Sequence record: LR745206.1
Length of the DNA stretch: 64,000 bases
Direction: 5' to 3' (one strand)
Of this stretch, positions 1 to 64,000 are shown one piece after another. Position 1 is the stretch's first letter, and the number at the start of each line of letters is the position of its first letter. The translations under genes and the position numbers were made by a program. The notes beneath the pieces are model-generated. The model was not told where the DNA came from, ran no database searches, and saw nothing but the letters and a program-made list of their open reading frames with translations.

Positions 1-9
1 ACAATCAAA

Positions 10-378
10 ATGAAGTTATTCAAAACACTTGTTGAGAAGATGGGTTGTCTTGAAAGACCACTTTATTTTTTAGGTAATAATGGTAATGTATTTCATATGG
101 TACCATCCAGAGAATTCTTTAGAGAATTTTATGATGATTTGAAAATAAAATTTGATTATCATGTTAACTTCTCTGTTAGTGAGGATGAGGATAATAATGA
201 TTTCAATATGGTGATAAAGCTTGATCTTGATGATGATACATTATTAGAGATGTTAATTACTATTAAGTTTTCTGGTGGTGAGATGTCTGGTAAGCTATCT
301 GCTAAGCATAAGTTTGAATTATCAGACAATTTCAATTATTTAATATCCAAGAAACAATTAGGGGAAACCGAGGAATAG
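10..378 (+). CDS. hypothetical protein
   Basis: 122-aa ORF; no recognisable motif. Confidence 0.6.
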   Translation: MKLFKTLVEKMGCLERPLYFLGNNGNVFHMVPSREFFREFYDDLKIKFDYHVNFSVSEDEDNNDFNMVIKLDLDDDTLLEMLITIKFSGGEMSGKLSAKHKFELSDNFNYLISKKQLGETEE

Positions 379-387
379 TACATTCGG

Positions 388-397
388 AAATATATAC
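388..397 (+). promoter_or_regulatory. WAATATATA motif (putative phage late-type promoter)
   Basis: AAATATATAC 20 nt before ATG 418; motif recurs before many genes. Confidence 0.45.
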
Positions 398-417
398 CTT
401 AAAATTTTTAAAATTTA

Positions 418-3400
418 ATGGGTTTAAAATCAGGATTTCCAACATATCCAAGTGGAATTAACTACGCAGTTTCTTTCAGCTTCCCAGGTCCAAGTAGTGG
501 TATATCAAAATCAGTTGGTGCTAATGGTGCTTCTGCTTTAATGGTGCCAAATGCTAATTTTTTAGTTGAATTTATAAAGGGTAATCTAGGTATATCTGAT
601 GGTATGTTGAAGAGCATGATGTTCAAGAACATGAATTCACCAGTTGCCTCATCAAATGAGATGGTTTTTAGAAGTTTTTCGGAAACTAATAAACTTAATC
701 TAGATAGTGATAGTTTAAAATATAAGAAAGGTAATAAGTTTTCTTTACCAAAAGACCAAGTTAAATTGAGCCCGGAAAATGATCTTGTTGGTTTGAAAGG
801 ACTTGAAGTTACAACATTAAAATCAATATTTGAAACACAGAAGCCATATATGGAGGTGGCTAAATTGGTAATTGGTAATTTAGCTAAGATGGAGGATATT
901 TGCGCCAGAGTAATGCCATTACTTGGAGTACCACTTACAACAAAATCCAAAAAACCAAAGGGTAACCCCAATGCTATTGGTTATCAAGGAGGAGCTGTAT
1001 TAAAAAGTGAATTAGCTAGAATAGAAGCTATACGTAAAAAGGGCGGGGAAACTAAATTTGGACCTGGTTTGAATGGTGGTGTTATTAGAACAAAAAATTC
1101 AGGTGAAGATGATGGAACATCAACATCTAATGGTAATGGTAATAATGGTCCTGTTTCCACCTATGGTGATTGGAAAGTAATATCAACAGTTTATTCAACT
1201 GGTTTGTTCGATCCAAATAGTGACTACCTTTATAAATATATTAATTTACCACCTGATGATGAGTTAGGTAAAGATAAATCAGATTTAGATTTAGAATTGG
1301 ATGCGGAAGCTGATCCATATATGAAATATAAACCAAAAACAATAATATTTGGTATTTTTGATTCGAGAGGAAATCCATTAAATCCATTATCAAAGGTTAA
1401 GGGTATTGATAATCTTGGTGATAAGGTTGATACGAATCATAATAAAGCTGGGTGGATATTAAATTCACCTAAGTGGGTATTTAGACCAAATGTATTTCAA
1501 TGGCCAGTTTTTGCTGGAGCTCAATATTATGGATTAGATAGTGAAGGTAATGCTATAAAATATGGAGAGGGACAAACCAATGTACTCAATGGTGAAAGGG
1601 CTATACCAGGAACACCAATAGTAACTGGGTTTAATACAGTTGAGGAAACTGAGTATAAAGAATTTTTTTCCGATCTAATAAATATTAAAATGTTACAAGT
1701 TGATGATTTATCTAATTCTGAAAAAAATGATATATCGAATGAAATAAACTCTTCTTTCAATAGGAGTGTTGGTAGAAATGGTAAAGTTACATACCCAATA
1801 AAATCACATTTGGAGAATGTTTTTAATTGGGGTCAAGCTAAGTCATCATATTATCAGAGGATAGGAATACCAAGTGCATATCTACAAAAAAATGGATTAT
1901 CATTTCAAGATGATCCTTATCCAGAGAATTTAAAAAAATCTTTCAAACCATTGAAAATATACTCAAATGAAGCATCTGGTGATGAGAAGTTAAAAGCTTA
2001 TGCTAGATCAAAAGGAAGACCTGAGTCTGATGCAGGTTGGATATGGATTGATCCAGAAGCAGATTATATAACTAAAGTAATAAGAGTAGATCCTACTACG
2101 AAGATAAAATATCAGTACCAACAAGGTGAACCAGAAATAGAAAGTGAGATAAAATCTTTTGTTAAAAATGTTGCTGTTTTTGAATTATCCGATAATAGAG
2201 AATTTAATATAGAAGTTTATAGAAGAATAGGATCAACTACTGATGAATACACAGAATTTGAAATATCAAATAATGTTACTAGTTATAATTTGGAAAATTG
2301 GAATTATGTCGATAATGATGGTATCATATCACAATTTGGTGTTGTTAATGAAGAACCAATTATAAACAATTCAAATTCATACAAAATAACTATGTGGGGT
2401 GATACACCAACAGAATATTATAATAATGGTGATAACTTTTTTTTATCAACTGATGTGGTTGGTAATGCCCTTCAAATAGATGAGGTTAGGAAGGTAGATG
2501 ATAAGTGGTCATTTTATAAATCAGAAGTTGATTTAACAAATGCTCCAAATGGTGTTGAATTACTAACCTCATCTGAGTTGGTAACACTATTCAATAACTA
2601 TACAATCAATAGTGGTTATGTTTTGACACTAACGGTTCCTACCACAACCGGTACAGGTTCATCAGCCTCGACATCAAACACTATTTATACAATAGTAGCA
2701 TCAGCAGTATTCTCAAATAGACAAAATATAACACAAGATGGAAAACAAAGATTGATTGATAAGTCATTAGTAGAGGTTGAGAATGGGTTTATAACTAAAT
2801 GGTATTACATGACACCGAGTGATGATAATAGTGACTACGGTAATGGTAATTGGAACGGTGGTTTACCAAATAATGGTATAAGAAGAAGTATAGTAGTTGA
2901 TGTGAATACAATTGGTGGTAATGTAAATACACCAACAGACTCATCCAGTGATACTAATATTCCACAATTTCAAATAAGAGTTAGAGATGATGATTCTACT
3001 GGTCGAATTATAGATCCATCTAAAATATTAAATACAGAATTGACAAAAGAAGATGCTTTTTCTGATGATAAATATGGACATGGTTCACTTGATGACCAAC
3101 AAAGAATAGATGTTATAAAAAGATATATGTTAACAGAACTTGATACTGAGTCTTATTATATAATTGAAGGTATATTACCGGAATTTGCAGATGATGCTGG
3201 TAGATTTAAATTTCCAGGTAATTCCCAAAATGGAAATCAACCAGCTGGTGGAGGTGGTGGAGGTTATTATAAACTACCACATGCTATTGGTGCTATGAAA
3301 GTTTTTATGAGTATAATTACTGATATATTCTCTAAACTAATACCATTAATTAAAAAGATAATATCTATGTTTAAAAATCCAGCAAGTTTTGTTACTGAGA

Positions 3401-4893
3401 TAATATCAGAACAAATGGGTAAGGGATTTGCTTTTGCTTTATCTGAATCTAAGCAAGCATTTTCTAGTGGGAAGCAATTTAATGTTTCTGGTGGTGATAA
3501 GAGAGAAAAGAAACAAAAAGTTAGAGTCTTACAAGATCACTTTAAGGCTTCTAGTTTATCAAACTTTGTTTTTGTAAAAGATGATGGTAAATTTGCAAGT
3601 GTATTAGATGGTGTCGCTAGTATACCATTTAGTATTTTTGGTAAAAGTTTAACTTTTGGTATGGAGATGAATTTTGGTAACCTACCAAGTTCACCTATAA
3701 AACTATCATATGCGACTAATAGTTTGAATAGTAAAAGTTTACAATCATTTATTTCACCTGAATCATTTGATAGTACAAACGCTTCAAATTTAACATCACA
3801 ATTAGGTGGTATTAATAATAATACATCAACCAATAATCAATATCCATTTAATCCAAATAATTTAGGTGATGATAAAAATAATGGTAATAATACAGACGAT
3901 TATATTAATAAGACAAAGATTGAATTTGAAGATGGGACATCTATATTTATTGAGAATAATGAATTGAGTAGTTTTGTTGTTGATAATAGTAGTAAATATG
4001 ATTTTATTTATGTAACAGAGGATGTTAAAAATAAAATAAACGAAGCTGATAGTCTAATAGAGACTGGTGATGAGGACAATTTACTAAAAGCTCAAAGTAT
4101 TCTAGATGATGTTTCTAAAAAAGATCCAAATAATAAAGCTATAGATGAGAGAAAGTCTGATGTTAAAAATAAACTTGGTAGGATACAGGGTGGTGATCAA
4201 CCATTATTGAAAATGCTACTTGGTCTAGTTACACTTCCTATAAAAATATTAGGTGGTATACTTGAGTGGATAATGGATTTTTTCAAAAGTTTAACAAATC
4301 CATTAACATTACCATCAAAGATAAAGGAGTTTTTGTCATTTTCATGGATAACACAATTCTTCTCACCAACTGGTCTATTAGAGATGATTGGTATAAAATT
4401 TGACCCTAGTAAGATAACTTCTTTAGATTTAAGTCAATTTTTAAGTGTTGCCTTTGGAGCTAAATTACCAACATTTACAAAGGAACAGTTTGCTGCTATT
4501 GATCCAAAGATGGGATTAAGATTTATGACAGCTTTATTTTGCTTTGTTGAGAATTTAATAAATGCGATAATAGATTTTATTTGGTCAACATTGGGTATTG
4601 AGGCTGTTATACCACCACCTCATATAAAACTATGTTCTGATACTGATATTGGATCAATGAAACCAGAAGATATAGCTAAGATTCTGAGTGGTGAAATACC
4701 AAGTGGACAAACAAAAAATTATGTTGATGTTGATGGTGATGGTGTTGCGGATGTAATAGAAGATGATGTATTTAAAGGATTTATATATGAGGTTAAGTTG
4801 CCAAGTGGTGAGAAAAAAGAATTCCTTAATAGGGAAGCATTGGATGAATTTATTGGCGAACACAAGGATTTAAATTATGACTTTGAATTCTAA
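418..4893 (+). CDS. large hypothetical protein, possibly virion-associated
   Basis: 1491-aa ORF; N/G/T-rich linkers and two amphipathic helical blocks in the C-terminal third; function not recognised. Confidence 0.6.
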   Translation: MGLKSGFPTYPSGINYAVSFSFPGPSSGISKSVGANGASALMVPNANFLVEFIKGNLGISDGMLKSMMFKNMNSPVASSNEMVFRSFSETNKLNLDSDSLKYKKGNKFSLPKDQVKLSPENDLVGLKGLEVTTLKSIFETQKPYMEVAKLVIGNLAKMEDICARVMPLLGVPLTTKSKKPKGNPNAIGYQGGAVLKSELARIEAIRKKGGETKFGPGLNGGVIRTKNSGEDDGTSTSNGNGNNGPVSTYGDWKVISTVYSTGLFDPNSDYLYKYINLPPDDELGKDKSDLDLELDAEADPYMKYKPKTIIFGIFDSRGNPLNPLSKVKGIDNLGDKVDTNHNKAGWILNSPKWVFRPNVFQWPVFAGAQYYGLDSEGNAIKYGEGQTNVLNGERAIPGTPIVTGFNTVEETEYKEFFSDLINIKMLQVDDLSNSEKNDISNEINSSFNRSVGRNGKVTYPIKSHLENVFNWGQAKSSYYQRIGIPSAYLQKNGLSFQDDPYPENLKKSFKPLKIYSNEASGDEKLKAYARSKGRPESDAGWIWIDPEADYITKVIRVDPTTKIKYQYQQGEPEIESEIKSFVKNVAVFELSDNREFNIEVYRRIGSTTDEYTEFEISNNVTSYNLENWNYVDNDGIISQFGVVNEEPIINNSNSYKITMWGDTPTEYYNNGDNFFLSTDVVGNALQIDEVRKVDDKWSFYKSEVDLTNAPNGVELLTSSELVTLFNNYTINSGYVLTLTVPTTTGTGSSASTSNTIYTIVASAVFSNRQNITQDGKQRLIDKSLVEVENGFITKWYYMTPSDDNSDYGNGNWNGGLPNNGIRRSIVVDVNTIGGNVNTPTDSSSDTNIPQFQIRVRDDDSTGRIIDPSKILNTELTKEDAFSDDKYGHGSLDDQQRIDVIKRYMLTELDTESYYIIEGILPEFADDAGRFKFPGNSQNGNQPAGGGGGGYYKLPHAIGAMKVFMSIITDIFSKLIPLIKKIISMFKNPASFVTEIISEQMGKGFAFALSESKQAFSSGKQFNVSGGDKREKKQKVRVLQDHFKASSLSNFVFVKDDGKFASVLDGVASIPFSIFGKSLTFGMEMNFGNLPSSPIKLSYATNSLNSKSLQSFISPESFDSTNASNLTSQLGGINNNTSTNNQYPFNPNNLGDDKNNGNNTDDYINKTKIEFEDGTSIFIENNELSSFVVDNSSKYDFIYVTEDVKNKINEADSLIETGDEDNLLKAQSILDDVSKKDPNNKAIDERKSDVKNKLGRIQGGDQPLLKMLLGLVTLPIKILGGILEWIMDFFKSLTNPLTLPSKIKEFLSFSWITQFFSPTGLLEMIGIKFDPSKITSLDLSQFLSVAFGAKLPTFTKEQFAAIDPKMGLRFMTALFCFVENLINAIIDFIWSTLGIEAVIPPPHIKLCSDTDIGSMKPEDIAKILSGEIPSGQTKNYVDVDGDGVADVIEDDVFKGFIYEVKLPSGEKKEFLNREALDEFIGEHKDLNYDFEF

Positions 4894-4953
4894 ACTTATT
4901 ATAAATAACAATGTATAAATACAAATATAAATAAAAATCTAAATATTTTAATT

Positions 4954-5175
4954 ATGCCAAAATCAAAAAACAGAAAAGACCACAAAAAGAAAGTCGCTGC
5001 TCGTAATCAAAAAATCAACGATAATAAAAAAAGAATGGAGAAAGCTAAACGAGAGTTTATAATGAACCTTATTAAGCAGGAACAAGAAAAAGGATTGTTT
5101 GAGAATAATCCAACAATAGAACCTATATCTCCTGATTTGCCTACTATTGATACGATAGAAGGTCCTTCTATTTAA
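4954..5175 (+). CDS. small basic hypothetical protein
   Basis: 73 aa, K/R-rich N-terminus MPKSKNRKDHKKK. Confidence 0.6.
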   Translation: MPKSKNRKDHKKKVAARNQKINDNKKRMEKAKREFIMNLIKQEQEKGLFENNPTIEPISPDLPTIDTIEGPSI

Positions 5176-5414
5176 AATAGGATAAAAAAGAAGCTCTTGT
5201 TGATCGATTCTTTCTCTCAACAAGAGCCTTGTTTATTCTCGTAGTTAAATACTTTCTAGCAATATTGACACTATCACAATCTACACCATTTGATTTCTTA
5301 CAATTAATAAGATACCAATTGGCTAGTAATATTGATTCGATATCAGGTTTATTCATACTATAACAACTTTTTAATATAAGCTTATATATAAAATATAAAA
5401 AATAATTTTTTATT

Positions 5415-6482
5415 GTGGTAAAAACAAAGATTAACATCAATATAAACAAAGATGATTCTGAATTAAATGATTTCTTACATTGTTGGGGAAAATTTGGATC
5501 AAGACCTAATAAAATAATAATGTATAATTCTTTCTCAAAGGAAGAGTTTATAACAATTATAAAGGAATATACAAGTGAGAAAAATGTATTCACAGAGATT
5601 ATTCCAGCAGAGGAATCACATATTATAAACGATAAGGTAATAGTAATGATAAATGAGAATTTATATCTATCTTATTTATTACTTGATAGTCATAATGAAA
5701 AATCATTAATACATGAAATAACATTCCTATTCAAAGAATATGAAAAGGAATTACCACTAATTGATGAAATAGTTAAAAAATTAGAAGAGTGTGTTATTGA
5801 TTTTTGTGATGATGAAGATGTTAAATTAAATACTGTTACTATTGGACAATCTGGTTTGGAAATTGAACCAATCGAATTAAGAAATATAGATTCTGAGAAT
5901 ATAGAATTATATTATAGCTCAACAACATTTAAGAGTGTTGAGAAGATAACTAAATTAATAAAAAAATCAGAAAAAGGTCTTAGTATATTCTATGGACCAA
6001 GAGGAACTGGTAAGACAAGTATAATTGATTATATTTCTGATAAGTTAGATAGAATAGTTATTTTTATACCAAACAATCTTATAGAGGTGACAATAAATAA
6101 CCCAGAGTTTAAAAGATTTTTAATGAAACATCCTAGACCAATTTTGGTAATAGATGATTGTGAAGTCTTGTTGAATGACTATTTCAATAAATCAAATATT
6201 ATAACAAATAATATACTACAATTAGTAGATGGATTTTTATCTGATAGTATTGGTGTTAACATAATAACAATATTTAATATAGATGATGAGGAAGAAATTG
6301 ATCATTCTTTATTAGATTGTAACAATCTAGTTGATATTATAGAGTTTGAGCTTTTGGATGAAGATGAGTCAAATGAATTATCTAAACAAATTGGTAGTAA
6401 AAAGAAATATAAAAACAAAACAAGACTTATTGATATAATAAGGAAGAAACCTTGTGTGGAAAATAAAAAGATTGGATTCTAA
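5415..6482 (+). CDS. AAA+ family ATPase
   Basis: Walker A GPRGTGKT, Walker B ILVIDDCE, NILQLVDG motif. Confidence 0.85.
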   Translation: MVKTKINININKDDSELNDFLHCWGKFGSRPNKIIMYNSFSKEEFITIIKEYTSEKNVFTEIIPAEESHIINDKVIVMINENLYLSYLLLDSHNEKSLIHEITFLFKEYEKELPLIDEIVKKLEECVIDFCDDEDVKLNTVTIGQSGLEIEPIELRNIDSENIELYYSSTTFKSVEKITKLIKKSEKGLSIFYGPRGTGKTSIIDYISDKLDRIVIFIPNNLIEVTINNPEFKRFLMKHPRPILVIDDCEVLLNDYFNKSNIITNNILQLVDGFLSDSIGVNIITIFNIDDEEEIDHSLLDCNNLVDIIEFELLDEDESNELSKQIGSKKKYKNKTRLIDIIRKKPCVENKKIGF

Positions 6483-6488
6483 ATATAT

Positions 6489-6827
6489 ATGAGTATGATA
6501 TCAGAACTTAAAGACGAAGAAATAATGGATTTTCTTATGACATCTGACTTTGAAGATGATTATAATCCAGATGAATTAAAGTATCTTTTAATTAAATGGA
6601 GATATTTTTATAGATTAGCTCATGGTAAGCATGAGTTGTTAAAAACAGATACAACCTTTGAAATTAATAAATTAGAGAGTGAAATTAAATCTAAAGAATT
6701 AAGAGTAAATGAATTACTGACTGAGATAGCGAATGGTCAAAATATTATAGATAGTTTAAAGAATAGAAAATTAACATTAAAAGAAAGATTTTCTGGAAAA
6801 ATTATTACAAAAGAGGATGAAGATTAG
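6489..6827 (+). CDS. hypothetical coiled-coil protein
   Basis: 112-aa ORF, heptad-like C-terminal half. Confidence 0.6.
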   Translation: MSMISELKDEEIMDFLMTSDFEDDYNPDELKYLLIKWRYFYRLAHGKHELLKTDTTFEINKLESEIKSKELRVNELLTEIANGQNIIDSLKNRKLTLKERFSGKIITKEDED

Positions 6828-7953
6828 TGAGTTTAAAAAACTAGAGCAGAAGATAACAGGACAAAACTTTGGAGAGAGTTACAAAGGAATAAATGTCATG
6901 ATGACTATCTTATCATACCTTGGTAATTTAGGATCTATATTCTTGGCATATTTCTTTATGTCTAAGGTTATTGGTTCCGCTATGGTTGATAGCCCAGTTG
7001 CTGTATTCATATCATCTGTTGTTATATTAGCTGGTATAGAATTATTAAAGAGAGATATCTTTGATAAATTCTCTATTTCCTTTTTAAAGGAAAAAAGTTT
7101 AGCAAAAGCAACTCTACCACTTTTCCTATTTAGTATATTGTTAATATCCGCTTCCTTTTATTCATCACTTAATGGTGCTAAAGAATTTTCATCTAAATCT
7201 GCACAAATGGATGAGAATAAGAATAATATAGTGCAAGTTTATTCCGATAGTATAACTGGTGTCTATGAAACAAAGATTTTATTAGTGGAAGAAGAAATAA
7301 AGAATTATAAATTAAAAATAGATGAGAAAGATGTTGAGCAAGCATTGATAAATAAATCCTTACAAGATAAGGGTTACTTAGGTAGATCCGAGAAGGAAAG
7401 AAACAATCAATTAACAGAAGAAAAGAAATATTTGGATGAAAAAGTAGGTGAATCTGAAACTAAAGTTGATAAACTTAAAGAAGAAAGAGATTTGGATATA
7501 TCCGAATATGAGAAAGAATTGACTGCTAAAACAGAAGATAATAAAGAAGATAATAGTAAAAATTCATTCATATTTATAATAATATCTACTATCATAGAAT
7601 TTATAATACTCGGTGGTGTATTCTTTAATGAATATTATAAGTTTAGATCTTATAAAGAATTCAGAAACAAAATTGATAGAGATCCAAATTATCAAAAATG
7701 GATGCTTTATGAGCAAATATTAAATATAATTTATACAGAGGATACTAAAACTAGTGAGAAATTACCATCCAATAAAGCGATGGTTGATATGTGTAAGTTA
7801 AATGATCTAATAGTCCTACCAAAAGATATGTCAGGATTCCTAAAGGTTATAAATAGCCTTGGTATTATTAAGACAAGTGGGTCTTCTCGATATGTTAATA
7901 AACAAAGAGATTTATCATTTGAAGTGTTAAAGAAACATTTTAATATTGATTAA
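6817..7953 (+). CDS. membrane protein with long coiled coil
   Basis: about 3 N-terminal hydrophobic helices, charged coiled coil, further TM segment (FIFIIISTIIEFIILGGVFF), soluble C-terminal domain. Confidence 0.7.
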   Translation: MKISEFKKLEQKITGQNFGESYKGINVMMTILSYLGNLGSIFLAYFFMSKVIGSAMVDSPVAVFISSVVILAGIELLKRDIFDKFSISFLKEKSLAKATLPLFLFSILLISASFYSSLNGAKEFSSKSAQMDENKNNIVQVYSDSITGVYETKILLVEEEIKNYKLKIDEKDVEQALINKSLQDKGYLGRSEKERNNQLTEEKKYLDEKVGESETKVDKLKEERDLDISEYEKELTAKTEDNKEDNSKNSFIFIIISTIIEFIILGGVFFNEYYKFRSYKEFRNKIDRDPNYQKWMLYEQILNIIYTEDTKTSEKLPSNKAMVDMCKLNDLIVLPKDMSGFLKVINSLGIIKTSGSSRYVNKQRDLSFEVLKKHFNID

Positions 7954-8810
7954 TGATAGAAACACCATTCAACTATACCGGTTCAAAATTCAAACTACTT
8001 GGTCAGATATTACCAGAGCTTGATTACACAAAACCATATTTTGTGGATTTATTTTCTGGTGGTGGATCAGTTTATACTAATGTATTGGATAAATATGAAA
8101 GAATTATTTCTAATGATATAATCGGTGATCTTATAGGTGTACATAGTTCTTTATTAGAGTCAGATGATATCATTGGTGAGACTAAAGGTATATCACCAGG
8201 TAAATCCAACCCAGATGGATTTGGAGCTCTTAGGAGTGATTATAATGAAAATCCAACACCAGCAAAATTGTGGGCTTTGATGTTATCATCTACGAATAAT
8301 ATGATGAGATTCAATCAAAAATTCAAATATAATCAAACTTATGGTAATCGTGGTTGGAACTCTAATACTGACAAAAAAGTAGAGTCATTTATTAATCATA
8401 TTAGAAAATATAAAGATAAGATAAATTTCACATCAAAAACATTTGATGAGATAGGAATACCACCAACACTTGGTAAATCAAATAAATTCATGTTTTATTG
8501 TGATCCACCTTATGGAAGAATTAAGAATGTGGATGGTACAATGGCTAAGAAGCAGATATCCGAAGCTGGTTATAATGCTTTTTGGAAGAAAGATGATGAT
8601 TTGAGACTATATGATTATTTAAAATCAATTGATGAGATGGGATCATCTTTCATGGTATCTGGTGTTTTAGAACATAATGGGGAAACTTGTTGGATGCTTG
8701 ATAAGCTTATAGATAATGGTTATAATTATACGGTTTTATCTTTTGATTATAATAAAGTATCACGTAAAGGAGACAAGGAAACAAAAGAAATAATAATCAA
8801 AAACTATTAA
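7953..8810 (+). CDS. dam: DNA adenine methyltransferase (Dam/D12 class), orphan
   Basis: FNYTGSK, FVDLFSGGGSV (motif I), DPPY (motif IV). Confidence 0.9.
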   Translation: MIETPFNYTGSKFKLLGQILPELDYTKPYFVDLFSGGGSVYTNVLDKYERIISNDIIGDLIGVHSSLLESDDIIGETKGISPGKSNPDGFGALRSDYNENPTPAKLWALMLSSTNNMMRFNQKFKYNQTYGNRGWNSNTDKKVESFINHIRKYKDKINFTSKTFDEIGIPPTLGKSNKFMFYCDPPYGRIKNVDGTMAKKQISEAGYNAFWKKDDDLRLYDYLKSIDEMGSSFMVSGVLEHNGETCWMLDKLIDNGYNYTVLSFDYNKVSRKGDKETKEIIIKNY

Positions 8811-9271
8811 CTCTTTAGTATCTGACAAGAGCAAAATTTAATATTTTCTATATCAATATAACCATTCTTCTTAGATAATGTTTTTAGATGTAGATGTGTT
8901 TTACTTAAAACATCATCCTTGTTAATTTCGGATAAATTATATATCTTATTAGTTATCACTAATGTATATTCACCATCACTTACAATAACTCTACACTTAA
9001 TATTATTAACACCACAAATGTCTATGAATCTTATTAATTCCTCATTTATATCATACAAATTAAAAAGTCCAATAGATTGTCCATCTAATGTATAACCACT
9101 ATCACCTTTCTTATATATGATAAACTCATCAGAAAAATTATAACTATCTGGTGATAAATGAAGAACTTCATAACCATCATCTTTCAATTCTAAAAATATA
9201 TCTTCGATATCTACAATTGTCTTTTTAGTTTCAAAAATAGAATGTTCTTTATACAATTTCAAATATTTCAC
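8807..9271 (-). CDS. hypothetical protein with CTS-like N-terminus (DIFxELxDDG family)
   Basis: start re-assigned to GTG 9271 giving MKYLKLYKEHSIFE; TAATATATAC at 9275-9284 just upstream. Confidence 0.7.
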   Translation of the reverse strand: MKYLKLYKEHSIFETKKTIVDIEDIFLELKDDGYEVLHLSPDSYNFSDEFIIYKKGDSGYTLDGQSIGLFNLYDINEELIRFIDICGVNNIKCRVIVSDGEYTLVITNKIYNLSEINKDDVLSKTHLHLKTLSKKNGYIDIENIKFCSCQILKS

Positions 9272-9351
9272 ACTGTATATATTATATAAAATCCTCAAAA
9301 ATCAAGGAAAACGTCATTTTGAAATATATACACTAAAAATAATTAAAAAAT

Positions 9352-9567
9352 ATGGAATACTTAGACAAATATGATTCCTTACTAAAGCTTATGACCGAGG
9401 AGGTTGAGATAGATGGTAAGAAGTTCAATTTAAAAGATGATTTCGAAAAGTTTTTCGTGCGTGGAAATAAAACTGCTGGAACACGTATTCGAAAGATGAT
9501 GCAAGAGATTAAAAAACTTTCACAGGAAATAAGAACAGATGTTCAAGGATATAAAGAAAAAATTTAA
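9352..9567 (+). CDS. histone H1-like small DNA-binding protein (Bacteroidota type)
   Basis: FEKFFVRGNKTAGTRIRKMMQEIKKLSQEIR matches the recalled family pattern KF..KGNKAAGTRxRK.LQE.K. Confidence 0.65.
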   Translation: MEYLDKYDSLLKLMTEEVEIDGKKFNLKDDFEKFFVRGNKTAGTRIRKMMQEIKKLSQEIRTDVQGYKEKI

Positions 9568-9584
9568 TATTTAAATATCTAACC

Positions 9585-9614
9585 AAAAAAACCGAGAAAT
9601 TTTCTCGGTTTTTT
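9585..9614. terminator. bidirectional intrinsic terminator
   Basis: A-tract ACCGAGAA/TTCTCGGT T-tract between convergent genes. Confidence 0.85.
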
Positions 9615-10173
9615 ATTTATAATAAACCCAATTACTTCTATAATCTTTTTTACTAGAACAATAGACAGCATATTCATTTATAATTTCCTTACCCGTATTG
9701 TATTTACCACAGACAATAGACCAATTACCATATCTTTCATAAGATCGACTGAGTATCTTCATACTCAACATAACATTCAATTCAATATTATTCCTCAAAT
9801 CATCATTTGTTATTTTATCATCAAATCCCATAATTTTATTATAGATACTTCTACCAGTGGATGGCATTATTTGCATTGGTCCTAATGCACCAGCATAAGA
9901 ACCCTGTTCTGGGACATAATCCCAATGAAAAGGTCCTTTATATCGAGTCTCTCTATAAGCTACATTATAAGCTATGTATTTTGGAACATTATAGATATCA
10001 GAATATTTTTCTATCATCTCATACATAATTATAGACTTTGGAACACTTGGTGATCCATCTAACATAGTAAGTTCTGTTGTTGACCTTTCTGTTTCTTTAT
10101 TCCTTATATCACAAGTCACCACTATCATAATTGATATGATAATTGTTACATATGTTATAATCTTACTTATCAT
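9613..10173 (-). CDS. lytic transglycosylase (SLT domain) with N-terminal anchor
   Basis: RETRY catalytic Glu, GPMQIMPSTG, YNTG; hydrophobic N-terminus from ATG 10173. Confidence 0.85.
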   Translation of the reverse strand: MISKIITYVTIIISIMIVVTCDIRNKETERSTTELTMLDGSPSVPKSIIMYEMIEKYSDIYNVPKYIAYNVAYRETRYKGPFHWDYVPEQGSYAGALGPMQIMPSTGRSIYNKIMGFDDKITNDDLRNNIELNVMLSMKILSRSYERYGNWSIVCGKYNTGKEIINEYAVYCSSKKDYRSNWVYYK

Positions 10174-10492
10174 CCTGTGAATTGTGATCAGTCCATATAT
10201 TTCTAGCGTATAGTTTAAATATGGTATGTCCAATAGAATCCTGGTATATTGTGTAGTTACCTGTTTTATTATCTATGATAATTAAATGATTATTTTCATC
10301 AACAGCTATATTTACTTGTTCTTTTTCAATCTTAACAACATTTATCTCCTCATTTAATGATTTATAGTGTTCAGTGAATCTACCAAGGAAGAAGGATGAT
10401 ATAATTGCTACTCCAATAACACAATACATAATAGTCTTATTTAGTATTGGTTTGATAACTGTTATTGCTTTTTTCATTTTTTCATTTTTCAT
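10163..10492 (-). CDS. single-TM hypothetical protein
   Basis: TM segment IMYCVIGVAIISSFFLG; overlaps SLT gene start. Confidence 0.65.
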   Translation of the reverse strand: MKNEKMKKAITVIKPILNKTIMYCVIGVAIISSFFLGRFTEHYKSLNEEINVVKIEKEQVNIAVDENNHLIIIDNKTGNYTIYQDSIGHTIFKLYARNIWTDHNSQDDK

Positions 10493-10541
10493 AATTGTGT
10501 AATCAGTTTTTAATATATATGATAAATTGTATCAGTTTAAT

Positions 10542-11096
10542 ATGAAAAAGTTTAGTAAAATAACAAATCAAAAGGTTAACGAGGAGCCTAAAATTGATGT
10601 TAGGATTGATGAAGCAAAGGTTATCAAATATAAGATGATCGATTTGATGGATAGATTTCTTTCAGTTACTACATATGGACCAATCGATAGATATCAAAGA
10701 GCTGGTCTAATTAAAATATCTGGGAAAGAGATGTTAGCTGAGGCTATTGCTGATATGTTAGCTGATGTTTCAACTAAAGAGAAAACAATTCTATTAGAGT
10801 CATTAAAATCTAAAATAGGAGACTGGGAAGAGATCGATAATCAAATTGAATCTTTGAATAAAGAAAAGATATTAATCACAAATAAAAGCAAAATGTCTAA
10901 ATTATTAGAAATGTATGGTGATGATGAAGAGATGTTAATAACATTGGTTGAAGCTAAATCAAAAAAGATTACAGACAAAAAAACATTAATTGACTACAAT
11001 ACATTAATATCAGAGAATAAAACATTAAATGATGAGACTAAAGCTAGAATGGTGGAAATATATACCGAAAGAATTAAACAAATAGAGGCTATTTGA
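10542..11096 (+). CDS. hypothetical protein
   Basis: ATG 10542 in frame with ORF 10527; TAATATATAT at 10511-10520. Confidence 0.65.
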   Translation: MKKFSKITNQKVNEEPKIDVRIDEAKVIKYKMIDLMDRFLSVTTYGPIDRYQRAGLIKISGKEMLAEAIADMLADVSTKEKTILLESLKSKIGDWEEIDNQIESLNKEKILITNKSKMSKLLEMYGDDEEMLITLVEAKSKKITDKKTLIDYNTLISENKTLNDETKARMVEIYTERIKQIEAI

Positions 11097-11617
11097 ATAA
11101 AACCTTTATGGATTTAAAAATAGATTGGTATCCTACTCAAGAGGATTTATTTAGTGACATCATATACAATAGTGATAACCCTGTTGTTATCAAAACCGAG
11201 AAAATATTCAAAGAGGGTGATAAAGTTAAAAAGGTTTTAATAACCGAAAAATTTGAACTTACATCCAATGATTTTCTTTCTGAATTAAGAAAGGGTAAAA
11301 CTGAGACAATTGAATTCAAACAAAGAGGATTTCTTAAACTATTTCGTAAATATAATTTAAAGTACTTAGAGAATAGATTATCGGGAATTGATACATCAGT
11401 TTATAATTGGATTATTATGAATTCTAAAGTAAGAGAGTCTTTAATAGGTTCTAAATTATTATTTTGTAGTGGATTCGAAGGTAGTAATCTAATATTGGAT
11501 GATAGATTGGGTGATGAAATCATATTTGGATCTAGACTATCAAAATGTATTGTTAATAAAAAAACAGGTGAGTATTATATTGATACTAAAGAGGTAACAA
11601 TATTATCTTTAGTTTAA
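11093..11617 (+). CDS. hypothetical protein
   Basis: 174-aa ORF coupled to the upstream stop. Confidence 0.6.
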   Translation: MNKTFMDLKIDWYPTQEDLFSDIIYNSDNPVVIKTEKIFKEGDKVKKVLITEKFELTSNDFLSELRKGKTETIEFKQRGFLKLFRKYNLKYLENRLSGIDTSVYNWIIMNSKVRESLIGSKLLFCSGFEGSNLILDDRLGDEIIFGSRLSKCIVNKKTGEYYIDTKEVTILSLV

Positions 11618-11931
11618 GCTTTTTTGAACCATTTGTCTTTTGATCCACTAATTAGCATAAATAATTCACTTTCTGATATATCTGGTGTGTAATCCTCCGA
11701 CTCTTTATAATGTTTTTTATAATCACCTTGTAATATTAATTGGTATTTTTCACTACCATCTATTGTGAAATTTATCATTAGTGTAAATGGGTTAATAAGC
11801 TTACAAGATGGGTTGGTAATAACTTTATATTTACCCTTTTCCATCATTTTAGATCCCCAAGATTTTATACGCTTACCAATTTTATATCTAATTCGATTAC
11901 CACCTACTTTTAATACTGAATTTTCTATCAT
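11614..11931 (-). CDS. hypothetical protein
   Basis: 105-aa ORF in minus-strand run. Confidence 0.55.
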   Translation of the reverse strand: MIENSVLKVGGNRIRYKIGKRIKSWGSKMMEKGKYKVITNPSCKLINPFTLMINFTIDGSEKYQLILQGDYKKHYKESEDYTPDISESELFMLISGSKDKWFKKA

Positions 11932-11945
11932 ACTTTATATATTTT

Positions 11946-12404
11946 TTATTCTATACCAAGTTTTCTAAGTTTAGCATCTCTTTTCATTGATTCATCTACA
12001 ACCAATTCTATATCCTTTTTCGATATCCACTTTTTTTGCATAAATTGTATTATACCACTTTTGTTTTTTGGATCCCTTCCAACTTTATCATTTGGTGTAA
12101 AGTCAACAGCATTAACTTTAACCTTATCAACAGAAACATCAATTATTTCTACTTCATATGTTACTTTAAAGCTTTCATTGCTCTCAGTGTAAATGAGTGA
12201 ATAATCAGGAATGATGGCTCTATCACCAACATCAATTGAAAGAATCTCTTCACTATCATATTTGGTTTTATCCAACTCCACTTTAAGTTTGTTATTCTTA
12301 TTTATTAACAAACAATTATTTGAATACATATGTTTAATTACTGATAAGCTAATAATTAAACCGATAAGTAATAAACCAATTACTATTATATAGAATATTT
12401 CCAT
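11946..12404 (-). CDS. TM hypothetical protein with C-terminal RDxKL tag
   Basis: N-terminal TM; ends RDAKLRKLGIE. Confidence 0.7.
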   Translation of the reverse strand: MEIFYIIVIGLLLIGLIISLSVIKHMYSNNCLLINKNNKLKVELDKTKYDSEEILSIDVGDRAIIPDYSLIYTESNESFKVTYEVEIIDVSVDKVKVNAVDFTPNDKVGRDPKNKSGIIQFMQKKWISKKDIELVVDESMKRDAKLRKLGIE

Positions 12405-12405
12405 T

Positions 12406-12681
12406 TTATACCTCGTAATATAACTCTGAATAAATTGGAGATCTTCTTATAATTTCTCTTATTAGTTCAAGTCCTATATCTTGTAAAGCTATTTTGACAA
12501 CATCATCATCAAAATTCTTTTCTAAAATATCACCACTTGTTAGTTTTTTCATATCAGATTTAGTGATATAAATGTTAGTGCTTCCGTATTGTGAACCACC
12601 CTTTGGCCACTGGTGTGTCAGTGATCCAGATTTACAAAGATTTGTAAATGTTGTTTCTGTTAATAAAATTCTACTTTCCAT
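12406..12681 (-). CDS. hypothetical protein
   Basis: 91-aa ORF. Confidence 0.6.
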   Translation of the reverse strand: MESRILLTETTFTNLCKSGSLTHQWPKGGSQYGSTNIYITKSDMKKLTSGDILEKNFDDDVVKIALQDIGLELIREIIRRSPIYSELYYEV

Positions 12682-12691
12682 ATTGTATTTA

Positions 12692-12904
12692 TCATTTTTT
12701 TGAATTAAGTTTAGATCCTAAACAGATATTATCTTCATTAATTTCTGATTCATATCCCCAAACATCTTTGGTTATCATGTGACAGGCATGTTCACCATCT
12801 TTAATCTTATTAATACTATCTAATGATTTGACATAATTCGGCCAATTTTTACTATGTTGGTCGTTTTTAGTCCATGGACATTCACTACAAGGCTTTCTAC
12901 ACAT
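12692..12904 (-). CDS. Cys-rich small protein, likely metal-binding
   Basis: CRKPCSECPW...HACH...C. Confidence 0.65.
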   Translation of the reverse strand: MCRKPCSECPWTKNDQHSKNWPNYVKSLDSINKIKDGEHACHMITKDVWGYESEINEDNICLGSKLNSKK

Positions 12905-12924
12905 GAGTTTGGTTACTTTTTATA

Positions 12925-12932
12925 CAAAAATA
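12925..12932 (-). promoter_or_regulatory. Bacteroidota-type -7 promoter element
   Basis: TATTTTTG (TAnnTTTG) 20 nt upstream of ATG 12904. Confidence 0.55.
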
Positions 12933-13046
12933 GTCAAAATAATTGTATTTTCTAAACTTTTTTCTAAACTTTTTAAAACATAAGCCAGGCTTATGTATGT
13001 AAGAAACATACGTTAAAAGACGTAATAAAAAAAATACATAGACGGC

Positions 13047-13319
13047 ATGAATAAAGCAGAACTAGTTAGCTCAATTTCTGAAAAAACAGGTCTTACGAAA
13101 ACTAAATCAAATGAAGTGATTGATGCTCTTTTATCTTCGATTAAAGAGTCACTAAGTGATGGCGAAAAGGTTACTTTGGTTGGTTTCGGTACATTTACAA
13201 CATCTAAAAGAGATGCACGTAAAGGTAGAAATCCTAAGACTGGCGAATCTATTGACATCCCCGCTAAAACGGTAGCCCGTTTCAAAGCTGGTTCGGACTT
13301 GTCAAAGAGTGTTAATTAA
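13047..13319 (+). CDS. hup: HU family DNA-binding protein
   Basis: MNKAELV...VTLVGFGTF...RKGRNPKTGE...F signature. Confidence 0.95.
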   Translation: MNKAELVSSISEKTGLTKTKSNEVIDALLSSIKESLSDGEKVTLVGFGTFTTSKRDARKGRNPKTGESIDIPAKTVARFKAGSDLSKSVN

Positions 13320-13338
13320 TTTTAACAGACAGAAATTT

Positions 13339-13371
13339 AAAAACCCACTAATATAATTAGTGGGTTTTTTT
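13339..13371. terminator. bidirectional intrinsic terminator
   Basis: AAAAACCCACTAAT-ATA-ATTAGTGGGTTTTT perfect stem. Confidence 0.85.
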
Positions 13372-13539
13372 ATTATAATCCCAGGGACAATTCAGACACC
13401 CAGATTTACAACATGATGGTCTAACCATTAGTAAATATTCTTTAGTGAATACTCTTAGATTAACACCATTTATCTCCTTCCAATAAAAATCAACTCCTTC
13501 TATTAAATCACTAGCTTTTAGTCTTTTGTTATCACACAT
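13357..13539 (-). CDS. small Cys-rich protein (DUF5522-like)
   Basis: FTKEYLL..RPSCCKSGCLNCPW. Confidence 0.65.
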   Translation of the reverse strand: MCDNKRLKASDLIEGVDFYWKEINGVNLRVFTKEYLLMVRPSCCKSGCLNCPWDYNKKTH

Positions 13540-13550
13540 AAAACTATATA

Positions 13551-14561
13551 TTAAAAAATATCATATAAGTTATCTTTCCACTCTGGTACAAAATCTAATA
13601 CTTCTTCATCCAATATCCTATCTATCTTTAAATCTCGATTCGTAGCAACTCCAGGCTTAACCTCCAACCAACCCCTGCTGTTCAATTTACCAATTCTGTG
13701 AATTATTCTATTATATGAATACATTTTTGCAGTATTATTAACTATAAAGATATTATTCTTACAATGAGATACAGCATTTTCATAATTTTCATATAGTTTA
13801 TGACCATCATAAGATAGACCACAGCAACTAATATCAACATTTCTGATTAAATCAATGAATGATTTTTTATATATCTCTTCTTTTAAATCTGATTTTATAT
13901 GACCGATTGCTGGTCTTATTAATTGAACTATCTTATCTCCCTTAACCCAACTATGTGGTTCATTTATGACTTTTATATCATTATAAATACTAGATAAGTC
14001 TTTTGGTGTTAGTGATTCGATATATTTGTATTCGTTTTGTGATAGTATATTTTCCACATAATCAATTGATCCAGAACCTAATATGATATCCACATCATGT
14101 ATTTCTCTATCTGAAATAGCATCTCTTACAGCACCTCCAAATATCCTAACGAGTGAGTTTATCGGAAATAATTCATCAGAATTAAACCCAAGGTATTTAT
14201 TAATTTCTTTTCTAACCTTATCACCAAGAGTTACACCAAGACTTCTTATCTTTTGATTTCTACTCTCTGATACATAATCATCTATTGTTATGCTTATTGA
14301 TTTTGATATTTCCTCAACCTTACCAGGCACAAATGATGATTTAATTTTCATATTATACACAACCCATATACTAGGATCAGAAAATTCACCATCTATTAAT
14401 TCTTTACTAGGTTTGTATTTAATAGTGATTATATCAAATGGTATTAGTTTGGAGCAAAAGATCCGTCTATTAAATTCTGGAGCAGTTACGGACTCTATAT
14501 ATTTATGCACTATTCTTTTTATAACATCAGGATCTATTGATGAGTCTTCTAATTTTAACAT
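13551..14561 (-). CDS. nucleotidyltransferase, CCA-adding/poly(A) polymerase head-domain like
   Basis: IFGGAVRDAI..REIHDVDII motif; N-terminal ~110-aa extension ending RNQKIRSLGV. Confidence 0.75.
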   Translation of the reverse strand: MLKLEDSSIDPDVIKRIVHKYIESVTAPEFNRRIFCSKLIPFDIITIKYKPSKELIDGEFSDPSIWVVYNMKIKSSFVPGKVEEISKSISITIDDYVSESRNQKIRSLGVTLGDKVRKEINKYLGFNSDELFPINSLVRIFGGAVRDAISDREIHDVDIILGSGSIDYVENILSQNEYKYIESLTPKDLSSIYNDIKVINEPHSWVKGDKIVQLIRPAIGHIKSDLKEEIYKKSFIDLIRNVDISCCGLSYDGHKLYENYENAVSHCKNNIFIVNNTAKMYSYNRIIHRIGKLNSRGWLEVKPGVATNRDLKIDRILDEEVLDFVPEWKDNLYDIF

Positions 14562-14802
14562 TTCTAATTTCTATTTTAAAGTGGTGTTCTATACTACCAG
14601 GGATTTTCCTATAAAGTATTTTTAATAGTTCATCATCTGATAGAGATTTTCTATCTACTTTATAGTTTATGGTTCTCTTTTTCCTTTTAGTTAGAATATT
14701 TATATGTAAAGTGTCATTAGTTAGTTTATAACTTATGATTTCTTTCGATTCTACTTTACGATTTAGAATTTCTTTTATCTTGGTTTTACTAAAAAGGTTC
14801 AT
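14527..14802 (-). CDS. basic hypothetical protein with C-terminal tag
   Basis: ends RNVKIRRLINRS. Confidence 0.6.
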   Translation of the reverse strand: MNLFSKTKIKEILNRKVESKEIISYKLTNDTLHINILTKRKKRTINYKVDRKSLSDDELLKILYRKIPGSIEHHFKIEIRNVKIRRLINRS

Positions 14803-14806
14803 TTCA

Positions 14807-14814
14807 CAAAAATA
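14807..14814 (-). promoter_or_regulatory. Bacteroidota-type -7 promoter element
   Basis: TATTTTTG just upstream of ATG 14802. Confidence 0.5.
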
Positions 14815-14888
14815 GTTATTTTTTTCCTCATAGAAAAGTTTTTGACTAAATAGTTTTAATATATATGTTATTAAATAATATAAATAAT

Positions 14889-16559
14889 ATGAGATGGATC
14901 AAAAATAGAGACAAGTTTATTAGCGAAGCTAAGATTCGTGATGTTATATTCCCAAGACAGGCAAAGGAAATTAGTAGAAATTGGGGAGAGAAATATCTTG
15001 ATTATGAAGAGGTTGTACCAACTAATAAAATCAAACAAGGTAAGTGGAAATTATCAGAAGAAGATAAACTAAATGTTCTTGGTAAATTCTTTGATTGTGA
15101 TATGGGTAGAGTTTATGAAATATTTACCAATTTACCAGACAAATTAGCTGATATTCTATTTAAGTCAATTGATACTAGTTTACTTGGTAGAAATAAGGAA
15201 AAATATGAAATAATATTAAAAGATTTTAATGTTAAATCACCAACAGTAGATCAAATTGTTGTGCTATATGATAACATCTTTAGAAAATTGTCAGTAAATG
15301 ATACTAAAGGAACGGAGATGTTACAGAGAGATGAGAATGGTAGACCTATTCGTGACGGAGAAGGTAATATGATTAAGATATCTAAAGAGGAAGGAGATCC
15401 TATTTTTTCAAGTAATTTAGTTAATATTAACTCATTTATATCAGATTATAACAATTGTTATCCAGATGCTTCTGTTACAAGAGGAGTATTTGATAGTAGA
15501 GATATATCAAATTTAAGAAACTTAGCAAAGGAAAATCATAATAGTGATTATAAAGTAGATTTTGAAATATTTAACAGAGATGTTTATTTACAGATAAATC
15601 ACAACCCAAAAGATATATTAAATATATCTATATCACAATTCTTTTCATCTTGTCAACATCTATATAGTGGTAGTTATAGAAATCAATTATTAGGAAATGT
15701 TTTTGACCCTAATAGTATTCCAGCATTTTTATTATTTGAAACTCCTATTACTTGGGGCGAAGAAAAAATATCAGAATTTTTACCACTTTCTAGAATGTTT
15801 ATTAGAAATATAGAGTCATTTGATGATTCATCAACTACTAAAATATTCTTTGATAGAGCTTACCCAGATAGAATGAAAGATGTTTTTGGTGAAATGGTGG
15901 AAAAATATAGTGATAATAAAGAAATGGATGAAAGTCCATCATATTACTATTATACACCTGATGTTGAACTTGATGATACTAAGATTAGAGATCCTTATAT
16001 GGATAGACTAAATCTTAGAAAAATGCCTTATATAGGTGTTAATACTAAGTCACTTTATCTGAGTAGAAATTATGATTGGAGTAATGTTAAAGTATCACCT
16101 AATGCTAAGATTAAAGAATTAGTTATCGAAACAACTGATATACCAGAAAACCTGCTAAAAATTAAAATAGAATTGGAATGGGTTAAATTTAGATATTTGA
16201 AAATAAATACATTAAAGAATTTTGAAAATGTTAAAGCAGACGCAATTGCTTTTGATAAATGTAAATTGGATAATAAGATTTTAGAAGATATTAATACCAT
16301 TAATAATAATATAAAGAAATTACAAATTGTTAGTTGTGATATCAGTAATTTTGATGTTTCTATGTTTGCTAATTTGGAAGAATTACAAATGATATACACA
16401 TTAGATTCAATAGAAGATTTAGAAAATGTATTGAAAAATACAAAATTAGAAAAATTAGTAATATCAGGTGATTTGATTAAAAACAAAGACTCAAAAGCTT
16501 TTGTTAACTCATTGAAATCTAAGATGAAAGTGGAAATTGTAGGCCCCGTAGTAATATGA
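14889..16559 (+). CDS. large hypothetical protein, CTS-like N-terminus, LRR-like C-terminus
   Basis: ATG 14889 gives MRWIKNRDKFISEA; LxxLxI periodicity at C-terminus; TAATATATAT at 14857. Confidence 0.7.
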   Translation: MRWIKNRDKFISEAKIRDVIFPRQAKEISRNWGEKYLDYEEVVPTNKIKQGKWKLSEEDKLNVLGKFFDCDMGRVYEIFTNLPDKLADILFKSIDTSLLGRNKEKYEIILKDFNVKSPTVDQIVVLYDNIFRKLSVNDTKGTEMLQRDENGRPIRDGEGNMIKISKEEGDPIFSSNLVNINSFISDYNNCYPDASVTRGVFDSRDISNLRNLAKENHNSDYKVDFEIFNRDVYLQINHNPKDILNISISQFFSSCQHLYSGSYRNQLLGNVFDPNSIPAFLLFETPITWGEEKISEFLPLSRMFIRNIESFDDSSTTKIFFDRAYPDRMKDVFGEMVEKYSDNKEMDESPSYYYYTPDVELDDTKIRDPYMDRLNLRKMPYIGVNTKSLYLSRNYDWSNVKVSPNAKIKELVIETTDIPENLLKIKIELEWVKFRYLKINTLKNFENVKADAIAFDKCKLDNKILEDINTINNNIKKLQIVSCDISNFDVSMFANLEELQMIYTLDSIEDLENVLKNTKLEKLVISGDLIKNKDSKAFVNSLKSKMKVEIVGPVVI

Positions 16560-18187
16560 AAGATTTAAAACACATAAAGTTATTCGAAGCATTCGAATCA
16601 TCAATTTTACCGAAAACACTTGGTTATATAAATCCATCAAGTAGAAGTACTTTTATGCAATATATCAAGAAGATATGTAATGTTATTGATTTCCCAATCT
16701 CTGAATTATCTGATGATTATCTTGAATATTTACCATTCAGTGCAGCTCTAAAAAAAGCTGATATAATAACAGATGAACCTTGTGATGCTACAAGTGGTCA
16801 AGCTTTCCCTGAATATGAAGTTAAAGGTGAGGTTTGTAATAAAGGATCATTGAAAAGAAAATGGGGAACTAGAGTTAGATCAGTAACTTGTCCTGTTTGT
16901 GGTGGTACTGGTGTTAAACCAAAAGTTGGAGAACCTAAATTAATAAAATTTTGGTTTACTAGTGAAGGTGATTATGTTGATACTACTTGTGTTGATGGTG
17001 TTATAAGACCTTCTGGTAGAGAAGGTACTACTGTTAATAGGTTATCAGAAAAAGACTCTGATTATGTTGTTGTTAAAACACTAAATCATAACGAGGTAAG
17101 AAGATTACAAACCGGTAGTTTTGTCAAGATAACACTTGGTGATAGAAATGATACAACATATGCTTATATCTTAAATAGAGGTGGAAATGTATTCGCTATA
17201 CAAAATGTAGCTGAAGGTAGTGGACCATCTCGTTATAATGGTATAGCTAGATATAGTTGGTCAATAGGTAATGGTGAGTATAGAAATGCTATATTAGTTA
17301 ATAGAGTAACTGAGGAAGATAAAACAAGTGTTCCAGATCCATATGATTGGAATACTGGATTTCAGTTTGGTCATAGAGGTATGGTAGCTAGATCAACAAA
17401 TATTGAACCAAATATAAAAAGAGCACACTTTGCTATTGTTATGGATTTTTCCAAATTGAAAAAATCTGAATATAATAAAGCGAAAGATATAAAAACTAAT
17501 AGAGTAGAAGCAAAAGAAGGAACTTTAGCATTTATGTCTGATGAATCTATCAGAAAAGCAAATGTTAATCGATATATTACTAAAATAGCTGCTGGTTTAG
17601 ATGTGAGTGATATTACTAATCTAAATAAAATAGTTAAAAGAATATTAGGGGTTAACTCAACTATCTTTAATATAAGAAGTGGTTATGCAAAGGATTATAT
17701 ATCTAACATAATTGGTTCATATATTGAGATATTTAAAGCTTCTGATGATAGAAAAAATCTTTATATTGAAGAGTTAAACTCTAATATAAAGGAGTATTTT
17801 AAAACTATGAGTGCTAGAAACTCAAATATAAACACAAATGTCTTAGAAATTAAGAAGAAATTATCAAGTAGTGGTAAAAAAGATGAATTAAAAATAATCA
17901 ATTTATTAGAAGAACTGAATAAATCATCATATGATATATTAACTGGTATTAACATTGAAACAATAGAAGATCTAGAAGTTATTTATCAAAAGTTATTAGC
18001 AATTAAAAATATAATAACAGTACGTAGATATGGTCTTGATAGACTTAGTAATGTTATGGATTATATGAATAGAAATGATGAACGTAATTCTTATCAATAT
18101 TTAACTGATCATTATTATGTTGGTGATTATAAAGAAGCAATAATATCGGGATTGGAAACAGCTAATAAAATAGTTAAAAAATTATAA
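16556..18187 (+). CDS. hypothetical protein, CTS-like N-terminus, zinc-ribbon motif
   Basis: MKDLKHIKLFEAFES; CPVCGGTG. Confidence 0.7.
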   Translation: MKDLKHIKLFEAFESSILPKTLGYINPSSRSTFMQYIKKICNVIDFPISELSDDYLEYLPFSAALKKADIITDEPCDATSGQAFPEYEVKGEVCNKGSLKRKWGTRVRSVTCPVCGGTGVKPKVGEPKLIKFWFTSEGDYVDTTCVDGVIRPSGREGTTVNRLSEKDSDYVVVKTLNHNEVRRLQTGSFVKITLGDRNDTTYAYILNRGGNVFAIQNVAEGSGPSRYNGIARYSWSIGNGEYRNAILVNRVTEEDKTSVPDPYDWNTGFQFGHRGMVARSTNIEPNIKRAHFAIVMDFSKLKKSEYNKAKDIKTNRVEAKEGTLAFMSDESIRKANVNRYITKIAAGLDVSDITNLNKIVKRILGVNSTIFNIRSGYAKDYISNIIGSYIEIFKASDDRKNLYIEELNSNIKEYFKTMSARNSNINTNVLEIKKKLSSSGKKDELKIINLLEELNKSSYDILTGINIETIEDLEVIYQKLLAIKNIITVRRYGLDRLSNVMDYMNRNDERNSYQYLTDHYYVGDYKEAIISGLETANKIVKKL

Positions 18188-18193
18188 TAGATT

Positions 18194-18673
18194 ATGAATT
18201 ATAGAGATAACACACCAACTTATAATGTAAATAGACGAGTAGTTAACTTCGGTGACTATTGTAATGACTTTGAGAAGGAAAAAGAAGACTTAAAAAAAGT
18301 TAAGAGATCAATCACACCTAACAGCGATGAGAGACAAAAGTTTCCAAAAAACTCTAGATATAAATTTAACACAATTACTAGAAAGATGGATGATTTAACA
18401 CCAGATATCATTGATGATAAATTAAAATCTATGGAGGAAGTGGATGAGTCTAAAATAAATGAATCATCTATCGATTTTGATGTTTTACATAAGATTACAC
18501 AATTACCAGGATTCAGTAAATTAAAAGAAGATTTCAGAAAGTGTATTGATGAGTTTAATACTGAGTTAAATTCTGCTGCTAGTGAAATTGGTTATGATGA
18601 GGGTGATAGTGATCACAGCTTAGCTTATAATGCTGCAATACAAGAAGCAATAGATGAAATAGTTGGGTGGTAA
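18194..18673 (+). CDS. hypothetical protein
   Basis: 159-aa ORF. Confidence 0.6.
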   Translation: MNYRDNTPTYNVNRRVVNFGDYCNDFEKEKEDLKKVKRSITPNSDERQKFPKNSRYKFNTITRKMDDLTPDIIDDKLKSMEEVDESKINESSIDFDVLHKITQLPGFSKLKEDFRKCIDEFNTELNSAASEIGYDEGDSDHSLAYNAAIQEAIDEIVGW

Positions 18674-19224
18674 TGAAGCACTTAAAAGCATTTGAAGAAT
18701 ATGAATTCCCAAAGAATAAGTGGGAAATTGTTTCATCTAATCCTGTTAAAAAGATAGAAGGTAAAACACTAATAGAATTGGTTGATACTGCATATAAATC
18801 AACACCACTTGGATCTTTTGTTAAAACAATACAAGACGTAGTTAAAAGTGATTGGTTAGTCATCGATTATAATGAAGAATCTGGTGTTGATGCTTGTATA
18901 TTTTACAGAGAGCCTAGAACTAATGAAAATTGGATAGGCAAAAAGATACAAGGTATTGGACATGATGGTGTAAAAGATTCTAAGAAATTGATTATACAAA
19001 AAATGATTGATATTCTAAATAAAGATGGATTTTGGATAGAAGCATCAGATAAGATGGAAGAGGTTCTAGAGAAAAGTTGTGATAGAGTTACTGATGTTAA
19101 TATATTAAAAAAGTTATTCCCAGAATCTAAATTTAGAATCTTAGAAAATGGTCAATATGAGAGAACAATAGAAAGTGGTGAATTTGTTAAAGAATCCGTA
19201 TTTGGAAAACCAAAATTAAAATAA
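18673..19224 (+). CDS. hypothetical protein with CTS-like N-terminus
   Basis: ATG 18673 overlaps upstream stop (TAATG); MKHLKAFEE. Confidence 0.7.
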   Translation: MKHLKAFEEYEFPKNKWEIVSSNPVKKIEGKTLIELVDTAYKSTPLGSFVKTIQDVVKSDWLVIDYNEESGVDACIFYREPRTNENWIGKKIQGIGHDGVKDSKKLIIQKMIDILNKDGFWIEASDKMEEVLEKSCDRVTDVNILKKLFPESKFRILENGQYERTIESGEFVKESVFGKPKLK

Positions 19225-19242
19225 TTTTAGTATATTTATATT

Positions 19243-19734
19243 ATGAAAGTTTTATATATTCACGGATATCAAGCAAGTCCATCAAAACAAAAGGTGGATA
19301 TTCTAAGTAAATATTTTGATAGTGTAACCGCACCACTTATTGATTGGGATGATGAAGAAGATAGAAAACATTTATTTTCGGATCTTATTAAGATAATCAA
19401 AAGAAAAGGAATAACTCATATAATAGGTAGTTCAATGGGTGGTCAAATGGCTTTCTATTTAATAACATATCTAAACAAGACCGGATTATGTTTCAATCCG
19501 TCTTTTAATGGTCGATACAAAGATTATAACTTCGAAGTTAACAGATACTTCAATAAGAAAGTTTTGATTGATCTGGGTAAACATGACAATGTTGTATCAC
19601 CACAAAAAACCATTAAATTTTTACAAGAATCTGAATTCAGTAAAAGTAATATAGTTATAAACTATATAGATAGCGGACACACAATAAACCTTAAAATCTT
19701 TGAGGATTCAATTCAAAAACTAATTAACTTATAA
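19243..19734 (+). CDS. alpha/beta hydrolase, YqiA/UPF0227-like esterase
   Basis: LYIHGY, nucleophile elbow GSSMGG, FNP, D..V, GH. Confidence 0.8.
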   Translation: MKVLYIHGYQASPSKQKVDILSKYFDSVTAPLIDWDDEEDRKHLFSDLIKIIKRKGITHIIGSSMGGQMAFYLITYLNKTGLCFNPSFNGRYKDYNFEVNRYFNKKVLIDLGKHDNVVSPQKTIKFLQESEFSKSNIVINYIDSGHTINLKIFEDSIQKLINL

Positions 19735-19752
19735 CTTATTCACTTCATAACT

Positions 19753-19762
19753 TAATATATAA
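19753..19762 (+). promoter_or_regulatory. WAATATATA motif (putative late-type promoter)
   Basis: TAATATATAA 3 nt before ATG 19766. Confidence 0.5.
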
Positions 19763-19765
19763 GAT

Positions 19766-20290
19766 ATGAAGTATTTAAAGAAATACAAAGCTTTTGAGTT
19801 AAAGTCTTCGACTTACCTATCTGCTGCTGATAAATTATCTAAAAATCATCCAGAAAGATCTAAAAAATTGAGACAATGGGTTGATAACTCTGGTGATGTT
19901 GATATTAACTATCTTGATCCAAGACCATTATACTCAAAGGATAATGTTTATTACATAACAAAGGTTTATGTTCAACCAGATGATACGTTTGGTGGTCTTG
20001 GTAATAATATAGAAGTAACATTAGAGTCTGCTAGTGATATTTACACACTCTGGATATATAATTGGTTATCGGATGGTCAACATCTTACATCAGTAACTAA
20101 TACAATAGAAACTTATGGTACTCCTTGGGCATCACCAGGATATACAAGAAAAGATGATCAACCTATTATGTCTTTTCCAGATAAATTCTATCTAGATGAT
20201 AGAAAATCAGCTAGAATATTTATGGAAATAGTTGAAAAGGAAGCTGGTGAAAAGTTATTATTCTCACTTAATGATATTTATAAAAGCTAA
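19766..20290 (+). CDS. hypothetical protein with CTS-like N-terminus
   Basis: MKYLKKYKAFEL. Confidence 0.7.
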   Translation: MKYLKKYKAFELKSSTYLSAADKLSKNHPERSKKLRQWVDNSGDVDINYLDPRPLYSKDNVYYITKVYVQPDDTFGGLGNNIEVTLESASDIYTLWIYNWLSDGQHLTSVTNTIETYGTPWASPGYTRKDDQPIMSFPDKFYLDDRKSARIFMEIVEKEAGEKLLFSLNDIYKS

Positions 20291-20778
20291 TGAAATACTT
20301 AAAAACATTTGAATCAATTGATGAACTAAGAAGGGAATCTAAGATAAAATCATATATCAGTGAAATAATGCAACCATTAAAGGATGATGGTTGGGTTACT
20401 AAAATAGAAACCAATTGGAACAAAAAGAATGCCGGGCAAGTAATAAACATAGGAACCGATATTAATAGAGATAAAGATAATATTGTGAGATTTGAATATA
20501 GGTTTAAAATAGTTCTTGGTAAAAGAGAAATGAATGAAAATGATAATAACAATCTTTTGGATTGTGTTTACCAAATGTTATCATTTTTGAATTCGGATAA
20601 CGAATATGAATTCGCATTAACACTATTCGCTTATGCTGATATTTGGTCAAAAAAAGATGGAACATCAGCAACCACATTATTAGATACCCAATTATTTATA
20701 AATAATGAGTCTGATATTAATTCAATAGAATTACCAAAGGAATCAGATATATTAGTTTGTGATTTATTTGTTAAATAA
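20290..20778 (+). CDS. hypothetical protein with CTS-like N-terminus (DIFxELxDDG family)
   Basis: MKYLKTFES; EIMQPLKDDG. Confidence 0.7.
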   Translation: MKYLKTFESIDELRRESKIKSYISEIMQPLKDDGWVTKIETNWNKKNAGQVINIGTDINRDKDNIVRFEYRFKIVLGKREMNENDNNNLLDCVYQMLSFLNSDNEYEFALTLFAYADIWSKKDGTSATTLLDTQLFINNESDINSIELPKESDILVCDLFVK

Positions 20779-20807
20779 AAAGAGAGTTGATTGTTCAACT
20801 CTCTTTT
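20778..20807. terminator. bidirectional intrinsic terminator
   Basis: AAAAGAGAGTTGA-TTGT-TCAACTCTCTTTT between convergent genes. Confidence 0.85.
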
Positions 20808-20810
20808 CTT

Positions 20811-23800
20811 TTATTTAAGTACTGTTACGTGACCTCTGACTTGTTTTCTAACATTATTGAATGTTGTTACATCTACTGTCCAGACATAAACATCATTTTT
20901 AACAATACTTCCTTTATAAGTACCATCCCAACCAACTTCCGAATTATATGATTCGAATAATATCTCACCCCATCTATCAAAGATAGTTAAGTGATATTTT
21001 TGTGGATCGTGACCAGAAACAATCGGTAAAAACACATTGTTAAATGCGTCACCGTCTGGTGTAAAAGCATTTGGTACGAATAGGAAGAACTCTTGATTTA
21101 TAACTACCATTCCATATGCAGTATCACTACAACCAAAATCATTTATAACTATAAGTTCTATTTGATAATGTCCAGTATCTTGATAAGAATGTGAATCGTG
21201 GAAATTATTTGAGATATCACCATCACCAAATGACCATTGGAATTGATTACCACCAATAGAATTATTAATGAAATTAATAGTATTATTAGTAATAGTTCCT
21301 TCATTAGGATCCCAAGTAAACTGAGCTATTGGTTCAGGATAGACTTGAAAAGCATTTGTTATAGTAGTATCCATTGTACAACCATCAAGTGATGTCATTG
21401 ATAATGTAACACTATAATACCCAGAGTTAAAATAAATATCACTGATTGATCCACAACCTGTATAATTTAATAGTGTTCCAGGTCCACTTACTATCCAATT
21501 ACATCCAGTACCAGCAGCATTGTTTGTCATTGTTATATCTAATGGCGAGCAACCATTAGGTGTAAATGTTATATCCATTGGTGGTACATTATAAATATTA
21601 ACTGTTGTGGTTATGATTGAATCACAACCGTTAGACGTTAATAAATTACTTATATACACAACATTACTATTGATATTAGTTTGAGTTGTGCCATCCGGGA
21701 ATGTAAAGTTTAGACCAGGACATTGGTTATAAGACTCTGTTAGATTATAAACAGGATTTATTGATATATTCTCAGTTACTAAGCTATCACAACCATCAAC
21801 CGATGTTAATGTACTTACATAACTTGTTGGTGCTGTAATATTAGTTTGTGAAGAACCATCAGCAAATGTATAATTATCACCACTACATATTGTTATATTT
21901 GTTGTTGATGTGTATGAAGCGAATACAGAAACATTTGTTGTTATGATTGAATCACAACCAACATTAGTTAATAAATTACTAACATGAACTGTTGGTGCAA
22001 CTATACCAGCTTGTACAAATCCATCTGGGTATGTATAAGAAGAACCACTACAAACACTAACATTTTCTACTATATTATAAACAGGATCTATTGAGACATT
22101 TGTCGTTATGATTGAATCACAACCATTTGTTGTTAATAAATTACTTACTTGTGTTACCGGAACTATAATACCAGATTGTATTGATCCATCTGGGAATGTA
22201 TAATTATCACCACTACAAACACTAACATTCTGAATAACATTATAAATAGGGTTTAATGAAACATTTGTTGTTACTATTGAATCACATCCATTTGTTGTTA
22301 ATAAATTACTTACTTGTGTTACTGGAGCCACAATACCAGATTGTATTGATCCATCTGGGAATGTATAATTATCACCTTCACATATAGTAACATTTTGAGT
22401 TATGTTATAAACAGGATTAACGGAAATATTTGTTGTTACTATTGAATCACATCCATTTGAAGCCGCTCCGGTAAGTGTACTTACTTGTGAAGTTGGTACA
22501 ATAACATTTGGATTAACACTTCCATCTGGGAATGTGTACGAATCACCACTACAAACAACAGTATTAACCACTGATGTTGGATTTGGTAATAGTGAAACAT
22601 TTGTTGTAACTATTGAATCACAACCAGCAACAGATGCACCAACAAGGGTACTTACTTGTGAAACTGGTCCACTTATAACTTGTGTTGATCCATCTGGGAA
22701 TGTAACAGTTGTTCCGTTACAAACAGATATATTCTGAGTAGATGTTACAGATGGTACAATAGAAACATTTGTTGTAATTATAGAGTCGCAACCATTTGAA
22801 GCAGCACCAACAAGTGTGCTAATTTGTGAAGTTGCTGCTACCACTACCTGACTTGATCCATCTGGAAAAACAACAGTTGTTCCACTACAAACAGATATGT
22901 TTTGTGTAGATGTTGGATTAGGTAGTAAAGTAACATTTGTTGTGATAACTGAATCACAACCATTAAATGCGCCACCAACAAGTGTACTCACTTGTGTAAC
23001 TGCACCACCTATAACTTGTGTTGATCCATCTGGGAATGTAACAGTACTACCGTTACAAGCTGATATGTTTTGTGTAGATGTTGATGGTAATGGTGTATAA
23101 TCAACATAAACTGAATCAGTTGTACTACATCCACCACCAGTAACAGTAACATAATACCAAGAACTTGTTGTTGGACAAGCCGTTTGTGTGCTATCATTAA
23201 TAGGTGTTAAAAAAGGACCTACCCAGTTCCAAACATAAACTGGTGGAGCTGTTCCGCAGTTTGCGGTTGTTGTGAATACATTTCCAGTAGCTGGATTTGG
23301 ACCACCATTGAATATAGGAATAGCAAGTGGATTATATAAAGTATAAGTATTCTCTCCTTCCCAAGAACCGGATGTATAGTTCAAGGTGAATGTTTGTCCA
23401 TCTTGAACACAAAAAGTTATTATACTACCACTACCAGCGGCAGAGAATGGTCCTAATGTTGGACCAGCAGTTACATTCACTGTTAATGAACCACCATTCC
23501 AACCATCACCGAATGAATCCTGCATATCTAATGTATAACAACAAGAATCAGGTGGTATAGATGAAAGACCAGCATCTAATTGTGTACAACCACCACAAGT
23601 AGTTATTGTTGGTGGGGTAGCTGTAACATTAACAATAGGGAATAAAACATTAACTGTTACACTTGAGTAACAGGTATCATTTATACCATTTGTATATAAT
23701 ACATTGTATGTTGTAGTTGATGTTGGACAAACTGTTCCACCTGATGCTGGATTTGGGGATCCTGGTAAATGCGACCAATCATAATAATATCCACAATCAT

Positions 23801-24428
23801 TTGCTAAAATAGTAACATTATCAATACCCCAGTGATCATTAAGATTACTTGACGTAGCTGTTTGACTCCATTGAAACATAGTACTTGGTGACCAAGCACC
23901 AGGCGGTAAAGTAAAACAATAATTATTCCAAGTTGTCATAATAGGATCAAATCCTGTTCCTGGATTGAAATAGTTTATTGTTATCCAAGTCACACCACCA
24001 TTAATTGAATATTGAAAGTAAATACCTTCTGTTGGTAAATCCGGACCCTCACAAGGAGAAGCACCGCCTTGTTGAGCCATTCTAAAATCAAAACAAACTT
24101 GACCACCACAACTCATATCGAATGCGTTTGTGGTTAATATTCTCGGTGCTGGTGAAGCTGAACCCATCCACATATAAGTACCACCTGGTCCCGGACCACA
24201 TGGGTTAGTATATGTTGCTGCTGTAGTTGAAGACCAACCAGGTCCAGCAACTCCAGTATTAAAATCATTATTCATAACAAGTGTGCCTTGAATACCAATA
24301 GCATTCAAATCAGCACATTGACCACAAACAACTTGATTCACTGATGCTGTTGTGGTTACTGAGCATTGTGATATCACATTTGATGTGAATCCAAGTAATG
24401 TAATAAATAGAAATATTAGTTTTTTCAT
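20811..24428 (-). CDS. T9SS type-B sorting domain (gliding motility-associated CTD) surface protein with reelin-like, tandem-repeat and PKD domains
   Basis: Sec signal MKKLIFLFITLLGF; QYSINGGVTW/DHWGIDNV; PKD motifs AQFTWDP and QWSFGDG; C-terminal VPNAFTPDGD..NNVF...IFDRWG...WDGTYKG. Confidence 0.9.
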   Translation of the reverse strand: MKKLIFLFITLLGFTSNVISQCSVTTTASVNQVVCGQCADLNAIGIQGTLVMNNDFNTGVAGPGWSSTTAATYTNPCGPGPGGTYMWMGSASPAPRILTTNAFDMSCGGQVCFDFRMAQQGGASPCEGPDLPTEGIYFQYSINGGVTWITINYFNPGTGFDPIMTTWNNYCFTLPPGAWSPSTMFQWSQTATSSNLNDHWGIDNVTILANDCGYYYDWSHLPGSPNPASGGTVCPTSTTTYNVLYTNGINDTCYSSVTVNVLFPIVNVTATPPTITTCGGCTQLDAGLSSIPPDSCCYTLDMQDSFGDGWNGGSLTVNVTAGPTLGPFSAAGSGSIITFCVQDGQTFTLNYTSGSWEGENTYTLYNPLAIPIFNGGPNPATGNVFTTTANCGTAPPVYVWNWVGPFLTPINDSTQTACPTTSSWYYVTVTGGGCSTTDSVYVDYTPLPSTSTQNISACNGSTVTFPDGSTQVIGGAVTQVSTLVGGAFNGCDSVITTNVTLLPNPTSTQNISVCSGTTVVFPDGSSQVVVAATSQISTLVGAASNGCDSIITTNVSIVPSVTSTQNISVCNGTTVTFPDGSTQVISGPVSQVSTLVGASVAGCDSIVTTNVSLLPNPTSVVNTVVCSGDSYTFPDGSVNPNVIVPTSQVSTLTGAASNGCDSIVTTNISVNPVYNITQNVTICEGDNYTFPDGSIQSGIVAPVTQVSNLLTTNGCDSIVTTNVSLNPIYNVIQNVSVCSGDNYTFPDGSIQSGIIVPVTQVSNLLTTNGCDSIITTNVSIDPVYNIVENVSVCSGSSYTYPDGFVQAGIVAPTVHVSNLLTNVGCDSIITTNVSVFASYTSTTNITICSGDNYTFADGSSQTNITAPTSYVSTLTSVDGCDSLVTENISINPVYNLTESYNQCPGLNFTFPDGTTQTNINSNVVYISNLLTSNGCDSIITTTVNIYNVPPMDITFTPNGCSPLDITMTNNAAGTGCNWIVSGPGTLLNYTGCGSISDIYFNSGYYSVTLSMTSLDGCTMDTTITNAFQVYPEPIAQFTWDPNEGTITNNTINFINNSIGGNQFQWSFGDGDISNNFHDSHSYQDTGHYQIELIVINDFGCSDTAYGMVVINQEFFLFVPNAFTPDGDAFNNVFLPIVSGHDPQKYHLTIFDRWGEILFESYNSEVGWDGTYKGSIVKNDVYVWTVDVTTFNNVRKQVRGHVTVLK
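21590..23085 (-). repeat. nine tandem ~55-57-aa repeats (CxGxxxTFPDGS...GCDSIxTTN)
   Basis: nine units read directly in the translation; boundaries approximate. Confidence 0.85.
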
Positions 24429-24429
24429 C

Positions 24430-24825
24430 TTAGTTTAGGTTTATTTGTATAGTAAATCCATTTATTTTAGTTTCTGATAAAATAATACCAGATCCATTAG
24501 GTAAGAACCTATGGAACAAACTCAATTGTTGATTAGCAACACCAGTTATGGATTCACCTGGGTTTATTGTTAAAGTTGGTTGTGATTCAGTGTCATAAAC
24601 TTGACCATTTATGATAATTTTATAAGAGAATTCTATAATAGAATTGGTTGTATTTGTAAATTTGAATATATGAAATTCTTGATGAACATCATATTGGTTG
24701 TCATGATATTCTTGTAAGCTTTGCTCAATAAGTATACCACTTTGTGTATCTATTTGTTTCCAATTTTGTGAAAAGGAAAATAATGTTGTTAACATAAACA
24801 ACATCAATAATTTTAGTTTCTTCAT
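24430..24825 (-). CDS. secreted hypothetical protein
   Basis: ATG 24825 gives signal peptide MKKLKLLMLFMLTTLFSFSQ, with Gln after the predicted cleavage site as is common in Bacteroidota. Confidence 0.7.
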   Translation of the reverse strand: MKKLKLLMLFMLTTLFSFSQNWKQIDTQSGILIEQSLQEYHDNQYDVHQEFHIFKFTNTTNSIIEFSYKIIINGQVYDTESQPTLTINPGESITGVANQQLSLFHRFLPNGSGIILSETKINGFTIQINLN

Positions 24826-24866
24826 TTTTAGTTTTAGATTTATAATTTGATTAACATATATATAGT

Positions 24867-25169
24867 TTATATAATACCGATTTTTTGCAATTTTTCGTCT
24901 CTTTCCCATTGTTTTTCAGTTACAAACCAACCTACCCAAGACTCCGAGACACCAACTTGACCAAACCACCAATTAAGATTTAAATCATCTTTTATACAAA
25001 TATCATCTTCAAATCCATCTCTAGTATGCACGATTTCATATCGTTTACCGTAAGTTAGATCTTCCATATCTTCCAATATACAGACAAGAATATTACCTTT
25101 TTTAAGTCTCACTATTATACATTTTAAAGACGAGTATGGATTTAAATGGTTGTTAGATACCCAAATCAT
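24867..25169 (-). CDS. hypothetical protein with C-terminal tag
   Basis: ends RDEKLQKIGII; true start uncertain. Confidence 0.65.
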   Translation of the reverse strand: MIWVSNNHLNPYSSLKCIIVRLKKGNILVCILEDMEDLTYGKRYEIVHTRDGFEDDICIKDDLNLNWWFGQVGVSESWVGWFVTEKQWERDEKLQKIGII

Positions 25170-25449
25170 TTATTTTTTTACCTCTGGATTCTCTGATATA
25201 CCAATCATAAACAACTTGGTAATAATCATCATGATCAAAATAAACATAACTTGTGCCACTAGATTTATTATCAATAAATAAATGTTCTCCTGTTATTAAT
25301 AAGCATTTAACATAGTTGGTTGGATTACCTCTTGGTACATCCTTTACCTCCAAATGCGTTATTAGTGTGTAAGTTTGATCATTAAATGAATTTTCCTTTA
25401 TTAGATTAATTAGGTAATCACTTTCTAACTTTGATATTTCTATTCTCAT
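25153..25449 (-). CDS. hypothetical protein with C-terminal tag
   Basis: ends RGKKINDLGI. Confidence 0.65.
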   Translation of the reverse strand: MRIEISKLESDYLINLIKENSFNDQTYTLITHLEVKDVPRGNPTNYVKCLLITGEHLFIDNKSSGTSYVYFDHDDYYQVVYDWYIRESRGKKINDLGI

Positions 25450-25769
25450 ATACCAATTAAATTTAATTTAATCTCTCTAAGAATTGGTATTAATAATTTT
25501 TTTAGATTCTCCTCTGACATTTTGAAATGTTCATGTTTATATAATTCGTTTATGTTGTAAATCTCATAACGATTATCACCTAAAAAACTATGCTCAACTT
25601 TTATGGAAAATTCAACCTTACCAATCATACCAGTCTTGTGTATAATTGGTATATAACATACAAAAAAATTATCGGAAGAATACTCACTACTTATATGTAG
25701 TGGTGTATCTGATGATTTACCATCAAGGTATAATCCAACTATAATATCCCAAAGATATTTATTAGTCAT
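25446..25769 (-). CDS. hypothetical protein with C-terminal tag
   Basis: ends REIKLNLIGI. Confidence 0.65.
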   Translation of the reverse strand: MTNKYLWDIIVGLYLDGKSSDTPLHISSEYSSDNFFVCYIPIIHKTGMIGKVEFSIKVEHSFLGDNRYEIYNINELYKHEHFKMSEENLKKLLIPILREIKLNLIGI

Positions 25770-25983
25770 TTTTTAATTTAACTATTTCCCTTTTTAGAGA
25801 AAAGATTTGAGAATTCTTTTGATTTTTATATTCATTCATTAATGAATCAACATTTAGCTTACCACTATGAAATTTTCTATTACGATAGTCTAGATCATAC
25901 CAATAACTAGAAATATTTCTTTTGATATTTCTAATCTTTCTAACTATTGATAGTATTTTATAAAATGTAATCATCTTCTTCAT
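25762..25983 (-). CDS. basic hypothetical protein
   Basis: 73-aa ORF overlapping next start. Confidence 0.5.
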   Translation of the reverse strand: MKKMITFYKILSIVRKIRNIKRNISSYWYDLDYRNRKFHSGKLNVDSLMNEYKNQKNSQIFSLKREIVKLKND

Positions 25984-26121
25984 TAATAAAGTATATATAT
26001 TTTTTTCATCTTGGTTTTGATATTGTTTATCGAAAGTTATATTAATTTTTTGTTATTAATTTACCCTTGTGAAAAACATATAATACAAATTTACTATAAT
26101 TAATATAATTATACAAATAAA

Positions 26122-26556
26122 ATGAAAGATAAAGATGTTTACTTTAATGTAATGAAAAATTACAAAACGATGTTATCAAACCTAACAGCAGATATCGTTG
26201 CTTATGATAATTGGTCAGATGAATTTTCAAGAAGTGAGATAAATAAACTTTATAAACTTTTAATTAAGGAGTTTGATGATATTGACTTCACACAATTTAC
26301 ACCAGAAGAATTAAAAACATTTGATTTTAGGTACTGGGATGAAGATTTGTTATGTATACCACCATGGGCTATAGATTGTCTACCAGATGGTATTATACTA
26401 TCATCCATTGATGGGAAAGAGTTTGTATTTAAGAAACCAATTGAAAAGAATTCGATGAAGGATAGTAGAGGTGGAGTAACCGCTTATGGATTTACAAAAG
26501 CTATGTTAAGAGATAATAAATTAAATTCTATATTAGAAGATGGGCAAAAGGATTAG
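26122..26556 (+). CDS. hypothetical protein with C-terminal tag
   Basis: RDNKLNSILED near C-terminus. Confidence 0.7.
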   Translation: MKDKDVYFNVMKNYKTMLSNLTADIVAYDNWSDEFSRSEINKLYKLLIKEFDDIDFTQFTPEELKTFDFRYWDEDLLCIPPWAIDCLPDGIILSSIDGKEFVFKKPIEKNSMKDSRGGVTAYGFTKAMLRDNKLNSILEDGQKD

Positions 26557-26767
26557 CTTACAAGAAATGGAAAATAATATTGTATTTAATGATCAACACC
26601 AAGTAATTTATAAAGGTGTTAATCTTGGTATAACTAGAGAAAGTATAACAGATTATCAGATACAAACAGGATTTGATCCAGTTGAATGGGTTGACCATTT
26701 ATATAACAATTCACTATTGGTTATCCGCGATAAGAAAATAAGTAAGATACTTGATGAACTCACTTGA
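26540..26767 (+). CDS. hypothetical protein with C-terminal tag
   Basis: RDKKISKILDE. Confidence 0.65.
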   Translation: MGKRISLQEMENNIVFNDQHQVIYKGVNLGITRESITDYQIQTGFDPVEWVDHLYNNSLLVIRDKKISKILDELT

Positions 26768-26987
26768 GATAGAAGAGATGTTTGATAATAAATTTTTGAT
26801 TGAATCATACTCGCTTAAAAATGGTGGCGTATTAAATGTGATGATACATAATACATTAGACAACACATTACATTACATCACACATGAAATAGTGGGTGGT
26901 GATTGTACTAGCTTGGTAGTGGCATTTATCGAAAGTATAATAAGAGATAGGAGGACCAATTCAATAAATAAGTTAATAGATGGATGA
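26751..26987 (+). CDS. hypothetical protein with tag variant
   Basis: ends RDRRTNSINKLIDG. Confidence 0.6.
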   Translation: MMNSLEIEEMFDNKFLIESYSLKNGGVLNVMIHNTLDNTLHYITHEIVGGDCTSLVVAFIESIIRDRRTNSINKLIDG

Positions 26988-27195
26988 TATTAGGTTACGT
27001 AAAATTGGAACAGAAAAGGTAAAAGTATTTGAGAAATGCTTTGATAAAGTTTATGATTACTACAAACAAAAAGCAGAAGATTCTGGTTATTGGGGTGAAC
27101 TCAAATTCATAAAAGAAAAAGGTAAAATAATAGTTTATACTGTTATTGAATTACCTCCTTTAGATGATGATGATTTAATTATCCGTGTTTCTTAA
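26980..27195 (+). CDS. hypothetical protein
   Basis: 71-aa ORF. Confidence 0.55.
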   Translation: MDDIRLRKIGTEKVKVFEKCFDKVYDYYKQKAEDSGYWGELKFIKEKGKIIVYTVIELPPLDDDDLIIRVS

Positions 27196-27660
27196 TCTTT
27201 TCCTCATTTCCATATAGTCAATTGGTATTCTCCAATTTAACCCAACATGAGAACATTCTTTATTAGATAGATTTTCTAATTTATCTAAGGTCGTAAACAA
27301 TGTATTATCTTTATGCTTACCACCACCAATACTTATTTTTGTTGTGAATATTGGTTGTATTAAATATGAATATCTTTTTAGGTAATCATCAGCTCTAAAT
27401 ATAACATCACTTATATCACCTAATTTAAATGTTGGTAAATAAAAACTTTCAACATCTCGATCACCAACAATACCATTTATCTCAATATTAATACTATCAC
27501 CAATTACTTTACCCATCCTTTTTGATTCAACAACAACTTCTATATCCTCATCACGAATCTCATTGAATATATCATTTAGATCATTGATGATTATTATTTC
27601 TTCCTCTTTTGTTATGGGAGAAGAACTTTCGAATAATTTATACTTTTTCAGGTATTTCAT
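27175..27660 (-). CDS. CTS-like N-terminus, DIFxELxDDG family
   Basis: MKYLKKYKLFES; LNDIFNEIRDED. Confidence 0.75.
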   Translation of the reverse strand: MKYLKKYKLFESSSPITKEEEIIIINDLNDIFNEIRDEDIEVVVESKRMGKVIGDSINIEINGIVGDRDVESFYLPTFKLGDISDVIFRADDYLKRYSYLIQPIFTTKISIGGGKHKDNTLFTTLDKLENLSNKECSHVGLNWRIPIDYMEMRKRLRNTDN

Positions 27661-28609
27661 TTATAAATACTATTTCTATTTCTCTTATAACTGGTCTAAC
27701 ATCAGTTTCTATATCTTTCTCATCTATTGATATTTCTAAATCATCAAATTGCATTTCTGATTTGAATTTATATTCACCATCTTGCTTCCCAACATATGAA
27801 AATTCTTCTAACCACTCATTCATACCATATTCCAATATTTGGAATTCTACTTCATGTAAAGTTGTATCTTCTAATCCTTGTTTTATACTAAAATCATCTA
27901 GTGTTTTGAATTTTCTATTAAATGTATGGTGTGTACCATTAACCAAAGATAATCGAAGTGTAACACTTTCCAATTTATAATTGATTATATCAGTTATTTG
28001 TTTTATTCTATAATCAATATCCTCAATCATAATACTATTTTGTCCTTTTCTATAAAGTGATATTTGTATAGTATCTGTTTTTAATCCTGCTGAGGGCATA
28101 CTTCGTTTAACGCTAGATACTACATGATATCCATATCCCAAATCCTCCATATCATACATCATCGATTCAACATGGTCTCTATCATCACTAAGAGATTCAT
28201 TAACACCATACCTAGATTTATAGTAGTTTGGACCTCTATAATCTGTTATTTTAATGTTTATATTCCAAACATCTTCACCCATAAACATTTGCATATCATT
28301 GCCGGATAATTGATATTCTCTTGTACCACTCATAATAACATTGAACGTACAGAAAGACCAACCAAGTCTAGCAGAGTATTCGGCAATTCTTGCTGTAGCG
28401 TCTGATATTTCTTGTGTTATTTTAAATTTATTGGTGAATCTTCCTTGTTCATCCATTGTAACATCAGCAAATATTCTTTCATTCTTTTCATCAGGTAAAA
28501 ACCGAACAAATAATCCCAAATCTTCTATCTCAAGTATAATATCTTTTAGACCTTGTGATAACTCTTCGAAATTATTTTCAAATAACTTATATGTTTTTAA
28601 ATATATCAT
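27638..28609 (-). CDS. CTS-like N-terminus, two DIFxELxDDG-family domains
   Basis: MIYLKTYKLFEN; LKDIILEIEDLG and VESMMYDMEDLG. Confidence 0.75.
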   Translation of the reverse strand: MIYLKTYKLFENNFEELSQGLKDIILEIEDLGLFVRFLPDEKNERIFADVTMDEQGRFTNKFKITQEISDATARIAEYSARLGWSFCTFNVIMSGTREYQLSGNDMQMFMGEDVWNINIKITDYRGPNYYKSRYGVNESLSDDRDHVESMMYDMEDLGYGYHVVSSVKRSMPSAGLKTDTIQISLYRKGQNSIMIEDIDYRIKQITDIINYKLESVTLRLSLVNGTHHTFNRKFKTLDDFSIKQGLEDTTLHEVEFQILEYGMNEWLEEFSYVGKQDGEYKFKSEMQFDDLEISIDEKDIETDVRPVIREIEIVFINEIPEKV

Positions 28610-29061
28610 ATGTCAATTTTAACCATTATATCGAAAGATAATTGACTTTCATAATCAACGTTCATTATAACCTCAGTACTAATAAATTCTAAATCCTTTA
28701 TTGTTTCATTTATCTGTAAAAGTTCTAACATAACTTTAGAACCTCTTTCTTGGTCAGTGGATTTAACAAAGACTGGGGCTGAAAAATTACCTCTACCAAC
28801 ACTTATACCTGGTATATTCGAATGTATGATAACAAATGCACCATCTCCTTCGCCACCAAGTGATGCTTTTTCTTTCATCCTTTCGAATAATAAACTTAAT
28901 GCTTCTTTATCATCCGCAGATGCTTTCAAATTTGATACTTCTTCTAACCTAGAACCAATAAAAATACCTAGTGTATATTGAACAACAACTCCAGAATCTT
29001 CCAGTTCTAAAAATAAATCTCTTATTTTAAGAAATTTACGTTGAATTTTATTAAAATTTAT
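28606..29061 (-). pseudogene. 5'-truncated DIFxELxDDG-family gene
   Basis: frame of ORF 28606-28929 stays open up to 29061 and includes IRDLFLELEDSG; in-frame TAA at 29062-29064; family N-terminus missing. Confidence 0.55.
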
Positions 29062-29082
29062 TTAGTTCATTATCAAGTATTT

Positions 29083-29114
29083 AAGTCGAGAATATAGTTT
29101 TCTCGACTTTTTTT
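29083..29114 (+). terminator. intrinsic terminator-like hairpin
   Basis: AAGTCGAGAA-TATAGTT-TTCTCGACTT followed by T-tract. Confidence 0.6.
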
Positions 29115-29118
29115 ATGT

Positions 29119-29230
29119 AAAAAATAAAAGGTCTAACCTAAGCTAGACCCTTTAGTGATCGCCTTCTACAGTCAACTTAAAGGATAAGTTCTGCGGCAAT
29201 AGACTCGCGAAAACGCTTAGTCAAATCACA
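29119..29230 (-). ncRNA. unclassified structured RNA candidate (3-way junction plus terminator)
   Basis: P1 GTGATT/GATCAC; P2 GACT..GCG-TTTT-CGC..AGTC; P3 GCC.GCAG.AACTTA/TAAGTT.CTGT.GGC; then GGTCTAG/TTAGACC and U-tract; G-U pairs favour the minus strand. Confidence 0.45.
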
Positions 29231-29380
29231 TTTGATAAAATTAATTAAAATTATTTAATGAAAACATTTTTTTGTATTACTTTTTTTACTAATTTTACGA
29301 AATAATTTATAAGAGCCAACTTATAATGAAGATTTTTAAATAGCAAATTACTACTTTCATATATAATAATTTGATCCCTT

Positions 29381-29421
29381 AAAAACCCTGAATTGTCGGT
29401 TGGCTCCGGTTCAGGGTTTTT
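29381..29421 (+). promoter_or_regulatory. hairpin immediately upstream of HTH/Rep-like gene
   Basis: AAAAACCCTGAA...TTCAGGGTTTTT 12-bp stem ending 2 nt before ATG 29424. Confidence 0.5.
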
Positions 29422-29423
29422 TT

Positions 29424-30380
29424 ATGCAACAAACTTATATCAAATACTTTTATAATTCCTACCCTCAAGCAAAGAGGTTGAAATTAGATAGGGAGTATTT
29501 GTTTTATTTGAAACTAAAGGCATTTCAAACAGGAATGCTTCATAAAGGTACTATCATAAAAGATATACAATCAATTACAACTTACTCTCCAGGGTCTATT
29601 AGTCTTTATATACAGAGGCTTATTAAATGCGGCTTTATCACCCCTTTTAAAAAGAAAGGTAAGATAGTAGGTTATAGAGTTATATCTTATAAAAAAGCAT
29701 TAAAGTTATTAAAAGTTAAAATACGCTTTACCGGTGATAATCTAAATATAGCCAAAGAGCATAGATTTAACAGAATCCTTTTTGAAAATCTAAAAGATAA
29801 TAAACTCTTTAAGAATTATATAGAATTACAGGATATCTATAATAATAGAAAAAAACAGGTATATAAAGAGAAAAACAATATTGTAAAAAAAATAAAGTAT
29901 CATAAAGATACACTAAAAGATAAAATAGGAGAAGTAGAAATATTAAAAAGAAAAACATTTACTAATGAAGATAGAAAAAAAAGAAATGAAATATTAAAAG
30001 AAATAGAAAATAAGGAAAGTAAAATAAATCAATTAAAAGGCGAACTCAAGTCTGTTTTGACAAAAGAGAGTGAATCATTTAAACTTAGTTGTAAACGCTT
30101 TTCTAATCTAATGGGATATAAATCTATACAACAAGGATCTTTACTTGAGAGACGAGGTGAAAAACATGGTTTTTTAAGTATAAAAAGATCCCTTGAGGTA
30201 ATAGAAAGAGGTGTTAAATATGTAGATTTTATTTCTATGAAATCAATAGAGTCATCCTTATATTGGATGTTTGGTAATGTAGTGGATAATAAATGTAATA
30301 AATTACTCTTTACTGATTTCTTTTTTTCTTTTTTTGAGTCTAATAAACAAAATCAATTGAACCCTATACCTACGATATAG
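29424..30380 (+). CDS. basic winged-HTH protein, possible replication initiator
   Basis: SPGSISLYIQRLIKCGFI resembles a wHTH; very K-rich; central coiled coil; followed by an AT-rich gap. Confidence 0.45.
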   Translation: MQQTYIKYFYNSYPQAKRLKLDREYLFYLKLKAFQTGMLHKGTIIKDIQSITTYSPGSISLYIQRLIKCGFITPFKKKGKIVGYRVISYKKALKLLKVKIRFTGDNLNIAKEHRFNRILFENLKDNKLFKNYIELQDIYNNRKKQVYKEKNNIVKKIKYHKDTLKDKIGEVEILKRKTFTNEDRKKRNEILKEIENKESKINQLKGELKSVLTKESESFKLSCKRFSNLMGYKSIQQGSLLERRGEKHGFLSIKRSLEVIERGVKYVDFISMKSIESSLYWMFGNVVDNKCNKLLFTDFFFSFFESNKQNQLNPIPTI

Positions 30381-30631
30381 ATTCAATTTTTAAAACTATG
30401 ACAAATCATATTTTAATTTTGTTTATTATCATAATAATTATTCTAATTATTAGAGAATAAATTCTCTTTTTTATTTCAAATGATAGTATTAAAAAAATAT
30501 CAAATAAATCTTTCTATCTAATAATGAATAAGTTACATAAAAAGTATAAATAAAATTTTTTTATATGAATAATGTTTCTTACTTTTACCTCATGATTTAG
30601 CAACTAAGCCACTTCTTTAAAACTTGTAAAT

Positions 30632-30890
30632 ATGAAAACTCCAAATTTTAAACTTGAAAACGGATACGCACTTGTAACAGTAGATAACGTAGATAACAAT
30701 GAAGTCGTTATTGAAAATATAAAAGTGTATGAGCAACGCAAAGGAACGGGTCGTCAACTTATCGAAATGGTTAAGGATTATGCAAGAGAGTTAGGCTTGC
30801 CAATCGGATTATATGCAGAGCCATCACGGAATTTCCTACGAAGAACAGAACCTTTTTGTTTTATTTTTGTGGGATAGCAAATTAATTTTG
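30632..30890 (+). pseudogene. GNAT acetyltransferase, frameshifted
   Basis: IENIKV..QRKGTGRQLIE...LYAEP; expected FY..CG continuation appears only in another frame (LFYFCG). Confidence 0.6.
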
Positions 30891-30911
30891 AAAAAATTAA
30901 AAATAACATAT

Positions 30912-31472
30912 ATGAAAAATCAAGAACAAGAATTTAGAAAAAAATGTAAGGAATGTTTACCAGAAAATATAATGGTAGATGGTATAAAATATAAATTATC
31001 AGCAGAAATGTTGATGGGTGGTAAAACCTTCCGAATTAGTTACGGAGAATTTGATGGAGATACTTTTAATTGGGATAATAAACATTTGGATATATTTTAT
31101 GCCATTTGTGAAATTATACCTGAAAAAAAGGAATACAAACAAGGAGAATTACATGATGGAACTATTTATCTGACGAATTTAGATGATGCAATTAGTGATT
31201 GTACTAAAAAACTAAACGAGGTTAGATATGAGCAACTTGACGAAATAGTAACAAGAGAAACAGAATTTAATAGAGAACTAACATCATTGTTGAATAGATA
31301 CAGTAAAGAAAATGGAAGTGATACACCAGATTTTATACTCACAAATTACTTGATTGGTTGTTTGAGAATATTCAACTACACTCAAAATGCAAGAGAAAAA
31401 TGGTATGGCAGAGAAAAGGAAGTTGTTACTGATTTATTGAGGATGGAAAAAAATAAAACAAAAAAGATTTAA
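30912..31472 (+). CDS. hypothetical phage protein (C-terminal ENGSDTPDFIL domain)
   Basis: ATG 30912; LLNRYSKENGSDTPDFILTNYL..CL; followed by attC-like site 1. Confidence 0.7.
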   Translation: MKNQEQEFRKKCKECLPENIMVDGIKYKLSAEMLMGGKTFRISYGEFDGDTFNWDNKHLDIFYAICEIIPEKKEYKQGELHDGTIYLTNLDDAISDCTKKLNEVRYEQLDEIVTRETEFNRELTSLLNRYSKENGSDTPDFILTNYLIGCLRIFNYTQNAREKWYGREKEVVTDLLRMEKNKTKKI

Positions 31473-31500
31473 CCGATGAACTTTACTACGAAGCACGAAG

Positions 31501-31645
31501 GCATTGCTACTAACGTTTTGCACCTATGCGAAGACAGGGTTTAAAAAGCACTTACCTGTCGGCTCGCACAAACTTAATTAAGTGTTTCAAACTTTCGGCT
31601 ACCACTACACCCCTGCTTTTGCATAGGTGCTGTTATAAGCCGTTT
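31501..31645 (+). repeat. attC-like site 1
   Basis: TAAC 31511-31514, GTTTT spacer, GCACCTATGC/GCATAGGTGC perfect 10-bp stem, T, GTTA 31632-31635. Confidence 0.8.
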
Positions 31646-31659
31646 TTATTCTAATTATT

Positions 31660-32034
31660 ATGACAAAAAAATATAGTATATCAGTAGTCGGAAAAGATTT
31701 ATTTCCACAAAGAATGCACTTAGAAAAAGAGATAGGTGAGGTTTTTTATGAGCAAATTATTACAGTATTGGAATTGACTGGAGAAGAAGTTAGCGATGGT
31801 GGAATTACCGATTACAGATTAGGCGTTTATTTGGATTCAAAAAATGGGGGAACACGAAAATTCAATCTTGAAGAAAAGATATTTGATAAAATAATTGAAA
31901 ACTTTGGTCACAAATTTTATGACAAGCTAAAAGGCTATTCTAAACGTGAGCAAAAGAAAGGTAGTGAGATTTTATTTCAACTTCATCAAGGAAATATAAC
32001 TTTAAAGGATTTTGATGATAGGCTTGGCTATTAA
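31660..32034 (+). CDS. cassette A hypothetical protein
   Basis: 124-aa ORF; stop codon abuts the inverse core site. Confidence 0.7.
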   Translation: MTKKYSISVVGKDLFPQRMHLEKEIGEVFYEQIITVLELTGEEVSDGGITDYRLGVYLDSKNGGTRKFNLEEKIFDKIIENFGHKFYDKLKGYSKREQKKGSEILFQLHQGNITLKDFDDRLGY

Positions 32035-32142
32035 ATGGCTTATAACGGTTTGCGTATAAGAGATGTGGCACTTATACGAATGTTTAAATCAAGGCATAAA
32101 GCCCAATGTGCCATATCTTTTATACGCTGTTATGTGCTTGGC
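32033..32142 (+). repeat. attC-like site 2
   Basis: TAAC 32043-32046, GGTTT, 20-bp stem GCGTATAAGAGATGTGGCAC/GTGCCATATCTTTTATACGC (with G-T pairs), T, GTTA 32129-32132. Confidence 0.8.
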
Positions 32143-32176
32143 GGTTTATCAGCACTAAATTTAATTTGAAAACGAA

Positions 32177-32395
32177 ATGACAAAAGACGAAATTATCAAA
32201 CAACGCTATCCTTTTTACAACCCTGACATTGCACAAAAGGATATTGAAATTAACGCAGAAGCAGTTAAAGAACTGATGGAAGCATATTGGATTGACCAAT
32301 TAAAAGGGTTGGTTGAAGATTTAGGACAAGTGCATCCTGAATATATTATTGAACGTATAAAGGATGAAATTTCGTCTTTGGAACACGGAATATAG
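32177..32395 (+). CDS. cassette B hypothetical protein
   Basis: 72-aa ORF; stop codon abuts the inverse core site. Confidence 0.65.
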   Translation: MTKDEIIKQRYPFYNPDIAQKDIEINAEAVKELMEAYWIDQLKGLVEDLGQVHPEYIIERIKDEISSLEHGI

Positions 32396-32463
32396 CCTTG
32401 CATATAACGGTCGGGTATAAACCATCGTTTTAATGTGGTTTATGCCTTGTTACCTGCTGGTGC
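32395..32463 (+). repeat. attC-like site 3
   Basis: TAAC 32405-32408, GGTCG, GGTATAAACCA/TGGTTTATGCC, loop TCGTTTTAATG, GTTA 32449-32452. Confidence 0.8.
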
Positions 32464-32522
32464 GGTTTATTTAGCAGGATGTTGATTTGAAAACGAATAG
32501 AAAATTTAAAAAGTTTTAGAGT

Positions 32523-33248
32523 ATGAGATATACAGGAAATAAAAGTAGAATAGCCAAACACATTTTACCTATAATATTAAATGGTAGAAAACCTAATCAG
32601 TGGTTTGTTGAACCCTTTGTAGGTGGTGCAAATATTACGGATAAAGTTGAAGGGTTAAGACTTGCTTCAGACTACAATAAACATTTGATTGAATTTTATA
32701 AAGCATTGCAAGATGGTTGGACACCACCATTAAGAATAAGTAAAAATGAATATGACGATATAAAACAAAATCAAGAACGAGATAGTAAAATGACTGTGTG
32801 GGCAGGAATATGTTGTAGTTATGGTGGAAGATGGTTTGGTGGGTTTTTGAGTGACTATCAAGAATCAAAAAGATTAAAAAACGGAAGATTACCTAATCAT
32901 CAAGACGAGGCAAGGCGTAGTTTGATAACTCAAATACCTAATTTAATATCAGTTCATTTTATTTACTCTGATTATAAGAATTTAGAAATACCACCTAATT
33001 CAATTATTTATTGTGACCCACCATACGAAGGAACTGTTAAATATAAAAACGGAATAAACCACAACGAATTTTGGAATTGGTGTAGAGAAAAAGCAAATCA
33101 AGGACATACAATTTTTATAAGTGAATACAATGCACCTACTGACTTTGAATGTATTTGGCAAATGGAATTAAGCAATACGTTAAGTAAACAGAATAATTTT
33201 AAGAGCGTGGAAAAACTTTTTAAATTTTCTCCCACAAATGTTCAATAG
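32523..33248 (+). CDS. cassette C: DNA adenine methyltransferase (D12 class)
   Basis: MRYTGNKSR, FVEPFVGGAN, YCDPPY, FISEY. Confidence 0.9.
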   Translation: MRYTGNKSRIAKHILPIILNGRKPNQWFVEPFVGGANITDKVEGLRLASDYNKHLIEFYKALQDGWTPPLRISKNEYDDIKQNQERDSKMTVWAGICCSYGGRWFGGFLSDYQESKRLKNGRLPNHQDEARRSLITQIPNLISVHFIYSDYKNLEIPPNSIIYCDPPYEGTVKYKNGINHNEFWNWCREKANQGHTIFISEYNAPTDFECIWQMELSNTLSKQNNFKSVEKLFKFSPTNVQ

Positions 33249-33261
33249 TAGCAGTATCGTA

Positions 33262-33329
33262 GCACTTGCAGGTAACGGACGGTGCTATACGCTCGTTTTA
33301 ATGGCGTATAGCACGTGTTACAGGTAGTA
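33262..33329 (+). repeat. attC-like site 4
   Basis: TAAC 33273-33276, GGACG, GTGCTATACGC/GCGTATAGCAC perfect stem, loop TCGTTTTAATG identical to site 3, GTTA 33317-33320. Confidence 0.8.
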
Positions 33330-33382
33330 TGGATTTATACCGCAAAACTTAATTAGAAGTACAAACTAAAAAGAATTTAAAA

Positions 33383-34291
33383 ATGAGCGTAGGCAAAAAA
33401 GAAAAAATAAACGTATTATCCTATTTTGATGGCATTAGCTGCGGACAGATAGCGTTAGAACGTGCTGGATTAGAAATTGAAAATTACTTTGCTTGTGAGA
33501 TAAAACCACACGCAATTGAAACTACATTGATAAATTACCCGAACACAAAACACTTAGGTAGTGTTACGGAAGTAGATTTGGATAATTTACCATTTATAGA
33601 TTTATTTATTGGGGGTTCTCCGTGTAAAGGGATTTCAAGATTGAATAAAAATCAAGAAGGACTTGAACATTCTGAAAGTAAATTATTTTGGGTTTATGTT
33701 GATACGCTTGAAAAATTGAGAGTTAATAACCCAAACATTATATTCTTATTGGAGAACACTCACGGAAATAAAGAAGCAACAAATACTATTACAGAGGTTT
33801 TAGGAGTTAAACCAATTTCGATAAATAGCAAACTTGTTTCAGCACAAAATAGACCACGCTATTATTGGACTAACATACCAAACATTACTCAACCAATTGA
33901 TAAAGGAATTACGACAAAAGATGTGTTTGATTATAGTGGTGAATTAGCACACGAATGTAGAGTGAAATGGCTTACAAACGAAAGCGGAATTAAAAGTGTT
34001 GCAAATGGATATACAAGAGTAAATCCATTTCCTAAAAGCGGATGCTTAACAGCTAATGGACATAGAAAATGGAATGAAAACTATTTATTGAAAGATGGTG
34101 TTTATCGCTACCTTTCGCAAACAGAAATTGAAAAGTTGCAGACTTTACCAATAGGATATACAAGTAATTTATCATTTGATGATGCTTATGATGTTATCGG
34201 AGATGGATGGACAGTAGATGTAATTGCTCATATTTTTTCTTTTTTAAAGGAGGGAAAATTTTTAAATTCTTTTTCAGACGAAAATGTTTAA
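33383..34291 (+). CDS. dcm: cassette D: C5 cytosine DNA methyltransferase
   Basis: VLSYFDGISCG (motif I), GGSPC (IV), LLEN (VI), QNRPRYYW (VIII), IGDGWT (X). Confidence 0.9.
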   Translation: MSVGKKEKINVLSYFDGISCGQIALERAGLEIENYFACEIKPHAIETTLINYPNTKHLGSVTEVDLDNLPFIDLFIGGSPCKGISRLNKNQEGLEHSESKLFWVYVDTLEKLRVNNPNIIFLLENTHGNKEATNTITEVLGVKPISINSKLVSAQNRPRYYWTNIPNITQPIDKGITTKDVFDYSGELAHECRVKWLTNESGIKSVANGYTRVNPFPKSGCLTANGHRKWNENYLLKDGVYRYLSQTEIEKLQTLPIGYTSNLSFDDAYDVIGDGWTVDVIAHIFSFLKEGKFLNSFSDENV

Positions 34292-34304
34292 TCGAAGCAC
34301 CCCC

Positions 34305-34317
34305 TATTACCTGTAAC
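34305..34317 (+). repeat. terminal attC-like half-site (inverse core only)
   Basis: TATTACCTGTAAC, complementary to the cassette D start GTTACAGGTAGTA; no hairpin follows. Confidence 0.7.
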
Positions 34318-34319
34318 TT

Positions 34320-34680
34320 ATGATTAAAGAAGAAGTAAAATATTCGGAATTTCAAGAAAATATCTTCAACGCAGTAATGGTTACTAATAAGAATATAGTA
34401 GTAAAAGCGACTGCAGGGTCAGGTAAAACATTTACTACTATTGAGATATCTAAATTAATACCCCCTAATAAGAGTTGTATTTTTGTAGCTTTTAATAAAT
34501 CTATTGTTGAAGAATTACAATTAAAATTATCTCCTAATATAGAATGTTCTACAGTACATTCAAAAGGTATGAGTGTACTTACTTCATTTTTTAAATCTCG
34601 TTTAGTTTTAAATGAATTTAAAACTTTCAGATTTGCAGAAAAATACTTAAAAGATCTGGATAGAAAAGAGAAGTTTATTA
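34320..34680 (+). pseudogene. N-terminal fragment of a UvrD/Rep (SF1) helicase
   Basis: SEFQ, ATAGSGKT (Walker A), VAFNKSIV (Ia), STVHS (Ib); after ~120 aa the ORF becomes antisense of the neighbouring gene; no Walker B. Confidence 0.75.
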
Positions 34681-37600
34681 AGATCCTACGACCAAGTGGT
34701 TTAGAAATTGGCTTAGGTTCTTCAACTGGTTTCTGTGGATCATACTCATCCTTCAATGATTTTATTAGTTCTTTTAAGAAATCTTTGAAAGTGGTTTCCA
34801 TCTCTCTTTCTTTACCCTTCTCAGCTTTTGATCTATCAAAACTAATACGGCTCAAAAAATCAAATGAATCTTTTAACTCTGGTTTATTCATTCTAAGGGA
34901 TCTAGGAGCTTCCGCTTTTCTGTAACTAAATACCTTTTCAACTAAAGTTTTGAACTCATCAAGTTTATTAGTAGATCCTAAATAGGATAAAATATATTTA
35001 AATGCTAATAATCTAATAGTTTTAGGTTTCTTAACATCTTCCTTCGTTTTAGAATCTCTACCCCAATATGAAGTATTATCCTTTATAGTACCAATTGAGT
35101 TAACATATTTTTCAAATTTTACTTTATCATATAGATAATAACAAACTTGTAAATTATACTGAACCCATTGCTCACTTTCATCAACATGCTTTAGTGTCCA
35201 TTCATATAAAGATTTTAAGTTATCATCAGTAAGTTCTAACTCTTTAAAATCTCTACTTGATCTAGATATTACTTTAGCTATTGTGTGTAATAAACTACTA
35301 TCAAATGTTGCTCCTCTACCTTTAAAATCCCACTCAGATATTTTATCAGCATCCGATTCTGTTTCACCTTTCCCTACTTTTAACTTATCTAAATTAGTTA
35401 AAATCATCAACACCATTAAATCATATTCACCTTTATCATATCTAAATACGGATAAACCATCAACATAATCTTTGAAATAAGTATCATACCATTTCTTTGG
35501 TGTAATACGACTTGAATATCCATAACCAGATTTACTAGAAGCATTTTTTAAGTCACTTAATAACTTATATTGATATTCCTTCTTCTTAGCAAAAGATATG
35601 GCTTCCTCTAGTTTATCTTCAAAACCACTACCTTTAAACAGTGTTCTATAAGATGTTGTTGAATACTCACGCATTTCATTTTTACTTCTAACTATTGCTA
35701 TTAAATGAGTATAGGCATTTTCTAAATCTAACTTTCTTTCAACCAAGGTCTTGTAGTATTCTTCTGAATAGGTTATTGTCTCTTCACCTTCTCTATTAGT
35801 GTGTCTGGATTTGGCACCCTTTAATGATTCCCTAATTATATCAATTTCCTCATCCTTACCTATCGTGTATCCTAATCCAGTTAAATATTCAATTATTTTA
35901 TTTATATCACTTGGATACCTAGTATCATGAAACATTTTTTTAACAACCTTAGACATTGTTCCTATTTCATCATAATCTTTTTTAGTAAATCCTAATTCAT
36001 TGGCATATTTAATAGTTGTACTAACATCAAAGTCACTATATGATCTCTTATCTTTCTCACTAGCCGTTCTTAACTCACCTAAACCCTTTATAGATATAGC
36101 TTTCTTAACCTTTTCTTTTATTATATTCCAAATATCTGGAACCCTACTCATACCATTCTTAGTAGAAATAAATGACCAAAAGTCAACATATAAATTAATT
36201 GATGTTTTGTCCTTTATAGTATATTGTTCCCATCTCTCATCCGCCATATAAGTTGGTTTTACCCTCTCCTCAATGATATTATTTACCTTATCACTAATAT
36301 AATCTGTCAATAATTTATGAGCATTCTTATCAACCAATTTCAACAATTCATTAAAACTTGATAACTTAGCATATGATTTAATATCATCCATACTACCATT
36401 ACCATATATACCAAATATATTAATAAATACATTTAAACTCTCTTTATCAATTATTTTATAACCAATTTTATATAATGAATCAATTACTGACTTATTTAAT
36501 GGTAACTTTTCTCTAAATATATCACTTAATGTTACTATATTACTCCTAGTTTTTGCTAACTTTTTACTTGCTATTTTTCTACCTCCACTATCTTGTGGTA
36601 ATGGTTCTTTTGGTAACAATTGAACTAATTCCGGACCAATATCAAAAAATAACATTGAGTTAAGTCTAAATAAAGATTTACCACTATCAGAATTACGATC
36701 TATTCCTAATTTTTCCCAATCATCACTCCAAAATGTAGCAGTCAATCTATTACGAATGGAAATTTTATCTGGATAGTCCTTAAATAAATCTATCATCAAT
36801 TTTGTTTCTCTATCTAATGCTGATGAATAACTCTTAACTATTTCCTCTTTGGTAAATCCAACAGAAAATAAATTATCTATTTTTAGATTTGATGATTGTT
36901 TTATTATACCAGTTTTAATCAATTCATCCTTTGTGAAATATGATAATGAAGCAGGATCTATATTTGTATATTTGTATAATTTATTATCAATTACTTCCTC
37001 TTTAGTTAATTTTAATATAACAAATAGGTTAGATAAATTTGTTCTATTATCCAATCTTTGAATACATTTTTTAGATAAAATAGTTTCGTTATCCAATTCC
37101 TTTAGTTGATCCCAACTCAATTCAGTTTTTGATAAAATATCCAATTTATCTTTCTCTTCTTTGGTAAAATATTCTGTATCATTTTTCTTTGGTCGCATTC
37201 TATAACCATATCTATCCTTGTTTTTAAAAACCAACTTCTTGTTTATAATATCATCTTTGGATATACCATAATCTAAGAGTATGCTAACTGGTATATCATT
37301 CCAGTCTGTCATTGCTTTCAAAGTATCAATTGACACATATAAATCTCTAAGTAAAACTCCCCTTTCCTTTAGAATATTTTCAATTTTATCCTTACTTACT
37401 GACCCATCATATTTATCATGTGCTGTTGTGTAATCAAAATGTGTTGTTAAACCTATCTTGGACATTTTATCATTCTTACCAAAATTATCAACTAAGAATA
37501 TAACCCATTGTAGCCCACCATTAGCATATGAATCAAACGTAGAAGATGAACGAACAATACACCAAGATGTATCACCACCCAATTTCTTTATCTGATTATA

Positions 37601-38206
37601 GTTTACTTGACATATTATAATATCATGTTCATCATCAGCAACTTTTATATAAGCTCCTGTATCTTCCACTTGTTTTAATAACTTACCAAAGTTACTATCT
37701 AATTGTGATTGTAATAATCGTTTAGCCGCTTCGACCAAAGTTTTTTTATCCCTGAAAGAAGATATCTTTCTTATCAACGAAGGTAAGGATTTATTCTTAC
37801 CCAATTGGTTTAATAATATTAAATCATTCTCATCTGTTAATGAGAAAAATGCTTTCTGGTGTGATGGGAATTGATTGATTACTTTCTTAGCACTTGATTT
37901 AATTTTAGCTTGTTCAACTTGGTCCCAAAATTGTTCAACTGATTCTAAATCAACAATAGATTTAGTGAAATAAGTTATTAAACCACTCTTATCTTTAGCA
38001 ATCTCCCAGATGTTTTTTAACTCATCCATTGGTTGCTTATCAACATATCTTAACTTGGTGAACCACTGAGTATATCCATCGTTACCTTTAAGCATATCTC
38101 GAATAGCTAGATAATCAGTATCGGTTTGTTCTATTCCTAATTTTTTAAGTATAGCTTTAGCACCAATAACGTTTTCGTTTAAATGGAATCTTGAGATATA
38201 TTTCAT
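34352..38206 (-). CDS. very large protein with CTS-like N-terminus; natural 3' end probably lost
   Basis: MKYISRFHLNEN; TAATATATAC at 38211-38220; last ~110 codons (below ~34680) are antisense of the helicase fragment. Confidence 0.7.
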   Translation of the reverse strand: MKYISRFHLNENVIGAKAILKKLGIEQTDTDYLAIRDMLKGNDGYTQWFTKLRYVDKQPMDELKNIWEIAKDKSGLITYFTKSIVDLESVEQFWDQVEQAKIKSSAKKVINQFPSHQKAFFSLTDENDLILLNQLGKNKSLPSLIRKISSFRDKKTLVEAAKRLLQSQLDSNFGKLLKQVEDTGAYIKVADDEHDIIICQVNYNQIKKLGGDTSWCIVRSSSTFDSYANGGLQWVIFLVDNFGKNDKMSKIGLTTHFDYTTAHDKYDGSVSKDKIENILKERGVLLRDLYVSIDTLKAMTDWNDIPVSILLDYGISKDDIINKKLVFKNKDRYGYRMRPKKNDTEYFTKEEKDKLDILSKTELSWDQLKELDNETILSKKCIQRLDNRTNLSNLFVILKLTKEEVIDNKLYKYTNIDPASLSYFTKDELIKTGIIKQSSNLKIDNLFSVGFTKEEIVKSYSSALDRETKLMIDLFKDYPDKISIRNRLTATFWSDDWEKLGIDRNSDSGKSLFRLNSMLFFDIGPELVQLLPKEPLPQDSGGRKIASKKLAKTRSNIVTLSDIFREKLPLNKSVIDSLYKIGYKIIDKESLNVFINIFGIYGNGSMDDIKSYAKLSSFNELLKLVDKNAHKLLTDYISDKVNNIIEERVKPTYMADERWEQYTIKDKTSINLYVDFWSFISTKNGMSRVPDIWNIIKEKVKKAISIKGLGELRTASEKDKRSYSDFDVSTTIKYANELGFTKKDYDEIGTMSKVVKKMFHDTRYPSDINKIIEYLTGLGYTIGKDEEIDIIRESLKGAKSRHTNREGEETITYSEEYYKTLVERKLDLENAYTHLIAIVRSKNEMREYSTTSYRTLFKGSGFEDKLEEAISFAKKKEYQYKLLSDLKNASSKSGYGYSSRITPKKWYDTYFKDYVDGLSVFRYDKGEYDLMVLMILTNLDKLKVGKGETESDADKISEWDFKGRGATFDSSLLHTIAKVISRSSRDFKELELTDDNLKSLYEWTLKHVDESEQWVQYNLQVCYYLYDKVKFEKYVNSIGTIKDNTSYWGRDSKTKEDVKKPKTIRLLAFKYILSYLGSTNKLDEFKTLVEKVFSYRKAEAPRSLRMNKPELKDSFDFLSRISFDRSKAEKGKEREMETTFKDFLKELIKSLKDEYDPQKPVEEPKPISKPLGRRILINFSFLSRSFKYFSANLKVLNSFKTKRDLKNEVSTLIPFECTVEHSILGDNFNCNSSTIDLLKATKIQLLLGGINLDISIVVNVLPDPAVAFTTIFLLVTITALKIFS

Positions 38207-38244
38207 GAAGGTATATATTAATACCTTGATTTAGAAATATAGAT

Positions 38245-38655
38245 TTAGGAATTTTTATTAAAATTTATAGACATAATAACGAAGTTTCCTGTCTCATGAT
38301 TATTAACCAATCCAATAAAGTTTTCATACTTTATTTTATATTCTCTAGTAGCTCCCATCATTTGAGGCCATTTTACATTCTCCATTGTGAATTCAACCTC
38401 AACATTATAATCATATGACAACATCATATAATCATAACAACGTTCAATATATTCCAAAGTGTCCATGACATCAAACCTACCAAATTTCTCACTAGTTCCC
38501 TTTATCTTTACTGATAAACCACCATAACTCGGAGCAAATAATATACCGTCATCTATCCAAATATTGAATCCATCATCTTTTAATTCCTGAAAGATGTCTA
38601 ATATTTCATCTTTATTATAATCTTTGGATTCATTAAATTTCCTTAAATATTTCAT
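38245..38655 (-). CDS. CTS-like N-terminus, DIFxELxDDG family
   Basis: MKYLRKFNES; ILDIFQELKDDG. Confidence 0.75.
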   Translation of the reverse strand: MKYLRKFNESKDYNKDEILDIFQELKDDGFNIWIDDGILFAPSYGGLSVKIKGTSEKFGRFDVMDTLEYIERCYDYMMLSYDYNVEVEFTMENVKWPQMMGATREYKIKYENFIGLVNNHETGNFVIMSINFNKNS

Positions 38656-39203
38656 AAAACAAATTCAATTTTAAGATGTCTTAGTCTATCACCTTTATCT
38701 AATATAAAATCAGTTAATAAATCTGTTGAATATGCGCCTTTAGTAGGCTTGTGAATAGGACCAGTATTCCCATCTGGTCTAAACCCCTTTTCTAAATAAC
38801 CAGGACCAATACTTTGATTACCACTTTGTCCAAATTCACCAGCATTTACCCATTTAACCCCAGCTCTACCTATTTTTAATTCAGTATATCCCTCACACCT
38901 TATGATAGCATCAACCAACTCTTTTGTTATTTCATCACCATTGATAACCTGTCTATATCTAACACCTGATTCTGTTTGTTTTGAAAGATTTATAGGAACA
39001 ACACTAGCGTCAAGATTAACAACAACAGTTATTTTATCAAATTCTATATCTTTCTTTGAATAATTAGTATATCCTTTAACAATTTTAACATGAGTAAGGT
39101 CACTAACAGTAATGAAGCAATCTTTAACATCTTCAAACTTTGAAGATATTATCTCACTAACTTCTGATTCGAGAGATTCGTTAAAACTTTTTAAGTATTT
39201 CAT
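38652..39203 (-). CDS. CTS-like N-terminus, DIFxELxDDG family
   Basis: MKYLKSFNES; TAATATATAT at 39212-39221. Confidence 0.75.
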   Translation of the reverse strand: MKYLKSFNESLESEVSEIISSKFEDVKDCFITVSDLTHVKIVKGYTNYSKKDIEFDKITVVVNLDASVVPINLSKQTESGVRYRQVINGDEITKELVDAIIRCEGYTELKIGRAGVKWVNAGEFGQSGNQSIGPGYLEKGFRPDGNTGPIHKPTKGAYSTDLLTDFILDKGDRLRHLKIEFVL

Positions 39204-39240
39204 ATATAAAGATATATATTAATCTGCTAAATTCATTCCA

Positions 39241-39891
39241 ATGATTAAACGCATTCTCGAACAAGTTGATCAAAACAAATCGACACCAGTAATGGCAACT
39301 TGTCACATCAATAACCCAAAATATAATACACTTAGAATTAAAAAAGATTTAATTCAGATAGACTTCAATAGTTTATACCCAAATGTTTTAATTAAAATGT
39401 ATGATGAAGGACTTCTTCCACTTGAAAAGGATAATATAGATAATATACGATATTTAATCGAGAATAGAGAAGAAATAAAAAAGGATGATGATAAATATTA
39501 TCAACTAAAAGTAACTGTTAATTCTTATTGGGCTAAATTATACAGGAGAGATCCAAGTAAAGCTAACATAGCAGTAGAATACCTAACACATTTTTATAAT
39601 GAACTCCTATACAAACACAATGATAATATAATTTATATTGATGCTGATATGATTATCATTGAAAAACTTGATAATATAATTGAAGATATAGAAGAGTTAG
39701 ATATACCATATACTATAAAAGATATTAATTATTTCTACTTGATGAGTAAAAAAAGATATGCTTATATTGATAAAGGTAAACTAATAATAAAAGGATATTC
39801 ACCATCAAGAGATCATAAAACAATTCAAGATTTAGAATTAATGATGAAAACTCATATAAGAGAAGATAAATTAATTGAATTGGGTATATGA
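39241..39891 (+). CDS. miniature family-B DNA polymerase-like protein with C-terminal tag
   Basis: IDFNSLYPN (motif A), KVTVNSYW (B), YIDADM (C variant), KKRYAY; ends REDKLIELGI. Confidence 0.7.
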   Translation: MIKRILEQVDQNKSTPVMATCHINNPKYNTLRIKKDLIQIDFNSLYPNVLIKMYDEGLLPLEKDNIDNIRYLIENREEIKKDDDKYYQLKVTVNSYWAKLYRRDPSKANIAVEYLTHFYNELLYKHNDNIIYIDADMIIIEKLDNIIEDIEELDIPYTIKDINYFYLMSKKRYAYIDKGKLIIKGYSPSRDHKTIQDLELMMKTHIREDKLIELGI

Positions 39892-40046
39892 TTAATTGGT
39901 TATTTAGAAGAAAAAAGAGAAAACCTAATCCAATAATGTTCGATGAAACACACGAATTGATCAATAGAATAATAGAGTTTCTTAACAAACCAGAGTATGC
40001 TTTCAACAGAAAAGATAAGATAAAGAGAATATTTAGGAAGAAATAA
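39888..40046 (+). CDS. 52-aa protein with tag variant (not in ORF track)
   Basis: ATGA-coupled; ends RKDKIKRIFRKK. Confidence 0.5.
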   Translation: MINWLFRRKKRKPNPIMFDETHELINRIIEFLNKPEYAFNRKDKIKRIFRKK

Positions 40047-40081
40047 TTATTTGATATATAATTAAAATAAAAAATAATTAT

Positions 40082-40645
40082 ATGAGTAATAATTTATTGA
40101 AAACCAGAATATCAAACATACTAACCGATATAAATGAGGTTGATATGGATGAGAAAGACATCTTGGAATTAAAAAACAAGATGAAAGAGATCGAGAAGAA
40201 GATCAAAGAGAAGAATAAGCCTAAAACAATCACCATCTCTGGTAAAGACCACTCTATCATAAAGGAATATTGCACCACATTAAATCTAAACATCGGTGAT
40301 TGGACAGCTAAAGTTCTACTTGATAAGATAGAAGCTGATAAATGTTATATTAGTCTGGAAGATGATGAATATGATGAAATTGAAAAGGAAGAAATAACCA
40401 AAAGATATATCGATAATCAAAAACACCAAACTCTATATAAGTTTGATAAATTAATAATCAATAAAGATTTTCACTTCAAAGGATATTCTATAATAGATAG
40501 TAATCCACTTTATAAGTGTGATAATTTCAATAACAACACAAAAACTTTATTGGATAGTAATGGTATAACTTGTAAGTTAACCTCTGAAAGAGAATTGGGT
40601 AAGAGAATACTAGAGAATATGGAACTAGAAATTGAAATAATATAA
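40082..40645 (+). CDS. hypothetical protein, possible ribbon-helix-helix segment
   Basis: coiled coil then KTITISGKDHSIIKEYC..LNLNIGDW. Confidence 0.6.
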   Translation: MSNNLLKTRISNILTDINEVDMDEKDILELKNKMKEIEKKIKEKNKPKTITISGKDHSIIKEYCTTLNLNIGDWTAKVLLDKIEADKCYISLEDDEYDEIEKEEITKRYIDNQKHQTLYKFDKLIINKDFHFKGYSIIDSNPLYKCDNFNNNTKTLLDSNGITCKLTSERELGKRILENMELEIEII

Positions 40646-40758
40646 TGAGTAATTATAATTCAAAAAATTGGAATATATCAAACATGTTTCTAGCTCTAAT
40701 CAGAAAGAATAAAATACGAAAAATATTTAAACTAGATGAAGAAAAAGTACCATTTTGA
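40645..40758 (+). CDS. 37-aa peptide with tag variant (not in ORF track)
   Basis: TAATG-coupled; IRKNKIRKIF. Confidence 0.4.
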   Translation: MSNYNSKNWNISNMFLALIRKNKIRKIFKLDEEKVPF

Positions 40759-40981
40759 AGTTAATGATCCGGTTATTATAAATATCAAATGGGGACACCA
40801 TTTTAATGATATTTCTATTAAATATGGTATAATATTTCAAATCGATAAGCATCCAACACTCTCAACAATGTATAGAGTGAATGATAATGTTGGTGAACTA
40901 ATAGGTAGATTTTACCACCACCAATTAGAACTGAATAAAGAATTGATAAGAGATTTTAAGATAAAACAATTAGGTATATGA
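40736..40981 (+). CDS. hypothetical protein with C-terminal tag
   Basis: ends RDFKIKQLGI. Confidence 0.7.
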   Translation: MKKKYHFEVNDPVIINIKWGHHFNDISIKYGIIFQIDKHPTLSTMYRVNDNVGELIGRFYHHQLELNKELIRDFKIKQLGI

Positions 40982-41391
40982 AAAAACAAGCAATAAAAAT
41001 GGACATAACACCAAAAACATTCACCAAACAATGTGAATATGAATTTACTAATACTGATGGTGTTAAATTCAAATTGTTATTTCTAGAATACTCTCGTATT
41101 GATGGATATCCAATATTTGAAATTGATATGTCTAAAATTCCAAATAATACTATACTAGCAGATATTAAGTATCAAGGAGTAAACCCAAAGAGTTTGTATA
41201 TTATAACACCGATGGAAGATTATTTATATGATCATCATAAGGTACAATTCCAACAAAATAAAGACATCTTGGTAGATTTTCTGTTTGATATTTATGATAT
41301 TGATCTTGAGAAACTTACCACCAAAGAAGGTATGAAAGAAATAATGAGAGATGTTAAACTAATGAACATCTTAGAAAGTTCAATGAAATGA
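40978..41391 (+). CDS. hypothetical protein with C-terminal tag
   Basis: RDVKLMNILES. Confidence 0.7.
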   Translation: MKKQAIKMDITPKTFTKQCEYEFTNTDGVKFKLLFLEYSRIDGYPIFEIDMSKIPNNTILADIKYQGVNPKSLYIITPMEDYLYDHHKVQFQQNKDILVDFLFDIYDIDLEKLTTKEGMKEIMRDVKLMNILESSMK

Positions 41392-41597
41392 TAGATACTG
41401 GATGTAATAATTGTGGTAGAGATATAACAATATCTTCTACTGACCCAGATAGTTTTGATCCGACAAATGGTATGCCAATTTGTGATGATTGCTTTGATAA
41501 AGAATTTAGCAAAAGAGCACTAAGAGAAAAGAAACTACAATCAGTATTAAAACTAAGTAGATTGGTTAATAAGAAATGGTGGCAATTCTGGAAATAA
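41388..41597 (+). CDS. zinc-finger-like protein with tag
   Basis: CNNC...CDDC; REKKLQSVLK. Confidence 0.65.
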   Translation: MIDTGCNNCGRDITISSTDPDSFDPTNGMPICDDCFDKEFSKRALREKKLQSVLKLSRLVNKKWWQFWK

Positions 41598-41601
41598 TCA
41601 A

Positions 41602-42051
41602 TTAGCTATAAACTCTTACTTCAAATGATGTATTATCAAGTATATCATTCGCACTACCTCCACTATCAGTTCTAACAACAATAGTATCATTACTTTCATT
41701 AACAGCACTTATAAATTCAGATCCGTTTGATTGTCCTTGATTAATAACAACCCATGTTGAACTAATCGGAAATCCACCAGCTTCAGTTAATGTATAATTA
41801 CCACCAAATCCAGTATAACTCCAAACCGGAACAAAACCCAATGTGTTTTCTAATATAGTAGCAACTGGTGGGTTAGTGCTTGTTTGTGTTAATACCGCTG
41901 TGTAAACCTTATAAGATAAGCCTCCAATACCACTTACAGTCGCACCAGTTTTCTCAGAAAGAGAATCACCATTGAACCCAAGGTATTTATATCCTGTTTG
42001 TGGATTAGTTTGACCGTTAAGTCCGTCTTGTTTGAATATTTGCTTTCTCAT
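41602..42051 (-). CDS. putative virion fibre/decoration protein (paralogue of 55030-55473)
   Basis: GYKYLGFNGDSLSEKTGATVSGIGG; YKVYTAVLTQ..TNPPVATILENTLG; TAATATATAC at 42072-42081. Confidence 0.6.
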   Translation of the reverse strand: MRKQIFKQDGLNGQTNPQTGYKYLGFNGDSLSEKTGATVSGIGGLSYKVYTAVLTQTSTNPPVATILENTLGFVPVWSYTGFGGNYTLTEAGGFPISSTWVVINQGQSNGSEFISAVNESNDTIVVRTDSGGSANDILDNTSFEVRVYS

Positions 42052-42098
42052 GATATAACATATTTTGTAATGTATATATTATATCCGGAAAATAAAAT

Positions 42099-42299
42099 TT
42101 ACCTAATACCCAATTTCTCTAACTTATTATCTCTAATATATTGTTTGGTGAACACAGGCTCCCATATTTTTGGGTATCTTATGAACTCTCCCGTAGTACA
42201 CGGTTCAAAATCACCAACCCTTCTTCGACATCCAGGATATTCTATCAATAACCTAAATCCCTTTATATCTTTAATACTATAATTATACAACATACACAT
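42099..42299 (-). CDS. hypothetical protein with C-terminal tag
   Basis: ends RDNKLEKLGIR. Confidence 0.65.
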   Translation of the reverse strand: MCMLYNYSIKDIKGFRLLIEYPGCRRRVGDFEPCTTGEFIRYPKIWEPVFTKQYIRDNKLEKLGIR

Positions 42300-42419
42300 T
42301 TATTAAGTACATTACTAATACCAAAACCTCTAGTGATAATCCAAGTATTAATAACCATTTATTCTCCCTAAGAAGTTTCTTTATTAATTTCTTATCTTCA
42401 TTTTCATCTAATATTTCCA

Positions 42420-42836
42420 TTACTTGAATATCTTACTTAGTTTAACTGCCCTTTCGTATGATTTATCATCCAACCCAATATAATATAATGAACCATCAAA
42501 ATATATAATACTTTCACAATGTTCTTGCATCCTCCTATCAAGTGAACCAGTCATAAATTTTACAAATACACAACCAGCATTATTACATCTTTTCTTCAAT
42601 AATTCATCCTCACTAAATCTTCTTGTAACTTGATCCTTTATATCATCAATTACCCATTCACATTCTTCTTTACCCCTTCTGAATAAATTCTTACGGAATG
42701 ATGTGAAATTATAAAACGACAATTCATCAACATTATAACAAGTAGGTAAATCAATAGAAATATCATCAATATGCTCTTCTTTTGATCTAAAACCAAAGAA
42801 TTTACAAACTTTTAATATTAACTTATTCCATTTCAT
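42420..42836 (-). CDS. hypothetical protein with C-terminal tag
   Basis: ends RAVKLSKIFK. Confidence 0.65.
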   Translation of the reverse strand: MKWNKLILKVCKFFGFRSKEEHIDDISIDLPTCYNVDELSFYNFTSFRKNLFRRGKEECEWVIDDIKDQVTRRFSEDELLKKRCNNAGCVFVKFMTGSLDRRMQEHCESIIYFDGSLYYIGLDDKSYERAVKLSKIFK

Positions 42837-42837
42837 A

Positions 42838-43047
42838 TTAATCTAAATAACCTTCATCATCACCAATATACTCCTTATTATTATCTTTAGCTAATTCCTT
42901 AGCATATTCAATCGCTTCTTCCACCTCTTGAAATTCCTTTCTAGAAGCAACTGCGTAATCATTCAATTCATATCTCATGTGTTCTGATAATTCCACAATC
43001 GATATTTTATTTCTATCCCCTCTAGGGAAAATTATAAAGTAAGCCAT
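42838..43047 (-). CDS. hypothetical protein
   Basis: 69-aa ORF. Confidence 0.6.
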   Translation of the reverse strand: MAYFIIFPRGDRNKISIVELSEHMRYELNDYAVASRKEFQEVEEAIEYAKELAKDNNKEYIGDDEGYLD

Positions 43048-43053
43048 TTTTAT

Positions 43054-43482
43054 TTATCTTTTTAAGTACATTTTTGCTTTTGATACACCAGAAAATCCTT
43101 TATCTGGAACAAGCCATGATTTTAGATTAATGATTTCATCCAAATATTTATCAATCTCTCTATTAAGAAATTTAACATTTATAGAGTAAACTATACCCTT
43201 ATACCTATTTACAATTCTTTTTATATAAGCATATCTTAAATTTGGATAGTCATATGTTAATTCAATCTTAGTCGAATACCCATTATCATCCATATAAAGT
43301 TTCAGTCTATCCAATACATCCTCAACATCTTTATACCTCATTGATTTGTATTCTAGATAATAATCTGGTCTGTTAAATATTTTTATACTACCGTGCGCAG
43401 TATATTTGATAAGAGCATTGATATTCTGATCGGTTAGTTCCAAACAAATATCATTTAAATTATCTCTTATCTCTTGTTTCAT
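43054..43482 (-). CDS. DIFxELxDDG-family protein lacking the CTS-like N-terminus
   Basis: LNDICLELTDQN; VEDVLDRLKLYM. Confidence 0.65.
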   Translation of the reverse strand: MKQEIRDNLNDICLELTDQNINALIKYTAHGSIKIFNRPDYYLEYKSMRYKDVEDVLDRLKLYMDDNGYSTKIELTYDYPNLRYAYIKRIVNRYKGIVYSINVKFLNREIDKYLDEIINLKSWLVPDKGFSGVSKAKMYLKR

Positions 43483-43889
43483 TAGTTCTTCTTATTATTT
43501 CTTTTAATCTCTTCGATTATACCAGAGTTTTTAAGTTTCTCTAATTGCTCTTGAACCTTAGGTTGTCTCATGAAATCAGCAGTAGTTATATACAATGTCC
43601 CATCACCTCTAACCCTTGTTATTTGCATAGTTTCTTTATACTCAGCTATCTCCTTAATAGAACGCTTAGCATCATCCATATGAAAGTAATACGACTCTTC
43701 ACTCTCAGTAGATACTAACCAAAACCATAACACTTTCTTCTGTACAATATACCTAGTTAATCCACCATTATTACTAACAACAGTCTTTATTCGATAAGTA
43801 TCATTCTTTATTTTATATTCTTCCATATCTTTATTTAATTGGGTAATTATACCATATTCTTGCTGAAATAACATCACATATATGAACAA
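43482..43889 (-). CDS. hypothetical protein
   Basis: ORF; start uncertain. Confidence 0.55.
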   Translation of the reverse strand: MFIYVMLFQQEYGIITQLNKDMEEYKIKNDTYRIKTVVSNNGGLTRYIVQKKVLWFWLVSTESEESYYFHMDDAKRSIKEIAEYKETMQITRVRGDGTLYITTADFMRQPKVQEQLEKLKNSGIIEEIKRNNKKN

Positions 43890-44355
43890 ATGCTGCTAAC
43901 TCACCTTGTATCCTAGTATCTGGATTATAATCATTACCTTCACCGTGAACATACTCAAGCGCATTTAGATGTTCCTTGGTTAGAATAAATCCATATTCAT
44001 CTATCTTAGACTTAACAAATTCTTTACTACCAAATCTTAACAACTCAAAGTCTGAATCACTTATTACACCACCACTATATTTCCAAGGCTTTTCTAAATC
44101 ATGTAGAAATAAAACCAACAAAGCATCTGATAATGAAAATGGTAAATCACGGAATGACATCATATCATATTGCTTAATAGCTATATTCATAACCTCAATA
44201 ATATGATCCATATATCCACCTTCCCAAGCTTGATGTTTAGTATTAGATCCTTTAGATGTATCAAAGATATACTTATTATCAGTATATATTTTTAAACATA
44301 ATGAACGGTTTGGTTCATCAATCATGTTTATTAAATATTGTAATTTATCTTCCAT
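43831..44355 (-). CDS. HD-domain phosphohydrolase
   Basis: HQAWEGGYMDH, LFLHDLEK, HGEG, HICD. Confidence 0.85.
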   Translation of the reverse strand: MEDKLQYLINMIDEPNRSLCLKIYTDNKYIFDTSKGSNTKHQAWEGGYMDHIIEVMNIAIKQYDMMSFRDLPFSLSDALLVLFLHDLEKPWKYSGGVISDSDFELLRFGSKEFVKSKIDEYGFILTKEHLNALEYVHGEGNDYNPDTRIQGELAAFVHICDVISARIWYNYPIK

Positions 44356-44433
44356 TACTTTATAGTATTCAATATCTCCTTAGATACTTCTCTTAATACC
44401 AGAGTTTTTAAGTTTCTATAATCGCTCTTTAAC

Positions 44434-44661
44434 TCATGAAATCAGCAGTATAGAAATATTTTTGTTTCTCAACGATGATTTGTAATCTTTTAAATGTACC
44501 AAGAATGGTATTAAAATATCTTCATCATTTCTAATCATAATAACTAATATATCTTCAATACCATTTAAAAAATTTGATATATTTATGTAATTATCGATTT
44601 TATAGCTCAAATATCCATTATCAAGGATAATTTGATGTATTATTTCTTCATCAAATATCAT
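44434..44661 (-). CDS. hypothetical protein with tag variant
   Basis: LRNKNISILL. Confidence 0.5.
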   Translation of the reverse strand: MIFDEEIIHQIILDNGYLSYKIDNYINISNFLNGIEDILVIMIRNDEDILIPFLVHLKDYKSSLRNKNISILLIS

Positions 44662-44684
44662 ATCTAAAGTATTCGAGTATTTTC

Positions 44685-45104
44685 TTAGTATTCAAATCTA
44701 TTATCATAGTCTAATAACTCAGTGAAATCTTCCTCTGATAAATCATCAAACTCACCAATGATACTATTAACAGTCTCGGAAGCATGCTCATCATTACCAA
44801 CAGTTGATACATCACCATAATTATCTAAGACTTGTGTTAATATCTCACCAATCTCATTAATTGACTTACCAAGCAACTTTCGTTTAAGTGAATAAATATC
44901 CATCACTTCGTGTGGTCCTTTATCACCAAAACTATAACTACCGAATGATGTTAAAGCATCATCAATAGCAGACATTATCTCAATCGCTACTGGATCAATA
45001 TCAATCGAATTCATATCATCCTCTCTTCTACTATCCAACTCACTTAGTAAGATATCAGTTGGTACATCCTTTAGAAATTCTCTCCAGTTTTTTATTTCTC
45101 CCAT
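44685..45104 (-). CDS. acidic hypothetical protein
   Basis: 139-aa ORF; starts MGEIKNWREF. Confidence 0.65.
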   Translation of the reverse strand: MGEIKNWREFLKDVPTDILLSELDSRREDDMNSIDIDPVAIEIMSAIDDALTSFGSYSFGDKGPHEVMDIYSLKRKLLGKSINEIGEILTQVLDNYGDVSTVGNDEHASETVNSIIGEFDDLSEEDFTELLDYDNRFEY

Positions 45105-45270
45105 TTTTACTTCTTTTGTATTTATATTTCTTTTTATTATTCTATTTTCTTTTTATTATTTATATAGTTCTGATGTACGAAGAAAATTTTTTTGAGCCTG
45201 TCGAAGACGTTTAAAAATTTTTCCAGACGATTTTCCTGGATGCCCACCACAGTCCTAATTTACTATAAAT

Positions 45271-46746
45271 CTAGACAGGCGCATCACCGTTCCTAATCCT
45301 AGACAACTCCGCTAGATACTCCGTATAAGCACTACTAGCATATATCCTACCATTATGATTAGGTCTCTGCTCAGCAGTTATCACCACCTCAACAGCCTCC
45401 ACCTCCACCGGTTCATCACTACACACATTAACCTCATTCACCTCAAAAGTATTCGGATTATATGTAGGTGATTCAACTTGAACTTGCTCATCAACGTTCT
45501 CCACATCCTCTACCATATCATCAACCTCTATACAAACCTCACGATCATTTTCATCATACCTACCGTGATAACAATACGTACCATCTGTATGACGATACTC
45601 ACGACCACGATTAGCATACATATGCTCTCTATTAAAGTCATTAGTCAATATACCATCGACAAAATAACACATCGTATCTATATAAGGATACCTATCATGA
45701 TCCACAAACTCCAACTTGATACGAAGCTTCGGTAAGATATCACCAGCCTCATTAATTATATCCATATCAGGATACATACTCTGCTCCTTCTTATGATACC
45801 AACCATTCTTATCAGCATACTGGATGAACAACTGAACATCAGAATCCTGATTAGTATAGATTCTATCTAAAAACTTAACCATCTTACCATCAACCATAAC
45901 ATCCCAAAGAATCGCACGTCCCTTAATCTTATCAGATAGATAAGAACCATCCTCAGATAATCTACCATTATCCGAATATAAAATAACTAAACTACATTGA
46001 TTGACATTCTTTGAATATATGTCAAAAAACTCTGATGGCTTCTGACACATACAAGAATTAGATAAGATACCTCCACCAGAAACATAATTCTCCTGCTTAT
46101 ACCAAAAAGATATATCCTTACCCTTAACTATACTGAATTGCTTATCGACATCCTGTATGAAATCATAAGATGCCTTATATAAATTTACAAACTCCTCAAT
46201 CTCCTTATCAATAAACTCCACCCCACAATCCTGTAAGATAGAACTAACCATTCGACCAACCTTAATAGAGTTTCTACTTTTACTCCATAACATCATATCC
46301 TTATCAGATACTTCCTTTAAACACGCCTTATTAATAACACATGAACGAGTATTACTCCAACTATCCTGAATATAACAATATATGTTCCCACTCTTCTCAC
46401 TGATCGTCTCACTTATGATAGTAATCTTCTCACCATAACTAGGTCTCCATCCACTACCACTTATATACTTGTTATAACCTAATCGAGTAAAGATAGAATC
46501 ATTCTTATCACTCTTAGTTAAAAACCTCTCACCATTAATAACATATTCATCCGGAATAGACTCCATTATTTTCTCCACCTTATCAGATGGTGTATAAGAT
46601 GCTAAGTTCTTCGTATCACTTATATCAATATAATTAAACTTGATATCCTTACAATACCTCTGTAAGTTTAATAATTGTTTCGAGATTTTGTTATGAGATA
46701 TACGCGATAATACGTTAGTAAACTGTTCAGATAATTTTAACACCAT
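45271..46746 (-). CDS. conserved phage-type protein (SCM...GRA.LW...DRIY) with acidic tail
   Basis: LSNSCM, IKGRAILWD, FLDRIYT; E/V/D-rich C-terminus. Confidence 0.7.
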   Translation of the reverse strand: MVLKLSEQFTNVLSRISHNKISKQLLNLQRYCKDIKFNYIDISDTKNLASYTPSDKVEKIMESIPDEYVINGERFLTKSDKNDSIFTRLGYNKYISGSGWRPSYGEKITIISETISEKSGNIYCYIQDSWSNTRSCVINKACLKEVSDKDMMLWSKSRNSIKVGRMVSSILQDCGVEFIDKEIEEFVNLYKASYDFIQDVDKQFSIVKGKDISFWYKQENYVSGGGILSNSCMCQKPSEFFDIYSKNVNQCSLVILYSDNGRLSEDGSYLSDKIKGRAILWDVMVDGKMVKFLDRIYTNQDSDVQLFIQYADKNGWYHKKEQSMYPDMDIINEAGDILPKLRIKLEFVDHDRYPYIDTMCYFVDGILTNDFNREHMYANRGREYRHTDGTYCYHGRYDENDREVCIEVDDMVEDVENVDEQVQVESPTYNPNTFEVNEVNVCSDEPVEVEAVEVVITAEQRPNHNGRIYASSAYTEYLAELSRIRNGDAPV

Positions 46747-46787
46747 AAGAGTAAATTGTATATGTAAGATTTTTTATTTAATAACTA

Positions 46788-46818
46788 CAAATATAACAAA
46801 CATATACAAAACTTCAAA
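46788..46818 (-). promoter_or_regulatory. Bacteroidota sigma70-type promoter
   Basis: TTTG-N19-TATATTTG upstream of ATG 46746. Confidence 0.65.
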
Positions 46819-46840
46819 ACATTTTACAATATAAATTTAT

Positions 46841-47044
46841 ATGAATAATAATATCATTATATCAATCTTAAATAAAAGAAAAGGATTCAATGTATATAAC
46901 ATAAATAAAATTACCTTTGGAATTGACTTACATCATGTATCATTCAATGATGGTAATAACTTTACATACATAGATGAATCAGAAATTATAAAAGAAACTA
47001 TAAATATTAGAAACAACAAACTATCATCTATCGGAATACAATGA
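46841..47044 (+). CDS. hypothetical protein with C-terminal tag
   Basis: ends RNNKLSSIGIQ. Confidence 0.65.
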   Translation: MNNNIIISILNKRKGFNVYNINKITFGIDLHHVSFNDGNNFTYIDESEIIKETINIRNNKLSSIGIQ

Positions 47045-47151
47045 CTAAAGAACAAATAATAAAAATGATTAACACATCATCATTCAGTAATACATTCAAA
47101 CATCACATAAGAAAACATAAGATTAGTGTTATATTTAATATAATCAAATGA
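47041..47151 (+). CDS. 36-aa peptide with tag variant (not in ORF track)
   Basis: ATGA-coupled on both sides; IRKHKISVIF. Confidence 0.5.
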   Translation: MTKEQIIKMINTSSFSNTFKHHIRKHKISVIFNIIK

Positions 47152-47390
47152 TAATAGAAGCAGGTAAGACATACTATAAAGATAATAAAAATAACTCAGT
47201 CTATGTTAAAAGATTTACACAAGGCTTCGTGGTATATATGAACATATCAACAAGAGAAGATAGAATAGATGGGTGGTGTGCTGGTAAGATAACAAGCGAA
47301 GAAATGTTTATGAAAATATCAGAGTTTAATAAGACATACACAGACTTTGAAGGACTCAGAGATATTAAATTAAAACAATTAGGAATATGA
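47148..47390 (+). CDS. hypothetical protein with C-terminal tag
   Basis: ends RDIKLKQLGI. Confidence 0.7.
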   Translation: MIIEAGKTYYKDNKNNSVYVKRFTQGFVVYMNISTREDRIDGWCAGKITSEEMFMKISEFNKTYTDFEGLRDIKLKQLGI

Positions 47391-47551
47391 GTGATAAGAA
47401 TAAGATAGTATTAAAAGGTATCTTCCAAACATTCGAGACACAAAATAAGAATCCATCAAGACCATACAATTGGAAAGATGATATGTATATGAAGAACATG
47501 ATTAGGAAACAAATTAGAATGGGTAAGATTAAGATTATATTTAAGATATGA
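47387..47551 (+). CDS. 54-aa protein resembling a prohead protease N-terminal fragment plus tag (not in ORF track)
   Basis: IVLKGIFQTFETQNKNPSRPY; ends IRMGKIKIIFKI. Confidence 0.45.
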   Translation: MSDKNKIVLKGIFQTFETQNKNPSRPYNWKDDMYMKNMIRKQIRMGKIKIIFKI

Positions 47552-47694
47552 GTAATACAATAAAAGATATGCAAAGAATATTAGGCATCACTCAAGATGG
47601 TATAATAGGGAAACAAACAATAGAAGCAATCAAAAGAAATAAATTGGGAAGACGCCATAGACGTATGTATATAATTAGTAAGATATATGGGTAA
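47548..47694 (+). CDS. 48-aa peptidoglycan-binding-domain-like peptide (not in ORF track)
   Basis: MQRILGITQDGIIGKQTIEAI matches the PG_binding_1 pattern Q..LG...DGI.G..T..A. Confidence 0.55.
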   Translation: MSNTIKDMQRILGITQDGIIGKQTIEAIKRNKLGRRHRRMYIISKIYG

Positions 47695-48008
47695 TGATGA
47701 GAATATCTAAGAAAGAATTAGAGAAGCATATTGAGTATATGGAGAGGATAAAAAAATTCAATTCTAAACCGATTATGCGTAAATTAAAAATTAAAGGTAT
47801 TTTGAAGAAAATTGGTGATTTAGAAAAATATAGTAAAACATACAGAAATATGCACGTTTTTTTGTATGTTTTTGTGTTGATCCTATACGCTCCTCTCTGT
47901 ACCTTTCAAAGACCCTATTTAGGTACTTACGTGTATATGCAGCCATCATCTGAAAGTAGTACACCAATTGGGTTACAGACGACAGACTTTTTGACAGATA
48001 AATTTTAA
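47694..48008 (+). CDS. hypothetical protein with TM segment
   Basis: 104-aa ORF; internal RKLKIKGIL. Confidence 0.5.
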   Translation: MMRISKKELEKHIEYMERIKKFNSKPIMRKLKIKGILKKIGDLEKYSKTYRNMHVFLYVFVLILYAPLCTFQRPYLGTYVYMQPSSESSTPIGLQTTDFLTDKF

Positions 48009-48010
48009 CT

Positions 48011-48316
48011 ATGAGACAGGATATTAACATAAGGAAACATTACATGAGCGTTGAGTTTATGACGAGCTTTTACCAGAGGTCGGCTACTATCATTTTGCCT
48101 TTCAAGCCTGATGATATCATATCGGTTAGACCACTATGGACAGATTATATTCCACATCTTATGTTTATGAGTTATGGTGATGTGATTGTATTAAGATGGT
48201 TTGAGACTAGTGAGAATCCTCTGATAACGGTTGTAACGTTGCCTATCGAAGTAAATTATGTATCTAAGCAGTTGGATAGGGAAGATAAATTAAAGTTACT
48301 AGGTGTTAGTATATGA
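48011..48316 (+). CDS. hypothetical protein with C-terminal tag
   Basis: REDKLKLLGVSI. Confidence 0.65.
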   Translation: MRQDINIRKHYMSVEFMTSFYQRSATIILPFKPDDIISVRPLWTDYIPHLMFMSYGDVIVLRWFETSENPLITVVTLPIEVNYVSKQLDREDKLKLLGVSI

Positions 48317-48594
48317 TGTCAAAGAGGGAAATAATAAAGATAATAGAATTGTTTGGTTATATCAAGACTTCTCATTGTGATGAATGGGTTAGTGAGCCAT
48401 ATGATATGAAGTTTCGATATGGTTGTATATCTTTCTGTAAGGAAAAGAAGAGGAACTTCATCAAGTTTCATTATGGTGAGGCTTTACCTTTATCGGATTT
48501 TACTATTGATATATTGTTTAGTTATATGGTGGAAAAATCTCCTTATCTAAAGGATAAGGTAAGGGACTATAAGTTATCTAAGTTATTGGATTAG
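48313..48594 (+). CDS. hypothetical protein with C-terminal tag
   Basis: RDYKLSKLLD. Confidence 0.65.
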   Translation: MMSKREIIKIIELFGYIKTSHCDEWVSEPYDMKFRYGCISFCKEKKRNFIKFHYGEALPLSDFTIDILFSYMVEKSPYLKDKVRDYKLSKLLD

Positions 48595-48788
48595 ATATAT
48601 TGTCGTTCGCATTTCCAGTCTGTTTTCCAATGGTCTCCTACACCTTCTGAGTAGTCGTTCCATTTTATATACTTTTGTTTTTCATTATATGGTCTTAGCC
48701 ATATCCATTTATCTAGACTACCATATTCACCAACCCATACCCAAGTTGGAAGTATAGCATATCTTTTAATTGTTCTTTCTTTCTTCAT
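48591..48788 (-). CDS. Trp-rich small protein
   Basis: 65-aa ORF. Confidence 0.55.
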   Translation of the reverse strand: MKKERTIKRYAILPTWVWVGEYGSLDKWIWLRPYNEKQKYIKWNDYSEGVGDHWKTDWKCERQYI

Positions 48789-48815
48789 ACAAAAATTTGT
48801 GCGTAATTCTGTATT
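48789..48815. repeat. dispersed 27-bp repeat, copy 1
   Basis: ACAAAAATTTGTGCGTAATTCTGTATT; similar copies at 55477 and 57357. Confidence 0.7.
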
Positions 48816-49066
48816 TAATTCTTACATTCATCTAGAAACATATTCAAGAAATCATCTACTGTGTTTATATCTTCTAGTTTCCATTCATCACCGATTAGGT
48901 CTGATATGAAGTCTGACCAGGCATCATCTACATCATTAGGTGTTAGTCCTGTTTTATCTACTAGATAATCTTTATGTTCTTTATAGATAGATTTTATGGT
49001 ATCTATGTCGTTGAGGTATCCTGTGAAGTCTAGCTCAGGTGATAGTTTAAGTTTTATGTTGTTCAT
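48815..49066 (-). CDS. acidic hypothetical protein
   Basis: 83-aa ORF. Confidence 0.6.
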   Translation of the reverse strand: MNNIKLKLSPELDFTGYLNDIDTIKSIYKEHKDYLVDKTGLTPNDVDDAWSDFISDLIGDEWKLEDINTVDDFLNMFLDECKN

Positions 49067-49071
49067 ATAGA

Positions 49072-49302
49072 TTAGTTTTGTAATTTTCTCATATCATTCA
49101 TCCATTTACGTACATTAGCTTCCATACTATCCGGTAAGCCTTTACATTCGAATCGGAAATGTGATTCCCAGAAGCTTCTATCTTCGATTATCATTACTTT
49201 ACAATCAAAGTTAAATTCGAGTCTAGTTTTTTCTTTTTCAAGCATTTGTCTAATACTTTTTCTATATAATAGACCTGCTGTTATTTCTTGGTGGAAGTTC
49301 AT
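49072..49302 (-). CDS. hypothetical protein
   Basis: 76-aa ORF. Confidence 0.6.
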   Translation of the reverse strand: MNFHQEITAGLLYRKSIRQMLEKEKTRLEFNFDCKVMIIEDRSFWESHFRFECKGLPDSMEANVRKWMNDMRKLQN

Positions 49303-49305
49303 ATA

Positions 49306-49545
49306 TTAAAGGATTTTACCGCCTACAATATTAAGGTTTTCATCTACTTCTATTACGATATCGGCATATTCACCGTATTCAAATTTCTTGGATACTACTT
49401 CTGTGTAGAATTTATCAGATACATCATCTTCATCCATATCTGGATATTGGCTTTTGAACTTATCAAATTGTAGTTCATGGATTAGTTCCATCCAACCATC
49501 TGAGTCTTTAATGGAATTAAGAGTTATCTTTGCTGTTTTCATCAT
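49306..49545 (-). CDS. hypothetical protein
   Basis: 79-aa ORF. Confidence 0.6.
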   Translation of the reverse strand: MMKTAKITLNSIKDSDGWMELIHELQFDKFKSQYPDMDEDDVSDKFYTEVVSKKFEYGEYADIVIEVDENLNIVGGKIL

Positions 49546-49546
49546 A

Positions 49547-49578
49547 TAAAGATAAGGAAAATGTGTATAATATACAAA
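49547..49578 (-). promoter_or_regulatory. Bacteroidota-type promoter, TAnnTTTA variant
   Basis: TTTG-N20-TATCTTTA directly before ATG 49545. Confidence 0.55.
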
Positions 49579-49639
49579 AAAATGAGCGGATTATTGTATT
49601 ATATCTAGTATATGTTAATAATATTTAATATATATAAGT

Positions 49640-49921
49640 ATGAAGTATATTAAACCATACAAATTATTTGAAAGTATAGATAATCTATTGATAGCATTAT
49701 GTGATTGTTATGAAGTTGGTGAAAGTGGTTGTAATGAATTGGAAAGATTATTGAAAACAACATCAGGTAAAATAAGTGATAATGATGAATTAGTTGATAA
49801 AATATTTGATATTGTAATAACTAAAAATAAAACAGGTGGTCATAAAGGACCTCTTATGTCTGATCCACATAATAGAGTGGAAGAGATTAGAGATTTTATT
49901 AAAAAAAATGAGACATCTTAA
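49640..49921 (+). CDS. CTS-like N-terminus hypothetical protein
   Basis: MKYIKPYKLFES; TAATATATAT at 49626-49635. Confidence 0.75.
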   Translation: MKYIKPYKLFESIDNLLIALCDCYEVGESGCNELERLLKTTSGKISDNDELVDKIFDIVITKNKTGGHKGPLMSDPHNRVEEIRDFIKKNETS

Positions 49922-49922
49922 C

Positions 49923-50318
49923 TTATCCTTCTTCAAGTATATTAGTTATTAGATCTTCTCTGAATAATGATTTAAGTTCTTGTGCTACATCATCTTCTGT
50001 TCTTAATAACCTTAATAACTTCTTATTGATTTTATTTACTAGTTCTTCATATAAACTATATTCGATTGTCTCATTTTTAACTGGTATATTAAATACATCC
50101 CCATTATTTAAGCATTTATCACTTTTGTATGCTAGTCTAATAGAAGCATCTGGATCAGCATCTTCTCTCATAACAGAATTTAGTATAATAACAACATTGT
50201 TTATAATTACTTCTACTCCCCAAGAATGTACGTGTTTATCACCAGATATTATGTTAAATTTAACATTATCTAATTCAATAGCTTTACGTGTAGCATCTAT
50301 AAGTTCTTGTTTAGTCAT
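49923..50318 (-). CDS. hypothetical protein with tag variant
   Basis: REDLITNILEEG. Confidence 0.65.
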   Translation of the reverse strand: MTKQELIDATRKAIELDNVKFNIISGDKHVHSWGVEVIINNVVIILNSVMREDADPDASIRLAYKSDKCLNNGDVFNIPVKNETIEYSLYEELVNKINKKLLRLLRTEDDVAQELKSLFREDLITNILEEG

Positions 50319-50455
50319 TTACCTTTAAATATGTTATTAATTTTATTCTTTCTAATGAGGTTAACAGTTTTTTTCAAAATTATATAGTCTTCAAATCTCT
50401 TAATTACTTTCATTTCTATCCCACTTCTCAAATCCTTTCTCACATAATTCATCAT
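50315..50455 (-). CDS. 46-aa protein with tag variant (not in ORF track)
   Basis: ends IRKNKINNIFKGK; ATGA-coupled to next gene; start uncertain. Confidence 0.4.
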   Translation of the reverse strand: MMNYVRKDLRSGIEMKVIKRFEDYIILKKTVNLIRKNKINNIFKGK

Positions 50456-50572
50456 AATCGGTGATACCCCCTGGCCATAGTAAGGACCTGGATTACCTCA
50501 GCCAAGAGCTGCACCAATATAAGTCTTCCATGAACTCATACATTTCATCAAATAGTTTATTATACATTTTTA

Positions 50573-50770
50573 TTATTTACTTTTACTTAATCTTTCCTTA
50601 TCGAATATATATGGTTTGAATAGGCTTTTCTTTAGAATCATTTTCACACCGTCTCTTATAATAGTAAATGAACCATCGGTGTTATAATAACAGTGTTTGC
50701 TTACTATAAATATACAACCTGGTCTAATTTCATCCACCTTCATTGTTATTTCTATTGATTCCATATTCAC
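50573..50770 (-). CDS. hypothetical protein
   Basis: 65-aa ORF. Confidence 0.5.
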   Translation of the reverse strand: MNMESIEITMKVDEIRPGCIFIVSKHCYYNTDGSFTIIRDGVKMILKKSLFKPYIFDKERLSKSK

Positions 50771-50779
50771 TTTTCTGTG

Positions 50780-51139
50780 TTATATTAGTCCTTCACTTAT
50801 TAAGTAGTCAAGGACAGCTTTCTTTTTATCTATAAGTTTTTGTTGTGTATTGATAGCCTCTTCTACTCTTTCTTTATTATCAGAAAAATCTTTCATACTT
50901 ATTAGTATATCCATTGGGAACATGAATATCAATTTCTCAATTAGTTCATCTTCTTTATATTCTCCGGTAATTCGGTTTATTTTGAAGGATGGATGTGATA
51001 TTGGGCTTGACCAGAAGTAGTATTGTGGTTCTGTGTCGTTATATGGTGAGTCTTTATATTGAGCAGGGTTATAATGGTCGAATTTTACATCCACTATTTC
51101 GCATATCTTATCTGCTTGTATATTAGTTAATTCAATCAT
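50780..51139 (-). CDS. hypothetical protein
   Basis: 119-aa ORF; TATATTTG at 51147-51154 upstream. Confidence 0.65.
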   Translation of the reverse strand: MIELTNIQADKICEIVDVKFDHYNPAQYKDSPYNDTEPQYYFWSSPISHPSFKINRITGEYKEDELIEKLIFMFPMDILISMKDFSDNKERVEEAINTQQKLIDKKKAVLDYLISEGLI

Positions 51140-51166
51140 ATTCTTACAAATATACGGAATATAGTT

Positions 51167-51418
51167 TTATTTTCCTATATAATCATTAAGTAATCTATCT
51201 TTATCTATTACTATATCAGTCTTAACATTAAGATATGATAGTACACTAATTTGTATAGCTTTATTTAATTTCTTATCAATACTTTCTTCGGTATCTAATT
51301 CATCAATAACAATATAACCATGAGCATTAATACTATCTATGTGGTACATAATACTTCTATCAAGATATTCTATTGTATATTTAACTGGGAATTTTACATC
51401 TACTTCTTTTTCTTTCAT
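51167..51418 (-). CDS. hypothetical protein
   Basis: 83-aa ORF; TAATATATAT at 51422-51431. Confidence 0.6.
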   Translation of the reverse strand: MKEKEVDVKFPVKYTIEYLDRSIMYHIDSINAHGYIVIDELDTEESIDKKLNKAIQISVLSYLNVKTDIVIDKDRLLNDYIGK

Positions 51419-51498
51419 ATTATATATATTATATAAGCAGGTTGGAGTCTAATCTCCTATCATCTTGTGAATGCCAGCCCTTGTGTTCTTTCTTACTA

Positions 51499-51530
51499 TA
51501 AAGATAAGGAATTAATATGAATCTACCAAA
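51499..51530 (-). promoter_or_regulatory. Bacteroidota-type promoter, TAnnTTTA variant
   Basis: TTTG-N20-TATCTTTA. Confidence 0.5.
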
Positions 51531-51544
51531 TAAATATATACTTT

Positions 51545-52156
51545 ATGAAATACATAAATTCATATAAGATATTTGAAGCAGGATCAAAAGAACCAAAGGT
51601 TACTATATTAACAACAATAGATGTTGATGATTTAATTGGTGGTGTTGGTACTGATGTTGATAATCTATATTCAGGTATAATAACAAGTATTAAAGACTTT
51701 TTCAAAAAGTATAAAGATACTGATGTTGATACTGATGAGGATAAAAAGATATGGCAGTATCTTGTTCAAAAACCTGGTTTAACTAAGGCTAAAAAAGCTA
51801 CAAGTGATTGGGTATTATCTACATTAGATAAAGATATCTCAAGAATGAAATCTGATATTATTGATATAGATACCTTTTTATCATTAGATAGTGAGTTAGA
51901 CTCTATTAAAGAAGGTGATGAGGTATTAATGTTAACAACACATTCAGATGATAGAATTAAGAATTTCCCTGTTATAATAACATTTATTGTTGAGAAAATA
52001 GAATTAACTGGTATGGGTTGGTTAGGATTAGGTGCTAGTAACTCATTTTGTCCACAAATTGGTAAGAGTTGGGGTATGATTGATATAACATGGAGTCAAA
52101 AGATTGTTACTAAAGATACTTATAATAGTTTTGCTGACCCAGATAAACATCTTTAA
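51545..52156 (+). CDS. CTS-like N-terminus hypothetical protein
   Basis: MKYINSYKIFEA; AAATATATAC at 51532-51541. Confidence 0.75.
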   Translation: MKYINSYKIFEAGSKEPKVTILTTIDVDDLIGGVGTDVDNLYSGIITSIKDFFKKYKDTDVDTDEDKKIWQYLVQKPGLTKAKKATSDWVLSTLDKDISRMKSDIIDIDTFLSLDSELDSIKEGDEVLMLTTHSDDRIKNFPVIITFIVEKIELTGMGWLGLGASNSFCPQIGKSWGMIDITWSQKIVTKDTYNSFADPDKHL

Positions 52157-52160
52157 ATAG

Positions 52161-52736
52161 TTAAAATATTAAAAGTATTAACTTTCTAACATCACCCATT
52201 GATTTTATTCTTTCAATTAAATCATCATCAGTTTCGGTTAATGTATAATTACTATCACTGCTTTTATTACCAAGTAAAGAAACCTTTGTGTGGTTAACAG
52301 TAGTTCTGGATGAATATATTCTTGGTAAAGGTATGATATGTTCAACTTCAATACCTCTTATGGATAAACCTTTTTCTTTCAAATAATCACTGACAAATCT
52401 AAGATGCTCATAAACATCAATAATACTAAATGTTTGGAATGATGTTGATGGTTTCTTTTTAAGTAATCTAACATCTGTTTTTATACTAACTATAAACTTC
52501 TTACCACCCAAATCAACATCATCAGTTGAAAATAGTTGAAATATATCAAGCCTGTTTGGATGATTATTTAATACATCTCTACTACAATAATTACTCAAAT
52601 GACCCAACATTGTTCTGGTGACAACACTATTAACACGTACATCATATTTAACCTCATCGGATATATCAGCAAAAAGATATTTAATATCAAGCGTATTCAT
52701 AGATTCAAATAACTTATATGGTCTTAGGTATATCAT
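52161..52736 (-). CDS. CTS-like N-terminus, DIFxELxDDG family
   Basis: MIYLRPYKLFES; TAATATATAT at 52740-52749. Confidence 0.75.
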   Translation of the reverse strand: MIYLRPYKLFESMNTLDIKYLFADISDEVKYDVRVNSVVTRTMLGHLSNYCSRDVLNNHPNRLDIFQLFSTDDVDLGGKKFIVSIKTDVRLLKKKPSTSFQTFSIIDVYEHLRFVSDYLKEKGLSIRGIEVEHIIPLPRIYSSRTTVNHTKVSLLGNKSSDSNYTLTETDDDLIERIKSMGDVRKLILLIF

Positions 52737-52799
52737 ATGATATATATTAATTATGAAGTATTAATTTAAAACTTTACTGTATATAACCCTATAAACTAT

Positions 52800-53090
52800 A
52801 TGAGAGAAACAATTAAATTAACAAGAGAAGTATTATCCGGATTAGCAAGTTTATGTGTCGGGTCAGAAATTGAACACGAAGGTATCAAATATAAAGTTAA
52901 GAAGAGTGATGTTAGTGATTTGAATCCTTCTAAACATATCATAGTTTTCAAGAGACAAACTGATGGTAAGTATTTTAAGTTCCCTTGTTTAATAGAAGGA
53001 CCTTATACGGGCGTTAATGATGATTATAATTACAGTACTGATTTCCCTAACACAGCAACAGAGGTATTCCCAAGGATTACATTTGATTAA
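52800..53090 (+). CDS. hypothetical protein
   Basis: 96-aa ORF. Confidence 0.65.
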   Translation: MRETIKLTREVLSGLASLCVGSEIEHEGIKYKVKKSDVSDLNPSKHIIVFKRQTDGKYFKFPCLIEGPYTGVNDDYNYSTDFPNTATEVFPRITFD

Positions 53091-53093
53091 ACT

Positions 53094-53318
53094 ATGAGTA
53101 GGTTTACTTGTACATATTGTGGGACAGATCCTCATGACGAACAGGAAAAACCTGGTATGTGGGGTTATAAGTACACTTTTAAATGTGGTGGATTCTTAGA
53201 TGTAAGTTATAGTGAGGATCATGGTGGTGACTCTGAGGACTTCTATAATATAGATAACTGTGAGTCTTATAAGTTATCTTTATTACGTTCTAATAAGATA
53301 GATAGTTTATTACATTAA
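53094..53318 (+). CDS. Cys-containing small protein with tag
   Basis: CTYC...C...C; ends RSNKIDSLLH. Confidence 0.65.
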   Translation: MSRFTCTYCGTDPHDEQEKPGMWGYKYTFKCGGFLDVSYSEDHGGDSEDFYNIDNCESYKLSLLRSNKIDSLLH

Positions 53319-53539
53319 ATTGGTTCTTCTCTTGATGGATAATATTTAACAATTATACCATCACCATCAATAAACCCATTTTCTATTTCAATAGTTTCAT
53401 CACGAGAATCTACTCTATCTTTGAACGATGTTGCCTCTTCGATAGTATCAAAATCCTCATGATTGGTATAGTAATGATTATCAGCAGCGCCGGTATTATA
53501 CCAATAGCATTTAAAATTAACTCTATATTTCATTTTCAT
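53315..53539 (-). CDS. hypothetical protein
   Basis: 74-aa ORF. Confidence 0.6.
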   Translation of the reverse strand: MKMKYRVNFKCYWYNTGAADNHYYTNHEDFDTIEEATSFKDRVDSRDETIEIENGFIDGDGIIVKYYPSREEPI

Positions 53540-53911
53540 TTATTTTAATATCATATTTAACTTAGCTTCTCTTGTATGCTCTTTTTCATTATTACATAAG
53601 TCTCTAGCTTCTTCATGCATATCTTCCAAGAACTTTAATAACTCTTTGTGTTTAATTATCTTGAGATTACTATCAATGAATCCTAAAGTTCTTATTGAAC
53701 GTACTAATGGTAGATAACCCGCTGAGTTTTCTAATATACCATAACTTGAATCATCAAAGAATAAATAATCATTATTAATATCTTCCTTTAATGTTTTTAT
53801 AGCTTCATAGTTATCATTTAAGAAGAAATCAATTATATTGAGTATAGGTGTGTAATTACCATCAGGTAACTCATACTCTACTACTAATTCATATCTTCCT
53901 TTTAACTTCAT
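53540..53911 (-). CDS. hypothetical protein with C-terminal tag
   Basis: REAKLNMILK. Confidence 0.65.
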   Translation of the reverse strand: MKLKGRYELVVEYELPDGNYTPILNIIDFFLNDNYEAIKTLKEDINNDYLFFDDSSYGILENSAGYLPLVRSIRTLGFIDSNLKIIKHKELLKFLEDMHEEARDLCNNEKEHTREAKLNMILK

Positions 53912-53946
53912 TTATCCTTTAACATTACTTTTATTAAACTCACCTT

Positions 53947-54318
53947 TTATTTAATTATTTGATTCAATTTACAATCTCTCTCAAGACTCTTTATACTACT
54001 CTCGAATGTAACATCAAACATATTATCTAATTCCTTAGCATTTGGTATTGAATCATTATTCTTATAGTTGGAGATACTACTCCATGATTGTCCAGTATAT
54101 CCTTCTGGTATAGTGTTATTTATGAACTGTTCAGCAGTTATATTAATAGAATTACTTGAGTTGTCCTTATGATACATTTGTAATAAAGACCAACTACCTT
54201 CTAACCAATCTCTCCATGAACAAGATCTAATGAATATTCTATTATTAAGTGATACAAAGTATGTGGTTGAGTGTGGTCTACCCTCAAAGTAACTAGACTG
54301 TCCTTTTATTATTTCCAT
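53947..54318 (-). CDS. hypothetical protein with C-terminal tag
   Basis: RDCKLNQIIK. Confidence 0.65.
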   Translation of the reverse strand: MEIIKGQSSYFEGRPHSTTYFVSLNNRIFIRSCSWRDWLEGSWSLLQMYHKDNSSNSINITAEQFINNTIPEGYTGQSWSSISNYKNNDSIPNAKELDNMFDVTFESSIKSLERDCKLNQIIK

Positions 54319-54656
54319 TAGATATAGCTTTGTGATGTTACAATATGTTCTACTGTGAATGGTGTTGCAGTCCTTTTATAACAATCGTGTAATATATTGA
54401 TTAAGAAGTAACCACATTCATCATATATCTCTCCACGGTTTGCACCGAATGTACTTCCGAATCCTTGTTGTGTAGAGTGTTTGAATTCTTTACTACCTTG
54501 TGGGTTATTGATAACGAACTCAATTAATTCCTTACAATGTTTAATATCACGAGGATCATATTGATAGCTAGTAAATGTATCTAGTTTATCTAGGTCGTCA
54601 ATGAAGCAATAGGTGCCTCCATCTGGACTTGAGTTTTGAAATAGTATATTTTTCAT
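54318..54656 (-). CDS. hypothetical protein
   Basis: 112-aa ORF. Confidence 0.6.
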   Translation of the reverse strand: MKNILFQNSSPDGGTYCFIDDLDKLDTFTSYQYDPRDIKHCKELIEFVINNPQGSKEFKHSTQQGFGSTFGANRGEIYDECGYFLINILHDCYKRTATPFTVEHIVTSQSYI

Positions 54657-54946
54657 TTAATTACCTCATCAATTTTAGAATCTCTTATATCTGATATAAA
54701 ATATTCTTTTATAATTTTATTACTTCGTGTATGTTTCTCAAGGTATACTTTTAGATTTTGTGTATCTCCCTCCCAATAATCCTCATCTTCATCATATCCA
54801 TAAGGTGTAACTGTATGATCTTCTAATGGTTCATACTTTAACATTTCCTCATATCTACCCTTACACATTACGTTCTGTCGATAGTTACCTACTTGTTTAC
54901 CATCCTTTTCAATTCTGTATTCTACTACGTTTGCACTTGTACTCAT
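54653..54946 (-). CDS. hypothetical protein with C-terminal tag
   Basis: RDSKIDEVIK. Confidence 0.65.
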   Translation of the reverse strand: MSTSANVVEYRIEKDGKQVGNYRQNVMCKGRYEEMLKYEPLEDHTVTPYGYDEDEDYWEGDTQNLKVYLEKHTRSNKIIKEYFISDIRDSKIDEVIK

Positions 54947-54951
54947 AGTTA

Positions 54952-54983
54952 CAAAGATAATGAATATAGATGATATTTACAAA
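54952..54983 (-). promoter_or_regulatory. Bacteroidota sigma70-type promoter
   Basis: TTTG-N20-TATCTTTG, 5 nt before ATG 54946. Confidence 0.7.
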
Positions 54984-55029
54984 CAATAGTATTTCATAAT
55001 TTAATATATAATATAAAATATTTACTTAA

Positions 55030-55473
55030 ATGGCTAATAAAATAATATTAAAGGATAATGGTATAAATAATGCTGGTGATTCACCTAGTGGATATAAATA
55101 CCTTGGGTTTGATGGAGAATCTTTTTCTGAAAAATCAGGAGCAACAGTAAGTGCTATTGGTGGATCTACAGTAAGAAGATTAATAATTCGTGGGTTTAGT
55201 GGTGATGGAATACCTGGATTAGCAATCATTGAAAATACTTTAGTTGCCACTGGTGGTGGAGCTGTCACTGTTGATTTTACCGGAACAAATGCTACCACAC
55301 TAGTAGCTACACTAAGTGATACTTCTATTACAAGAAATAATACATTTTTCACTTTACATGTAGAAACACAATTAGCTTATAATACAAGTCAAAGTAGTAG
55401 TATATTAAATGGTGTAATAAATATATCTTTTAGTGATGATAGTTATTATAAAGTAATGATAGAACAAATCTAA
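55030..55473 (+). CDS. putative virion fibre/decoration protein (paralogue of 41602-42051)
   Basis: GYKYLGFDGESFSEKSGATVSAIGG; TAATATATAA at 55002-55011. Confidence 0.6.
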   Translation: MANKIILKDNGINNAGDSPSGYKYLGFDGESFSEKSGATVSAIGGSTVRRLIIRGFSGDGIPGLAIIENTLVATGGGAVTVDFTGTNATTLVATLSDTSITRNNTFFTLHVETQLAYNTSQSSSILNGVINISFSDDSYYKVMIEQI

Positions 55474-55476
55474 TTT

Positions 55477-55503
55477 ACAAAAATCTGCACGTAATTCTGT
55501 ATT
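55477..55503. repeat. dispersed 27-bp repeat, copy 2
   Basis: ACAAAAATCTGCACGTAATTCTGTATT. Confidence 0.7.
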
Positions 55504-55533
55504 GTAGTCAACATTTTTATTATATACCATATA

Positions 55534-55821
55534 ATGTATATGACTAAACAAACAATTTATAGAGTATCATTACTTATGTTAAGTACATTCGTATTATGGT
55601 ATATGGTTATATCCTTTATCGAATGGGATATGAGTTGGATTCAACATATAGTAGATGATAAACAAATGAGATATAGTTTCCTTGTTGGATTTATCATAAA
55701 GATATTACTAGACTTTTGGTTATGGTCATATATCAAAGATAAATATTTCCACACATACGTAGATGCTGATAAGAAACTTGAAGAAGAAAATCAAGAGAAA
55801 TTAAGGAAGACTTTTAATTAA
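55534..55821 (+). CDS. two-TM membrane protein
   Basis: two hydrophobic segments, charged C-tail. Confidence 0.65.
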   Translation: MYMTKQTIYRVSLLMLSTFVLWYMVISFIEWDMSWIQHIVDDKQMRYSFLVGFIIKILLDFWLWSYIKDKYFHTYVDADKKLEEENQEKLRKTFN

Positions 55822-56897
55822 GCTCTATAATATCCCACATCACCCATATGTAGATTCTTATATAAGTAATCATATATTCCATTAGCCTCTTCACTAGTCA
55901 TTGTTATATCAAGTGGTCTTATAACAACACTCAATAATACATTCTTCATATTCTCATTCATACCCAATCTCTTACTTACATGTATTGGTAAGTCTGAATA
56001 TAACCACTCACCTTTGATATTTATCTCTTCAATTATATTAGACTCTATAAGTGTTCTTATTCTATCACCTATTTGTTCTATATCAATATCATTGTCAACA
56101 GCAATTGACATATCTCTTATGATTGATGGTTGTGTAGATACCTCAACATAAGGTGATAAATCAGACATCTGCTTTTGTATCCTAGGGTTTTGACTTCTTA
56201 ATATTCTAATATCATTAATACCCTTTCTTAACATAACAGATCTATCTAACCCAATACCCATTGCTAGTCCTGACCAAACATTACTATCTAATCCAGAATC
56301 ATCTAATAACTTTGGTAGTGCTAGTCCACACTCTAATATTTCTAACCAAGTATCATTTACATAAACTTCTACCTCTATACCATCTTTTGTATAGTAGTGT
56401 GATGTTTCATTGTATCTCCATTTAACACCAGGTAATACTACATCAATAACACATTGAACCAAATCTAAAAGGTCTTCTCTATTATAAACTTTATCATTAG
56501 TTATTCTCCATATATCCATTTGATGAGGTTCACCAACATGTGTTTTATCAACAACATCCCTTCTATAAACAATACCAGGACATATCAATAATGTATCTTT
56601 ATTTACAGACTTCAATGCTGGTGGTATAGATGATGTCATTTGTGTTCTAAGTAATGTTGTATCGTTTATCCATCTGGTATACCTTGATGATTTTGTAATG
56701 GTATCTTGTGGGTAATAAAGATTATCATAGTTATTTTTAGAATCAACTATGGGTGAATCCTTAATGATACTTGGTTGTATAGTATATTTACTTTGTAATG
56801 ATTTAATGATTTCATCGGTTATAATACCAATTGCATGATTCTTATCTAATGTTAAGTCAACTACTTGTAATGATTTATTTAATTCTTCTTTATTCAT
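55818..56897 (-). CDS. single-chain PheRS-like ligase (PheS catalytic domain plus FDX-ACB)
   Basis: LLRTQMT, motif 2 YRRDVVDKTH...HQMD, WLEILECG, motif 3 GLAMGIGLDR, C-terminal PSIIRDMS...TMTSEEAN. Confidence 0.8.
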   Translation of the reverse strand: MNKEELNKSLQVVDLTLDKNHAIGIITDEIIKSLQSKYTIQPSIIKDSPIVDSKNNYDNLYYPQDTITKSSRYTRWINDTTLLRTQMTSSIPPALKSVNKDTLLICPGIVYRRDVVDKTHVGEPHQMDIWRITNDKVYNREDLLDLVQCVIDVVLPGVKWRYNETSHYYTKDGIEVEVYVNDTWLEILECGLALPKLLDDSGLDSNVWSGLAMGIGLDRSVMLRKGINDIRILRSQNPRIQKQMSDLSPYVEVSTQPSIIRDMSIAVDNDIDIEQIGDRIRTLIESNIIEEINIKGEWLYSDLPIHVSKRLGMNENMKNVLLSVVIRPLDITMTSEEANGIYDYLYKNLHMGDVGYYRA

Positions 56898-56920
56898 GAT
56901 TTCAATTTATTAATTTTTTA

Positions 56921-56956
56921 AAACAAAAAACCCTCAGATTTTTAAGTCTGAGGGTT
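56921..56956 (-). terminator. attenuator terminator (3:4 hairpin)
   Basis: AACCCTCAGA-CTTAAAAA-TCTGAGGGTT followed by TTTTGTTT, upstream of the PheRS-like ATG. Confidence 0.85.
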
Positions 56957-56979
56957 CAAAATATATAGCAATATCTTTC

Positions 56980-57030
56980 TCAGACCATTTTGTGGCTAAA
57001 AAAGAAATTAAATGTAGTATTCGTGTTCAT
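56980..57030 (-). CDS. Phe-rich leader peptide MNTNTTFNFFFSHKMV
   Basis: 4 Phe codons in a 5-codon stretch; GTCTGAG at its stop is complementary to the terminator arm CTCAGAC. Confidence 0.75.
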   Translation of the reverse strand: MNTNTTFNFFFSHKMV

Positions 57031-57063
57031 ATTAATTATATATAAATTTTACTCTTTGTTATA

Positions 57064-57071
57064 TAAAGATA
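57064..57071 (-). promoter_or_regulatory. -7 element variant driving the leader
   Basis: TATCTTTA 33 nt upstream of leader ATG; TTAG 20 nt further upstream. Confidence 0.45.
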
Positions 57072-57221
57072 AGGAATATATGTGACTTATCCTAAATTAG
57101 ATTGAATATATTATATCCTTCTTCACTATTACCTTGTACGATATAAGCATCTTCACCATCTTTCACATACTCAGTAAACATATTACCACCGGTAAATGAA
57201 ACCATTCTAACCTCTTTCACA

Positions 57222-57311
57222 TTATTTCTTTAGTTCTTTAATAACTTTCTTTGCTACTTTTCTTATGACAAGTAGTTTAACTGCTTTAAGTATAGTTTTC
57301 TTATATCCCAT
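57222..57311 (-). CDS. 29-aa basic amphipathic peptide (not in ORF track)
   Basis: MGYKKTILKAVKLLVIRKVAKKVIKELKK directly behind a consensus promoter. Confidence 0.45.
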   Translation of the reverse strand: MGYKKTILKAVKLLVIRKVAKKVIKELKK

Positions 57312-57329
57312 TTATTATTGGTTTAATCA

Positions 57330-57361
57330 CAAAGATAAGGATAATTGATATATGATACAAA
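57330..57361 (-). promoter_or_regulatory. Bacteroidota sigma70-type promoter
   Basis: TTTG-N20-TATCTTTG. Confidence 0.7.
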
Positions 57362-57383
57362 AATCCGTACATAATTCTGTATT
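57357..57383. repeat. dispersed 27-bp repeat, copy 3
   Basis: ACAAAAATCCGTACATAATTCTGTATT; contains the -33 TTTG. Confidence 0.7.
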
Positions 57384-57699
57384 AGAATTTAGATTCGAAT
57401 AATTCATATGCTCGTAGGAAATCATCTTGTTTAATGAATACATTTATCATATAGCTTTCGAATTCAATATCATATCTATTATTCATATCACCACCTACCT
57501 CAACAATAATATTTTCATAATCAAAGATAGCTTTATTATTATCTAGGTCAATGGTAAAGTTATTCAAAAGGAATCCTATGTGTTTTGATTTTTCTAAATC
57601 ATCTATGTGTATAACATCATCATATTCACCACACATGATATCATCTATGTTTCTTCTTAATGTTATATAAGTATTGAATGCAGATCTCTTTATATTCAT
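57382..57699 (-). CDS. hypothetical protein
   Basis: 105-aa ORF; TATCTTTA at 57715-57722. Confidence 0.6.
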   Translation of the reverse strand: MNIKRSAFNTYITLRRNIDDIMCGEYDDVIHIDDLEKSKHIGFLLNNFTIDLDNNKAIFDYENIIVEVGGDMNNRYDIEFESYMINVFIKQDDFLRAYELFESKF

Positions 57700-57760
57700 A
57701 AAAGTATAATTGGTTAAAGATAAGGAATAATTCTATACATTAAAAATAAATATATACATT

Positions 57761-58324
57761 ATGAATTACTTAAAACTATATGAAGGCTTCTGGGGTGATA
57801 GAAAGAAAAGGAGAAAGGCTAATAAAGCTTTAACCGAAGCTGAGAATCAAATAAATAATCATATATCAAAGTTTATTAATAAGAAGTATGGTTTCCAATA
57901 TAGTGTAGTTGTATGGAAAAGTAAGAATTCCAATTATACAGAAATAGATCATGATCAATTAACATTTAATGGTGTTGAAATAGAACCTACTTATTATAGT
58001 AATTCGGATATTGCTACCGGAGCTTTCTTCTATCTAAAATTTACTGATAAGAATAACGATGAGGTTTCTATATACTTTCCATCAGATGCAATTACACAGA
58101 ATGAAATAGATTTAGAGTATGCTAAACCTTGGGATTTATCTAAGAAGGCATTAAGAGGGGATGTTGCTGATAAAGAAGAAGATTTGGATAAAATTGATTA
58201 TGATGATCCAAATAGATATCCAAATAGAGATTCACATTTTGTATATGTTCCTAGTGAATATAAAACGATTGAATTACTTACTGAGTTAAAAGAGTTATTA
58301 CAAAGTCTAAACGAACAAATATGA
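57761..58324 (+). CDS. CTS-like N-terminus hypothetical protein
   Basis: MNYLKLYEGF; AAATATATAC at 57748-57757. Confidence 0.7.
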   Translation: MNYLKLYEGFWGDRKKRRKANKALTEAENQINNHISKFINKKYGFQYSVVVWKSKNSNYTEIDHDQLTFNGVEIEPTYYSNSDIATGAFFYLKFTDKNNDEVSIYFPSDAITQNEIDLEYAKPWDLSKKALRGDVADKEEDLDKIDYDDPNRYPNRDSHFVYVPSEYKTIELLTELKELLQSLNEQI

Positions 58325-58683
58325 GATATATTAAAACATATGAGTCATTTGTTTGTTTGGATGATTCACTTAAACTAGAAGTAGAGGATATTCTAAGAGA
58401 GTTAGAAGATGATAACATACGTGTTGACGTACATTCATGGGATGGTGTTGAAGTTTTTTTAACTAATAAATCGGAGCATAAGGTAAAAAGCTTCACAGCT
58501 CCCGATACATTTCCATATGAAGTTATAAAACCTCACATAGAACATTTAATATCCTTCTTAGGTGATAAAGGATATACTCTGAAAACTATTCATAATATAG
58601 TTGATTTAAGACCAAGGATATTTAGGCGTAATGATTTAGATGGTAGACAAATAGGTAGATTAGAATTAAGATTTACTAATTAA
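58321..58683 (+). CDS. CTS-like N-terminus, DIFxELxDDG family
   Basis: MRYIKTYESF; VEDILRELEDDN. Confidence 0.75.
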   Translation: MRYIKTYESFVCLDDSLKLEVEDILRELEDDNIRVDVHSWDGVEVFLTNKSEHKVKSFTAPDTFPYEVIKPHIEHLISFLGDKGYTLKTIHNIVDLRPRIFRRNDLDGRQIGRLELRFTN

Positions 58684-58746
58684 CTTATCAACTAAGTAAG
58701 TATATAACATATAACATTAAGTGCCAAGAATAAAATATTAATGTTC

Positions 58747-59385
58747 TCATTCAGCGTCTTTCATTAGTCTATTGAATTTTTCATCACTCATAAATCTTCT
58801 ATTAGATATTAACCAAGACCTCTCAAATTTATATCTATTATAATAATACTGAATATCAATCCTATCATCTACAATAACCGAATATACAGTTGAATCTTTC
58901 ATACCCAATACATTAATTACTTTATCATGTGCTTCTAGTACAGCCTCTCTCAATTTAGGATTCTTTATAGCTAAAAATTTTTCAGCTTCTTTATTTGTAT
59001 ATCTACCACCTTTTATAGAATAATCTATTATAACAACTGAACACCCAGGGTTTTTTTTATCTTTACTACTATTAAATATAAAGTATGAATAATCCCCTGT
59101 CTCTAATAAACTTAGTCTCTCAGCATCATTATCAGTCATGTTTGATGGGCAATCAGAAACCACAATTGAATCATGTGGTACAGATAAACTTTTACTTCTA
59201 TCAATCATAACATATGGAGTATTAACATTACTTTCGTTATTTAATACTCCTTCATAACCTAGTAAATCTTTTATATCTCTTCTAACCATATTAAAATCAT
59301 CAAATATATCTTGGTAACAATCAATGATAAGTAATATATCATCCTCCTTTGATTCAAACACTTTATATTTCTTTATATGTTTCAT
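58747..59385 (-). CDS. CTS-like N-terminus hypothetical protein
   Basis: MKHIKKYKVFES; TTATATATAC at 59390-59399. Confidence 0.75.
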   Translation of the reverse strand: MKHIKKYKVFESKEDDILLIIDCYQDIFDDFNMVRRDIKDLLGYEGVLNNESNVNTPYVMIDRSKSLSVPHDSIVVSDCPSNMTDNDAERLSLLETGDYSYFIFNSSKDKKNPGCSVVIIDYSIKGGRYTNKEAEKFLAIKNPKLREAVLEAHDKVINVLGMKDSTVYSVIVDDRIDIQYYYNRYKFERSWLISNRRFMSDEKFNRLMKDAE

Positions 59386-59402
59386 ATAGGTATATATAAA
59401 AA

Positions 59403-59433
59403 AAAGGTGGTGAATTATAAACTCACCACCTTT
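59403..59433 (-). terminator. intrinsic terminator after SPFH gene
   Basis: AAAGGTGGTGA/TCACCACCTTT stem with U-tract on the minus strand. Confidence 0.8.
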
Positions 59434-59451
59434 CTCACCTATCTACTTATA

Positions 59452-60912
59452 TTATTTTTTATCTGATTTCTTATCATCTGAATCAGCTAATGGGTTTAAG
59501 TTCTTCAACATACCCAATAAGGCTTTACCCTCGTCAGTTTGTTTCAAAGACTCAAGTAGTCCATTAATTTGTGATCCTCCTTTAGATGATAGAATATCAG
59601 AGAACTTGTTCATACCTGATTCAACATCACCACTGTTAGCAAGAATCTTTAAGTCTGCTGATGCAAGTGCCTTAGCCATTGCTTCTGCTTTCGCAACTTC
59701 AACAACTTGCTCTTTATCCACCGTCTTAACTCTAATAAGGTAATCTTGGTACCCTACGTTCTCACCAATTTCTTTCGCTAACTCTGTTTGAGCAGTTACG
59801 GATGCTAACTGACCAGCTTTCTCAGCTTCAGCCTCAGACATACCTTTAGCAGCGATTACTTTCGCTTCAGCCTCACCAACGGCTTGAACACCCTCAGCTT
59901 CTTTTTTCTTAGCGGCTAAGTGTGCATCAGCATCAGTTTCAACCTTAAACTTATCAGCTTCTGCTCCAATAGCAACAGTTCTCTTACGTTTCTCAGCGTC
60001 AATGATTTCTCTCTCTTTATCAATCTCAGCTTGTTTAATTTGAGCTACTTTGATAACTTCCATTTGTTGTAGTTTAGTTGCTCTTTCAGCTTGAGCAATA
60101 TCAGAGATAGAGTTTTGTTCTGCGATACCCGATGCTTTCATAGAGTTCGCTCTAGCAATACCAATAGCTCTTTCAGAGTCAGCTTGTGCTTCACCAGCTT
60201 CCCTTTGTGTTTCAGATCTAGTAACAGCAATGTTCTTCTCTGCTTCAAGTTCTGCTTGTTCAGCCTTACGGTTGTTAAGTGCAACTTCTGTACGAGACTC
60301 CATATCAATTGCTGACATACGTTTCGCCATAATCTGGTGAATTACTTTTGAGCCACCAGCATCTCTTACATCCATTAACTCGATGTTTTTAATTGAAGCT
60401 ACACCCCAATTAGATAAGTCAGCGTTAACTGCCTCAGTGAATTGTAAACCAAAGATAGAACGCTCCTCCATAATCTCTTCTAACTTAGACTTGGCTAGGA
60501 TTGAACGAACGGCACCTTGAACTACATTCTCAAGTTGTTTCTTTAACTCTTGGTATGATTCCACTTTTGCTGCTGCAATGTTTGTATCTGAAATGTGGAA
60601 GAATGCTTTGACATCAACGACAAATGGAACTCTGTCTTTATCATAAGCTGAATATTCTGATAAGTCAATATCAAAATTGGATACTGGTAACTCCCGAACA
60701 TCAACACCAATAACTGGTATCCATTTTGGGAATTCGTAATAAACATTTGATGTTTTACCGACACCATATGAAACGGTTTGTTTGCCTCTTTGGACAATGT
60801 GAACCACGTTAGTAGGTACAATCCTACGTAGTGATAAAATGTAAAAAAATATGATAGCTCCTACTAATGAGGGAATACCATACAGTAATAATGAAAATAA
60901 TGTTTCTGACAT
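59452..60912 (-). CDS. SPFH/flotillin-family membrane protein
   Basis: N-terminal TM, RRIVPTNVVHIV, DKDRVPFVVD, GAVRSILAK, long A/E-rich coiled coil. Confidence 0.9.
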   Translation of the reverse strand: MSETLFSLLLYGIPSLVGAIIFFYILSLRRIVPTNVVHIVQRGKQTVSYGVGKTSNVYYEFPKWIPVIGVDVRELPVSNFDIDLSEYSAYDKDRVPFVVDVKAFFHISDTNIAAAKVESYQELKKQLENVVQGAVRSILAKSKLEEIMEERSIFGLQFTEAVNADLSNWGVASIKNIELMDVRDAGGSKVIHQIMAKRMSAIDMESRTEVALNNRKAEQAELEAEKNIAVTRSETQREAGEAQADSERAIGIARANSMKASGIAEQNSISDIAQAERATKLQQMEVIKVAQIKQAEIDKEREIIDAEKRKRTVAIGAEADKFKVETDADAHLAAKKKEAEGVQAVGEAEAKVIAAKGMSEAEAEKAGQLASVTAQTELAKEIGENVGYQDYLIRVKTVDKEQVVEVAKAEAMAKALASADLKILANSGDVESGMNKFSDILSSKGGSQINGLLESLKQTDEGKALLGMLKNLNPLADSDDKKSDKK

Positions 60913-60991
60913 AATTTTTTTTTTAATAATTAATAAATAGATATAGGTAGTTTTTTTTATACAGCTACCACCCTTTGGCTGTTTACTTTTA

Positions 60992-60999
60992 CAAAGATA
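60992..60999 (-). promoter_or_regulatory. Bacteroidota-type -7 element
   Basis: TATCTTTG ~80 nt upstream of the SPFH ATG. Confidence 0.5.
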
Positions 61000-61005
61000 G
61001 GAATA

Positions 61006-61194
61006 TTATTCAATATCTTTTAAAAAATCTTCTTTTTTTCTTCTTTCTAATCTTCTTTTAAGAACTTTCATACGGGATCTAGCTTTTCTAGCATTACCAT
61101 ATCTAGCACCACGTTCTTGTTGCCATGTTGCATCTCCCCTATCTTCATTGAGTCCTTTAGTAACTCTGGTGTCTATTGATAATTTACTTTTCAT
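61006..61194 (-). CDS. very basic small protein
   Basis: 62 aa, R/K-rich. Confidence 0.55.
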   Translation of the reverse strand: MKSKLSIDTRVTKGLNEDRGDATWQQERGARYGNARKARSRMKVLKRRLERRKKEDFLKDIE

Positions 61195-61197
61195 ATT

Positions 61198-61581
61198 TTA
61201 TTGTAGTATATTACTTAATACTCTATCTCTCATTAATAACTTTGATTCATTCACTAAGCATTTAAATACCTTTATATGAGATTCTGTTCCCCAATGACTT
61301 TGTTTTCCTATTGGTAGTTTTTTATCTTCTATGAAGTAATCATCAATTATTGTCTCGATATTTATATAATCTTGAAAATTAAAAAATAACATAGACATAG
61401 TTGATAGTTTTCCATTTATAACATCACGATAAGTACCAATACCATTATAATAAGATATTCTATCTACTATATCAGTAGTAAATGGGTATTTATGACCACA
61501 CATATTACTTATATCACAACAAATACCTATAATCTCACCAGATACTTTCTTTTTTAACCACCTTTTAGCTACTTCTTCCAT
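61198..61581 (-). CDS. hypothetical protein with tag variant
   Basis: RDRVLSNILQ. Confidence 0.65.
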   Translation of the reverse strand: MEEVAKRWLKKKVSGEIIGICCDISNMCGHKYPFTTDIVDRISYYNGIGTYRDVINGKLSTMSMLFFNFQDYINIETIIDDYFIEDKKLPIGKQSHWGTESHIKVFKCLVNESKLLMRDRVLSNILQ

Positions 61582-61973
61582 TATACTAACTCACTTAATT
61601 TTTTATCTCTTCTTAGTCTATTAATCTCATTCTTAAACTTCTCAAAGTTCTCTGGGTGTCTATCAAAATATTTTAATTCTTCATATTCCCATTGTAGATT
61701 CTTCATAGCTTGATGTAACTCAGCACCTATATTATCTTTAAGTATATCATATATCTTCTCAATAGCTTTATCTATACCAACTTCATCCATAGTAACACAT
61801 TCATGTCTTATACTAAATCCATTACTGTTAATTCTAATCTCAGATGCACCTCCATAATATAGAGATTCGCAGTTATCTGGTGTTAATTCTTCTTTTGGTA
61901 TATAGGTACAAGTATATGAACCACCATTCTTACTTGTGAATTCTATAATACTTCTAATATCTTCTCTTGTCAT
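61581..61973 (-). CDS. hypothetical protein with C-terminal tag
   Basis: RDKKLSELV. Confidence 0.65.
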   Translation of the reverse strand: MTREDIRSIIEFTSKNGGSYTCTYIPKEELTPDNCESLYYGGASEIRINSNGFSIRHECVTMDEVGIDKAIEKIYDILKDNIGAELHQAMKNLQWEYEELKYFDRHPENFEKFKNEINRLRRDKKLSELV

Positions 61974-61974
61974 A

Positions 61975-62298
61975 TTAATTGGTTATAACATTCCCGTTCT
62001 TAGTATCAGCATCACCAGCAACATTCCCACAAATGATATTACCATTTTTATTGGTTACATCACCTTCAACATCACCTTTAACAACTATGTTACCATTCTT
62101 AGATGTAACATTACCACAGTTACCTTTGATTTCTAATACATCACAATGGTCTACATCAAGAGTTTCTATATTACCCTCTACGTGTATATTAATTACTTTA
62201 GCATCTTCTTGATCTACTAACTTACCATCAATATAAACTTTATTGTTTACTACTGATAAATTATTACCATTATATGTCTTTCCGTTTATTGTTACCAT
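61975..62298 (-). CDS. small beta-helix-like repeat protein
   Basis: repeated GNV/GDVxxKNGNIx units. Confidence 0.65.
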   Translation of the reverse strand: MVTINGKTYNGNNLSVVNNKVYIDGKLVDQEDAKVINIHVEGNIETLDVDHCDVLEIKGNCGNVTSKNGNIVVKGDVEGDVTNKNGNIICGNVAGDADTKNGNVITN

Positions 62299-62300
62299 AT

Positions 62301-62693
62301 TTATAAATTTATTCTCATTAAACTTCCACTTTTTATAAAATCATTCTTTTCATAGAATGTTACTAATTTATCATCACAGTTAAGTATGACTTTATAACAA
62401 TCAAACAATTTTGATTTATCAATAAGTTCTTTGATTATTAAAGAAGCATATCCTTTACCTCTTGTTGATTCATCAGTAGCAACATCTTCAATTAAACCCA
62501 TACGACTACCGTTGTGTATAAATTTATTTATAATAACAAGAGTAGCTGTTGCAACTACTTTATTATCCACTTCAAGAACATACACTGTTTTATTATCAGT
62601 ATAATTATCAAATGATACCGTTGTGCTAAAAGCTTTCTCTAGAATTCTTTTAACATCATCACAATCAGTTAGTATGTTAAATTCTCTAATCAT
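62301..62693 (-). CDS. GNAT acetyltransferase, glucosamine-6-phosphate N-acetyltransferase (GNA1)-like
   Basis: INKFIHNGSRMGLIEDVAT..TRGKGYA, CYKVILNC, FYEK. Confidence 0.8.
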   Translation of the reverse strand: MIREFNILTDCDDVKRILEKAFSTTVSFDNYTDNKTVYVLEVDNKVVATATLVIINKFIHNGSRMGLIEDVATDESTRGKGYASLIIKELIDKSKLFDCYKVILNCDDKLVTFYEKNDFIKSGSLMRINL

Positions 62694-62696
62694 TTC

Positions 62697-62945
62697 TTAT
62701 TTGTTTAGTTCATCAGCGGCATCCCAACCAAAGATTTGTTTAGTTGCGATATATGTATCATCTTCCATTCCTTTTAACCCTAGTGAGATACTCTCACCAA
62801 AACATGCTACCTTATTATCATGTACATAACAAAAGCCCGCTGATATAGGATTTAGATTTCTAAATGAAGAATGTTCAATGATTGTATGAAAGATTATAAT
62901 CTGATTATATTCTTTAAGTCTTACGTATTTTTGTTTAGTATCCAT
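62697..62945 (-). CDS. hypothetical protein
   Basis: 82-aa ORF; HS.F...PISAGFC. Confidence 0.65.
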   Translation of the reverse strand: MDTKQKYVRLKEYNQIIIFHTIIEHSSFRNLNPISAGFCYVHDNKVACFGESISLGLKGMEDDTYIATKQIFGWDAADELNK

Positions 62946-63502
62946 TATTTTAATAATTCATTTGTTTTATGAATAGCTCTTCTCATTTTACTATAATCAA
63001 ATCCGGTATTGAATGTGGTATCTATAATATGTTTCTCGTCTATGAACTCATTGATATCAAATCCACATTCATCATCTATTACTAGATATGGCTCATTCTC
63101 TACTTTATTATCTTTTAACCAATTAAGTATTTGAGTTCCTCTCTTACCGTCTCTACCAGTTTTACCTACTATCTTACATAGTATTAATCCTTTCAATACA
63201 AACAAGTCATATATCTCTTCGATTGTTCTACCACTTCTCCAGGATGATGATATAACATACTTTACGTTATGTCCTTGTTGTCTAAACATTCTTTGGTAGT
63301 AGTGTAGGTTTGATATACACTCTTGGTCAAATGGCCAATCGTCCATAGATAGACCTGGGAAGTCTAAATTCTTTTCTTTAAGTACTGCACCGAAATCTGT
63401 ATCATGAGGATCATCACCCATATAGTCTCTCCACTTTAGGTCAATCGATCTTTGAGTAGCAACTACACCATCAATATCCAAGAATACATATATGTCTTTC
63501 AT
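62945..63502 (-). CDS. HAD-domain protein of the 'Swiss Army Knife RNA repair' type
   Basis: FLDIDGV, VISSSWR, RG.QI..WL, YLVIDD. Confidence 0.8.
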   Translation of the reverse strand: MKDIYVFLDIDGVVATQRSIDLKWRDYMGDDPHDTDFGAVLKEKNLDFPGLSMDDWPFDQECISNLHYYQRMFRQQGHNVKYVISSSWRSGRTIEEIYDLFVLKGLILCKIVGKTGRDGKRGTQILNWLKDNKVENEPYLVIDDECGFDINEFIDEKHIIDTTFNTGFDYSKMRRAIHKTNELLK

Positions 63503-63628
63503 AGGTGAATTTTAAAAGCCAATTGTTGTTATTCTCCGTTACTACCTGTCTATGATTGGGAGACGTATTTTAATCTATCACTATTCTGAGTGAGTTCAGG
63601 TTCACAATTTTTTGGCTGTTATATTTTA

Positions 63629-63660
63629 TAAAGATAAGGATAAAGTATTAATAATACAAA
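63629..63660 (-). promoter_or_regulatory. Bacteroidota-type promoter, TAnnTTTA variant
   Basis: TTTG-N20-TATCTTTA. Confidence 0.5.
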
Positions 63661-63677
63661 ATCTACACATAATTTTT

Positions 63678-63998
63678 CTACCAAATATATCTTCTATCAG
63701 TTGGGTCTTTTACATCAAACCTAACCCACATAACTGGATAATTAATATGACTCTTTATTTCGGATGAATACATATCATTGGGTCTATCTATTCTAACATT
63801 ACCATTGTTCCAACTAAGTTGATTAGTATTCACAACAATTTGACCCTTATCACTTAACGATCTTATTATTCTTCTAATAGCATCATTTGCTTCTAACCAA
63901 TTATTGTGGTTGGGTAATCTTTCCCAATTGAAGTGGTTTGTTTCATCATCAAATGGTTCATATATAAATACTTTCTGATTGAACTTAACTAATACGGA
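63678..63998 (-). CDS. partial hypothetical protein (start beyond window)
   Basis: open frame from the window edge to TAG at 63678-63680. Confidence 0.55.
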   Translation of the reverse strand, partial: SVLVKFNQKVFIYEPFDDETNHFNWERLPNHNNWLEANDAIRRIIRSLSDKGQIVVNTNQLSWNNGNVRIDRPNDMYSSEIKSHINYPVMWVRFDVKDPTDRRYIW

Positions 63999-64000
63999 TA

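Follow-up and report, generated by a model that had tools for sequence, protein, structure and literature searches.

Why do so many otherwise unrelated proteins of one huge phage begin with the same short peptide, and could that peptide be an address for the capsid? The question was raised by a window of 64,000 nucleotides, bases 558001-622000 of LR745206.1, which is the 634,780-bp genome of an uncultured Mahaphage. The first-pass annotation listed at least 17 open reading frames of the window that share an N-terminal peptide resembling the capsid-targeting sequence of phage T4, ahead of bodies of 93-1284 aa, several of them unrelated, and inferred that the phage uses a portable packaging tag to load a very large set of proteins, such as anti-defence or host-takeover factors, into the head for co-ejection. 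We sought to investigate whether the observation holds over the whole genome and which of the possible functions of the peptide is best supported.

A shared N-terminal peptide of 9-12 residues

All 17 starts translate as had been described, and the observation is confirmed and is in fact larger than first stated, the undercount arising only because a single window had been seen. Fifteen of the starts scored 13.6-33.8 bits with a two-length position matrix, whereas two are divergent variants whose orthologues nevertheless keep the same ending, [FI]-x-E-A for the start at 14889 and [LIF]-x-E-N for the start at 38206 (Table 1). The body lengths given are correct and the bodies are largely unrelated by BLAST.

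Table 1. Tagged open reading frames of the 64,000-nucleotide window (positions within the window; a slash marks the position after the Glu).
Position	Strand	Length (aa)	Tag	Score (bits)	Remarks
8807..9271	-	154	(M)KYLKLYKEHSIFE	13.6	GTG start; followed by the second element DIFLELKDDGY; paralog-family link
14889..16559	+	556	MRWIKNRDKFISE/A	-3.4	Divergent variant; internal ATG of the ORF 14865-16559; upstream partner of a conserved gene pair; an orthologue starts MKWIKDREKFLNE/A
16556..18187	+	543	MKDLKHIKLFEAFES	25.1	Conserved family with more than 384 metagenomic homologues that all keep the N-terminus
18673..19224	+	183	MKHLKAFEE	25.6	
19766..20290	+	174	MKYLKKYKAFEL	29.4	Promoter-like TTAATATATA just upstream
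20290..20778	+	162	MKYLKTFES	22.2	Second element present
27175..27660	-	161	MKYLKKYKLFES	33.8	
27638..28609	-	323	MIYLKTYKLFEN	28.3	
34352..38206	-	1284	MKYISRFHLNE/N	3.0	Variant; family conserved on contigs of up to 658 kb; 14 homologues all end [LIF]-x-E-N-[VI]
38245..38655	-	136	MKYLRKFNES	25.4	Second element DIFQELKDDGF; no homologue outside this genome
38652..39203	-	183	MKYLKSFNES	24.6	Promoter-like motif upstream
49640..49921	+	93	MKYIKPYKLFES	33.2	Promoter-like motif 5 nt upstream
51545..52156	+	203	MKYINSYKIFEA	30.2	
52161..52736	-	191	MIYLRPYKLFES	28.6	Promoter-like motif upstream
57761..58324	+	187	MNYLKLYEG	14.1	
58321..58683	+	120	MRYIKTYES	17.4	Second element DILRELEDD
58747..59385	-	212	MKHIKKYKVFES	31.3	

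In order to place the window in its genomic context, and as the first-pass annotation had itself suggested a scan of the full genome and of relatives, we scored all N-termini of the genome with the matrix. Of 916 N-termini, 98 scored at least 12 bits, and overall 98-106 N-termini, about 12% of genes or roughly one in eight, carry the tag. The signal is far above chance, since the tag was found at 0 of 2,991 internal Met and at 2 of 154,784 internal positions, and random N-termini drawn from the genome's own N-terminal composition give an expectation of 0.03 hits. The start lies a median of a few codons after the upstream stop. Among AT-rich comparators, no hit at 9 bits or more was obtained in PTm1, Lak-A1, LR756500 and T4, while LR756504 has none at 12 bits and 2 at 9 bits. 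The tag system is not confined to this genome, as it runs through a large uncultured clade, with contigs of 6-476 kb, and 202 tags were found in 670 kb of IMG/VR loci.

The first-pass annotation had named a translation-initiation bias at the DNA level, without amino-acid conservation, as an outcome that would overturn its reading, and this was examined and rejected. Synonymous codons at conserved residues follow genome usage, with Lys AAA:AAG at 34:12, Leu encoded by four codons and Ser by both codon families, so selection acts on the peptide. The proteins behind the tag are mostly unrelated, acidic (median pI 4.8, only 4% basic) and without known families (about 95%). The 74 strict-tag proteins fall into 66 BLAST clusters, and separate Pfam domains occur in 4 proteins, including one with a methyltransferase domain and one with a Peptidase_M15_4 domain, which shows that the tag is portable. 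In the 543-aa family, the first 15 residues are the most conserved of 37 blocks (0.83 against 0.60), yet AlphaFold2 leaves residues 1-15 unstructured, with pLDDT below 50. Direct reading of the 17 N-termini of the window and of the 115 N-termini of the genome scoring at least 9 bits showed charged and polar residues throughout and no hydrophobic run, unlike the true signal peptide of the window protein at 20811-24428, and the tag does not fit a Sec, Tat or lipoprotein signal peptide.

A T4-type head module and the ending of the tag

The background to the capsid-targeting reading is established, as T4 internal proteins carry N-terminal targeting propeptides of 10-19 residues that gp21 removes after Glu (PMC9026906 section 2.6; PMC5694885). 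A gp21-like protease had been named in advance as something to look for, and one was found. The gene at record 198546-200669 lies directly upstream of the capsid gene and its product hits phrog_207 at 4e-30; hhalign against T4 gp21 gives a probability of 95.9% and an E-value of 6e-9, and the only PDB hit is 5JBL, the T4 prohead core protease, at 4e-7. The 108 aligned columns include conserved His-Pro and Ser-Ser-Arg segments that are invariant in 5 relatives, although Pfam Peptidase_S77 alone is below its cut-off (E 0.005). The neighbouring capsid protein hits Pfam Gp23 at 1.8e-26 and the portal corresponds to phrog_213; the head module is of the T4 type.

The last residues of the tag form a gp21-type site. 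Of the 98 tags, 78 end in [F/L/I/Y]-x-E followed mostly by Ser, Asn or Ala, with the Glu at position 9 or 11 (8-12 being the positions counted), and the residue after the Glu is Ser, Asn, Ala or Gly in 57; this is sequence grammar only. A site matrix built from the tags scores Glu44 of the capsid protein (FHSINE/NAY) at the 99.3rd percentile of 10,892 Glu positions, whereas the other five N-terminal Glu are all at or below the 62nd percentile, and this propeptide junction is conserved in five Mahaphages and aligns with PTm1 and T4. In addition, an 84-aa tagged protein at record 93266 has the tag directly joined to a copy of the mature capsid N-arm, exactly where the capsid propeptide ends. The protein in which the protease is fused to a scaffold-like region has the highest density of [LI]-x-E-[NSAGH] in the genome (2.69 against a median of 0.30 per 100 aa), but the tag-derived matrix does not enrich its scaffold repeats, with 5 of 75 Glu reaching the 95th percentile where about 4 are expected. 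Tagged bodies are not depleted of internal sites either (4.4% against 5.0%, p = 0.34).

Tagged genes also share a promoter-like motif with head genes. The motif [AT]ATATATA precedes 49% of tagged genes against 23% of others (odds ratio 3.3, p = 1e-7) and it also precedes the portal, terminase, protease, head-decoration and adaptor genes, whereas the host-type motif is depleted in front of tagged genes (5% against 14%). The assignment of this motif as late rests on a handful of annotated genes, and it is also found upstream of UvsX-like and PhoH-like genes.

Proposed capsid targeting and the alternatives

In light of these data, we propose that the peptide is a capsid-targeting propeptide of the T4 kind used on a very large scale, a reading to which we assign a probability of about 0.5. 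In this view the proteins would be made late, and the short unstructured tag (Met, basic, aromatic, Leu/Ile, basic, then an aromatic at position 7) would dock them onto the scaffolding core of the prohead, supplied by the C-terminal part of the protease-scaffold fusion protein. The gp21-family protease would then cut after the conserved Glu ([F/L/I]-x-Glu, followed by Ser, Asn or Ala), releasing inside the head about 100 different, mostly small, acidic and fast-evolving proteins that would leave the particle with the DNA at infection. Our analysis demonstrates the tag, its strict N-terminal position, selection on the peptide, the diversity of the cargo, the gp21 homologue, the T4-type head module and the agreement between the ending of the tag and the capsid propeptide junction, whereas docking, cleavage, presence in virions and ejection are inferred; packaging and cleavage were not assayed in this uncultured phage, no particle proteome was found, and no proteomic or structural evidence shows that any tagged protein is in a particle or is cleaved. 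The interpretation put forward initially is partly supported. Its claimed resemblance to the T4 sequence is one of pattern only, as ipI, ipII, ipIII, alt, gp24, gp67 and gp68 of T4 (NC_000866.4) score -13 to -29 bits, within a T4 background of mean -22.6 and sd 6.9, the likeness being closest for the 12 genes of the form MIKK-aromatic-x-Q-F-I-x-E, and the suggestion of anti-defence or host-takeover factors is conjecture given how little of the cargo has a known family. Moreover, a cargo of this number far exceeds any described phage, its acidity contrasts with the T4 internal proteins, which are described as basic (PMC9026906), and PTm1, Lak-A1 and LR756500, relatives with the same protease family, lack the tag in the regions sampled.

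An alternative that we consider less likely, but possible, is that the tag is a linear recognition motif for something other than the prohead, either a site for timed proteolysis or activation in the cytoplasm by the same Glu-specific protease or another one, or a docking peptide for a common phage or host hub such as a chaperone, a compartment or the membrane surface, and that the proteins are not packaged. The evidence for a functional, disordered and strictly N-terminal peptide fits this equally well, the small, acidic cargo without known families is like typical intracellular takeover proteins, and the sheer number of cargo species is easier to accommodate outside a capsid. However, it does not explain why the ending of the tag matches the maturation junction of the capsid protein, why a tagged protein carries a capsid N-arm copy in register, or why tagged genes share the promoter motif of head genes and avoid the host-type one.

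Simple inheritance within one hugely expanded paralogous family, with bodies diverged beyond recognition and the N-terminus as a conserved structural piece, appears unlikely. In its favour, 26-29 of the 98 tagged proteins share a second element, an acidic helix of the form D-I-F-x-E-L-x-D-x-G-[FY] located 10-20 residues after the tag, an HMM of which finds 26 tagged and only 2 untagged proteins; weak BLAST links exist among the small members, and tagged genes often sit in tandem clusters. Homology over the body is nevertheless detectable for about 28% of members only, about 70% lack the second element, body lengths run from 63 to 1284 aa, and the methyltransferase domain, the M15 peptidase domain and the capsid N-arm copy have separate origins. 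In the 543-aa family the tag is not part of the modelled fold, and descent does not explain why only the first 9-12 residues stay conserved while the rest diverges completely. A requirement of translation starts in this AT-rich genome, in which many mRNAs appear nearly leaderless, acting through RNA sequence or the first nascent residues, is very unlikely and already contradicted. Although 29 of the 48 tagged genes with the promoter-like motif carry it only 3-8 nt from the ATG and all tag residues use AT-rich codons, synonymous positions are free, replacements are conservative at the amino-acid level, highly expressed structural genes lack the tag, four equally AT-rich relatives show no hit at 12 bits or more in 42-50 kb each, and the expectation from N-terminal composition is negligible.

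Comparison with known systems and implications

[quoted passage not shown] Both are short peptides at the extreme N-terminus of otherwise unrelated, fast-evolving proteins, with hydrophobic or aromatic residues at positions 4 and 7 and an ending of [L/I]-x-Glu followed by a small residue, and both phages have a gp21-family protease, a Gp23-family capsid protein and a T4-type portal. Here, however, there is no position-by-position similarity, about 100 or more cargo genes are involved against a handful in T4, Phe is common at P3, three length classes exist and the protease is fused to the scaffold-like region. The giant phages phiKZ, 201phi2-1 and SPN3US also have a gp21-related protease that cuts after Glu, about 50 head proteins, and many processed head-internal proteins inferred to be targeted by their propeptides (PMC5694885, PMC7411985), but those propeptides are mostly more than 100 residues long, are not one shared motif and are cut at [A/S/G]-x-Glu, only about 8 proteins are processed in SPN3US, and the present phage belongs to a different clade (Mahaphage, Bacteroidota hosts). 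In the hypervariable internal-protein loci of T-even phages, a conserved 5' end allows gene swapping (Repoila et al. 1994); a related idea is found in PMC2839356. A conserved promoter-plus-tag 5' end in front of variable bodies would similarly favour cassette exchange, although here the cassettes are spread over the whole genome and on both strands, and exchange by recombination was not examined.

A more far-reaching and tentative possibility, which we consider less probable than not, is that the phage loads on the order of one hundred different proteins into its head through one short universal address peptide, with the roughly ten tandem 14-residue repeats of the protease-fused scaffold serving as the docking rack. 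Infection would then begin with the delivery of a whole pre-made, rapidly evolving proteome rather than a few internal proteins. If the tag is a packaging address, it would define the largest known set of virion-delivered proteins and would help to explain what part of the coding capacity of the largest phages is for, and a simple sequence rule would list candidate ejected proteins in hundreds of uncultured genomes. Literature searches, including one for the tag strings, found no mention of the peptide. Even if packaging is wrong, the finding stands on its own, since a disordered peptide under strong purifying selection on about 12% of a genome's proteins is a clear, previously undescribed sorting or recognition signal.

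The N-terminal tag and its distribution

LR745206.1, of which bases 558001-622000 form the window, is an unannotated 634,780-bp record of an uncultured phage and one of the four largest genomes of Al-Shayeb et al. 2020; those genomes belong to the Mahaphage clade and are predicted to infect Bacteroidota (PMC7162821). The GC content is about 29%, and the window has no N and no tRNA genes. The whole record was read in 13 overlapping pieces (L001-L013) and scanned piece by piece. All 17 starts listed in the first-pass annotation translate as written, and its observation of a shared N-terminal peptide is confirmed and extended here. Fifteen of them score 13.6-33.8 bits with a position matrix of two length classes, class A being M-K-[YH]-L-[KR]-x-[FY]-[NE]-E-[SN] and class B M-K-[YH]-[LI]-K-x-Y-K-[ILV]-F-E-[SA], whereas the starts at 14889 and 38206 are divergent, although their orthologues keep the [LIF]-x-E-[AN] ending.

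A scan of the full genome and of relatives had been proposed as a check on the motif. Genome-wide, 106 start codons reach 12 bits or more, and in a non-overlapping set of 916 ORFs 98 N-termini do so, compared with 0 of 2,991 internal Met, 2 of 154,784 internal positions and 0.03 expected from N-terminal composition. A third class, M-I-K-K-[YFW]-x-Q-F-I-x-E, adds 12 genes. Regions of 42-50 kb from T4 and from equally AT-rich relatives were also scanned: PTm1, Lak-A1, LR756500 and T4 give no hits, LR756504 gives none at 12 bits and 2 at 9 bits, LR756502, the closest relative, gives 4, and LR756501 gives 1. In a conservation comparison with LR756502 the counts were 1 of 4 tagged genes against 25 of 48 others, too few genes to be informative, and Tenacibaculum phage PTm1, which is cultured and shares the capsid lineage and the protease-scaffold fusion, shows no tag in 50 kb, so that no proteome-backed test was made. 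A DNA pattern for class B finds 96 stretches in IMG/VR, and the 80 loci scanned (670 kb, from contigs of 6-476 kb) hold 202 tags.

The first-pass annotation had stated that its reading would fall if the motif were explained purely by a DNA-level bias in translation initiation, and we therefore examined codon use at the conserved residues. The synonymous codons follow genome usage: Lys AAA:AAG is 34:12 against 74:26% genome-wide, Leu uses TTA, TTG, CTA and CTT, and Ser uses both TCN and AGY, while replacements are conservative (K/R, Y/H, L/I, F/Y). Selection therefore acts on the peptide and a DNA-level initiation bias is rejected. A composition artefact was also rejected on the basis of the comparator scans and the genome-wide controls, and a signal peptide by direct reading of the N-termini.

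Tagged proteins and the head module

The 74 strict-tag proteins form 66 BLAST clusters. Of the 98 tagged proteins, 26-29 share a second element after the tag, an acidic helix of the form D-I-F-x-E-L-x-D-x-G-[FYW], and form one family of small acidic paralogs, whereas the rest do not; an HMM of this element finds almost only tagged proteins. Family searches of the tagged proteins gave almost nothing: of 106 only 4 hit Pfam (DUF6576 twice, Peptidase_M15_4 once and a SAM methyltransferase once), and few hit PHROGs. The bodies are acidic, with a median pI of 4.8 against 5.5, and only 4% are basic against 25%. The 136-aa window protein has no homologue outside this genome, and AlphaFold2 of this family member with 8 paralogs gave a pLDDT of 48.8, which is unusable. 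The 543-aa and 1284-aa proteins, in contrast, belong to conserved families that keep the tag. In the 543-aa family the first 15 residues are the best-conserved block (0.83 against 0.60), yet AlphaFold2 leaves them unstructured (pLDDT below 50) while the fold starts near residue 19, which is the signature of a linear motif. A PDB fold search with the 543-aa model found no match.

Inspection of the head genes revealed the gp21-like protease that the first-pass annotation had suggested looking for. Residues 2-265 of a 707-aa protein match 'head maturation protease' phrog_207 at 4e-30, and this protein lies beside a Gp23-family capsid protein (Pfam 1.8e-26). A profile of the protease domain from five relatives aligns with T4 gp21 at 95.9% probability (E 6e-9), and its only PDB hit is 5JBL, the T4 prohead core protease, although phmmer of the whole protease-scaffold protein against the PDB gave nothing. 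The C-terminal region of about 440 residues is acidic, holds about ten tandem 14-residue repeats, YSEY[LI]AEN[LV]DKNI, and is probably the scaffold. The protein also has the highest density of [LI]-x-E-[NSAGH] in the genome, and PTm1 has the same fusion, annotated as 'prohead core scaffolding protein and protease'.

Coordinates of the head genes, related proteins and other features (record, LR745206.1 numbering; window, positions within the window; L005, one of the overlapping pieces of the record; L015, a locus with an orthologue of the first protein of the pair)
Feature	Coordinates	Strand	Size	Remarks
Large terminase	record 178254-180386
Portal	record 193127-194860			phrog_213
Protease-scaffold protein	record 198546-200669 (L005:2546-4669)		707 aa	gp21-family head protease fused to acidic repeat region
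Major capsid protein	record 200752-202434		560 aa	Gp23 family
ORF with copies of the scaffold repeat	record 460686		83 aa
Tagged protein copying the capsid N-arm	record 93266-93520		84 aa	tag in place of the propeptide
Protein copying the capsid N-terminal arm or propeptide region	record 291407		157 aa
Protein copying the capsid N-terminal arm or propeptide region	record 555284		166 aa
Large protein without Pfam hit	window 418-4893	+	1491 aa	promoter-like motif 21 nt upstream
HU-like DNA-binding protein	window 13047-13319	+
Conserved adjacent pair	window 14865-16559 and 16556-18187; L015:8332-11647		about 550 aa each	same order in a 210-kb JGI contig and in hundreds of metagenomic contigs; second protein's fold without PDB match
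Signal-peptide protein	window 20811-24428	-	1205 aa	Reelin subrepeat-B domain, PKD domains, C-terminal CHU_C type IX secretion sorting domain
D12-class N6-adenine methyltransferase	window 32523-33248	+
C5 cytosine methyltransferase	window 33383-34291	+
Phenylalanyl-tRNA synthetase alpha-like protein	window 55818-56897	-
SPFH/Band 7 protein	window 59452-60912	-
Window members of the second-element family	window 8807-9271, 20290-20778, 27175-27660, 27638-28609, 38245-38655, 58321-58683			family of about 26-29, record-wide

Based on the head module, we sought to relate the tag to head maturation. T4 gp21 and its giant-phage relatives cut after Glu (PMC5694885), and in the T4 targeting peptide residues 4 and 7 matter for targeting and residues 8 and 10 for processing (PMC9026906). 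Here positions 4 and 7 are the conserved hydrophobic residues, and 78 of 98 tags end [FLIY]-x-E followed by a small residue. A P4-P2' matrix built from the tags scores Glu44 of the capsid protein (FHSINE|NAY) at the 99.3rd percentile of 10,892 Glu positions, whereas the other five N-terminal Glu are at or below the 62nd percentile. Glu44 is the last Glu before the conserved mature region, and its context is conserved in five Mahaphages and aligns with I-N-E-N in PTm1 and I-F-E-N in T4. However, the same matrix does not enrich the scaffold repeats, and the tagged bodies are not depleted of internal cleavage-like sites. Three small proteins copy the N-terminal arm or propeptide region of the major capsid protein (GMGAV..AQP..LAGTT), and in the 84-aa tagged protein the Glu of the tag is followed directly by NADGSSTSGMGAVSSAQP..., a copy of the capsid protein's residues from 45 onward, so that the tag sits exactly where the capsid propeptide sits.

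Promoter-like motifs and other window proteins

A promoter-like motif, [AT]ATATATA (mostly TTAATATATA), occurs 304 times in the record, and 183 of these sites lie within 60 nt upstream of a gene start; in the window it is found, for example, upstream of 19766, 39203, 49640, 52736 and 418. It has two spacings to the ATG, one of 3-8 nt, which would give nearly leaderless mRNAs, and the other of 15-35 nt. The motif precedes 49% of tagged genes against 23% of others (odds ratio 3.3, p = 1e-7), and it also precedes the portal, terminase, protease-scaffold, head-decoration and head-tail adaptor genes, as well as UvsX-like and PhoH-like genes. A second, host-type motif, TATATTTG(TA), marks a different gene class made up of metabolism and nucleic-acid enzymes. 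It was found de novo among enriched 8-mers and precedes the NAD-dependent ligase, nucleotidyltransferase, NUDIX, phosphoesterase, HNH and ATPase genes. For counting, the 8-mers TATATTTG and ATATTTGT were widened to TAnnTTTG after the Bacteroidota -7 promoter consensus, and the widened pattern is depleted at tagged genes, 5% against 14%. We infer that the tagged genes are in the late class.

The 1491-aa protein starts with a Gly/Ser/Pro-rich segment like several other large genes that have the late-type promoter, so it may be structural. The domains of the 1205-aa signal-peptide protein fit a Bacteroidota host and a protein displayed on or secreted from the infected cell.

Interpretation of the tag

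The binding of the first-pass annotation's reading to the data is only partial: its proposal of a portable packaging tag resembling the T4 capsid-targeting sequence is partly supported. The tag, its selection as a peptide and its correspondence to the capsid junction come directly from the sequence analysis, whereas the late class of the tagged genes is an inference and packaging itself was not tested. Several findings do not fit. The targeting peptides of T4, read from NC_000866.4, score no better than the T4 background with the tag matrix, the cargo is acidic and extremely numerous, and relatives with the same protease family lack this tag in the regions sampled. No particle data exist, and literature searches found no description of the tag.

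Taken together, capsid targeting is the best single explanation, with a probability of about 0.5. A recognition motif that does not lead to packaging comes next but appears doubtful, and pure paralogy is unlikely, as the second element is shared by only 26-29 of the 98 tagged proteins. A translation effect is very improbable in view of the codon data. Although membership by sequence similarity fails and packaging is untested, the tag works like a T4 capsid-targeting sequence by every sequence-level criterion that we could test.

Follow-up and report, generated by a model that had tools for sequence, protein, structure and literature searches.

A shared C-terminal tag, predicted to be helical, on small, otherwise unrelated proteins of a Bacteroidota-infecting megaphage

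The window analysed here, a stretch of 64,000 nucleotides corresponding to positions 558001-622000 of LR745206.1 (634,780 bp), belongs to an uncultured T4-related megaphage that infects Bacteroidota, and contains 122 greedily chosen ORFs. We found that 28 of these ORFs encode proteins ending in the consensus [K/I/L]-[S/Q]-x-[I/L]-R-[D/E/N]-x-K-[I/L]-x-x-[I/L]-[L/G/I/F]-x-COOH, hereafter the tag, and that their genes lie on both strands. In the left part of the window, the carriers on the minus strand are 11946-12404 (152 aa, with an N-terminal TM segment; tag ESMKRDAKLRKLGIE at nt 11952-11993), 14527-14802 (91 aa; KIEIRNVKIRRLINRS at nt 14536-14577), 24867-25169 (100 aa; KQWERDEKLQKIGII at nt 24873-24914), 25153-25449 (98 aa; IRESRGKKINDLGI at nt 25156-25197) and 25446-25769 (107 aa; IPILREIKLNLIGI at nt 25449-25490), the last of which ends in GGT ATA TGA and overlaps the next ATG. 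Two further carriers are on the plus strand, namely 26122-26556 (144 aa; KAMLRDNKLNSILEDGQKD at nt 26497-26538), whose body (residues 1-123) is homologous to the tag-less RB43 ORF185c, and 26540-26767 (75 aa; LLVIRDKKISKILDELT at nt 26714-26755).

A second group begins with the minus-strand ORF 38652-39203 (183 aa), a borderline carrier with a weak tag, GDRLRHLKIEFVL (score 11), together with an N-terminal CTS-like sequence, MKYLKSFNESL. It is followed on the plus strand by 39241-39891 (216 aa; KTHIREDKLIELGI at nt 39847-39888), whose body is a palm-and-fingers fragment of a family-B DNA polymerase with motifs A, B, C and KKRY; by two tiny carriers with an RK variant of the tag, 39888-40046 (52 aa; YAFNRKDKIKRIFRKK) and 40645-40758 (37 aa; LALIRKNKIRKIFKLDEEKVPF); and by 40736-40981 (81 aa; KELIRDFKIKQLGI, ending in GGT ATA TGA) and 40978-41391 (137 aa; KEIMRDVKLMNILESSMK). 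In the next plus-strand ORF, 41388-41597 (69 aa), the motif KRALREKKLQSVLK lies 24 residues from the C-terminus and is therefore not terminal. On the minus strand, 42099-42299 (66 aa) has the best-scoring tag in the window, KQYIRDNKLEKLGIR, whereas 42420-42836 (138 aa) carries KSYERAVKLSKIFK and 44434-44661 (75 aa) is a weak carrier with KSSLRNKNISILLIS (score 12).

The plus-strand carriers further to the right are 46841-47044 (67 aa; TINIRNNKLSSIGIQ), the tiny 47041-47151 (36 aa; RK-variant tag KHHIRKHKISVIFNIIK), 47148-47390 (80 aa; FEGLRDIKLKQLGI, ending in GGA ATA TGA), 48011-48316 (101 aa; KQLDREDKLKLLGVSI) and 48313-48594 (93 aa; KDKVRDYKLSKLLD). A tiny plus-strand ORF, 47387-47551 (54 aa), has the RK-variant tail IRMGKIKIIFKI, but was displaced in the greedy ORF choice by a minus-strand ORF. 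On the minus strand, 49923-50318 (131 aa) is a weak carrier, KSLFREDLITNILEEG (score 11), with leucine in place of the lysine at +3, and 50315-50455 is a tiny carrier (46 aa) with the RK-variant tag VNLIRKNKINNIFKGK. The remaining carriers are 53094-53318 on the plus strand (74 aa; LSLLRSNKIDSLLH, with arginine encoded by CGT) and, on the minus strand, 53540-53911 (123 aa; KEHTREAKLNMILK), 53947-54318 (123 aa; KSLERDCKLNQIIK), 54653-54946 (97 aa; ISDIRDSKIDEVIK) and 61581-61973 (130 aa; NRLRRDKKLSELV).

The observation on which this study was based, that about 30 unrelated small ORFs in the window share a C-terminal motif, was confirmed and proved stronger than first described. All 20 tails given as examples in the original prediction were found at the ends of the respective ORFs. 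The strict core, R..K[LIVM]..[LIVM], was located within the last 16 residues in 25 of the 122 ORFs, compared with 0.36 expected from residue shuffles (maximum 3 in 1000); there were only 8 internal hits, so that C-terminal positions are enriched 51.6-fold over internal ones. With a position matrix, 28 ORFs scored at least 10, and adding 41388-41597 and 47387-47551 gives the predicted number of about 30. The scale, however, had been underestimated. Of the 1036 ORFs in the whole genome, 126 match the strict core, 157 the matrix and 179 a looser pattern, whereas the matrix null is 0.6 per genome and 16 of 2675 alternative-frame ORFs match; the tag thus marks about 15% of the ORFs of this 635-kb genome. 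Among the 126 strict hits, the distance from the arginine to the C-terminus peaks sharply at 10 (47 ORFs) and 11 (28 ORFs) residues. In addition, about 20 strong internal or N-terminal copies were found, followed by G/E/K/P-rich linkers, which fits a position-independent docking helix.

The proteins were also predicted to be unrelated, and this held: once the tail is removed, the 157 carriers fall into 155 components in blastp/phmmer comparisons. The prediction that the codons of the tag vary synonymously held as well, since usage within the tag equals that of the genome (for example, arginine as AGA 0.72, AGG 0.18 and CGN 0.10, against 0.77, 0.12 and 0.11), and no conservation of the flanking DNA was detected. 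The claim that the tag often ends in GGT ATA TGA was partly right, in that four cases in the window end in G-I-TGA; more generally, the stops of 66% of carriers overlap the next start, against 34% of non-carriers. Mutual exclusivity with proteins bearing the N-terminal MKYLKxYKxFE sequence also held but was only marginally significant, with 0 of 20 strict members being carriers where about 3 would be expected, and with 38652-39203 as the borderline case.

Comparisons with homologues show that the tag is a module under purifying selection. For example, the protein encoded by 26122-26556 aligns over residues 1-123 with about 70 T4-like phage proteins, and the one examined in detail, RB43 ORF185c, ends where the tag begins; AlphaFold2 places the tag of this carrier in a helix at residues 126-140, although this one confident model cannot show whether the helix is free or packed on its own domain. 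Similarly, a homologue of 54653-54946 in two IMG/VR loci, L055 and L026, shares the N-terminal 72 aa (55% identity) but has a different, untagged C-terminal part. Of 55 metagenomic homologues found at 51-93% identity, the 27 that were aligned all keep the tail, with L-R invariant, and in the family of the small polymerase fragment HIREDKLI is invariant at 47% identity. Homologue pairs comprised 43 tagged-tagged and 267 untagged-untagged pairs, and the 22 discordant pairs were mostly sub-threshold variants.

The tag is restricted to one clade of huge phages, in which it occurs with lineage-specific flavours. It was found in 42 of 173 ORFs of LR756502, in 60 of 339 ORFs of LR756504, where the flavour is RKx[K/I]I[E/N][E/D]L[L/I]-COOH, and in 203 of 811 ORFs in 41 IMG/VR loci, but in only 2 of 223 ORFs of LR756501. 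Of 12 pattern matches in cellular genomes, 11 have no tag, and the remaining one is a probably mis-binned scaffold. No match to the tag was found in Pfam, PHROG, PDB or the literature, and it is apparently undescribed. None of the recognisable replication, structural or enzymatic proteins of the phage is tagged.

The interpretation offered in the original prediction, a common docking, localisation or degradation signal for early proteins that binds one host or phage partner, was only partly supported. Our data support a modular C-terminal helix that acts at the protein level on unrelated proteins, is conserved under selection, and is largely separate from the N-terminal CTS-like set. The part concerning early proteins behind host-type promoters received weak support: carriers make up 22% of the genes behind a Bacteroidota-type TAnnTTTG element and 10% of those behind the phage motif AATATATA (p=0.003), but they occur in every promoter class, and the timing of these classes is uncalibrated. 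The proposed function and single partner remain plausible inferences from sequence, with no partner identified and with docking, localisation and degradation not separable by the present analyses.

The data may be best explained by a modular alpha-helical short linear motif of roughly 14 residues, often preceded by an S/T-x-x-E N-cap, that has been attached to more than 150 sequence-unrelated proteins, which are mostly small (median about 100 aa), predicted to be cytosolic, of unknown function, and encoded in dense, translationally coupled arrays of accessory genes. Selection at the protein level, modularity, conservation in homologues and restriction to the clade are established by the analyses above, whereas what follows is inferred: that the conserved stripe (positions -4, -1, R0, K+3, I/L+4, I/L+7 and L/G+8) lies on one helical face and is a common handle docking all carriers onto one receptor site, which would give a fast-evolving accessory proteome a shared address for localisation, recruitment or processing. 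We consider this reading about as likely as not (probability roughly 0.5), and a phage-encoded or lineage-specific partner more likely than a universally conserved host protein. However, no partner was found, and more than 150 clients for one site would be unusually many for a stoichiometric hub. Part of the lineage-specific flavour is a charge swap on the non-conserved face (D+1/K+5 becoming K+1/E+5), which could reflect helix stabilisation rather than co-evolution with a receptor. Furthermore, adjacent carriers share tag flavour more often than chance (52 of 76 against 40, p=0.0016), so that common descent by local duplication may explain some of the concerted flavour.

Among the alternatives, a shared C-terminal degron, or a tether to an AAA+ protease or adaptor, seems unlikely but is the strongest; it would make many accessory, possibly early, proteins short-lived so that they are cleared at a set stage of a long infection, and the tiny ORFs of 35-55 aa, which are little more than a tag, could act as competitive modulators, as lambda CIII does for FtsH. 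Phage early regulators such as lambda N, CII, Xis and O are commonly unstable through terminal degrons, and such a role would fit the extreme C-terminal location with its sharp distance to the end, the non-polar ends of many tails (LGI-COOH in the IMG/VR relatives and ELL-COOH in LR756504) and the enrichment behind the host-type -7 element. However, the motif is a capped helix with invariant charged residues and not the unstructured tail typical of ClpX, Lon or FtsH signals, about 40% of the tails in LR745206 end in a charged residue or run 2-7 residues past the motif, N-terminal and internal copies exist, and no protease or adaptor partner was identified. Targeting to the capsid or virion interior, in the manner of encapsulin cargo-loading peptides or the C-terminal coat-binding helix of P22 and herpesvirus scaffolding proteins, so that carriers are packaged and ejected into the next host, is less likely still. 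The tag is a C-terminal helix with basic residues at i and i+3, the capsid is of the HK97/gp23 type, and one carrier (genome positions 207176-207907) is a paralogue of the C-terminal part of the major capsid protein and lies next to the structural module; but the separate N-terminal T4-CTS-like set, MK[Y/H]LKxYKxFE, already fits that role without overlapping the carriers, which are almost absent from the structural region at 140-220 kb and relatively depleted behind the motif preceding the CTS-like genes, and 157 small cargo species seems excessive. Binding to the sliding clamp through a PIP-box-like peptide, or to another replisome hub, which would recruit many small proteins to DNA, is similarly doubtful. 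The spacing (polar+1, I/L+4, I/L+7, L/F/I+8) with basic flanks matches a PIP box, clamp motifs likewise sit mostly at C-termini and sometimes at N-terminal or internal positions, the tag is present on a palm-only family-B polymerase fragment, strong internal copies lie in a DinG/XPD-like and a UvsW-like helicase, and the phage has a T4-like clamp loader. On the other hand, canonical clamp clients lack the tag: the thumb-bearing PolB piece ends in ...SVVMDIFGGFK, resembling the tail of RB43 gp43 (...SLNTLFGDDW), and the gp55-, rnh-, gp32- and UvsX-like proteins are untagged. In addition, the aromatic pair of a PIP box is mostly absent, the clamp gene itself was not found, and more than 150 clamp clients would be without precedent.

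Self-association of the tags into dimers, bundles or a condensate-like network, homo- or hetero-oligomeric, is also improbable and has no direct evidence; a conserved i, i+3/4, i+7/8 stripe is typical of helix-helix packing, the adjacent R0 and D/E+1 could form inter-helix salt bridges, the flavours are lineage-wide and concerted, and tag-only mini-ORFs could cap such assemblies, but an invariant Arg and a frequent Lys are unusual in coiled-coil cores and the helix is only about four turns long. A nucleic-acid-level or translational function, such as an A/U-rich initiation region for the overlapping downstream gene or a nascent-peptide effect promoting termination-reinitiation in a host without Shine-Dalgarno pairing, is very unlikely. 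It would account for the frequent stop-start overlaps, the sharply peaked distance to the stop codon and a slight excess of A/T-ending codons at some tag positions (TTA 0.70 against 0.52, ATA 0.69 against 0.53), but Arg codons include CGT, CGC and AGG at genome frequencies, substitutions across homologues are conservative at the amino-acid level (I/L/V, D/E/N), about 20% of carriers are the last gene of a same-strand run and others are followed by gaps, internal and N-terminal copies exist, and the flanking DNA is not conserved. Least likely is a membrane-targeting amphipathic helix of the MinD/FtsA type, as might be suggested by a short terminal helix with Lys, Arg and Leu/Ile and a mean net charge of +1.5: the hydrophobic moment is not elevated (0.22, against 0.25 for random 14-mers from the same proteins), the basic residues lie on the same face as the hydrophobic ones, an acidic residue is conserved at +1, and proteins with TM segments are depleted among carriers (9 of 157 against 71 of 630).

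LR745206.1, which contains the window exactly at positions 558001-622000, with 100% identity over the two stretches searched, is an uncultured phage genome of 634,780 bp. It is one of the Bacteroidota-associated 'Mahaphage' genomes longer than 634 kb, sampled from the Japanese subsurface, and is a sister of LR756502. The phage is T4-related, since phmmer searches with RB43 proteins revealed homologues of gp43, gp44, gp32, rnh, gp55, gp46/47, gp41, UvsX and gp61, although not the clamp gene, and Pfam revealed a Gp23-type major capsid protein. The tails listed in the original prediction were each found at the end of an ORF, and the observation of a shared C-terminal tag therefore held. The strict core R..K[LIVM]..[LIVM] lay within the last 16 residues of 25 of 122 window ORFs, whereas residue shuffles gave 0.36 (maximum 3 in 1000), and C-terminal positions were enriched 51.6-fold over internal ones. 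A position matrix covering residues -4 to +9 identified 28 carriers in the window and 157 among the 1036 ORFs of the genome, against a shuffled null of 0.6 per genome, with 16 of 2675 alternative-frame ORFs also matching; a chance or compositional artefact was thus rejected. The consensus is [K/I/L]-[S/Q]-x-[I/L]-R-[D/E/N]-x-K-[I/L]-[N/K/D]-x-[I/L]-[L/G/I/F]-[D/K/I/N], of which KQYIRDNKLEKLGIR is an example, and the protein usually ends 10 or 11 residues after the Arg. Carriers are small (median 101 aa against 137 aa overall) and are concentrated in arrays of small genes near both ends of the genome map, with only two present in the 80 kb between 140 and 220 kb, where the major capsid gene lies.

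We found that the signal acts at the protein level. Synonymous codon usage at the conserved positions equalled genome-wide usage, including CGT and CGC for Arg and five Leu codons, and alignment of eight tails with their flanks showed no DNA conservation outside the tag codons, ruling out a DNA repeat or an attC-like or PeSL-like cassette element, for which conserved nucleotides or inverted repeats at gene 3' ends, independent of coding, would be expected. The tag is also modular. With tails removed, the 157 carriers formed 155 blastp/phmmer components, and their bodies include a fold shared with a T4-like phage protein family, a PolB palm and a fragment like the major capsid protein, so that a single diverged paralogous family was rejected. 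For example, carrier 26122-26556 is homologous over residues 1-123 to about 70 proteins of T4-like phages, and the one that we read, RB43 ORF185c, ends ...GGLLAFGIIAK at exactly the point where the megaphage protein continues with AMLRDNKLNSILEDGQKD. Similarly, carrier 54653-54946 shares its N-terminal 72 residues with an IMG/VR protein that has a different, untagged C-terminal half.

The tag is under purifying selection. Of the 55 metagenomic homologues of 26122-26556 (51-93% identity), the 27 that were aligned all retain the tail, with L-R invariant and the hydrophobic positions +4, +7 and +8 conserved, although K+3 is not; in the family of 39241-39891, HIREDKLI is invariant at 47% overall identity. 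Among homologue pairs between LR745206 and the other loci, tag status was concordant in 310 of 332, and most of the discordant pairs were sub-threshold tag variants. AlphaFold2 (mean pLDDT 82) predicted the tag of 26122-26556 as helix 126-140, directly after the last strand of the domain, and a Foldseek search of this model against the PDB returned no match at E<=0.001. On a helical wheel, positions -4, -1, R0, K+3, +4, +7 and +8 fall on one face, whereas positions +1 and +5 lie on the other.

With a looser pattern that does not require K or D, C-terminal hits numbered 179 of 1036 ORFs in LR745206, 42 of 173 in LR756502 and 60 of 339 in LR756504, the last with a distinct flavour, RKx[K/I]I[E/N][E/D]L[L/I]-COOH, that ends 9 residues after R. 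In contrast, LR756501 had only 2 of 223, with a C-terminal-to-internal rate ratio of 1.4, indicating that the tag is absent there and making this genome a natural negative control of similar composition; LR756503 is likewise tag-negative. One degenerate DNA pattern scanned over IMG/VR returned 41 loci in which 203 of 811 ORFs are tagged, mostly R[D/E]xKLxxLGI-COOH. The same pattern gave 12 matches over 596 Gb of bacterial and archaeal genomes, 11 of which have no tagged ORF; the remaining one, a 70,341-bp scaffold at 22% GC (JALOAD010000013.1) binned into a MAG of 'Candidatus Muiribacterium halophilum', has 7 of 20 ORFs tagged and is most likely a phage contig mis-binned into a bacterial MAG, or possibly a prophage. 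The tag is therefore a hallmark of one clade of huge phages and not a host feature.

None of the 20 carriers scanned has a Pfam family, and none of the Pfam or PHROG matches covers the tail; only phrog_6726 and phrog_22676, both of unknown function, match two of the bodies. A profile of 25 window tails gave no hits at E<=1e-3 among 1.84 billion protein representatives, the motif being too short for a database of that size, and none at E<=10 among PDB sequences. The recognisable window proteins, comprising two Dam-type and one Dcm-type methyltransferase, HU, a PheRS-alpha-like protein, SPFH, SLT, an AAA ATPase, a HAD-family protein and a protein with a type IX secretion (T9SS) C-terminal domain, are all untagged, as are all the T4-like core proteins. 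Proteins with TM segments are under-represented among carriers (9 of 157 against 71 of 630).

A few carriers can be recognised. The 216-aa product of 39241-39891 (+) consists only of the palm and fingers of a family-B DNA polymerase, with motifs A, B and C and KKRY (DFNSLYP, KvtvNSyWA, YIDADM, which is YIDTDS in a homologue, and KKRYAY); it has no exonuclease or thumb domain and ends in the tag. The best PDB hits of its profile are almost all family-B polymerases (best E = 0.0027), whereas an AlphaFold2 model built from a 3-sequence alignment had a pLDDT of 42 and was unusable. The T4-like replicative PolB itself is split into two genes about 100 kb apart, at genome positions 232803-234344 and 130568-131992 (- strand), one carrying the exonuclease domain and motif A and the other carrying motif C, KKKY and the thumb and ending ...MDIFGGFK. 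In addition, three tiny ORFs of 52-79 aa, at genome positions 83154-83393, 255010-255237 (-) and 265897-266055, consist of a short PolB motif A or motif B fragment (DFASLYPSTQR, KMVNNSYYGF, KISINSYYG) followed by the RK-variant tag (RKxKIxxIF/W, then K-[I/L]-[D/E]-N-P), and may represent gene debris, decoys or captured fragments. The body of a 243-aa carrier at genome positions 207176-207907 is 27% identical over 187 aa to the C-terminal part of the Gp23-like major capsid protein (200752-202434), which lies nearby. Strong internal copies of the motif lie in larger proteins, including a 336-aa protein at window positions 13551-14561 (-), which has a weak nucleotidyltransferase head-domain match and two copies at residues 100 and 308, and, on segments L005 and L003 of the LR745206 record, a DinG/XPD-like helicase (L005:35077-36744) with a copy at residue 245 and a UvsW-like helicase (L003:20830-22440) with one at residue 200.

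The data may be best explained by a docking or targeting helix, that is, one handle recognised by one receptor. This reading rests on the modularity of the tag, a conserved one-sided stripe that mixes Arg/Lys with Leu/Ile, its occurrence at termini with occasional N-terminal or internal copies followed by linkers, its retention across divergent homologues and its lineage-wide flavours. Our analyses show the protein-level signal, its modularity, its conservation and its restriction to one clade, whereas docking and the existence of a single, as yet unidentified receptor are inferred from sequence, and any tag-dependent binding or proteolysis is hypothetical. The original prediction, that the tag is a docking, localisation or degradation signal of early proteins, was therefore only partly supported. 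The argument from lineage-wide flavours is weakened by two observations: part of the LR756504 flavour is a charge swap at +1/+5 on the non-conserved face, and neighbouring carriers share tag flavour more often than chance (52 of 76 against 40, p = 0.0016), so that local duplication followed by rapid divergence of the bodies may contribute to the concerted flavours. With respect to timing, carriers make up 22% of genes behind a Bacteroidota-type TAnnTTTG element and 10% behind the phage motif AATATATA (p = 0.003), but the phage motif also precedes replication genes and the major capsid gene has neither motif; 'early' thus remains an inference. Both sequence classes are enriched in intergenic regions of the whole genome (in the window, for example, upstream of 5415 and 25983), with [A/T]AATATATA preceding 105 gene runs, mostly 0-30 nt before the start codon, and TAnnTTTG, the Bacteroidota -7 type, preceding 48 runs.

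Among the alternatives, a degron would fit the terminal position, the non-polar LGI-COOH and ELL-COOH ends that dominate in relatives, and the tag-only mini-ORFs, but fits less well a capped, predicted helix with charged ends and extensions; for an ssrA-like or ClpX-type degron, an unstructured tail ending in non-polar residues with a free carboxylate would be expected, whereas in LR745206 position +9 is D, K or N in about half of the tails and 40% extend beyond +10. The degrons and tethering tails ssrA, MuA RRKKAI and the SspB XB tail are likewise short signals at the extreme C-terminus, recognised by one machine and transferable between proteins, whereas the tag has invariant internal Arg and Lys and also occurs internally. 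Clamp binding was considered because of the PolB fragment and was then downgraded. As in the PIP box and other sliding-clamp-binding motifs (T4 gp43, gp33 and gp55 tails; bacterial QL[S/D]LF), in which many clients use one short, mostly C-terminal motif for a single hub pocket, the residues of the tag partly fit a polar-x-x-h-x-x-h-h spacing with basic flanks (D/E/N at +1, I/L at +4, I/L at +7 and L/G/I/F at +8). However, the aromatic pair is mostly absent, an aromatic residue at +8 occurring in only about 20 of 157 carriers, and the clients are orphan proteins of unknown function; moreover, the thumb-bearing PolB piece ends ...SVVMDIFGGFK, resembling the tail of RB43 gp43 (...SLNTLFGDDW), and the other expected clamp clients are also untagged, the gp55-, rnh-, gp32- and UvsX-like proteins having no tag.

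Capsid targeting is disfavoured because a second shared signal already resembles the T4 capsid targeting sequence (CTS), which is likewise a phage-encoded peptide address shared by unrelated proteins but is N-terminal and is removed at an L/I-x-E protease site. Specifically, a different set of larger proteins (median 188 aa) begins with M-K-[Y/H]-[L/I]-K-x-[Y/F]-K-x-F-E-[S/A], resembling the CTS plus an L/I-x-E prohead-protease site, with 20 strict cases in the genome and 12 of 173 in LR756502, none of which carries the C-terminal tag. In the window this set is found at 16556, 18667, 19766, 20290, 49640, 51545, 57761 and 58321 (+ strand) and at 27175-27660, 27638-28609, 34352-38206, 38245-38655, 38652-39203, 52161-52736 and 58747-59385 (- strand), and it is associated with the upstream motif AATATATA, showing the reverse of the carrier pattern (1% behind TAnnTTTG against 13%, p = 4e-5). 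A membrane anchor of the MinD/FtsA type was rejected on physico-chemical grounds, since the hydrophobic moment is 0.22 against 0.25 for random 14-mers, Arg and Lys lie on the hydrophobic face and an acid is conserved at +1. The codon data and the presence of tags at the ends of gene runs argue against an RNA-level or translational role, although carriers are unusually often coupled to the next gene (66% against 34%).

Of other known address signals, the encapsulation peptides of bacterial microcompartments and the cargo-loading peptides of encapsulins share with the tag a short, usually terminal helix or peptide that can sit at either end and addresses otherwise unrelated proteins to one receptor surface, as would fit a predicted helix that is terminal in 157 unrelated ORFs. 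In this phage, however, the hydrophobic moment is not elevated, the clients are far more numerous (more than 150, about 15% of the proteome), and the system belongs to a lytic-type megaphage; no sequence match was found, the comparison being limited to the tail profile against the PDB, and no shell genes were identified, although without a dedicated scan for BMC-H or encapsulin genes. The poxvirus ankyrin/PRANC (F-box-like) proteins are also viral accessory proteins with diverse N-terminal parts and a conserved C-terminal adaptor that links them to one cellular machine, but PRANC is a folded domain of about 50 aa on paralogous ankyrin proteins in eukaryotic viruses, whereas here a 14-residue helix sits on unrelated bodies in a phage. 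Although the tag resembles these terminal address peptides, the CTS, clamp-binding motifs and degrons in concept, it is not a member of any of these by the features that could be tested. We found nothing equivalent in Pfam, PHROGs, PDB sequences or the literature examined, in which searches on Mahaphages, conserved C-terminal motifs, capsid targeting sequences and degrons, and huge-phage papers including the source paper of the Mahaphage genomes, revealed no mention of such a motif. Its scale, 15-25% of ORFs across a phage clade, is to our knowledge unprecedented.

A bolder possibility, which we hold only tentatively and consider less likely than not, is that a clade of T4-related megaphages uses a proteome-wide 'postcode', in which a single 14-residue C-terminal helix would direct 15-25% of all gene products, a fast-evolving cloud of orphan accessory proteins, to one phage-specified receptor, which could be a compartment or scaffold, a processing machine or a protease. 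In this view, new genes would become functional simply by acquiring the tag, a form of viral proteome organisation and gene birth not described for any phage; unrelated or newly arisen ORFs, and even fragments of the phage's own polymerase and capsid genes, may be plugged into a common pathway by the addition of one helix, suggesting how such genomes grow. Because most genes of huge phages are small and of unknown function, a shared, transferable address on about one in six of them gives a single experimental handle on more than 150 proteins at once, and finding the receptor would reveal where or when this whole class acts. The motif is also a cheap sequence marker for this phage clade in metagenomes, having already flagged the probably mis-binned 'bacterial' scaffold, and could serve as a portable tag for Bacteroidota hosts.

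Two non-coding gaps in the window, at 28930-29399 and 30381-30616 (470 and 236 nt), are unusually long for a genome that is otherwise 95% coding, and neither they nor the rest of the window contain a tRNA gene or an Rfam match. The two Dam-type and one Dcm-type DNA methyltransferases, the HU protein, the PheRS-alpha-like protein, which has an FDX-ACB domain, and the SPFH/Band-7 protein are encoded at window positions 7953-8810, 32523-33248, 33383-34291, 13047-13319, 55818-56897 and 59452-60912. The 1205-aa protein encoded at 20811-24428 (-) has a signal peptide, a Reelin-subrepeat-B-like domain, a PKD domain and a CHU_C type IX secretion C-terminal domain; it is, by these domains, a phage-encoded T9SS substrate, which fits a Bacteroidota host.

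What the first reader, a model, noticed from the sequence alone, without database searches (positions are those of the whole stretch)
20811..24825. Phage-context T9SS cargo adhesin plus a second secreted protein
Seen: a 1205-aa protein with Sec signal, reelin-like domain, nine Cys-paired ~56-aa repeats, PKD and a type-B (gliding-motility-associated) C-terminal sorting domain. It is co-oriented with a 131-aa signal-peptide protein, and both are embedded among resident tag-bearing genes with an intact terminator. Established: type-B CTDs direct export by the Bacteroidota T9SS and generally need a PorP/SprF-like partner; none is recognisable in the window. Inference: the virus displays a surface protein through the host T9SS, possibly for superinfection exclusion, aggregation, or jamming of gliding/secretion.
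Basis: partly seen in the sequence, partly recalled or inferred. Interest (0 to 1): 0.65.

Follow-up and report, generated by a model that had tools for sequence, protein, structure and literature searches.

The report
Megaphage-borne T9SS surface adhesin cassette
A 635-kb phage of Bacteroidota carries, under purifying selection, a two-gene cassette that is also common in bacteria (a small secreted protein plus a large adhesin-like protein with a type IX secretion tag), so the phage probably re-dresses its host's surface during infection.

Summary
Window 20811-24428(-) encodes a 1205-aa protein. It has a Sec signal peptide, a reelin-subrepeat-B-like head (Z about 21), nine two-Cys repeats of about 56 aa, a PKD domain and a type B T9SS sorting domain above the curated cut-off. 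A 131-aa signal-peptide gene sits 1 nt upstream, and a hairpin terminator follows.

The window is LR745206.1, a curated 634,780-bp megaphage with a predicted Bacteroidetes host. The gene is not contamination. Its GC3 matches the phage, its dN/dS is 0.12, and the same gene pair occurs in at least six other phage-like contigs, including marine megaphage Mar_Mega_1.

New here:
- The pair is a widespread bacterial cassette: the small gene lies directly upstream of a reelin-head gene in 53 of 77 Bacteroidota loci.
- No PorP/SprF is encoded anywhere in the phage, and a bacterial homologue checked genome-wide has none nearby ("orphan" cargo).
- The phage carries three more type B and one or two type A cargo genes.

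Export through the host T9SS onto a host shuttle is the likely mechanism, but it is untested. The proposed purposes (exclusion, jamming) are speculation. Phage T9SS cargo with type A tags was already reported. I rate this a new variant of a known kind, of moderate interest.

The parts
20811..24428 (-). Gene for the 1205-aa T9SS type B cargo, an adhesin-like surface protein (P0001)
   Evidence: Orthologues are 61-92% identical in phage contigs. dN/dS against L002 is 0.12.
24369..24428 (-). Sec signal peptide, aa 1-20, with cleavage predicted at VIS|Q (Bacteroidetes Q-rule)
   Evidence: Sequence is. S20, Q21 and C22 are invariant in orthologues. The Q-rule is described in PMC5837995. No predictor was run.
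23799..24284 (-). Reelin-subrepeat-B-like jelly-roll head, aa 49-210
   Evidence: Pfam PF21471 matches at 6e-17. The AF2 model aligns to reelin repeats with Z 19.7-21.3, to the Kgp K1 adhesin domain with Z 14.4, and to MAM domains and CBMs with Z 11-12.
23079..23798 (-). Three predicted all-beta modules, aa 211-450, including a DSFGDGWNG-motif domain (about 296-392); no family assigned
   Evidence: Secondary structure comes from the model. Pfam finds nothing here. There is no PDB sequence match. The region is conserved in phage orthologues.
21585..23078 (-). Stalk of nine repeats of 55-57 aa, each with two Cys (C-x32-C) and the motifs TFPDG and GCDS
   Evidence: Positions are and TRF periods of 165 and 168 nt. 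The alignment shows one repeat fewer in P0003 and extra repeats in P0004. NCBIfam motif_MiiA scores 27.7 bits against a cut-off of 24.
21084..21584 (-). PKD-type Ig region, aa 949-1115
   Evidence: PKD_4 matches at aa 1033-1103 (4e-9) and PKD at 1061-1105.
20814..21080 (-). Type B T9SS C-terminal sorting domain, aa 1117-1205
   Evidence: CHU_C matches at 1e-11. TIGR04131 scores 51.4 bits against a cut-off of 35, covering model positions 3-83 of 85. Alignment with bacterial CTDs shows the shared blocks PNAFTPDGD, IFxRWGE, GWDGTY and GHVTVLK.
24430..24825 (-). Gene for a 131-aa Sec-exported beta-sandwich protein, the conserved upstream partner; no known family
   Evidence: Sequence is. Orthologues lie directly upstream of the adhesin in all phage contigs examined and in 53 of 77 bacterial loci. 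The AF2 model has pLDDT 87.9. Fold matches are unspecific, with best Z 6.5. There is no Pfam family. dN/dS is 0.16.
20778..20807 (.). Bidirectional intrinsic-terminator hairpin between the convergent genes
   Evidence: The scan finds 13 pairs, a 4-nt loop and a T-tail. The hairpin is conserved in L002.
24867..25983 (-). Four small co-oriented ORFs (100, 98, 107 and 73 aa) with overlapping or abutting ends, heading the same gene run; all are ORFans
   Evidence: ORFs are. Pfam finds nothing in the three that were scanned; the 73-aa ORF was not scanned. They are syntenic and 91-94% identical in L002, with a similar layout in L007.
25990..26006 (-). AAAAAATATATATAC motif 11 nt before the first ORF of the run; a candidate phage promoter or 'tag'
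   Evidence: The motif is enriched upstream of genes. Function was not tested.
24857..24863 (-). Variant TATATATA motif 31 nt before the small gene's ATG
   Evidence: Seen. It is conserved in L002, and a similar AATATATAAC lies before the small gene of Mar_Mega_1.

Best explanation
The locus is a phage-resident, functional copy of a two-gene cassette that is widespread in Bacteroidota. The first gene encodes a small Sec-exported beta-sandwich protein. The second encodes a large modular surface protein with a reelin-B/CBM-like binding head, beta modules, a stalk of nine two-cysteine repeats, a PKD domain and a type B T9SS sorting domain.

Proposed mechanism:
1. During infection the megaphage transcribes the pair, either as the tail of a six-gene run or from its own AT-rich motif.
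2. Both products cross the inner membrane through the host Sec system. Their signal peptides follow the Bacteroidetes Q-rule.
3. The host T9SS translocon recognises the large protein by its CTD.
4. The phage encodes no PorP/SprF. The protein is therefore handed to a host 'orphan' PorP/SprF-type shuttle, as orphan type B substrates are in F. johnsoniae. The shuttle holds it on the cell surface with the binding head outermost.
5. The small protein acts with it, as a periplasmic chaperone or mask, or as a co-factor.

The net effect is that the phage adds to, or keeps up, an adhesin on the surface of the infected cell. This resembles an auxiliary host-function gene. It is one item in a wider set of envelope genes: the same genome has three more type B and one or two type A cargo genes.

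Shown: the gene structure, the domain identities, phage residence, conservation, purifying selection, the bacterial distribution of the cassette, and the absence of PorP/SprF from the phage.

Inferred: expression, Sec/T9SS export, use of a host shuttle, surface anchoring, ligand binding, the role of the small protein, and any benefit to the phage.
For: Identity of the window. It is 100% identical to LR745206.1. That genome was manually curated and circularised, belongs to the Mahaphage clade, and has a predicted Bacteroidetes host (PMC7162821).

Domains.

Not host DNA.
- GC3 is 0.138, against 0.12-0.24 for phage neighbours. The raised overall GC comes from GC2 of 0.49.
- Flanking genes are syntenic and 90-95% identical in L002.
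- Contigs about 90-92% identical, from another metagenome run, bridge both junctions.

Functional. dN/dS is 0.12 for the adhesin and 0.16 for the small gene.

Conserved pair in other phage contexts.
- Mar_Mega_1: adhesin 61-66% and small protein 41% identical, with different flanks.
- Contigs L004-L007 carry a tail tube protein, homing endonucleases and a NinI-like phosphatase.

Bacterial origin.
- Three Crocinitomicaceae-type loci carry the same pair; hhalign gives 94% probability for the small protein of one of them.
- 455 bacterial loci hold relatives of the head.
- The small gene lies directly upstream in 53 of 77 evaluable loci.

Orphan status is normal.
- The phage has no PorP/SprF.
- Crocinitomicaceae genomes have 30-42 type B CTDs but only 12-18 PorP/SprF. 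In genome G001 no PorP/SprF lies near the reelin-head gene.
- Orphan substrates share the shuttle Fjoh_1677 (PMC12618676).
- Type B cargo is anchored through PorP-like proteins (PMC9143113).

Repertoire. LR745206 has four type B and two or three type A CTD hits. Sister phage LR756502 has three type B CTD ORFs and no PorP/SprF.

Signal peptides. All five secreted phage proteins inspected have Gln at +1.
Against: - There is no expression or secretion evidence of any kind. The host is unknown.
- CTD-shuttle pairing is specific: five motifs are necessary but not sufficient (PMC12618676). A compatible host shuttle is therefore assumed, not shown.
- The closest complete relative, LR756502, lacks this cassette, so it is dispensable for the clade.
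- The small protein's fold is a generic beta-sandwich with no informative match, so its role is a guess.
- The complex prediction could not be run.
- No ligand is known for the head. A shared fold does not prove adhesin function.
- dS of the adhesin (0.40-0.46) is about twice that of the flanks (0.14-0.22). This could reflect recombination rather than simple vertical descent.
Confidence: 0.65

Rival explanations
1. Superinfection exclusion or sabotage of the secretion and gliding machinery. The phage cargo floods host PorP/SprF shuttles or covers a T9SS-dependent receptor. Other phages, or progeny, then cannot adsorb, or gliding stops.
For: - Cargo without a shuttle must compete for host shuttles.
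- Several orphan type B cargo genes occur per megaphage.
- The literature search returned papers that tie phage resistance in Flavobacterium to mutations in gliding-motility genes (title of PMC9804748; not read in detail).
- Al-Shayeb et al. suggest that phage-encoded surface proteins may alter susceptibility to other phages.
Against: - Nothing in the sequence points to blocking rather than binding.
- The same cassette is an ordinary chromosomal gene pair in hundreds of Bacteroidota loci, where it cannot be an anti-phage jammer of self.
- The binding head is as strongly conserved as the CTD (73% against 63% identity versus Mar_Mega_1). A mere shuttle-clogging decoy would need only the CTD.
Confidence: 0.15
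2. Host contamination or chimeric assembly: the adhesin region is bacterial DNA wrongly joined into the phage genome.
For: GC is 0.35 in the gene, against about 0.28 around it. Homologues are abundant in bacteria.
Against: - GC3 of 0.138 equals the phage background.
- The gene sits 1 nt from the small gene, and the pair lies in a run of phage ORFans.
- The same junctions appear in L002 and in contigs of another run.
- The pair is present in long-read-assembled Mar_Mega_1.
- The best bacterial identity for the head is only 34-55%.
- The genome was manually curated.
Confidence: 0.02
3. A released binding protein rather than an anchored one. After T9SS export the protein is shed, free or on vesicles. 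It then acts at a distance, for example by agglutinating neighbouring cells or particles or by binding a polymer.
For: - T9SS cargo can be either anchored or released (abstract of PMC10202324).
- The head resembles CBMs and the haemagglutinating Kgp K1 domain.
- No anchor partner is encoded in cis.
Against: Type B cargo studied so far stays bound to PorP-like proteins on the surface (PMC9143113). A long repeat stalk fits a cell-anchored protein that projects its head outwards.
Confidence: 0.12
4. A neutral passenger ('moron'): recently captured host genes carried without any function in infection.
For: Distribution among megaphages is patchy; LR756502 lacks the cassette. Bacterial homologues are common.
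Against: - dN/dS is 0.12-0.16 between two phage copies, and 0.15-0.30 against Mar_Mega_1.
- Codon usage is fully that of the phage.
- The pair is retained in phages that share only about 14-17% of their genes (PMC9723777).
- The signal peptide and CTD are intact in all copies.
Confidence: 0.05

Closest known systems
'Cryophage' T9SS cargo genes (Bellas et al. 2020, Nat Commun, PMC7468147)
   Same: These are phage-encoded proteins with a T9SS sorting domain, presumed to hijack the host system to place proteins on or outside the infected cell. [quoted passage not shown]
   Different: The Cryophage proteins carry type A CTDs (PorV shuttle, A-LPS anchoring) on enzymes and a PA14 protein, and they vary between phage variants. 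The protein here has a type B CTD (PorP/SprF shuttle), is adhesin-like, comes with a conserved small partner gene, and is conserved under purifying selection across megaphages.
Orphan type B substrates of Flavobacterium johnsoniae (Fjoh_1123, Fjoh_1720, Fjoh_4934) with the orphan shuttle Fjoh_1677 (Paillat et al. 2025, PMC12618676)
   Same: They are type B CTD proteins with no adjacent PorP/SprF gene, served by a shuttle encoded elsewhere. The phage protein must likewise rely on a shuttle encoded elsewhere, here in the host genome.
   Different: In that system both cargo and shuttle lie in one genome. Here the cargo is viral. No homology beyond the CTD was tested. Whether a host shuttle accepts this CTD is unknown.
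Bacterial reelin-head type B CTD cassettes, for example in Crocinitomicaceae MAGs (P0030 with P0124; loci L016-L018)
   Same: The two-gene order is the same (small secreted protein, then reelin-head protein). The large proteins share the head (43% identity), the Cys repeats (39%), the PKD domain and the CTD (56%). One checked genome-wide has no PorP/SprF nearby.
   Different: They are chromosomal. The small protein is 158-164 aa and only remotely similar (22-31% identity). The middle modules differ: a P-domain-like or Ig_7 module replaces the GDGW-motif module. These cassettes are themselves uncharacterised.
SprB/SprF gliding adhesin system and the PG1035-PorP-PorE complex (Gorasia et al. 2022, PMC9143113)
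   Same: These are type B CTD surface proteins held on the cell by a PorP-like outer-membrane protein.
   Different: P0001 has no SprB repeats and no adjacent sprF or porP. There is no evidence that it rides the gliding track.
Reelin subrepeat B, and the 'cleaved adhesin' K1 domain of P. gingivalis Lys-gingipain
   Same: The head shares the jelly-roll fold: Z about 21 with reelin and Z 14.4 with Kgp K1, which is itself part of a T9SS-exported adhesin/protease.
   Different: Sequence identity is 16-24% only. The EGF module and subrepeat A of true reelin repeats were not detected. No ligand can be inferred.

Membership tests
T9SS type B cargo (TIGR04131 / PF13585 CHU_C proteins) | A type B sorting domain at the extreme C-terminus that scores above the curated cut-off | tested here: met
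   TIGR04131 scores 51.4 bits against a cut-off of 35, at aa 1118-1203 of 1205. CHU_C scores 45.2 bits against 27. A six-frame search of the record gives 55.9 bits.
T9SS type B cargo (TIGR04131 / PF13585 CHU_C proteins) | [quoted passage not shown] | tested here: met
   By inspection only: MKK, then a 13-residue hydrophobic core, then VIS|Q. It is conserved in orthologues and conforms to the Q-rule (PMC5837995). No SignalP-type predictor was available.
T9SS type B cargo (TIGR04131 / PF13585 CHU_C proteins) | A cognate PorP/SprF-like shuttle, often encoded next to the cargo gene | tested here: not met
   Neither PF11751 nor TIGR03519 matches anywhere in the 634,780-bp record at E<=1. The positive control gave 12-18 hits in each Crocinitomicaceae genome. 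This feature is not strictly defining: orphan substrates use a distant shuttle. The phage protein would need a host shuttle.
T9SS type B cargo (TIGR04131 / PF13585 CHU_C proteins) | Secretion that depends on T9SS core components (SprA/Sov, GldKLMN) | not testable with these tools
   This needs expression in a T9SS-proficient host and in mutants. The host of this phage is unknown beyond the phylum prediction.
Phage-encoded T9SS cargo (Cryophage type) | Encoded in a bona fide phage genome | tested here: met
   The window is identical to LR745206.1, a curated complete huge-phage genome. Related contigs carry a tail tube protein and homing endonucleases. Codon usage and synteny agree.
Phage-encoded T9SS cargo (Cryophage type) | A type A (Por_Secre_tail) sorting domain | tested here: not met
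   P0001 has type B only. The same genome does hold a 199-aa ORF with a clear type A CTD, a 136-aa ORF near threshold (over the TIGR04183 cut-off but under Pfam's), and a weak third hit elsewhere.
SprB-like gliding motility adhesins | SprB repeats (PF13573) and an adjacent sprF | tested here: not met
   P0001 has no PF13573 match, and the genome has no PorP/SprF. A different phage protein, P0123, has one SprB-repeat match just under the cut-off.
Reelin repeat (eukaryotic) | The subrepeat A - EGF - subrepeat B arrangement | tested here: not met
   Only a subrepeat-B-like domain is present (PF21471; Z about 21). No EGF or subrepeat A was detected. It is a structural relative, not a reelin repeat.
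Reelin-head + small-partner cassette of Bacteroidota (defined here) | A small Sec-exported beta-sandwich gene directly upstream, on the same strand, of a reelin-head CHU_C gene | tested here: met
   The gap is 1 nt in the window. The same arrangement is found in the six other phage-context loci examined (L002-L007) and in 53 of 77 bacterial loci.

The most novel reading that the evidence does not exclude
The small beta-sandwich protein may be an unrecognised, dedicated accessory factor for one subclass of 'orphan' type B T9SS substrates, the reelin-head family. It could be a periplasmic chaperone or mask for the binding head, or an adaptor that directs the cargo to a shared PorP/SprF shuttle. 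On this reading, megaphages carry cargo and factor together so that export of their adhesin does not depend on host transcription. The cassette would then reveal a new component class of type IX secretion, with a virus exploiting it.
Probability: 0.25. Interest if true: 0.7.

Novelty: new variant of a known kind. Interest (0 to 1): 0.5.

Why it matters
Phage-encoded T9SS cargo has been reported once, with type A tags. Three things are added here.

- Megaphages of Bacteroidota repeatedly carry type B cargo. Type B uses a different shuttle and anchoring route. None of the phage genomes searched carries a shuttle, so these proteins must plug into host PorP/SprF proteins. That is a concrete, testable case of a virus using the specificity layer of the T9SS.
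- The phage copy drew attention to a gene pair that is very common in Flavobacteriales, Chitinophagales and Sphingobacteriales but uncharacterised: a small secreted protein followed by a reelin-head adhesin. I found no Pfam family for the small protein.
- Adhesion controls particle attachment and grazing in aquatic Bacteroidota. Viral control of surface adhesins could therefore matter ecologically.

The finding rests on sequence inference only, and its purpose is unknown.

Tried and rejected
There is therefore no binding test.
- The IMG/VR scan with the adhesin alignment found no relative. The scan with the small-protein alignment was impossible because no conserved stretch was available.
- The ESM Atlas returned only 'hypothetical protein' clusters for a bacterial homologue of the small protein.
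- Fold searches of the small protein gave only generic beta-sandwich matches: best Z 6.5, and Foldseek E>=3e-3. I draw no function from them.
- Pfam scans of all 22 small-protein homologues found nothing consistent.
- The small-protein HMM gave a weak hit to a 136-aa phage ORF. The match is signal-peptide similarity only, and I rejected it.
- PHROG and Pfam scans of the neighbours were almost all blank, apart from UPF0227, Dam methyltransferase, AAA, SPFH and a PheRS-alpha-like protein. The local context gives no functional clue.
- A flanking protein of L004 has no match in LR745206. That contig is a different phage lineage.
- A PDB sequence search with the GDGW-motif module found nothing.
- The head-domain tree (quick method) puts the phage copies near the centre, apart from the bacterial copies. 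One phage subgroup is sister to a Crocinitomicaceae-rich clade. I do not name a donor from it: the tree is unrooted, has long branches and used a quick search.
- Read mapping from the source sample was not possible. Only one public run holds related sequence (9% of sampled words), and only as contigs.
- Paper searches for huge phages with type IX secretion, and for reelin with T9SS, found nothing.
- The large representative-protein search was not used, because the family scans and the word search settled identity.

Full report
**1. What the window is**

Window 14000-30000 is 100% identical to LR745206.1 positions 572000-588000. The window therefore corresponds to 558001-622000 of a 634,780-bp record named 'uncultured phage'. 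The record has no annotation.

Al-Shayeb et al. 2020 (PMC7162821) list a 634-kb genome among four complete, manually curated, circularised genomes. They state that the largest genomes belong to the Mahaphage clade and are predicted to replicate in Bacteroidetes. PMC9723777 places LR745206 next to LR756502 and the marine megaphage Mar_Mega_1. It also reports that the three share only about 125 core genes.

The window is AT-rich (GC 0.27-0.32) and consists mostly of ORFans. Recognisable genes include a Dam-type methyltransferase, an AAA ATPase, an SPFH protein and a PheRS-alpha-like protein. No tRNA gene is present.

**2.

*The large ORF.* Window 20811-24428(-) encodes 1205 aa.

| Feature | Position (aa) | Evidence |
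|---|---|---|
| Reelin_subrepeat-B (Pfam) | 77-207 | 6e-17 |
| PKD_4 (Pfam) | 1033-1103 | 4e-9 |
| CHU_C (Pfam) | 1117-1202 | 1e-11 |
| Type B sorting domain TIGR04131 | 1118-1203 | 51.4 bits, cut-off 35 |

*The repeats.* Nine repeats of 55-57 aa each hold two cysteines. GCDS motifs lie at aa 490 to 934 and the partner Cys at 458 to 903. The DNA periods are 165 and 168 nt.

*The signal peptides.* The N-terminus MKKLIFLFITLLGFTSNVIS|QCS is a typical Sec signal peptide with Gln at +1. This is the Bacteroidetes Q-rule (PMC5837995). I judged it by eye because no predictor was available. The second gene is best read from the ATG at 24825, giving 131 aa that begin MKKLKLLMLFMLTTLFSFS|QNW. Its stop codon is 1 nt from the adhesin start.

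*The terminator.* A 13-bp hairpin at 20778-20807, flanked by an A-run and a T-run, separates the adhesin gene from the convergent plus-strand genes.

Of its 26 occurrences in the window, 16 lie within 80 nt upstream of genes. One copy heads the six-gene minus-strand run at about 25990-26006, and a variant precedes the small gene.

**3. Structure of the two proteins**

*The head.* An AF2 model of aa 1-460 has mean pLDDT 77.7 and is all-beta.

| Structural match to aa 49-210 | Z | Detail |
|---|---|---|
| Reelin subrepeat B | 19.7-21.3 | rmsd 1.8-2.2 A over 147-155 residues |
| 'Cleaved adhesin' K1 domain of P. gingivalis Lys-gingipain | 14.4 | |
| MAM domains and many carbohydrate-binding modules | 11-12 | |

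These values come, and Foldseek agrees. The head is therefore a jelly-roll binding module. No ligand can be inferred from the fold alone.

*The middle region.* Residues 211-450 form further beta modules, one with a DSFGDGWNG motif. They have no Pfam or PDB sequence match.

*The small protein.* It models confidently (pLDDT 87.9) as a beta-sandwich of about 110 residues behind its signal peptide. Structural matches are generic, with best Z 6.5. No Pfam family fits any of 22 homologues.

**4. The genes belong to the phage**

- Third-position GC of the adhesin gene is 0.138, within the 0.12-0.24 range of neighbouring phage genes. The higher overall GC (0.35) comes from second positions (0.49), because the protein is rich in Thr, Ser, Gly and Pro.
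- The closest homologue, P0003, is 90% identical over the alignment. It lies on a 95.5-kb scaffold (L002) with the same small gene, the same four upstream ORFans and the same downstream genes and terminator. Five of the six compared flanking genes are 91-95% identical.
- Contigs of one public metagenome run, about 90-92% identical, bridge the downstream gene, terminator and adhesin 3' end (20184-21972). They also bridge the adhesin 5' part, the small gene and the upstream ORFs (22990-25499). They break only inside the repeat array. That run may be the sample behind L002, but it is independent of the window's assembly.
- Between the window and L002, dN/dS is 0.12 for the adhesin and 0.16 for the small gene. 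Both genes are under purifying selection.

**5. The pair is conserved in other phages**

Mar_Mega_1 (OU342829.1, 656,628 bp) encodes a 1423-aa orthologue, P0004, annotated 'putative signaling protein'. The head is 73% identical and the PKD+CTD region 63%. A 132-aa orthologue of the small protein (41% identical) lies directly upstream, in an otherwise different neighbourhood with its own terminator.

Four further contigs (L004-L007) from other samples show the same pair.
- L004 and L005 carry a tail tube protein (phrog_4542, 4e-12) about 6 kb away.
- L006 carries homing endonucleases and a NinI-like phosphatase.

In the alignment P0003 lacks one repeat and P0004 carries several extra ones, while the head and CTD stay aligned.

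The closest complete relative, LR756502, lacks this cassette. Its distribution among megaphages is therefore patchy.

**6. The pair is a common bacterial cassette**

*Three bacterial examples.*
- In a Crocinitomicaceae MAG, the 1456-aa protein P0030 shares the head (43% identity), repeats (39%), PKD domain and CTD. A 160-aa secreted protein lies directly upstream and matches the small-protein profile (hhalign probability 94%, E 9e-8).
- Two further bacterial small-protein homologues lie upstream of reelin-head proteins: a 943-aa protein with CHU_C, and a 957-aa ORF cut by the contig end. Both sit in a uppS-bamA-skp-murI neighbourhood.

*The wider scan.* A scan of species-representative genomes found 455 loci that encode relatives of the head. 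The best 80 are all Bacteroidota. They are mainly Flavobacteriales (Crocinitomicaceae such as Fluviicola and Brumimicrobium, and Weeksellaceae), plus Chitinophagales and Sphingobacteriales. Head identity is 34-55%.

An HMM of the small protein finds a homologue directly upstream, on the same strand, in 53 of 77 evaluable loci.

*The tree.* In a quick tree of the heads, the phage-context copies sit apart from the bacterial ones, near the centre. One phage subgroup is sister to a Crocinitomicaceae-rich clade. I do not infer a donor from this tree.

**7. The missing PorP/SprF**

Neither PF11751 nor TIGR03519 matches anywhere in the 634,780-bp record. The search works: three Crocinitomicaceae genomes give 12-18 PorP/SprF matches each.

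Those same genomes hold 30-42 type B CTDs each, so many cargo proteins must share shuttles. In genome G001 no PorP/SprF hit lies near the reelin-head gene. No adjacent PorP/SprF is annotated in three other bacterial loci either.

This matches published work.
- Three orphan type B substrates of F. johnsoniae use the orphan shuttle Fjoh_1677 (PMC12618676).
- Type B cargo is held on the surface by PorP-like proteins (PMC9143113).
- Five CTD motifs are needed for secretion but do not alone set shuttle specificity. Compatibility of the phage CTD with a host shuttle is therefore plausible but unproven.

The phage CTD is 56% identical to that of P0030. It shares the blocks PNAFTPDGD, IFxRWGE, GWDGTY and GHVTVLK.

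**8. A wider repertoire**

The same phage genome holds three further type B CTD ORFs.
- P0122 (832 aa): glycine-rich domain, Ig_7, two PKD domains and CHU_C.
- P0123 (732 aa): a SprB-repeat match just under the cut-off, PKD_6 and CHU_C.
- A 126-aa ORF consisting of little more than a CHU_C domain.

It also holds a 199-aa ORF with a clear type A CTD, a 136-aa ORF near threshold, and a weak third hit. The CTD of P0122 is 68% identical to that of the Crocinitomicaceae protein P0030.

LR756502 has three type B CTD ORFs and no PorP/SprF. tblastn with P0001 and P0122 finds only these two genomes, plus one 4-kb fragment, among 50,697 phage records. All five secreted phage proteins that I inspected have Gln at +1. 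A similar pattern was noted for P. gingivalis phages (PMC10367356).

**9. Interpretation**

The best reading is an auxiliary, host-derived surface-protein cassette. The steps would be:
1. Both products cross the inner membrane through the host Sec system.
2. The host T9SS recognises the large protein by its type B CTD.
3. A host orphan PorP/SprF-type shuttle takes it up and holds it on the infected cell.
4. The reelin/CBM-like head is projected outwards on a cysteine-repeat stalk.
5. The small protein assists, in the periplasm or at the surface.

Everything after 'the genes are intact, conserved and selected' is inference.

The strong conservation of the head argues against a pure shuttle-clogging decoy.

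The rivals of contamination, neutral passenger and virion component are weak. A virion component is implausible because a Sec- and T9SS-exported protein would not be available for cytoplasmic virion assembly; that point rests on general knowledge, not on a test here.

**10. Novelty**

Bellas et al. 2020 reported phage-encoded T9SS cargo with type A tags as a unique case. Al-Shayeb et al. remarked in general terms on phage-encoded surface proteins. Their main text does not mention secretion, and the first 200 of their 257 supplementary files contain no mention of the T9SS.

New here are:
- type B cargo in megaphages, without shuttles;
- the conserved small partner;
- the recognition of the underlying bacterial cassette.

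I rate this a new variant of a known kind, with interest about 0.5.

**11. Limits**

- No expression, secretion or binding data exist for these genes.
- The host is unknown.
- The complex prediction could not be run.
- Source-sample reads were not available.
- The reads call used 6,000 letters.

Noticed in passing
window, e.g. 390(+), 9324(+), 38218(-), 42079(-), 51534(+), 57750(+), 59397(-), 25998(-): The motif (A)AATATATAC lies 5-30 nt before many start codons. Of the 26 AATATATA occurrences in the window, 16 are within 80 nt upstream of genes. It may be a phage-specific promoter or a leader element for very short 5' UTRs.
   Followed up: partly
LR745206.1 record 15115-17613(-) (L008:3116-5614) and 25768-27966(+) (L009:1269-3467): Two further large type B T9SS cargo genes lie in the same phage. 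P0122 has an ALK/LTK-like glycine-rich domain, Ig_7 and two PKD domains. P0123 has a SprB-repeat match just under the cut-off and PKD_6. Both have Q-rule signal peptides. The CTD of P0122 is 68% identical to that of a Crocinitomicaceae protein.
   Followed up: partly
LR745206.1 record about 498837-499217 (L010:2838-3218), about 298054-298653 (L011:2055-2654) and about 397332-397742 (L012:1833-2243): Three very small ORFs (126, 199 and 136 aa) consist of little more than a signal peptide and a T9SS sorting domain (type B, type A, and near-threshold type A). LR756502 has a similar 121-aa type B mini-ORF. 'CTD-only' proteins could be competitors or decoys for the secretion machinery.
   Followed up: no
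window 20811-24428 compared with its flanks (against L002): Synonymous divergence of the adhesin gene (dS 0.40-0.46) and of the small gene (0.34) is about twice that of the flanking ORFs (0.14-0.22). This hints at recombination or exchange of the cassette between related phages.
   Followed up: no
window 19766-20290(+) against L002:13955-14491: This flanking ORF is only 60% identical between the window and L002, while its neighbours are 91-95% identical. It is a local hot spot of divergence or replacement.
   Followed up: no
L016/L017/L018 (Crocinitomicaceae-type contigs): In these bacteria the small-gene and reelin-head pair sits directly after uppS, bamA, three skp/ompH genes and murI. This is a conserved outer-membrane biogenesis neighbourhood.
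   Followed up: no
window 55818-56897(-), 59452-60912(-), 7953-8810(+), 19243-19734(+): These are the recognisable genes in an otherwise ORFan window: a PheRS-alpha-like class II tRNA synthetase core, an SPFH/Band 7 protein, a Dam-type N6-adenine methyltransferase and a UPF0227/alpha-beta hydrolase.
   Followed up: no
window 418-4893(+) and 34352-38206(-): Two very large ORFs (1491 and 1284 aa) have no Pfam or PHROG match at all.
   Followed up: no
L002:14874-16442: In the close relative, a 522-aa protein with a proprotein-convertase P-domain lies 1.4 kb downstream of the adhesin gene. A P-domain-like segment also replaces the GDGW module in the bacterial homologue P0030.
   Followed up: no
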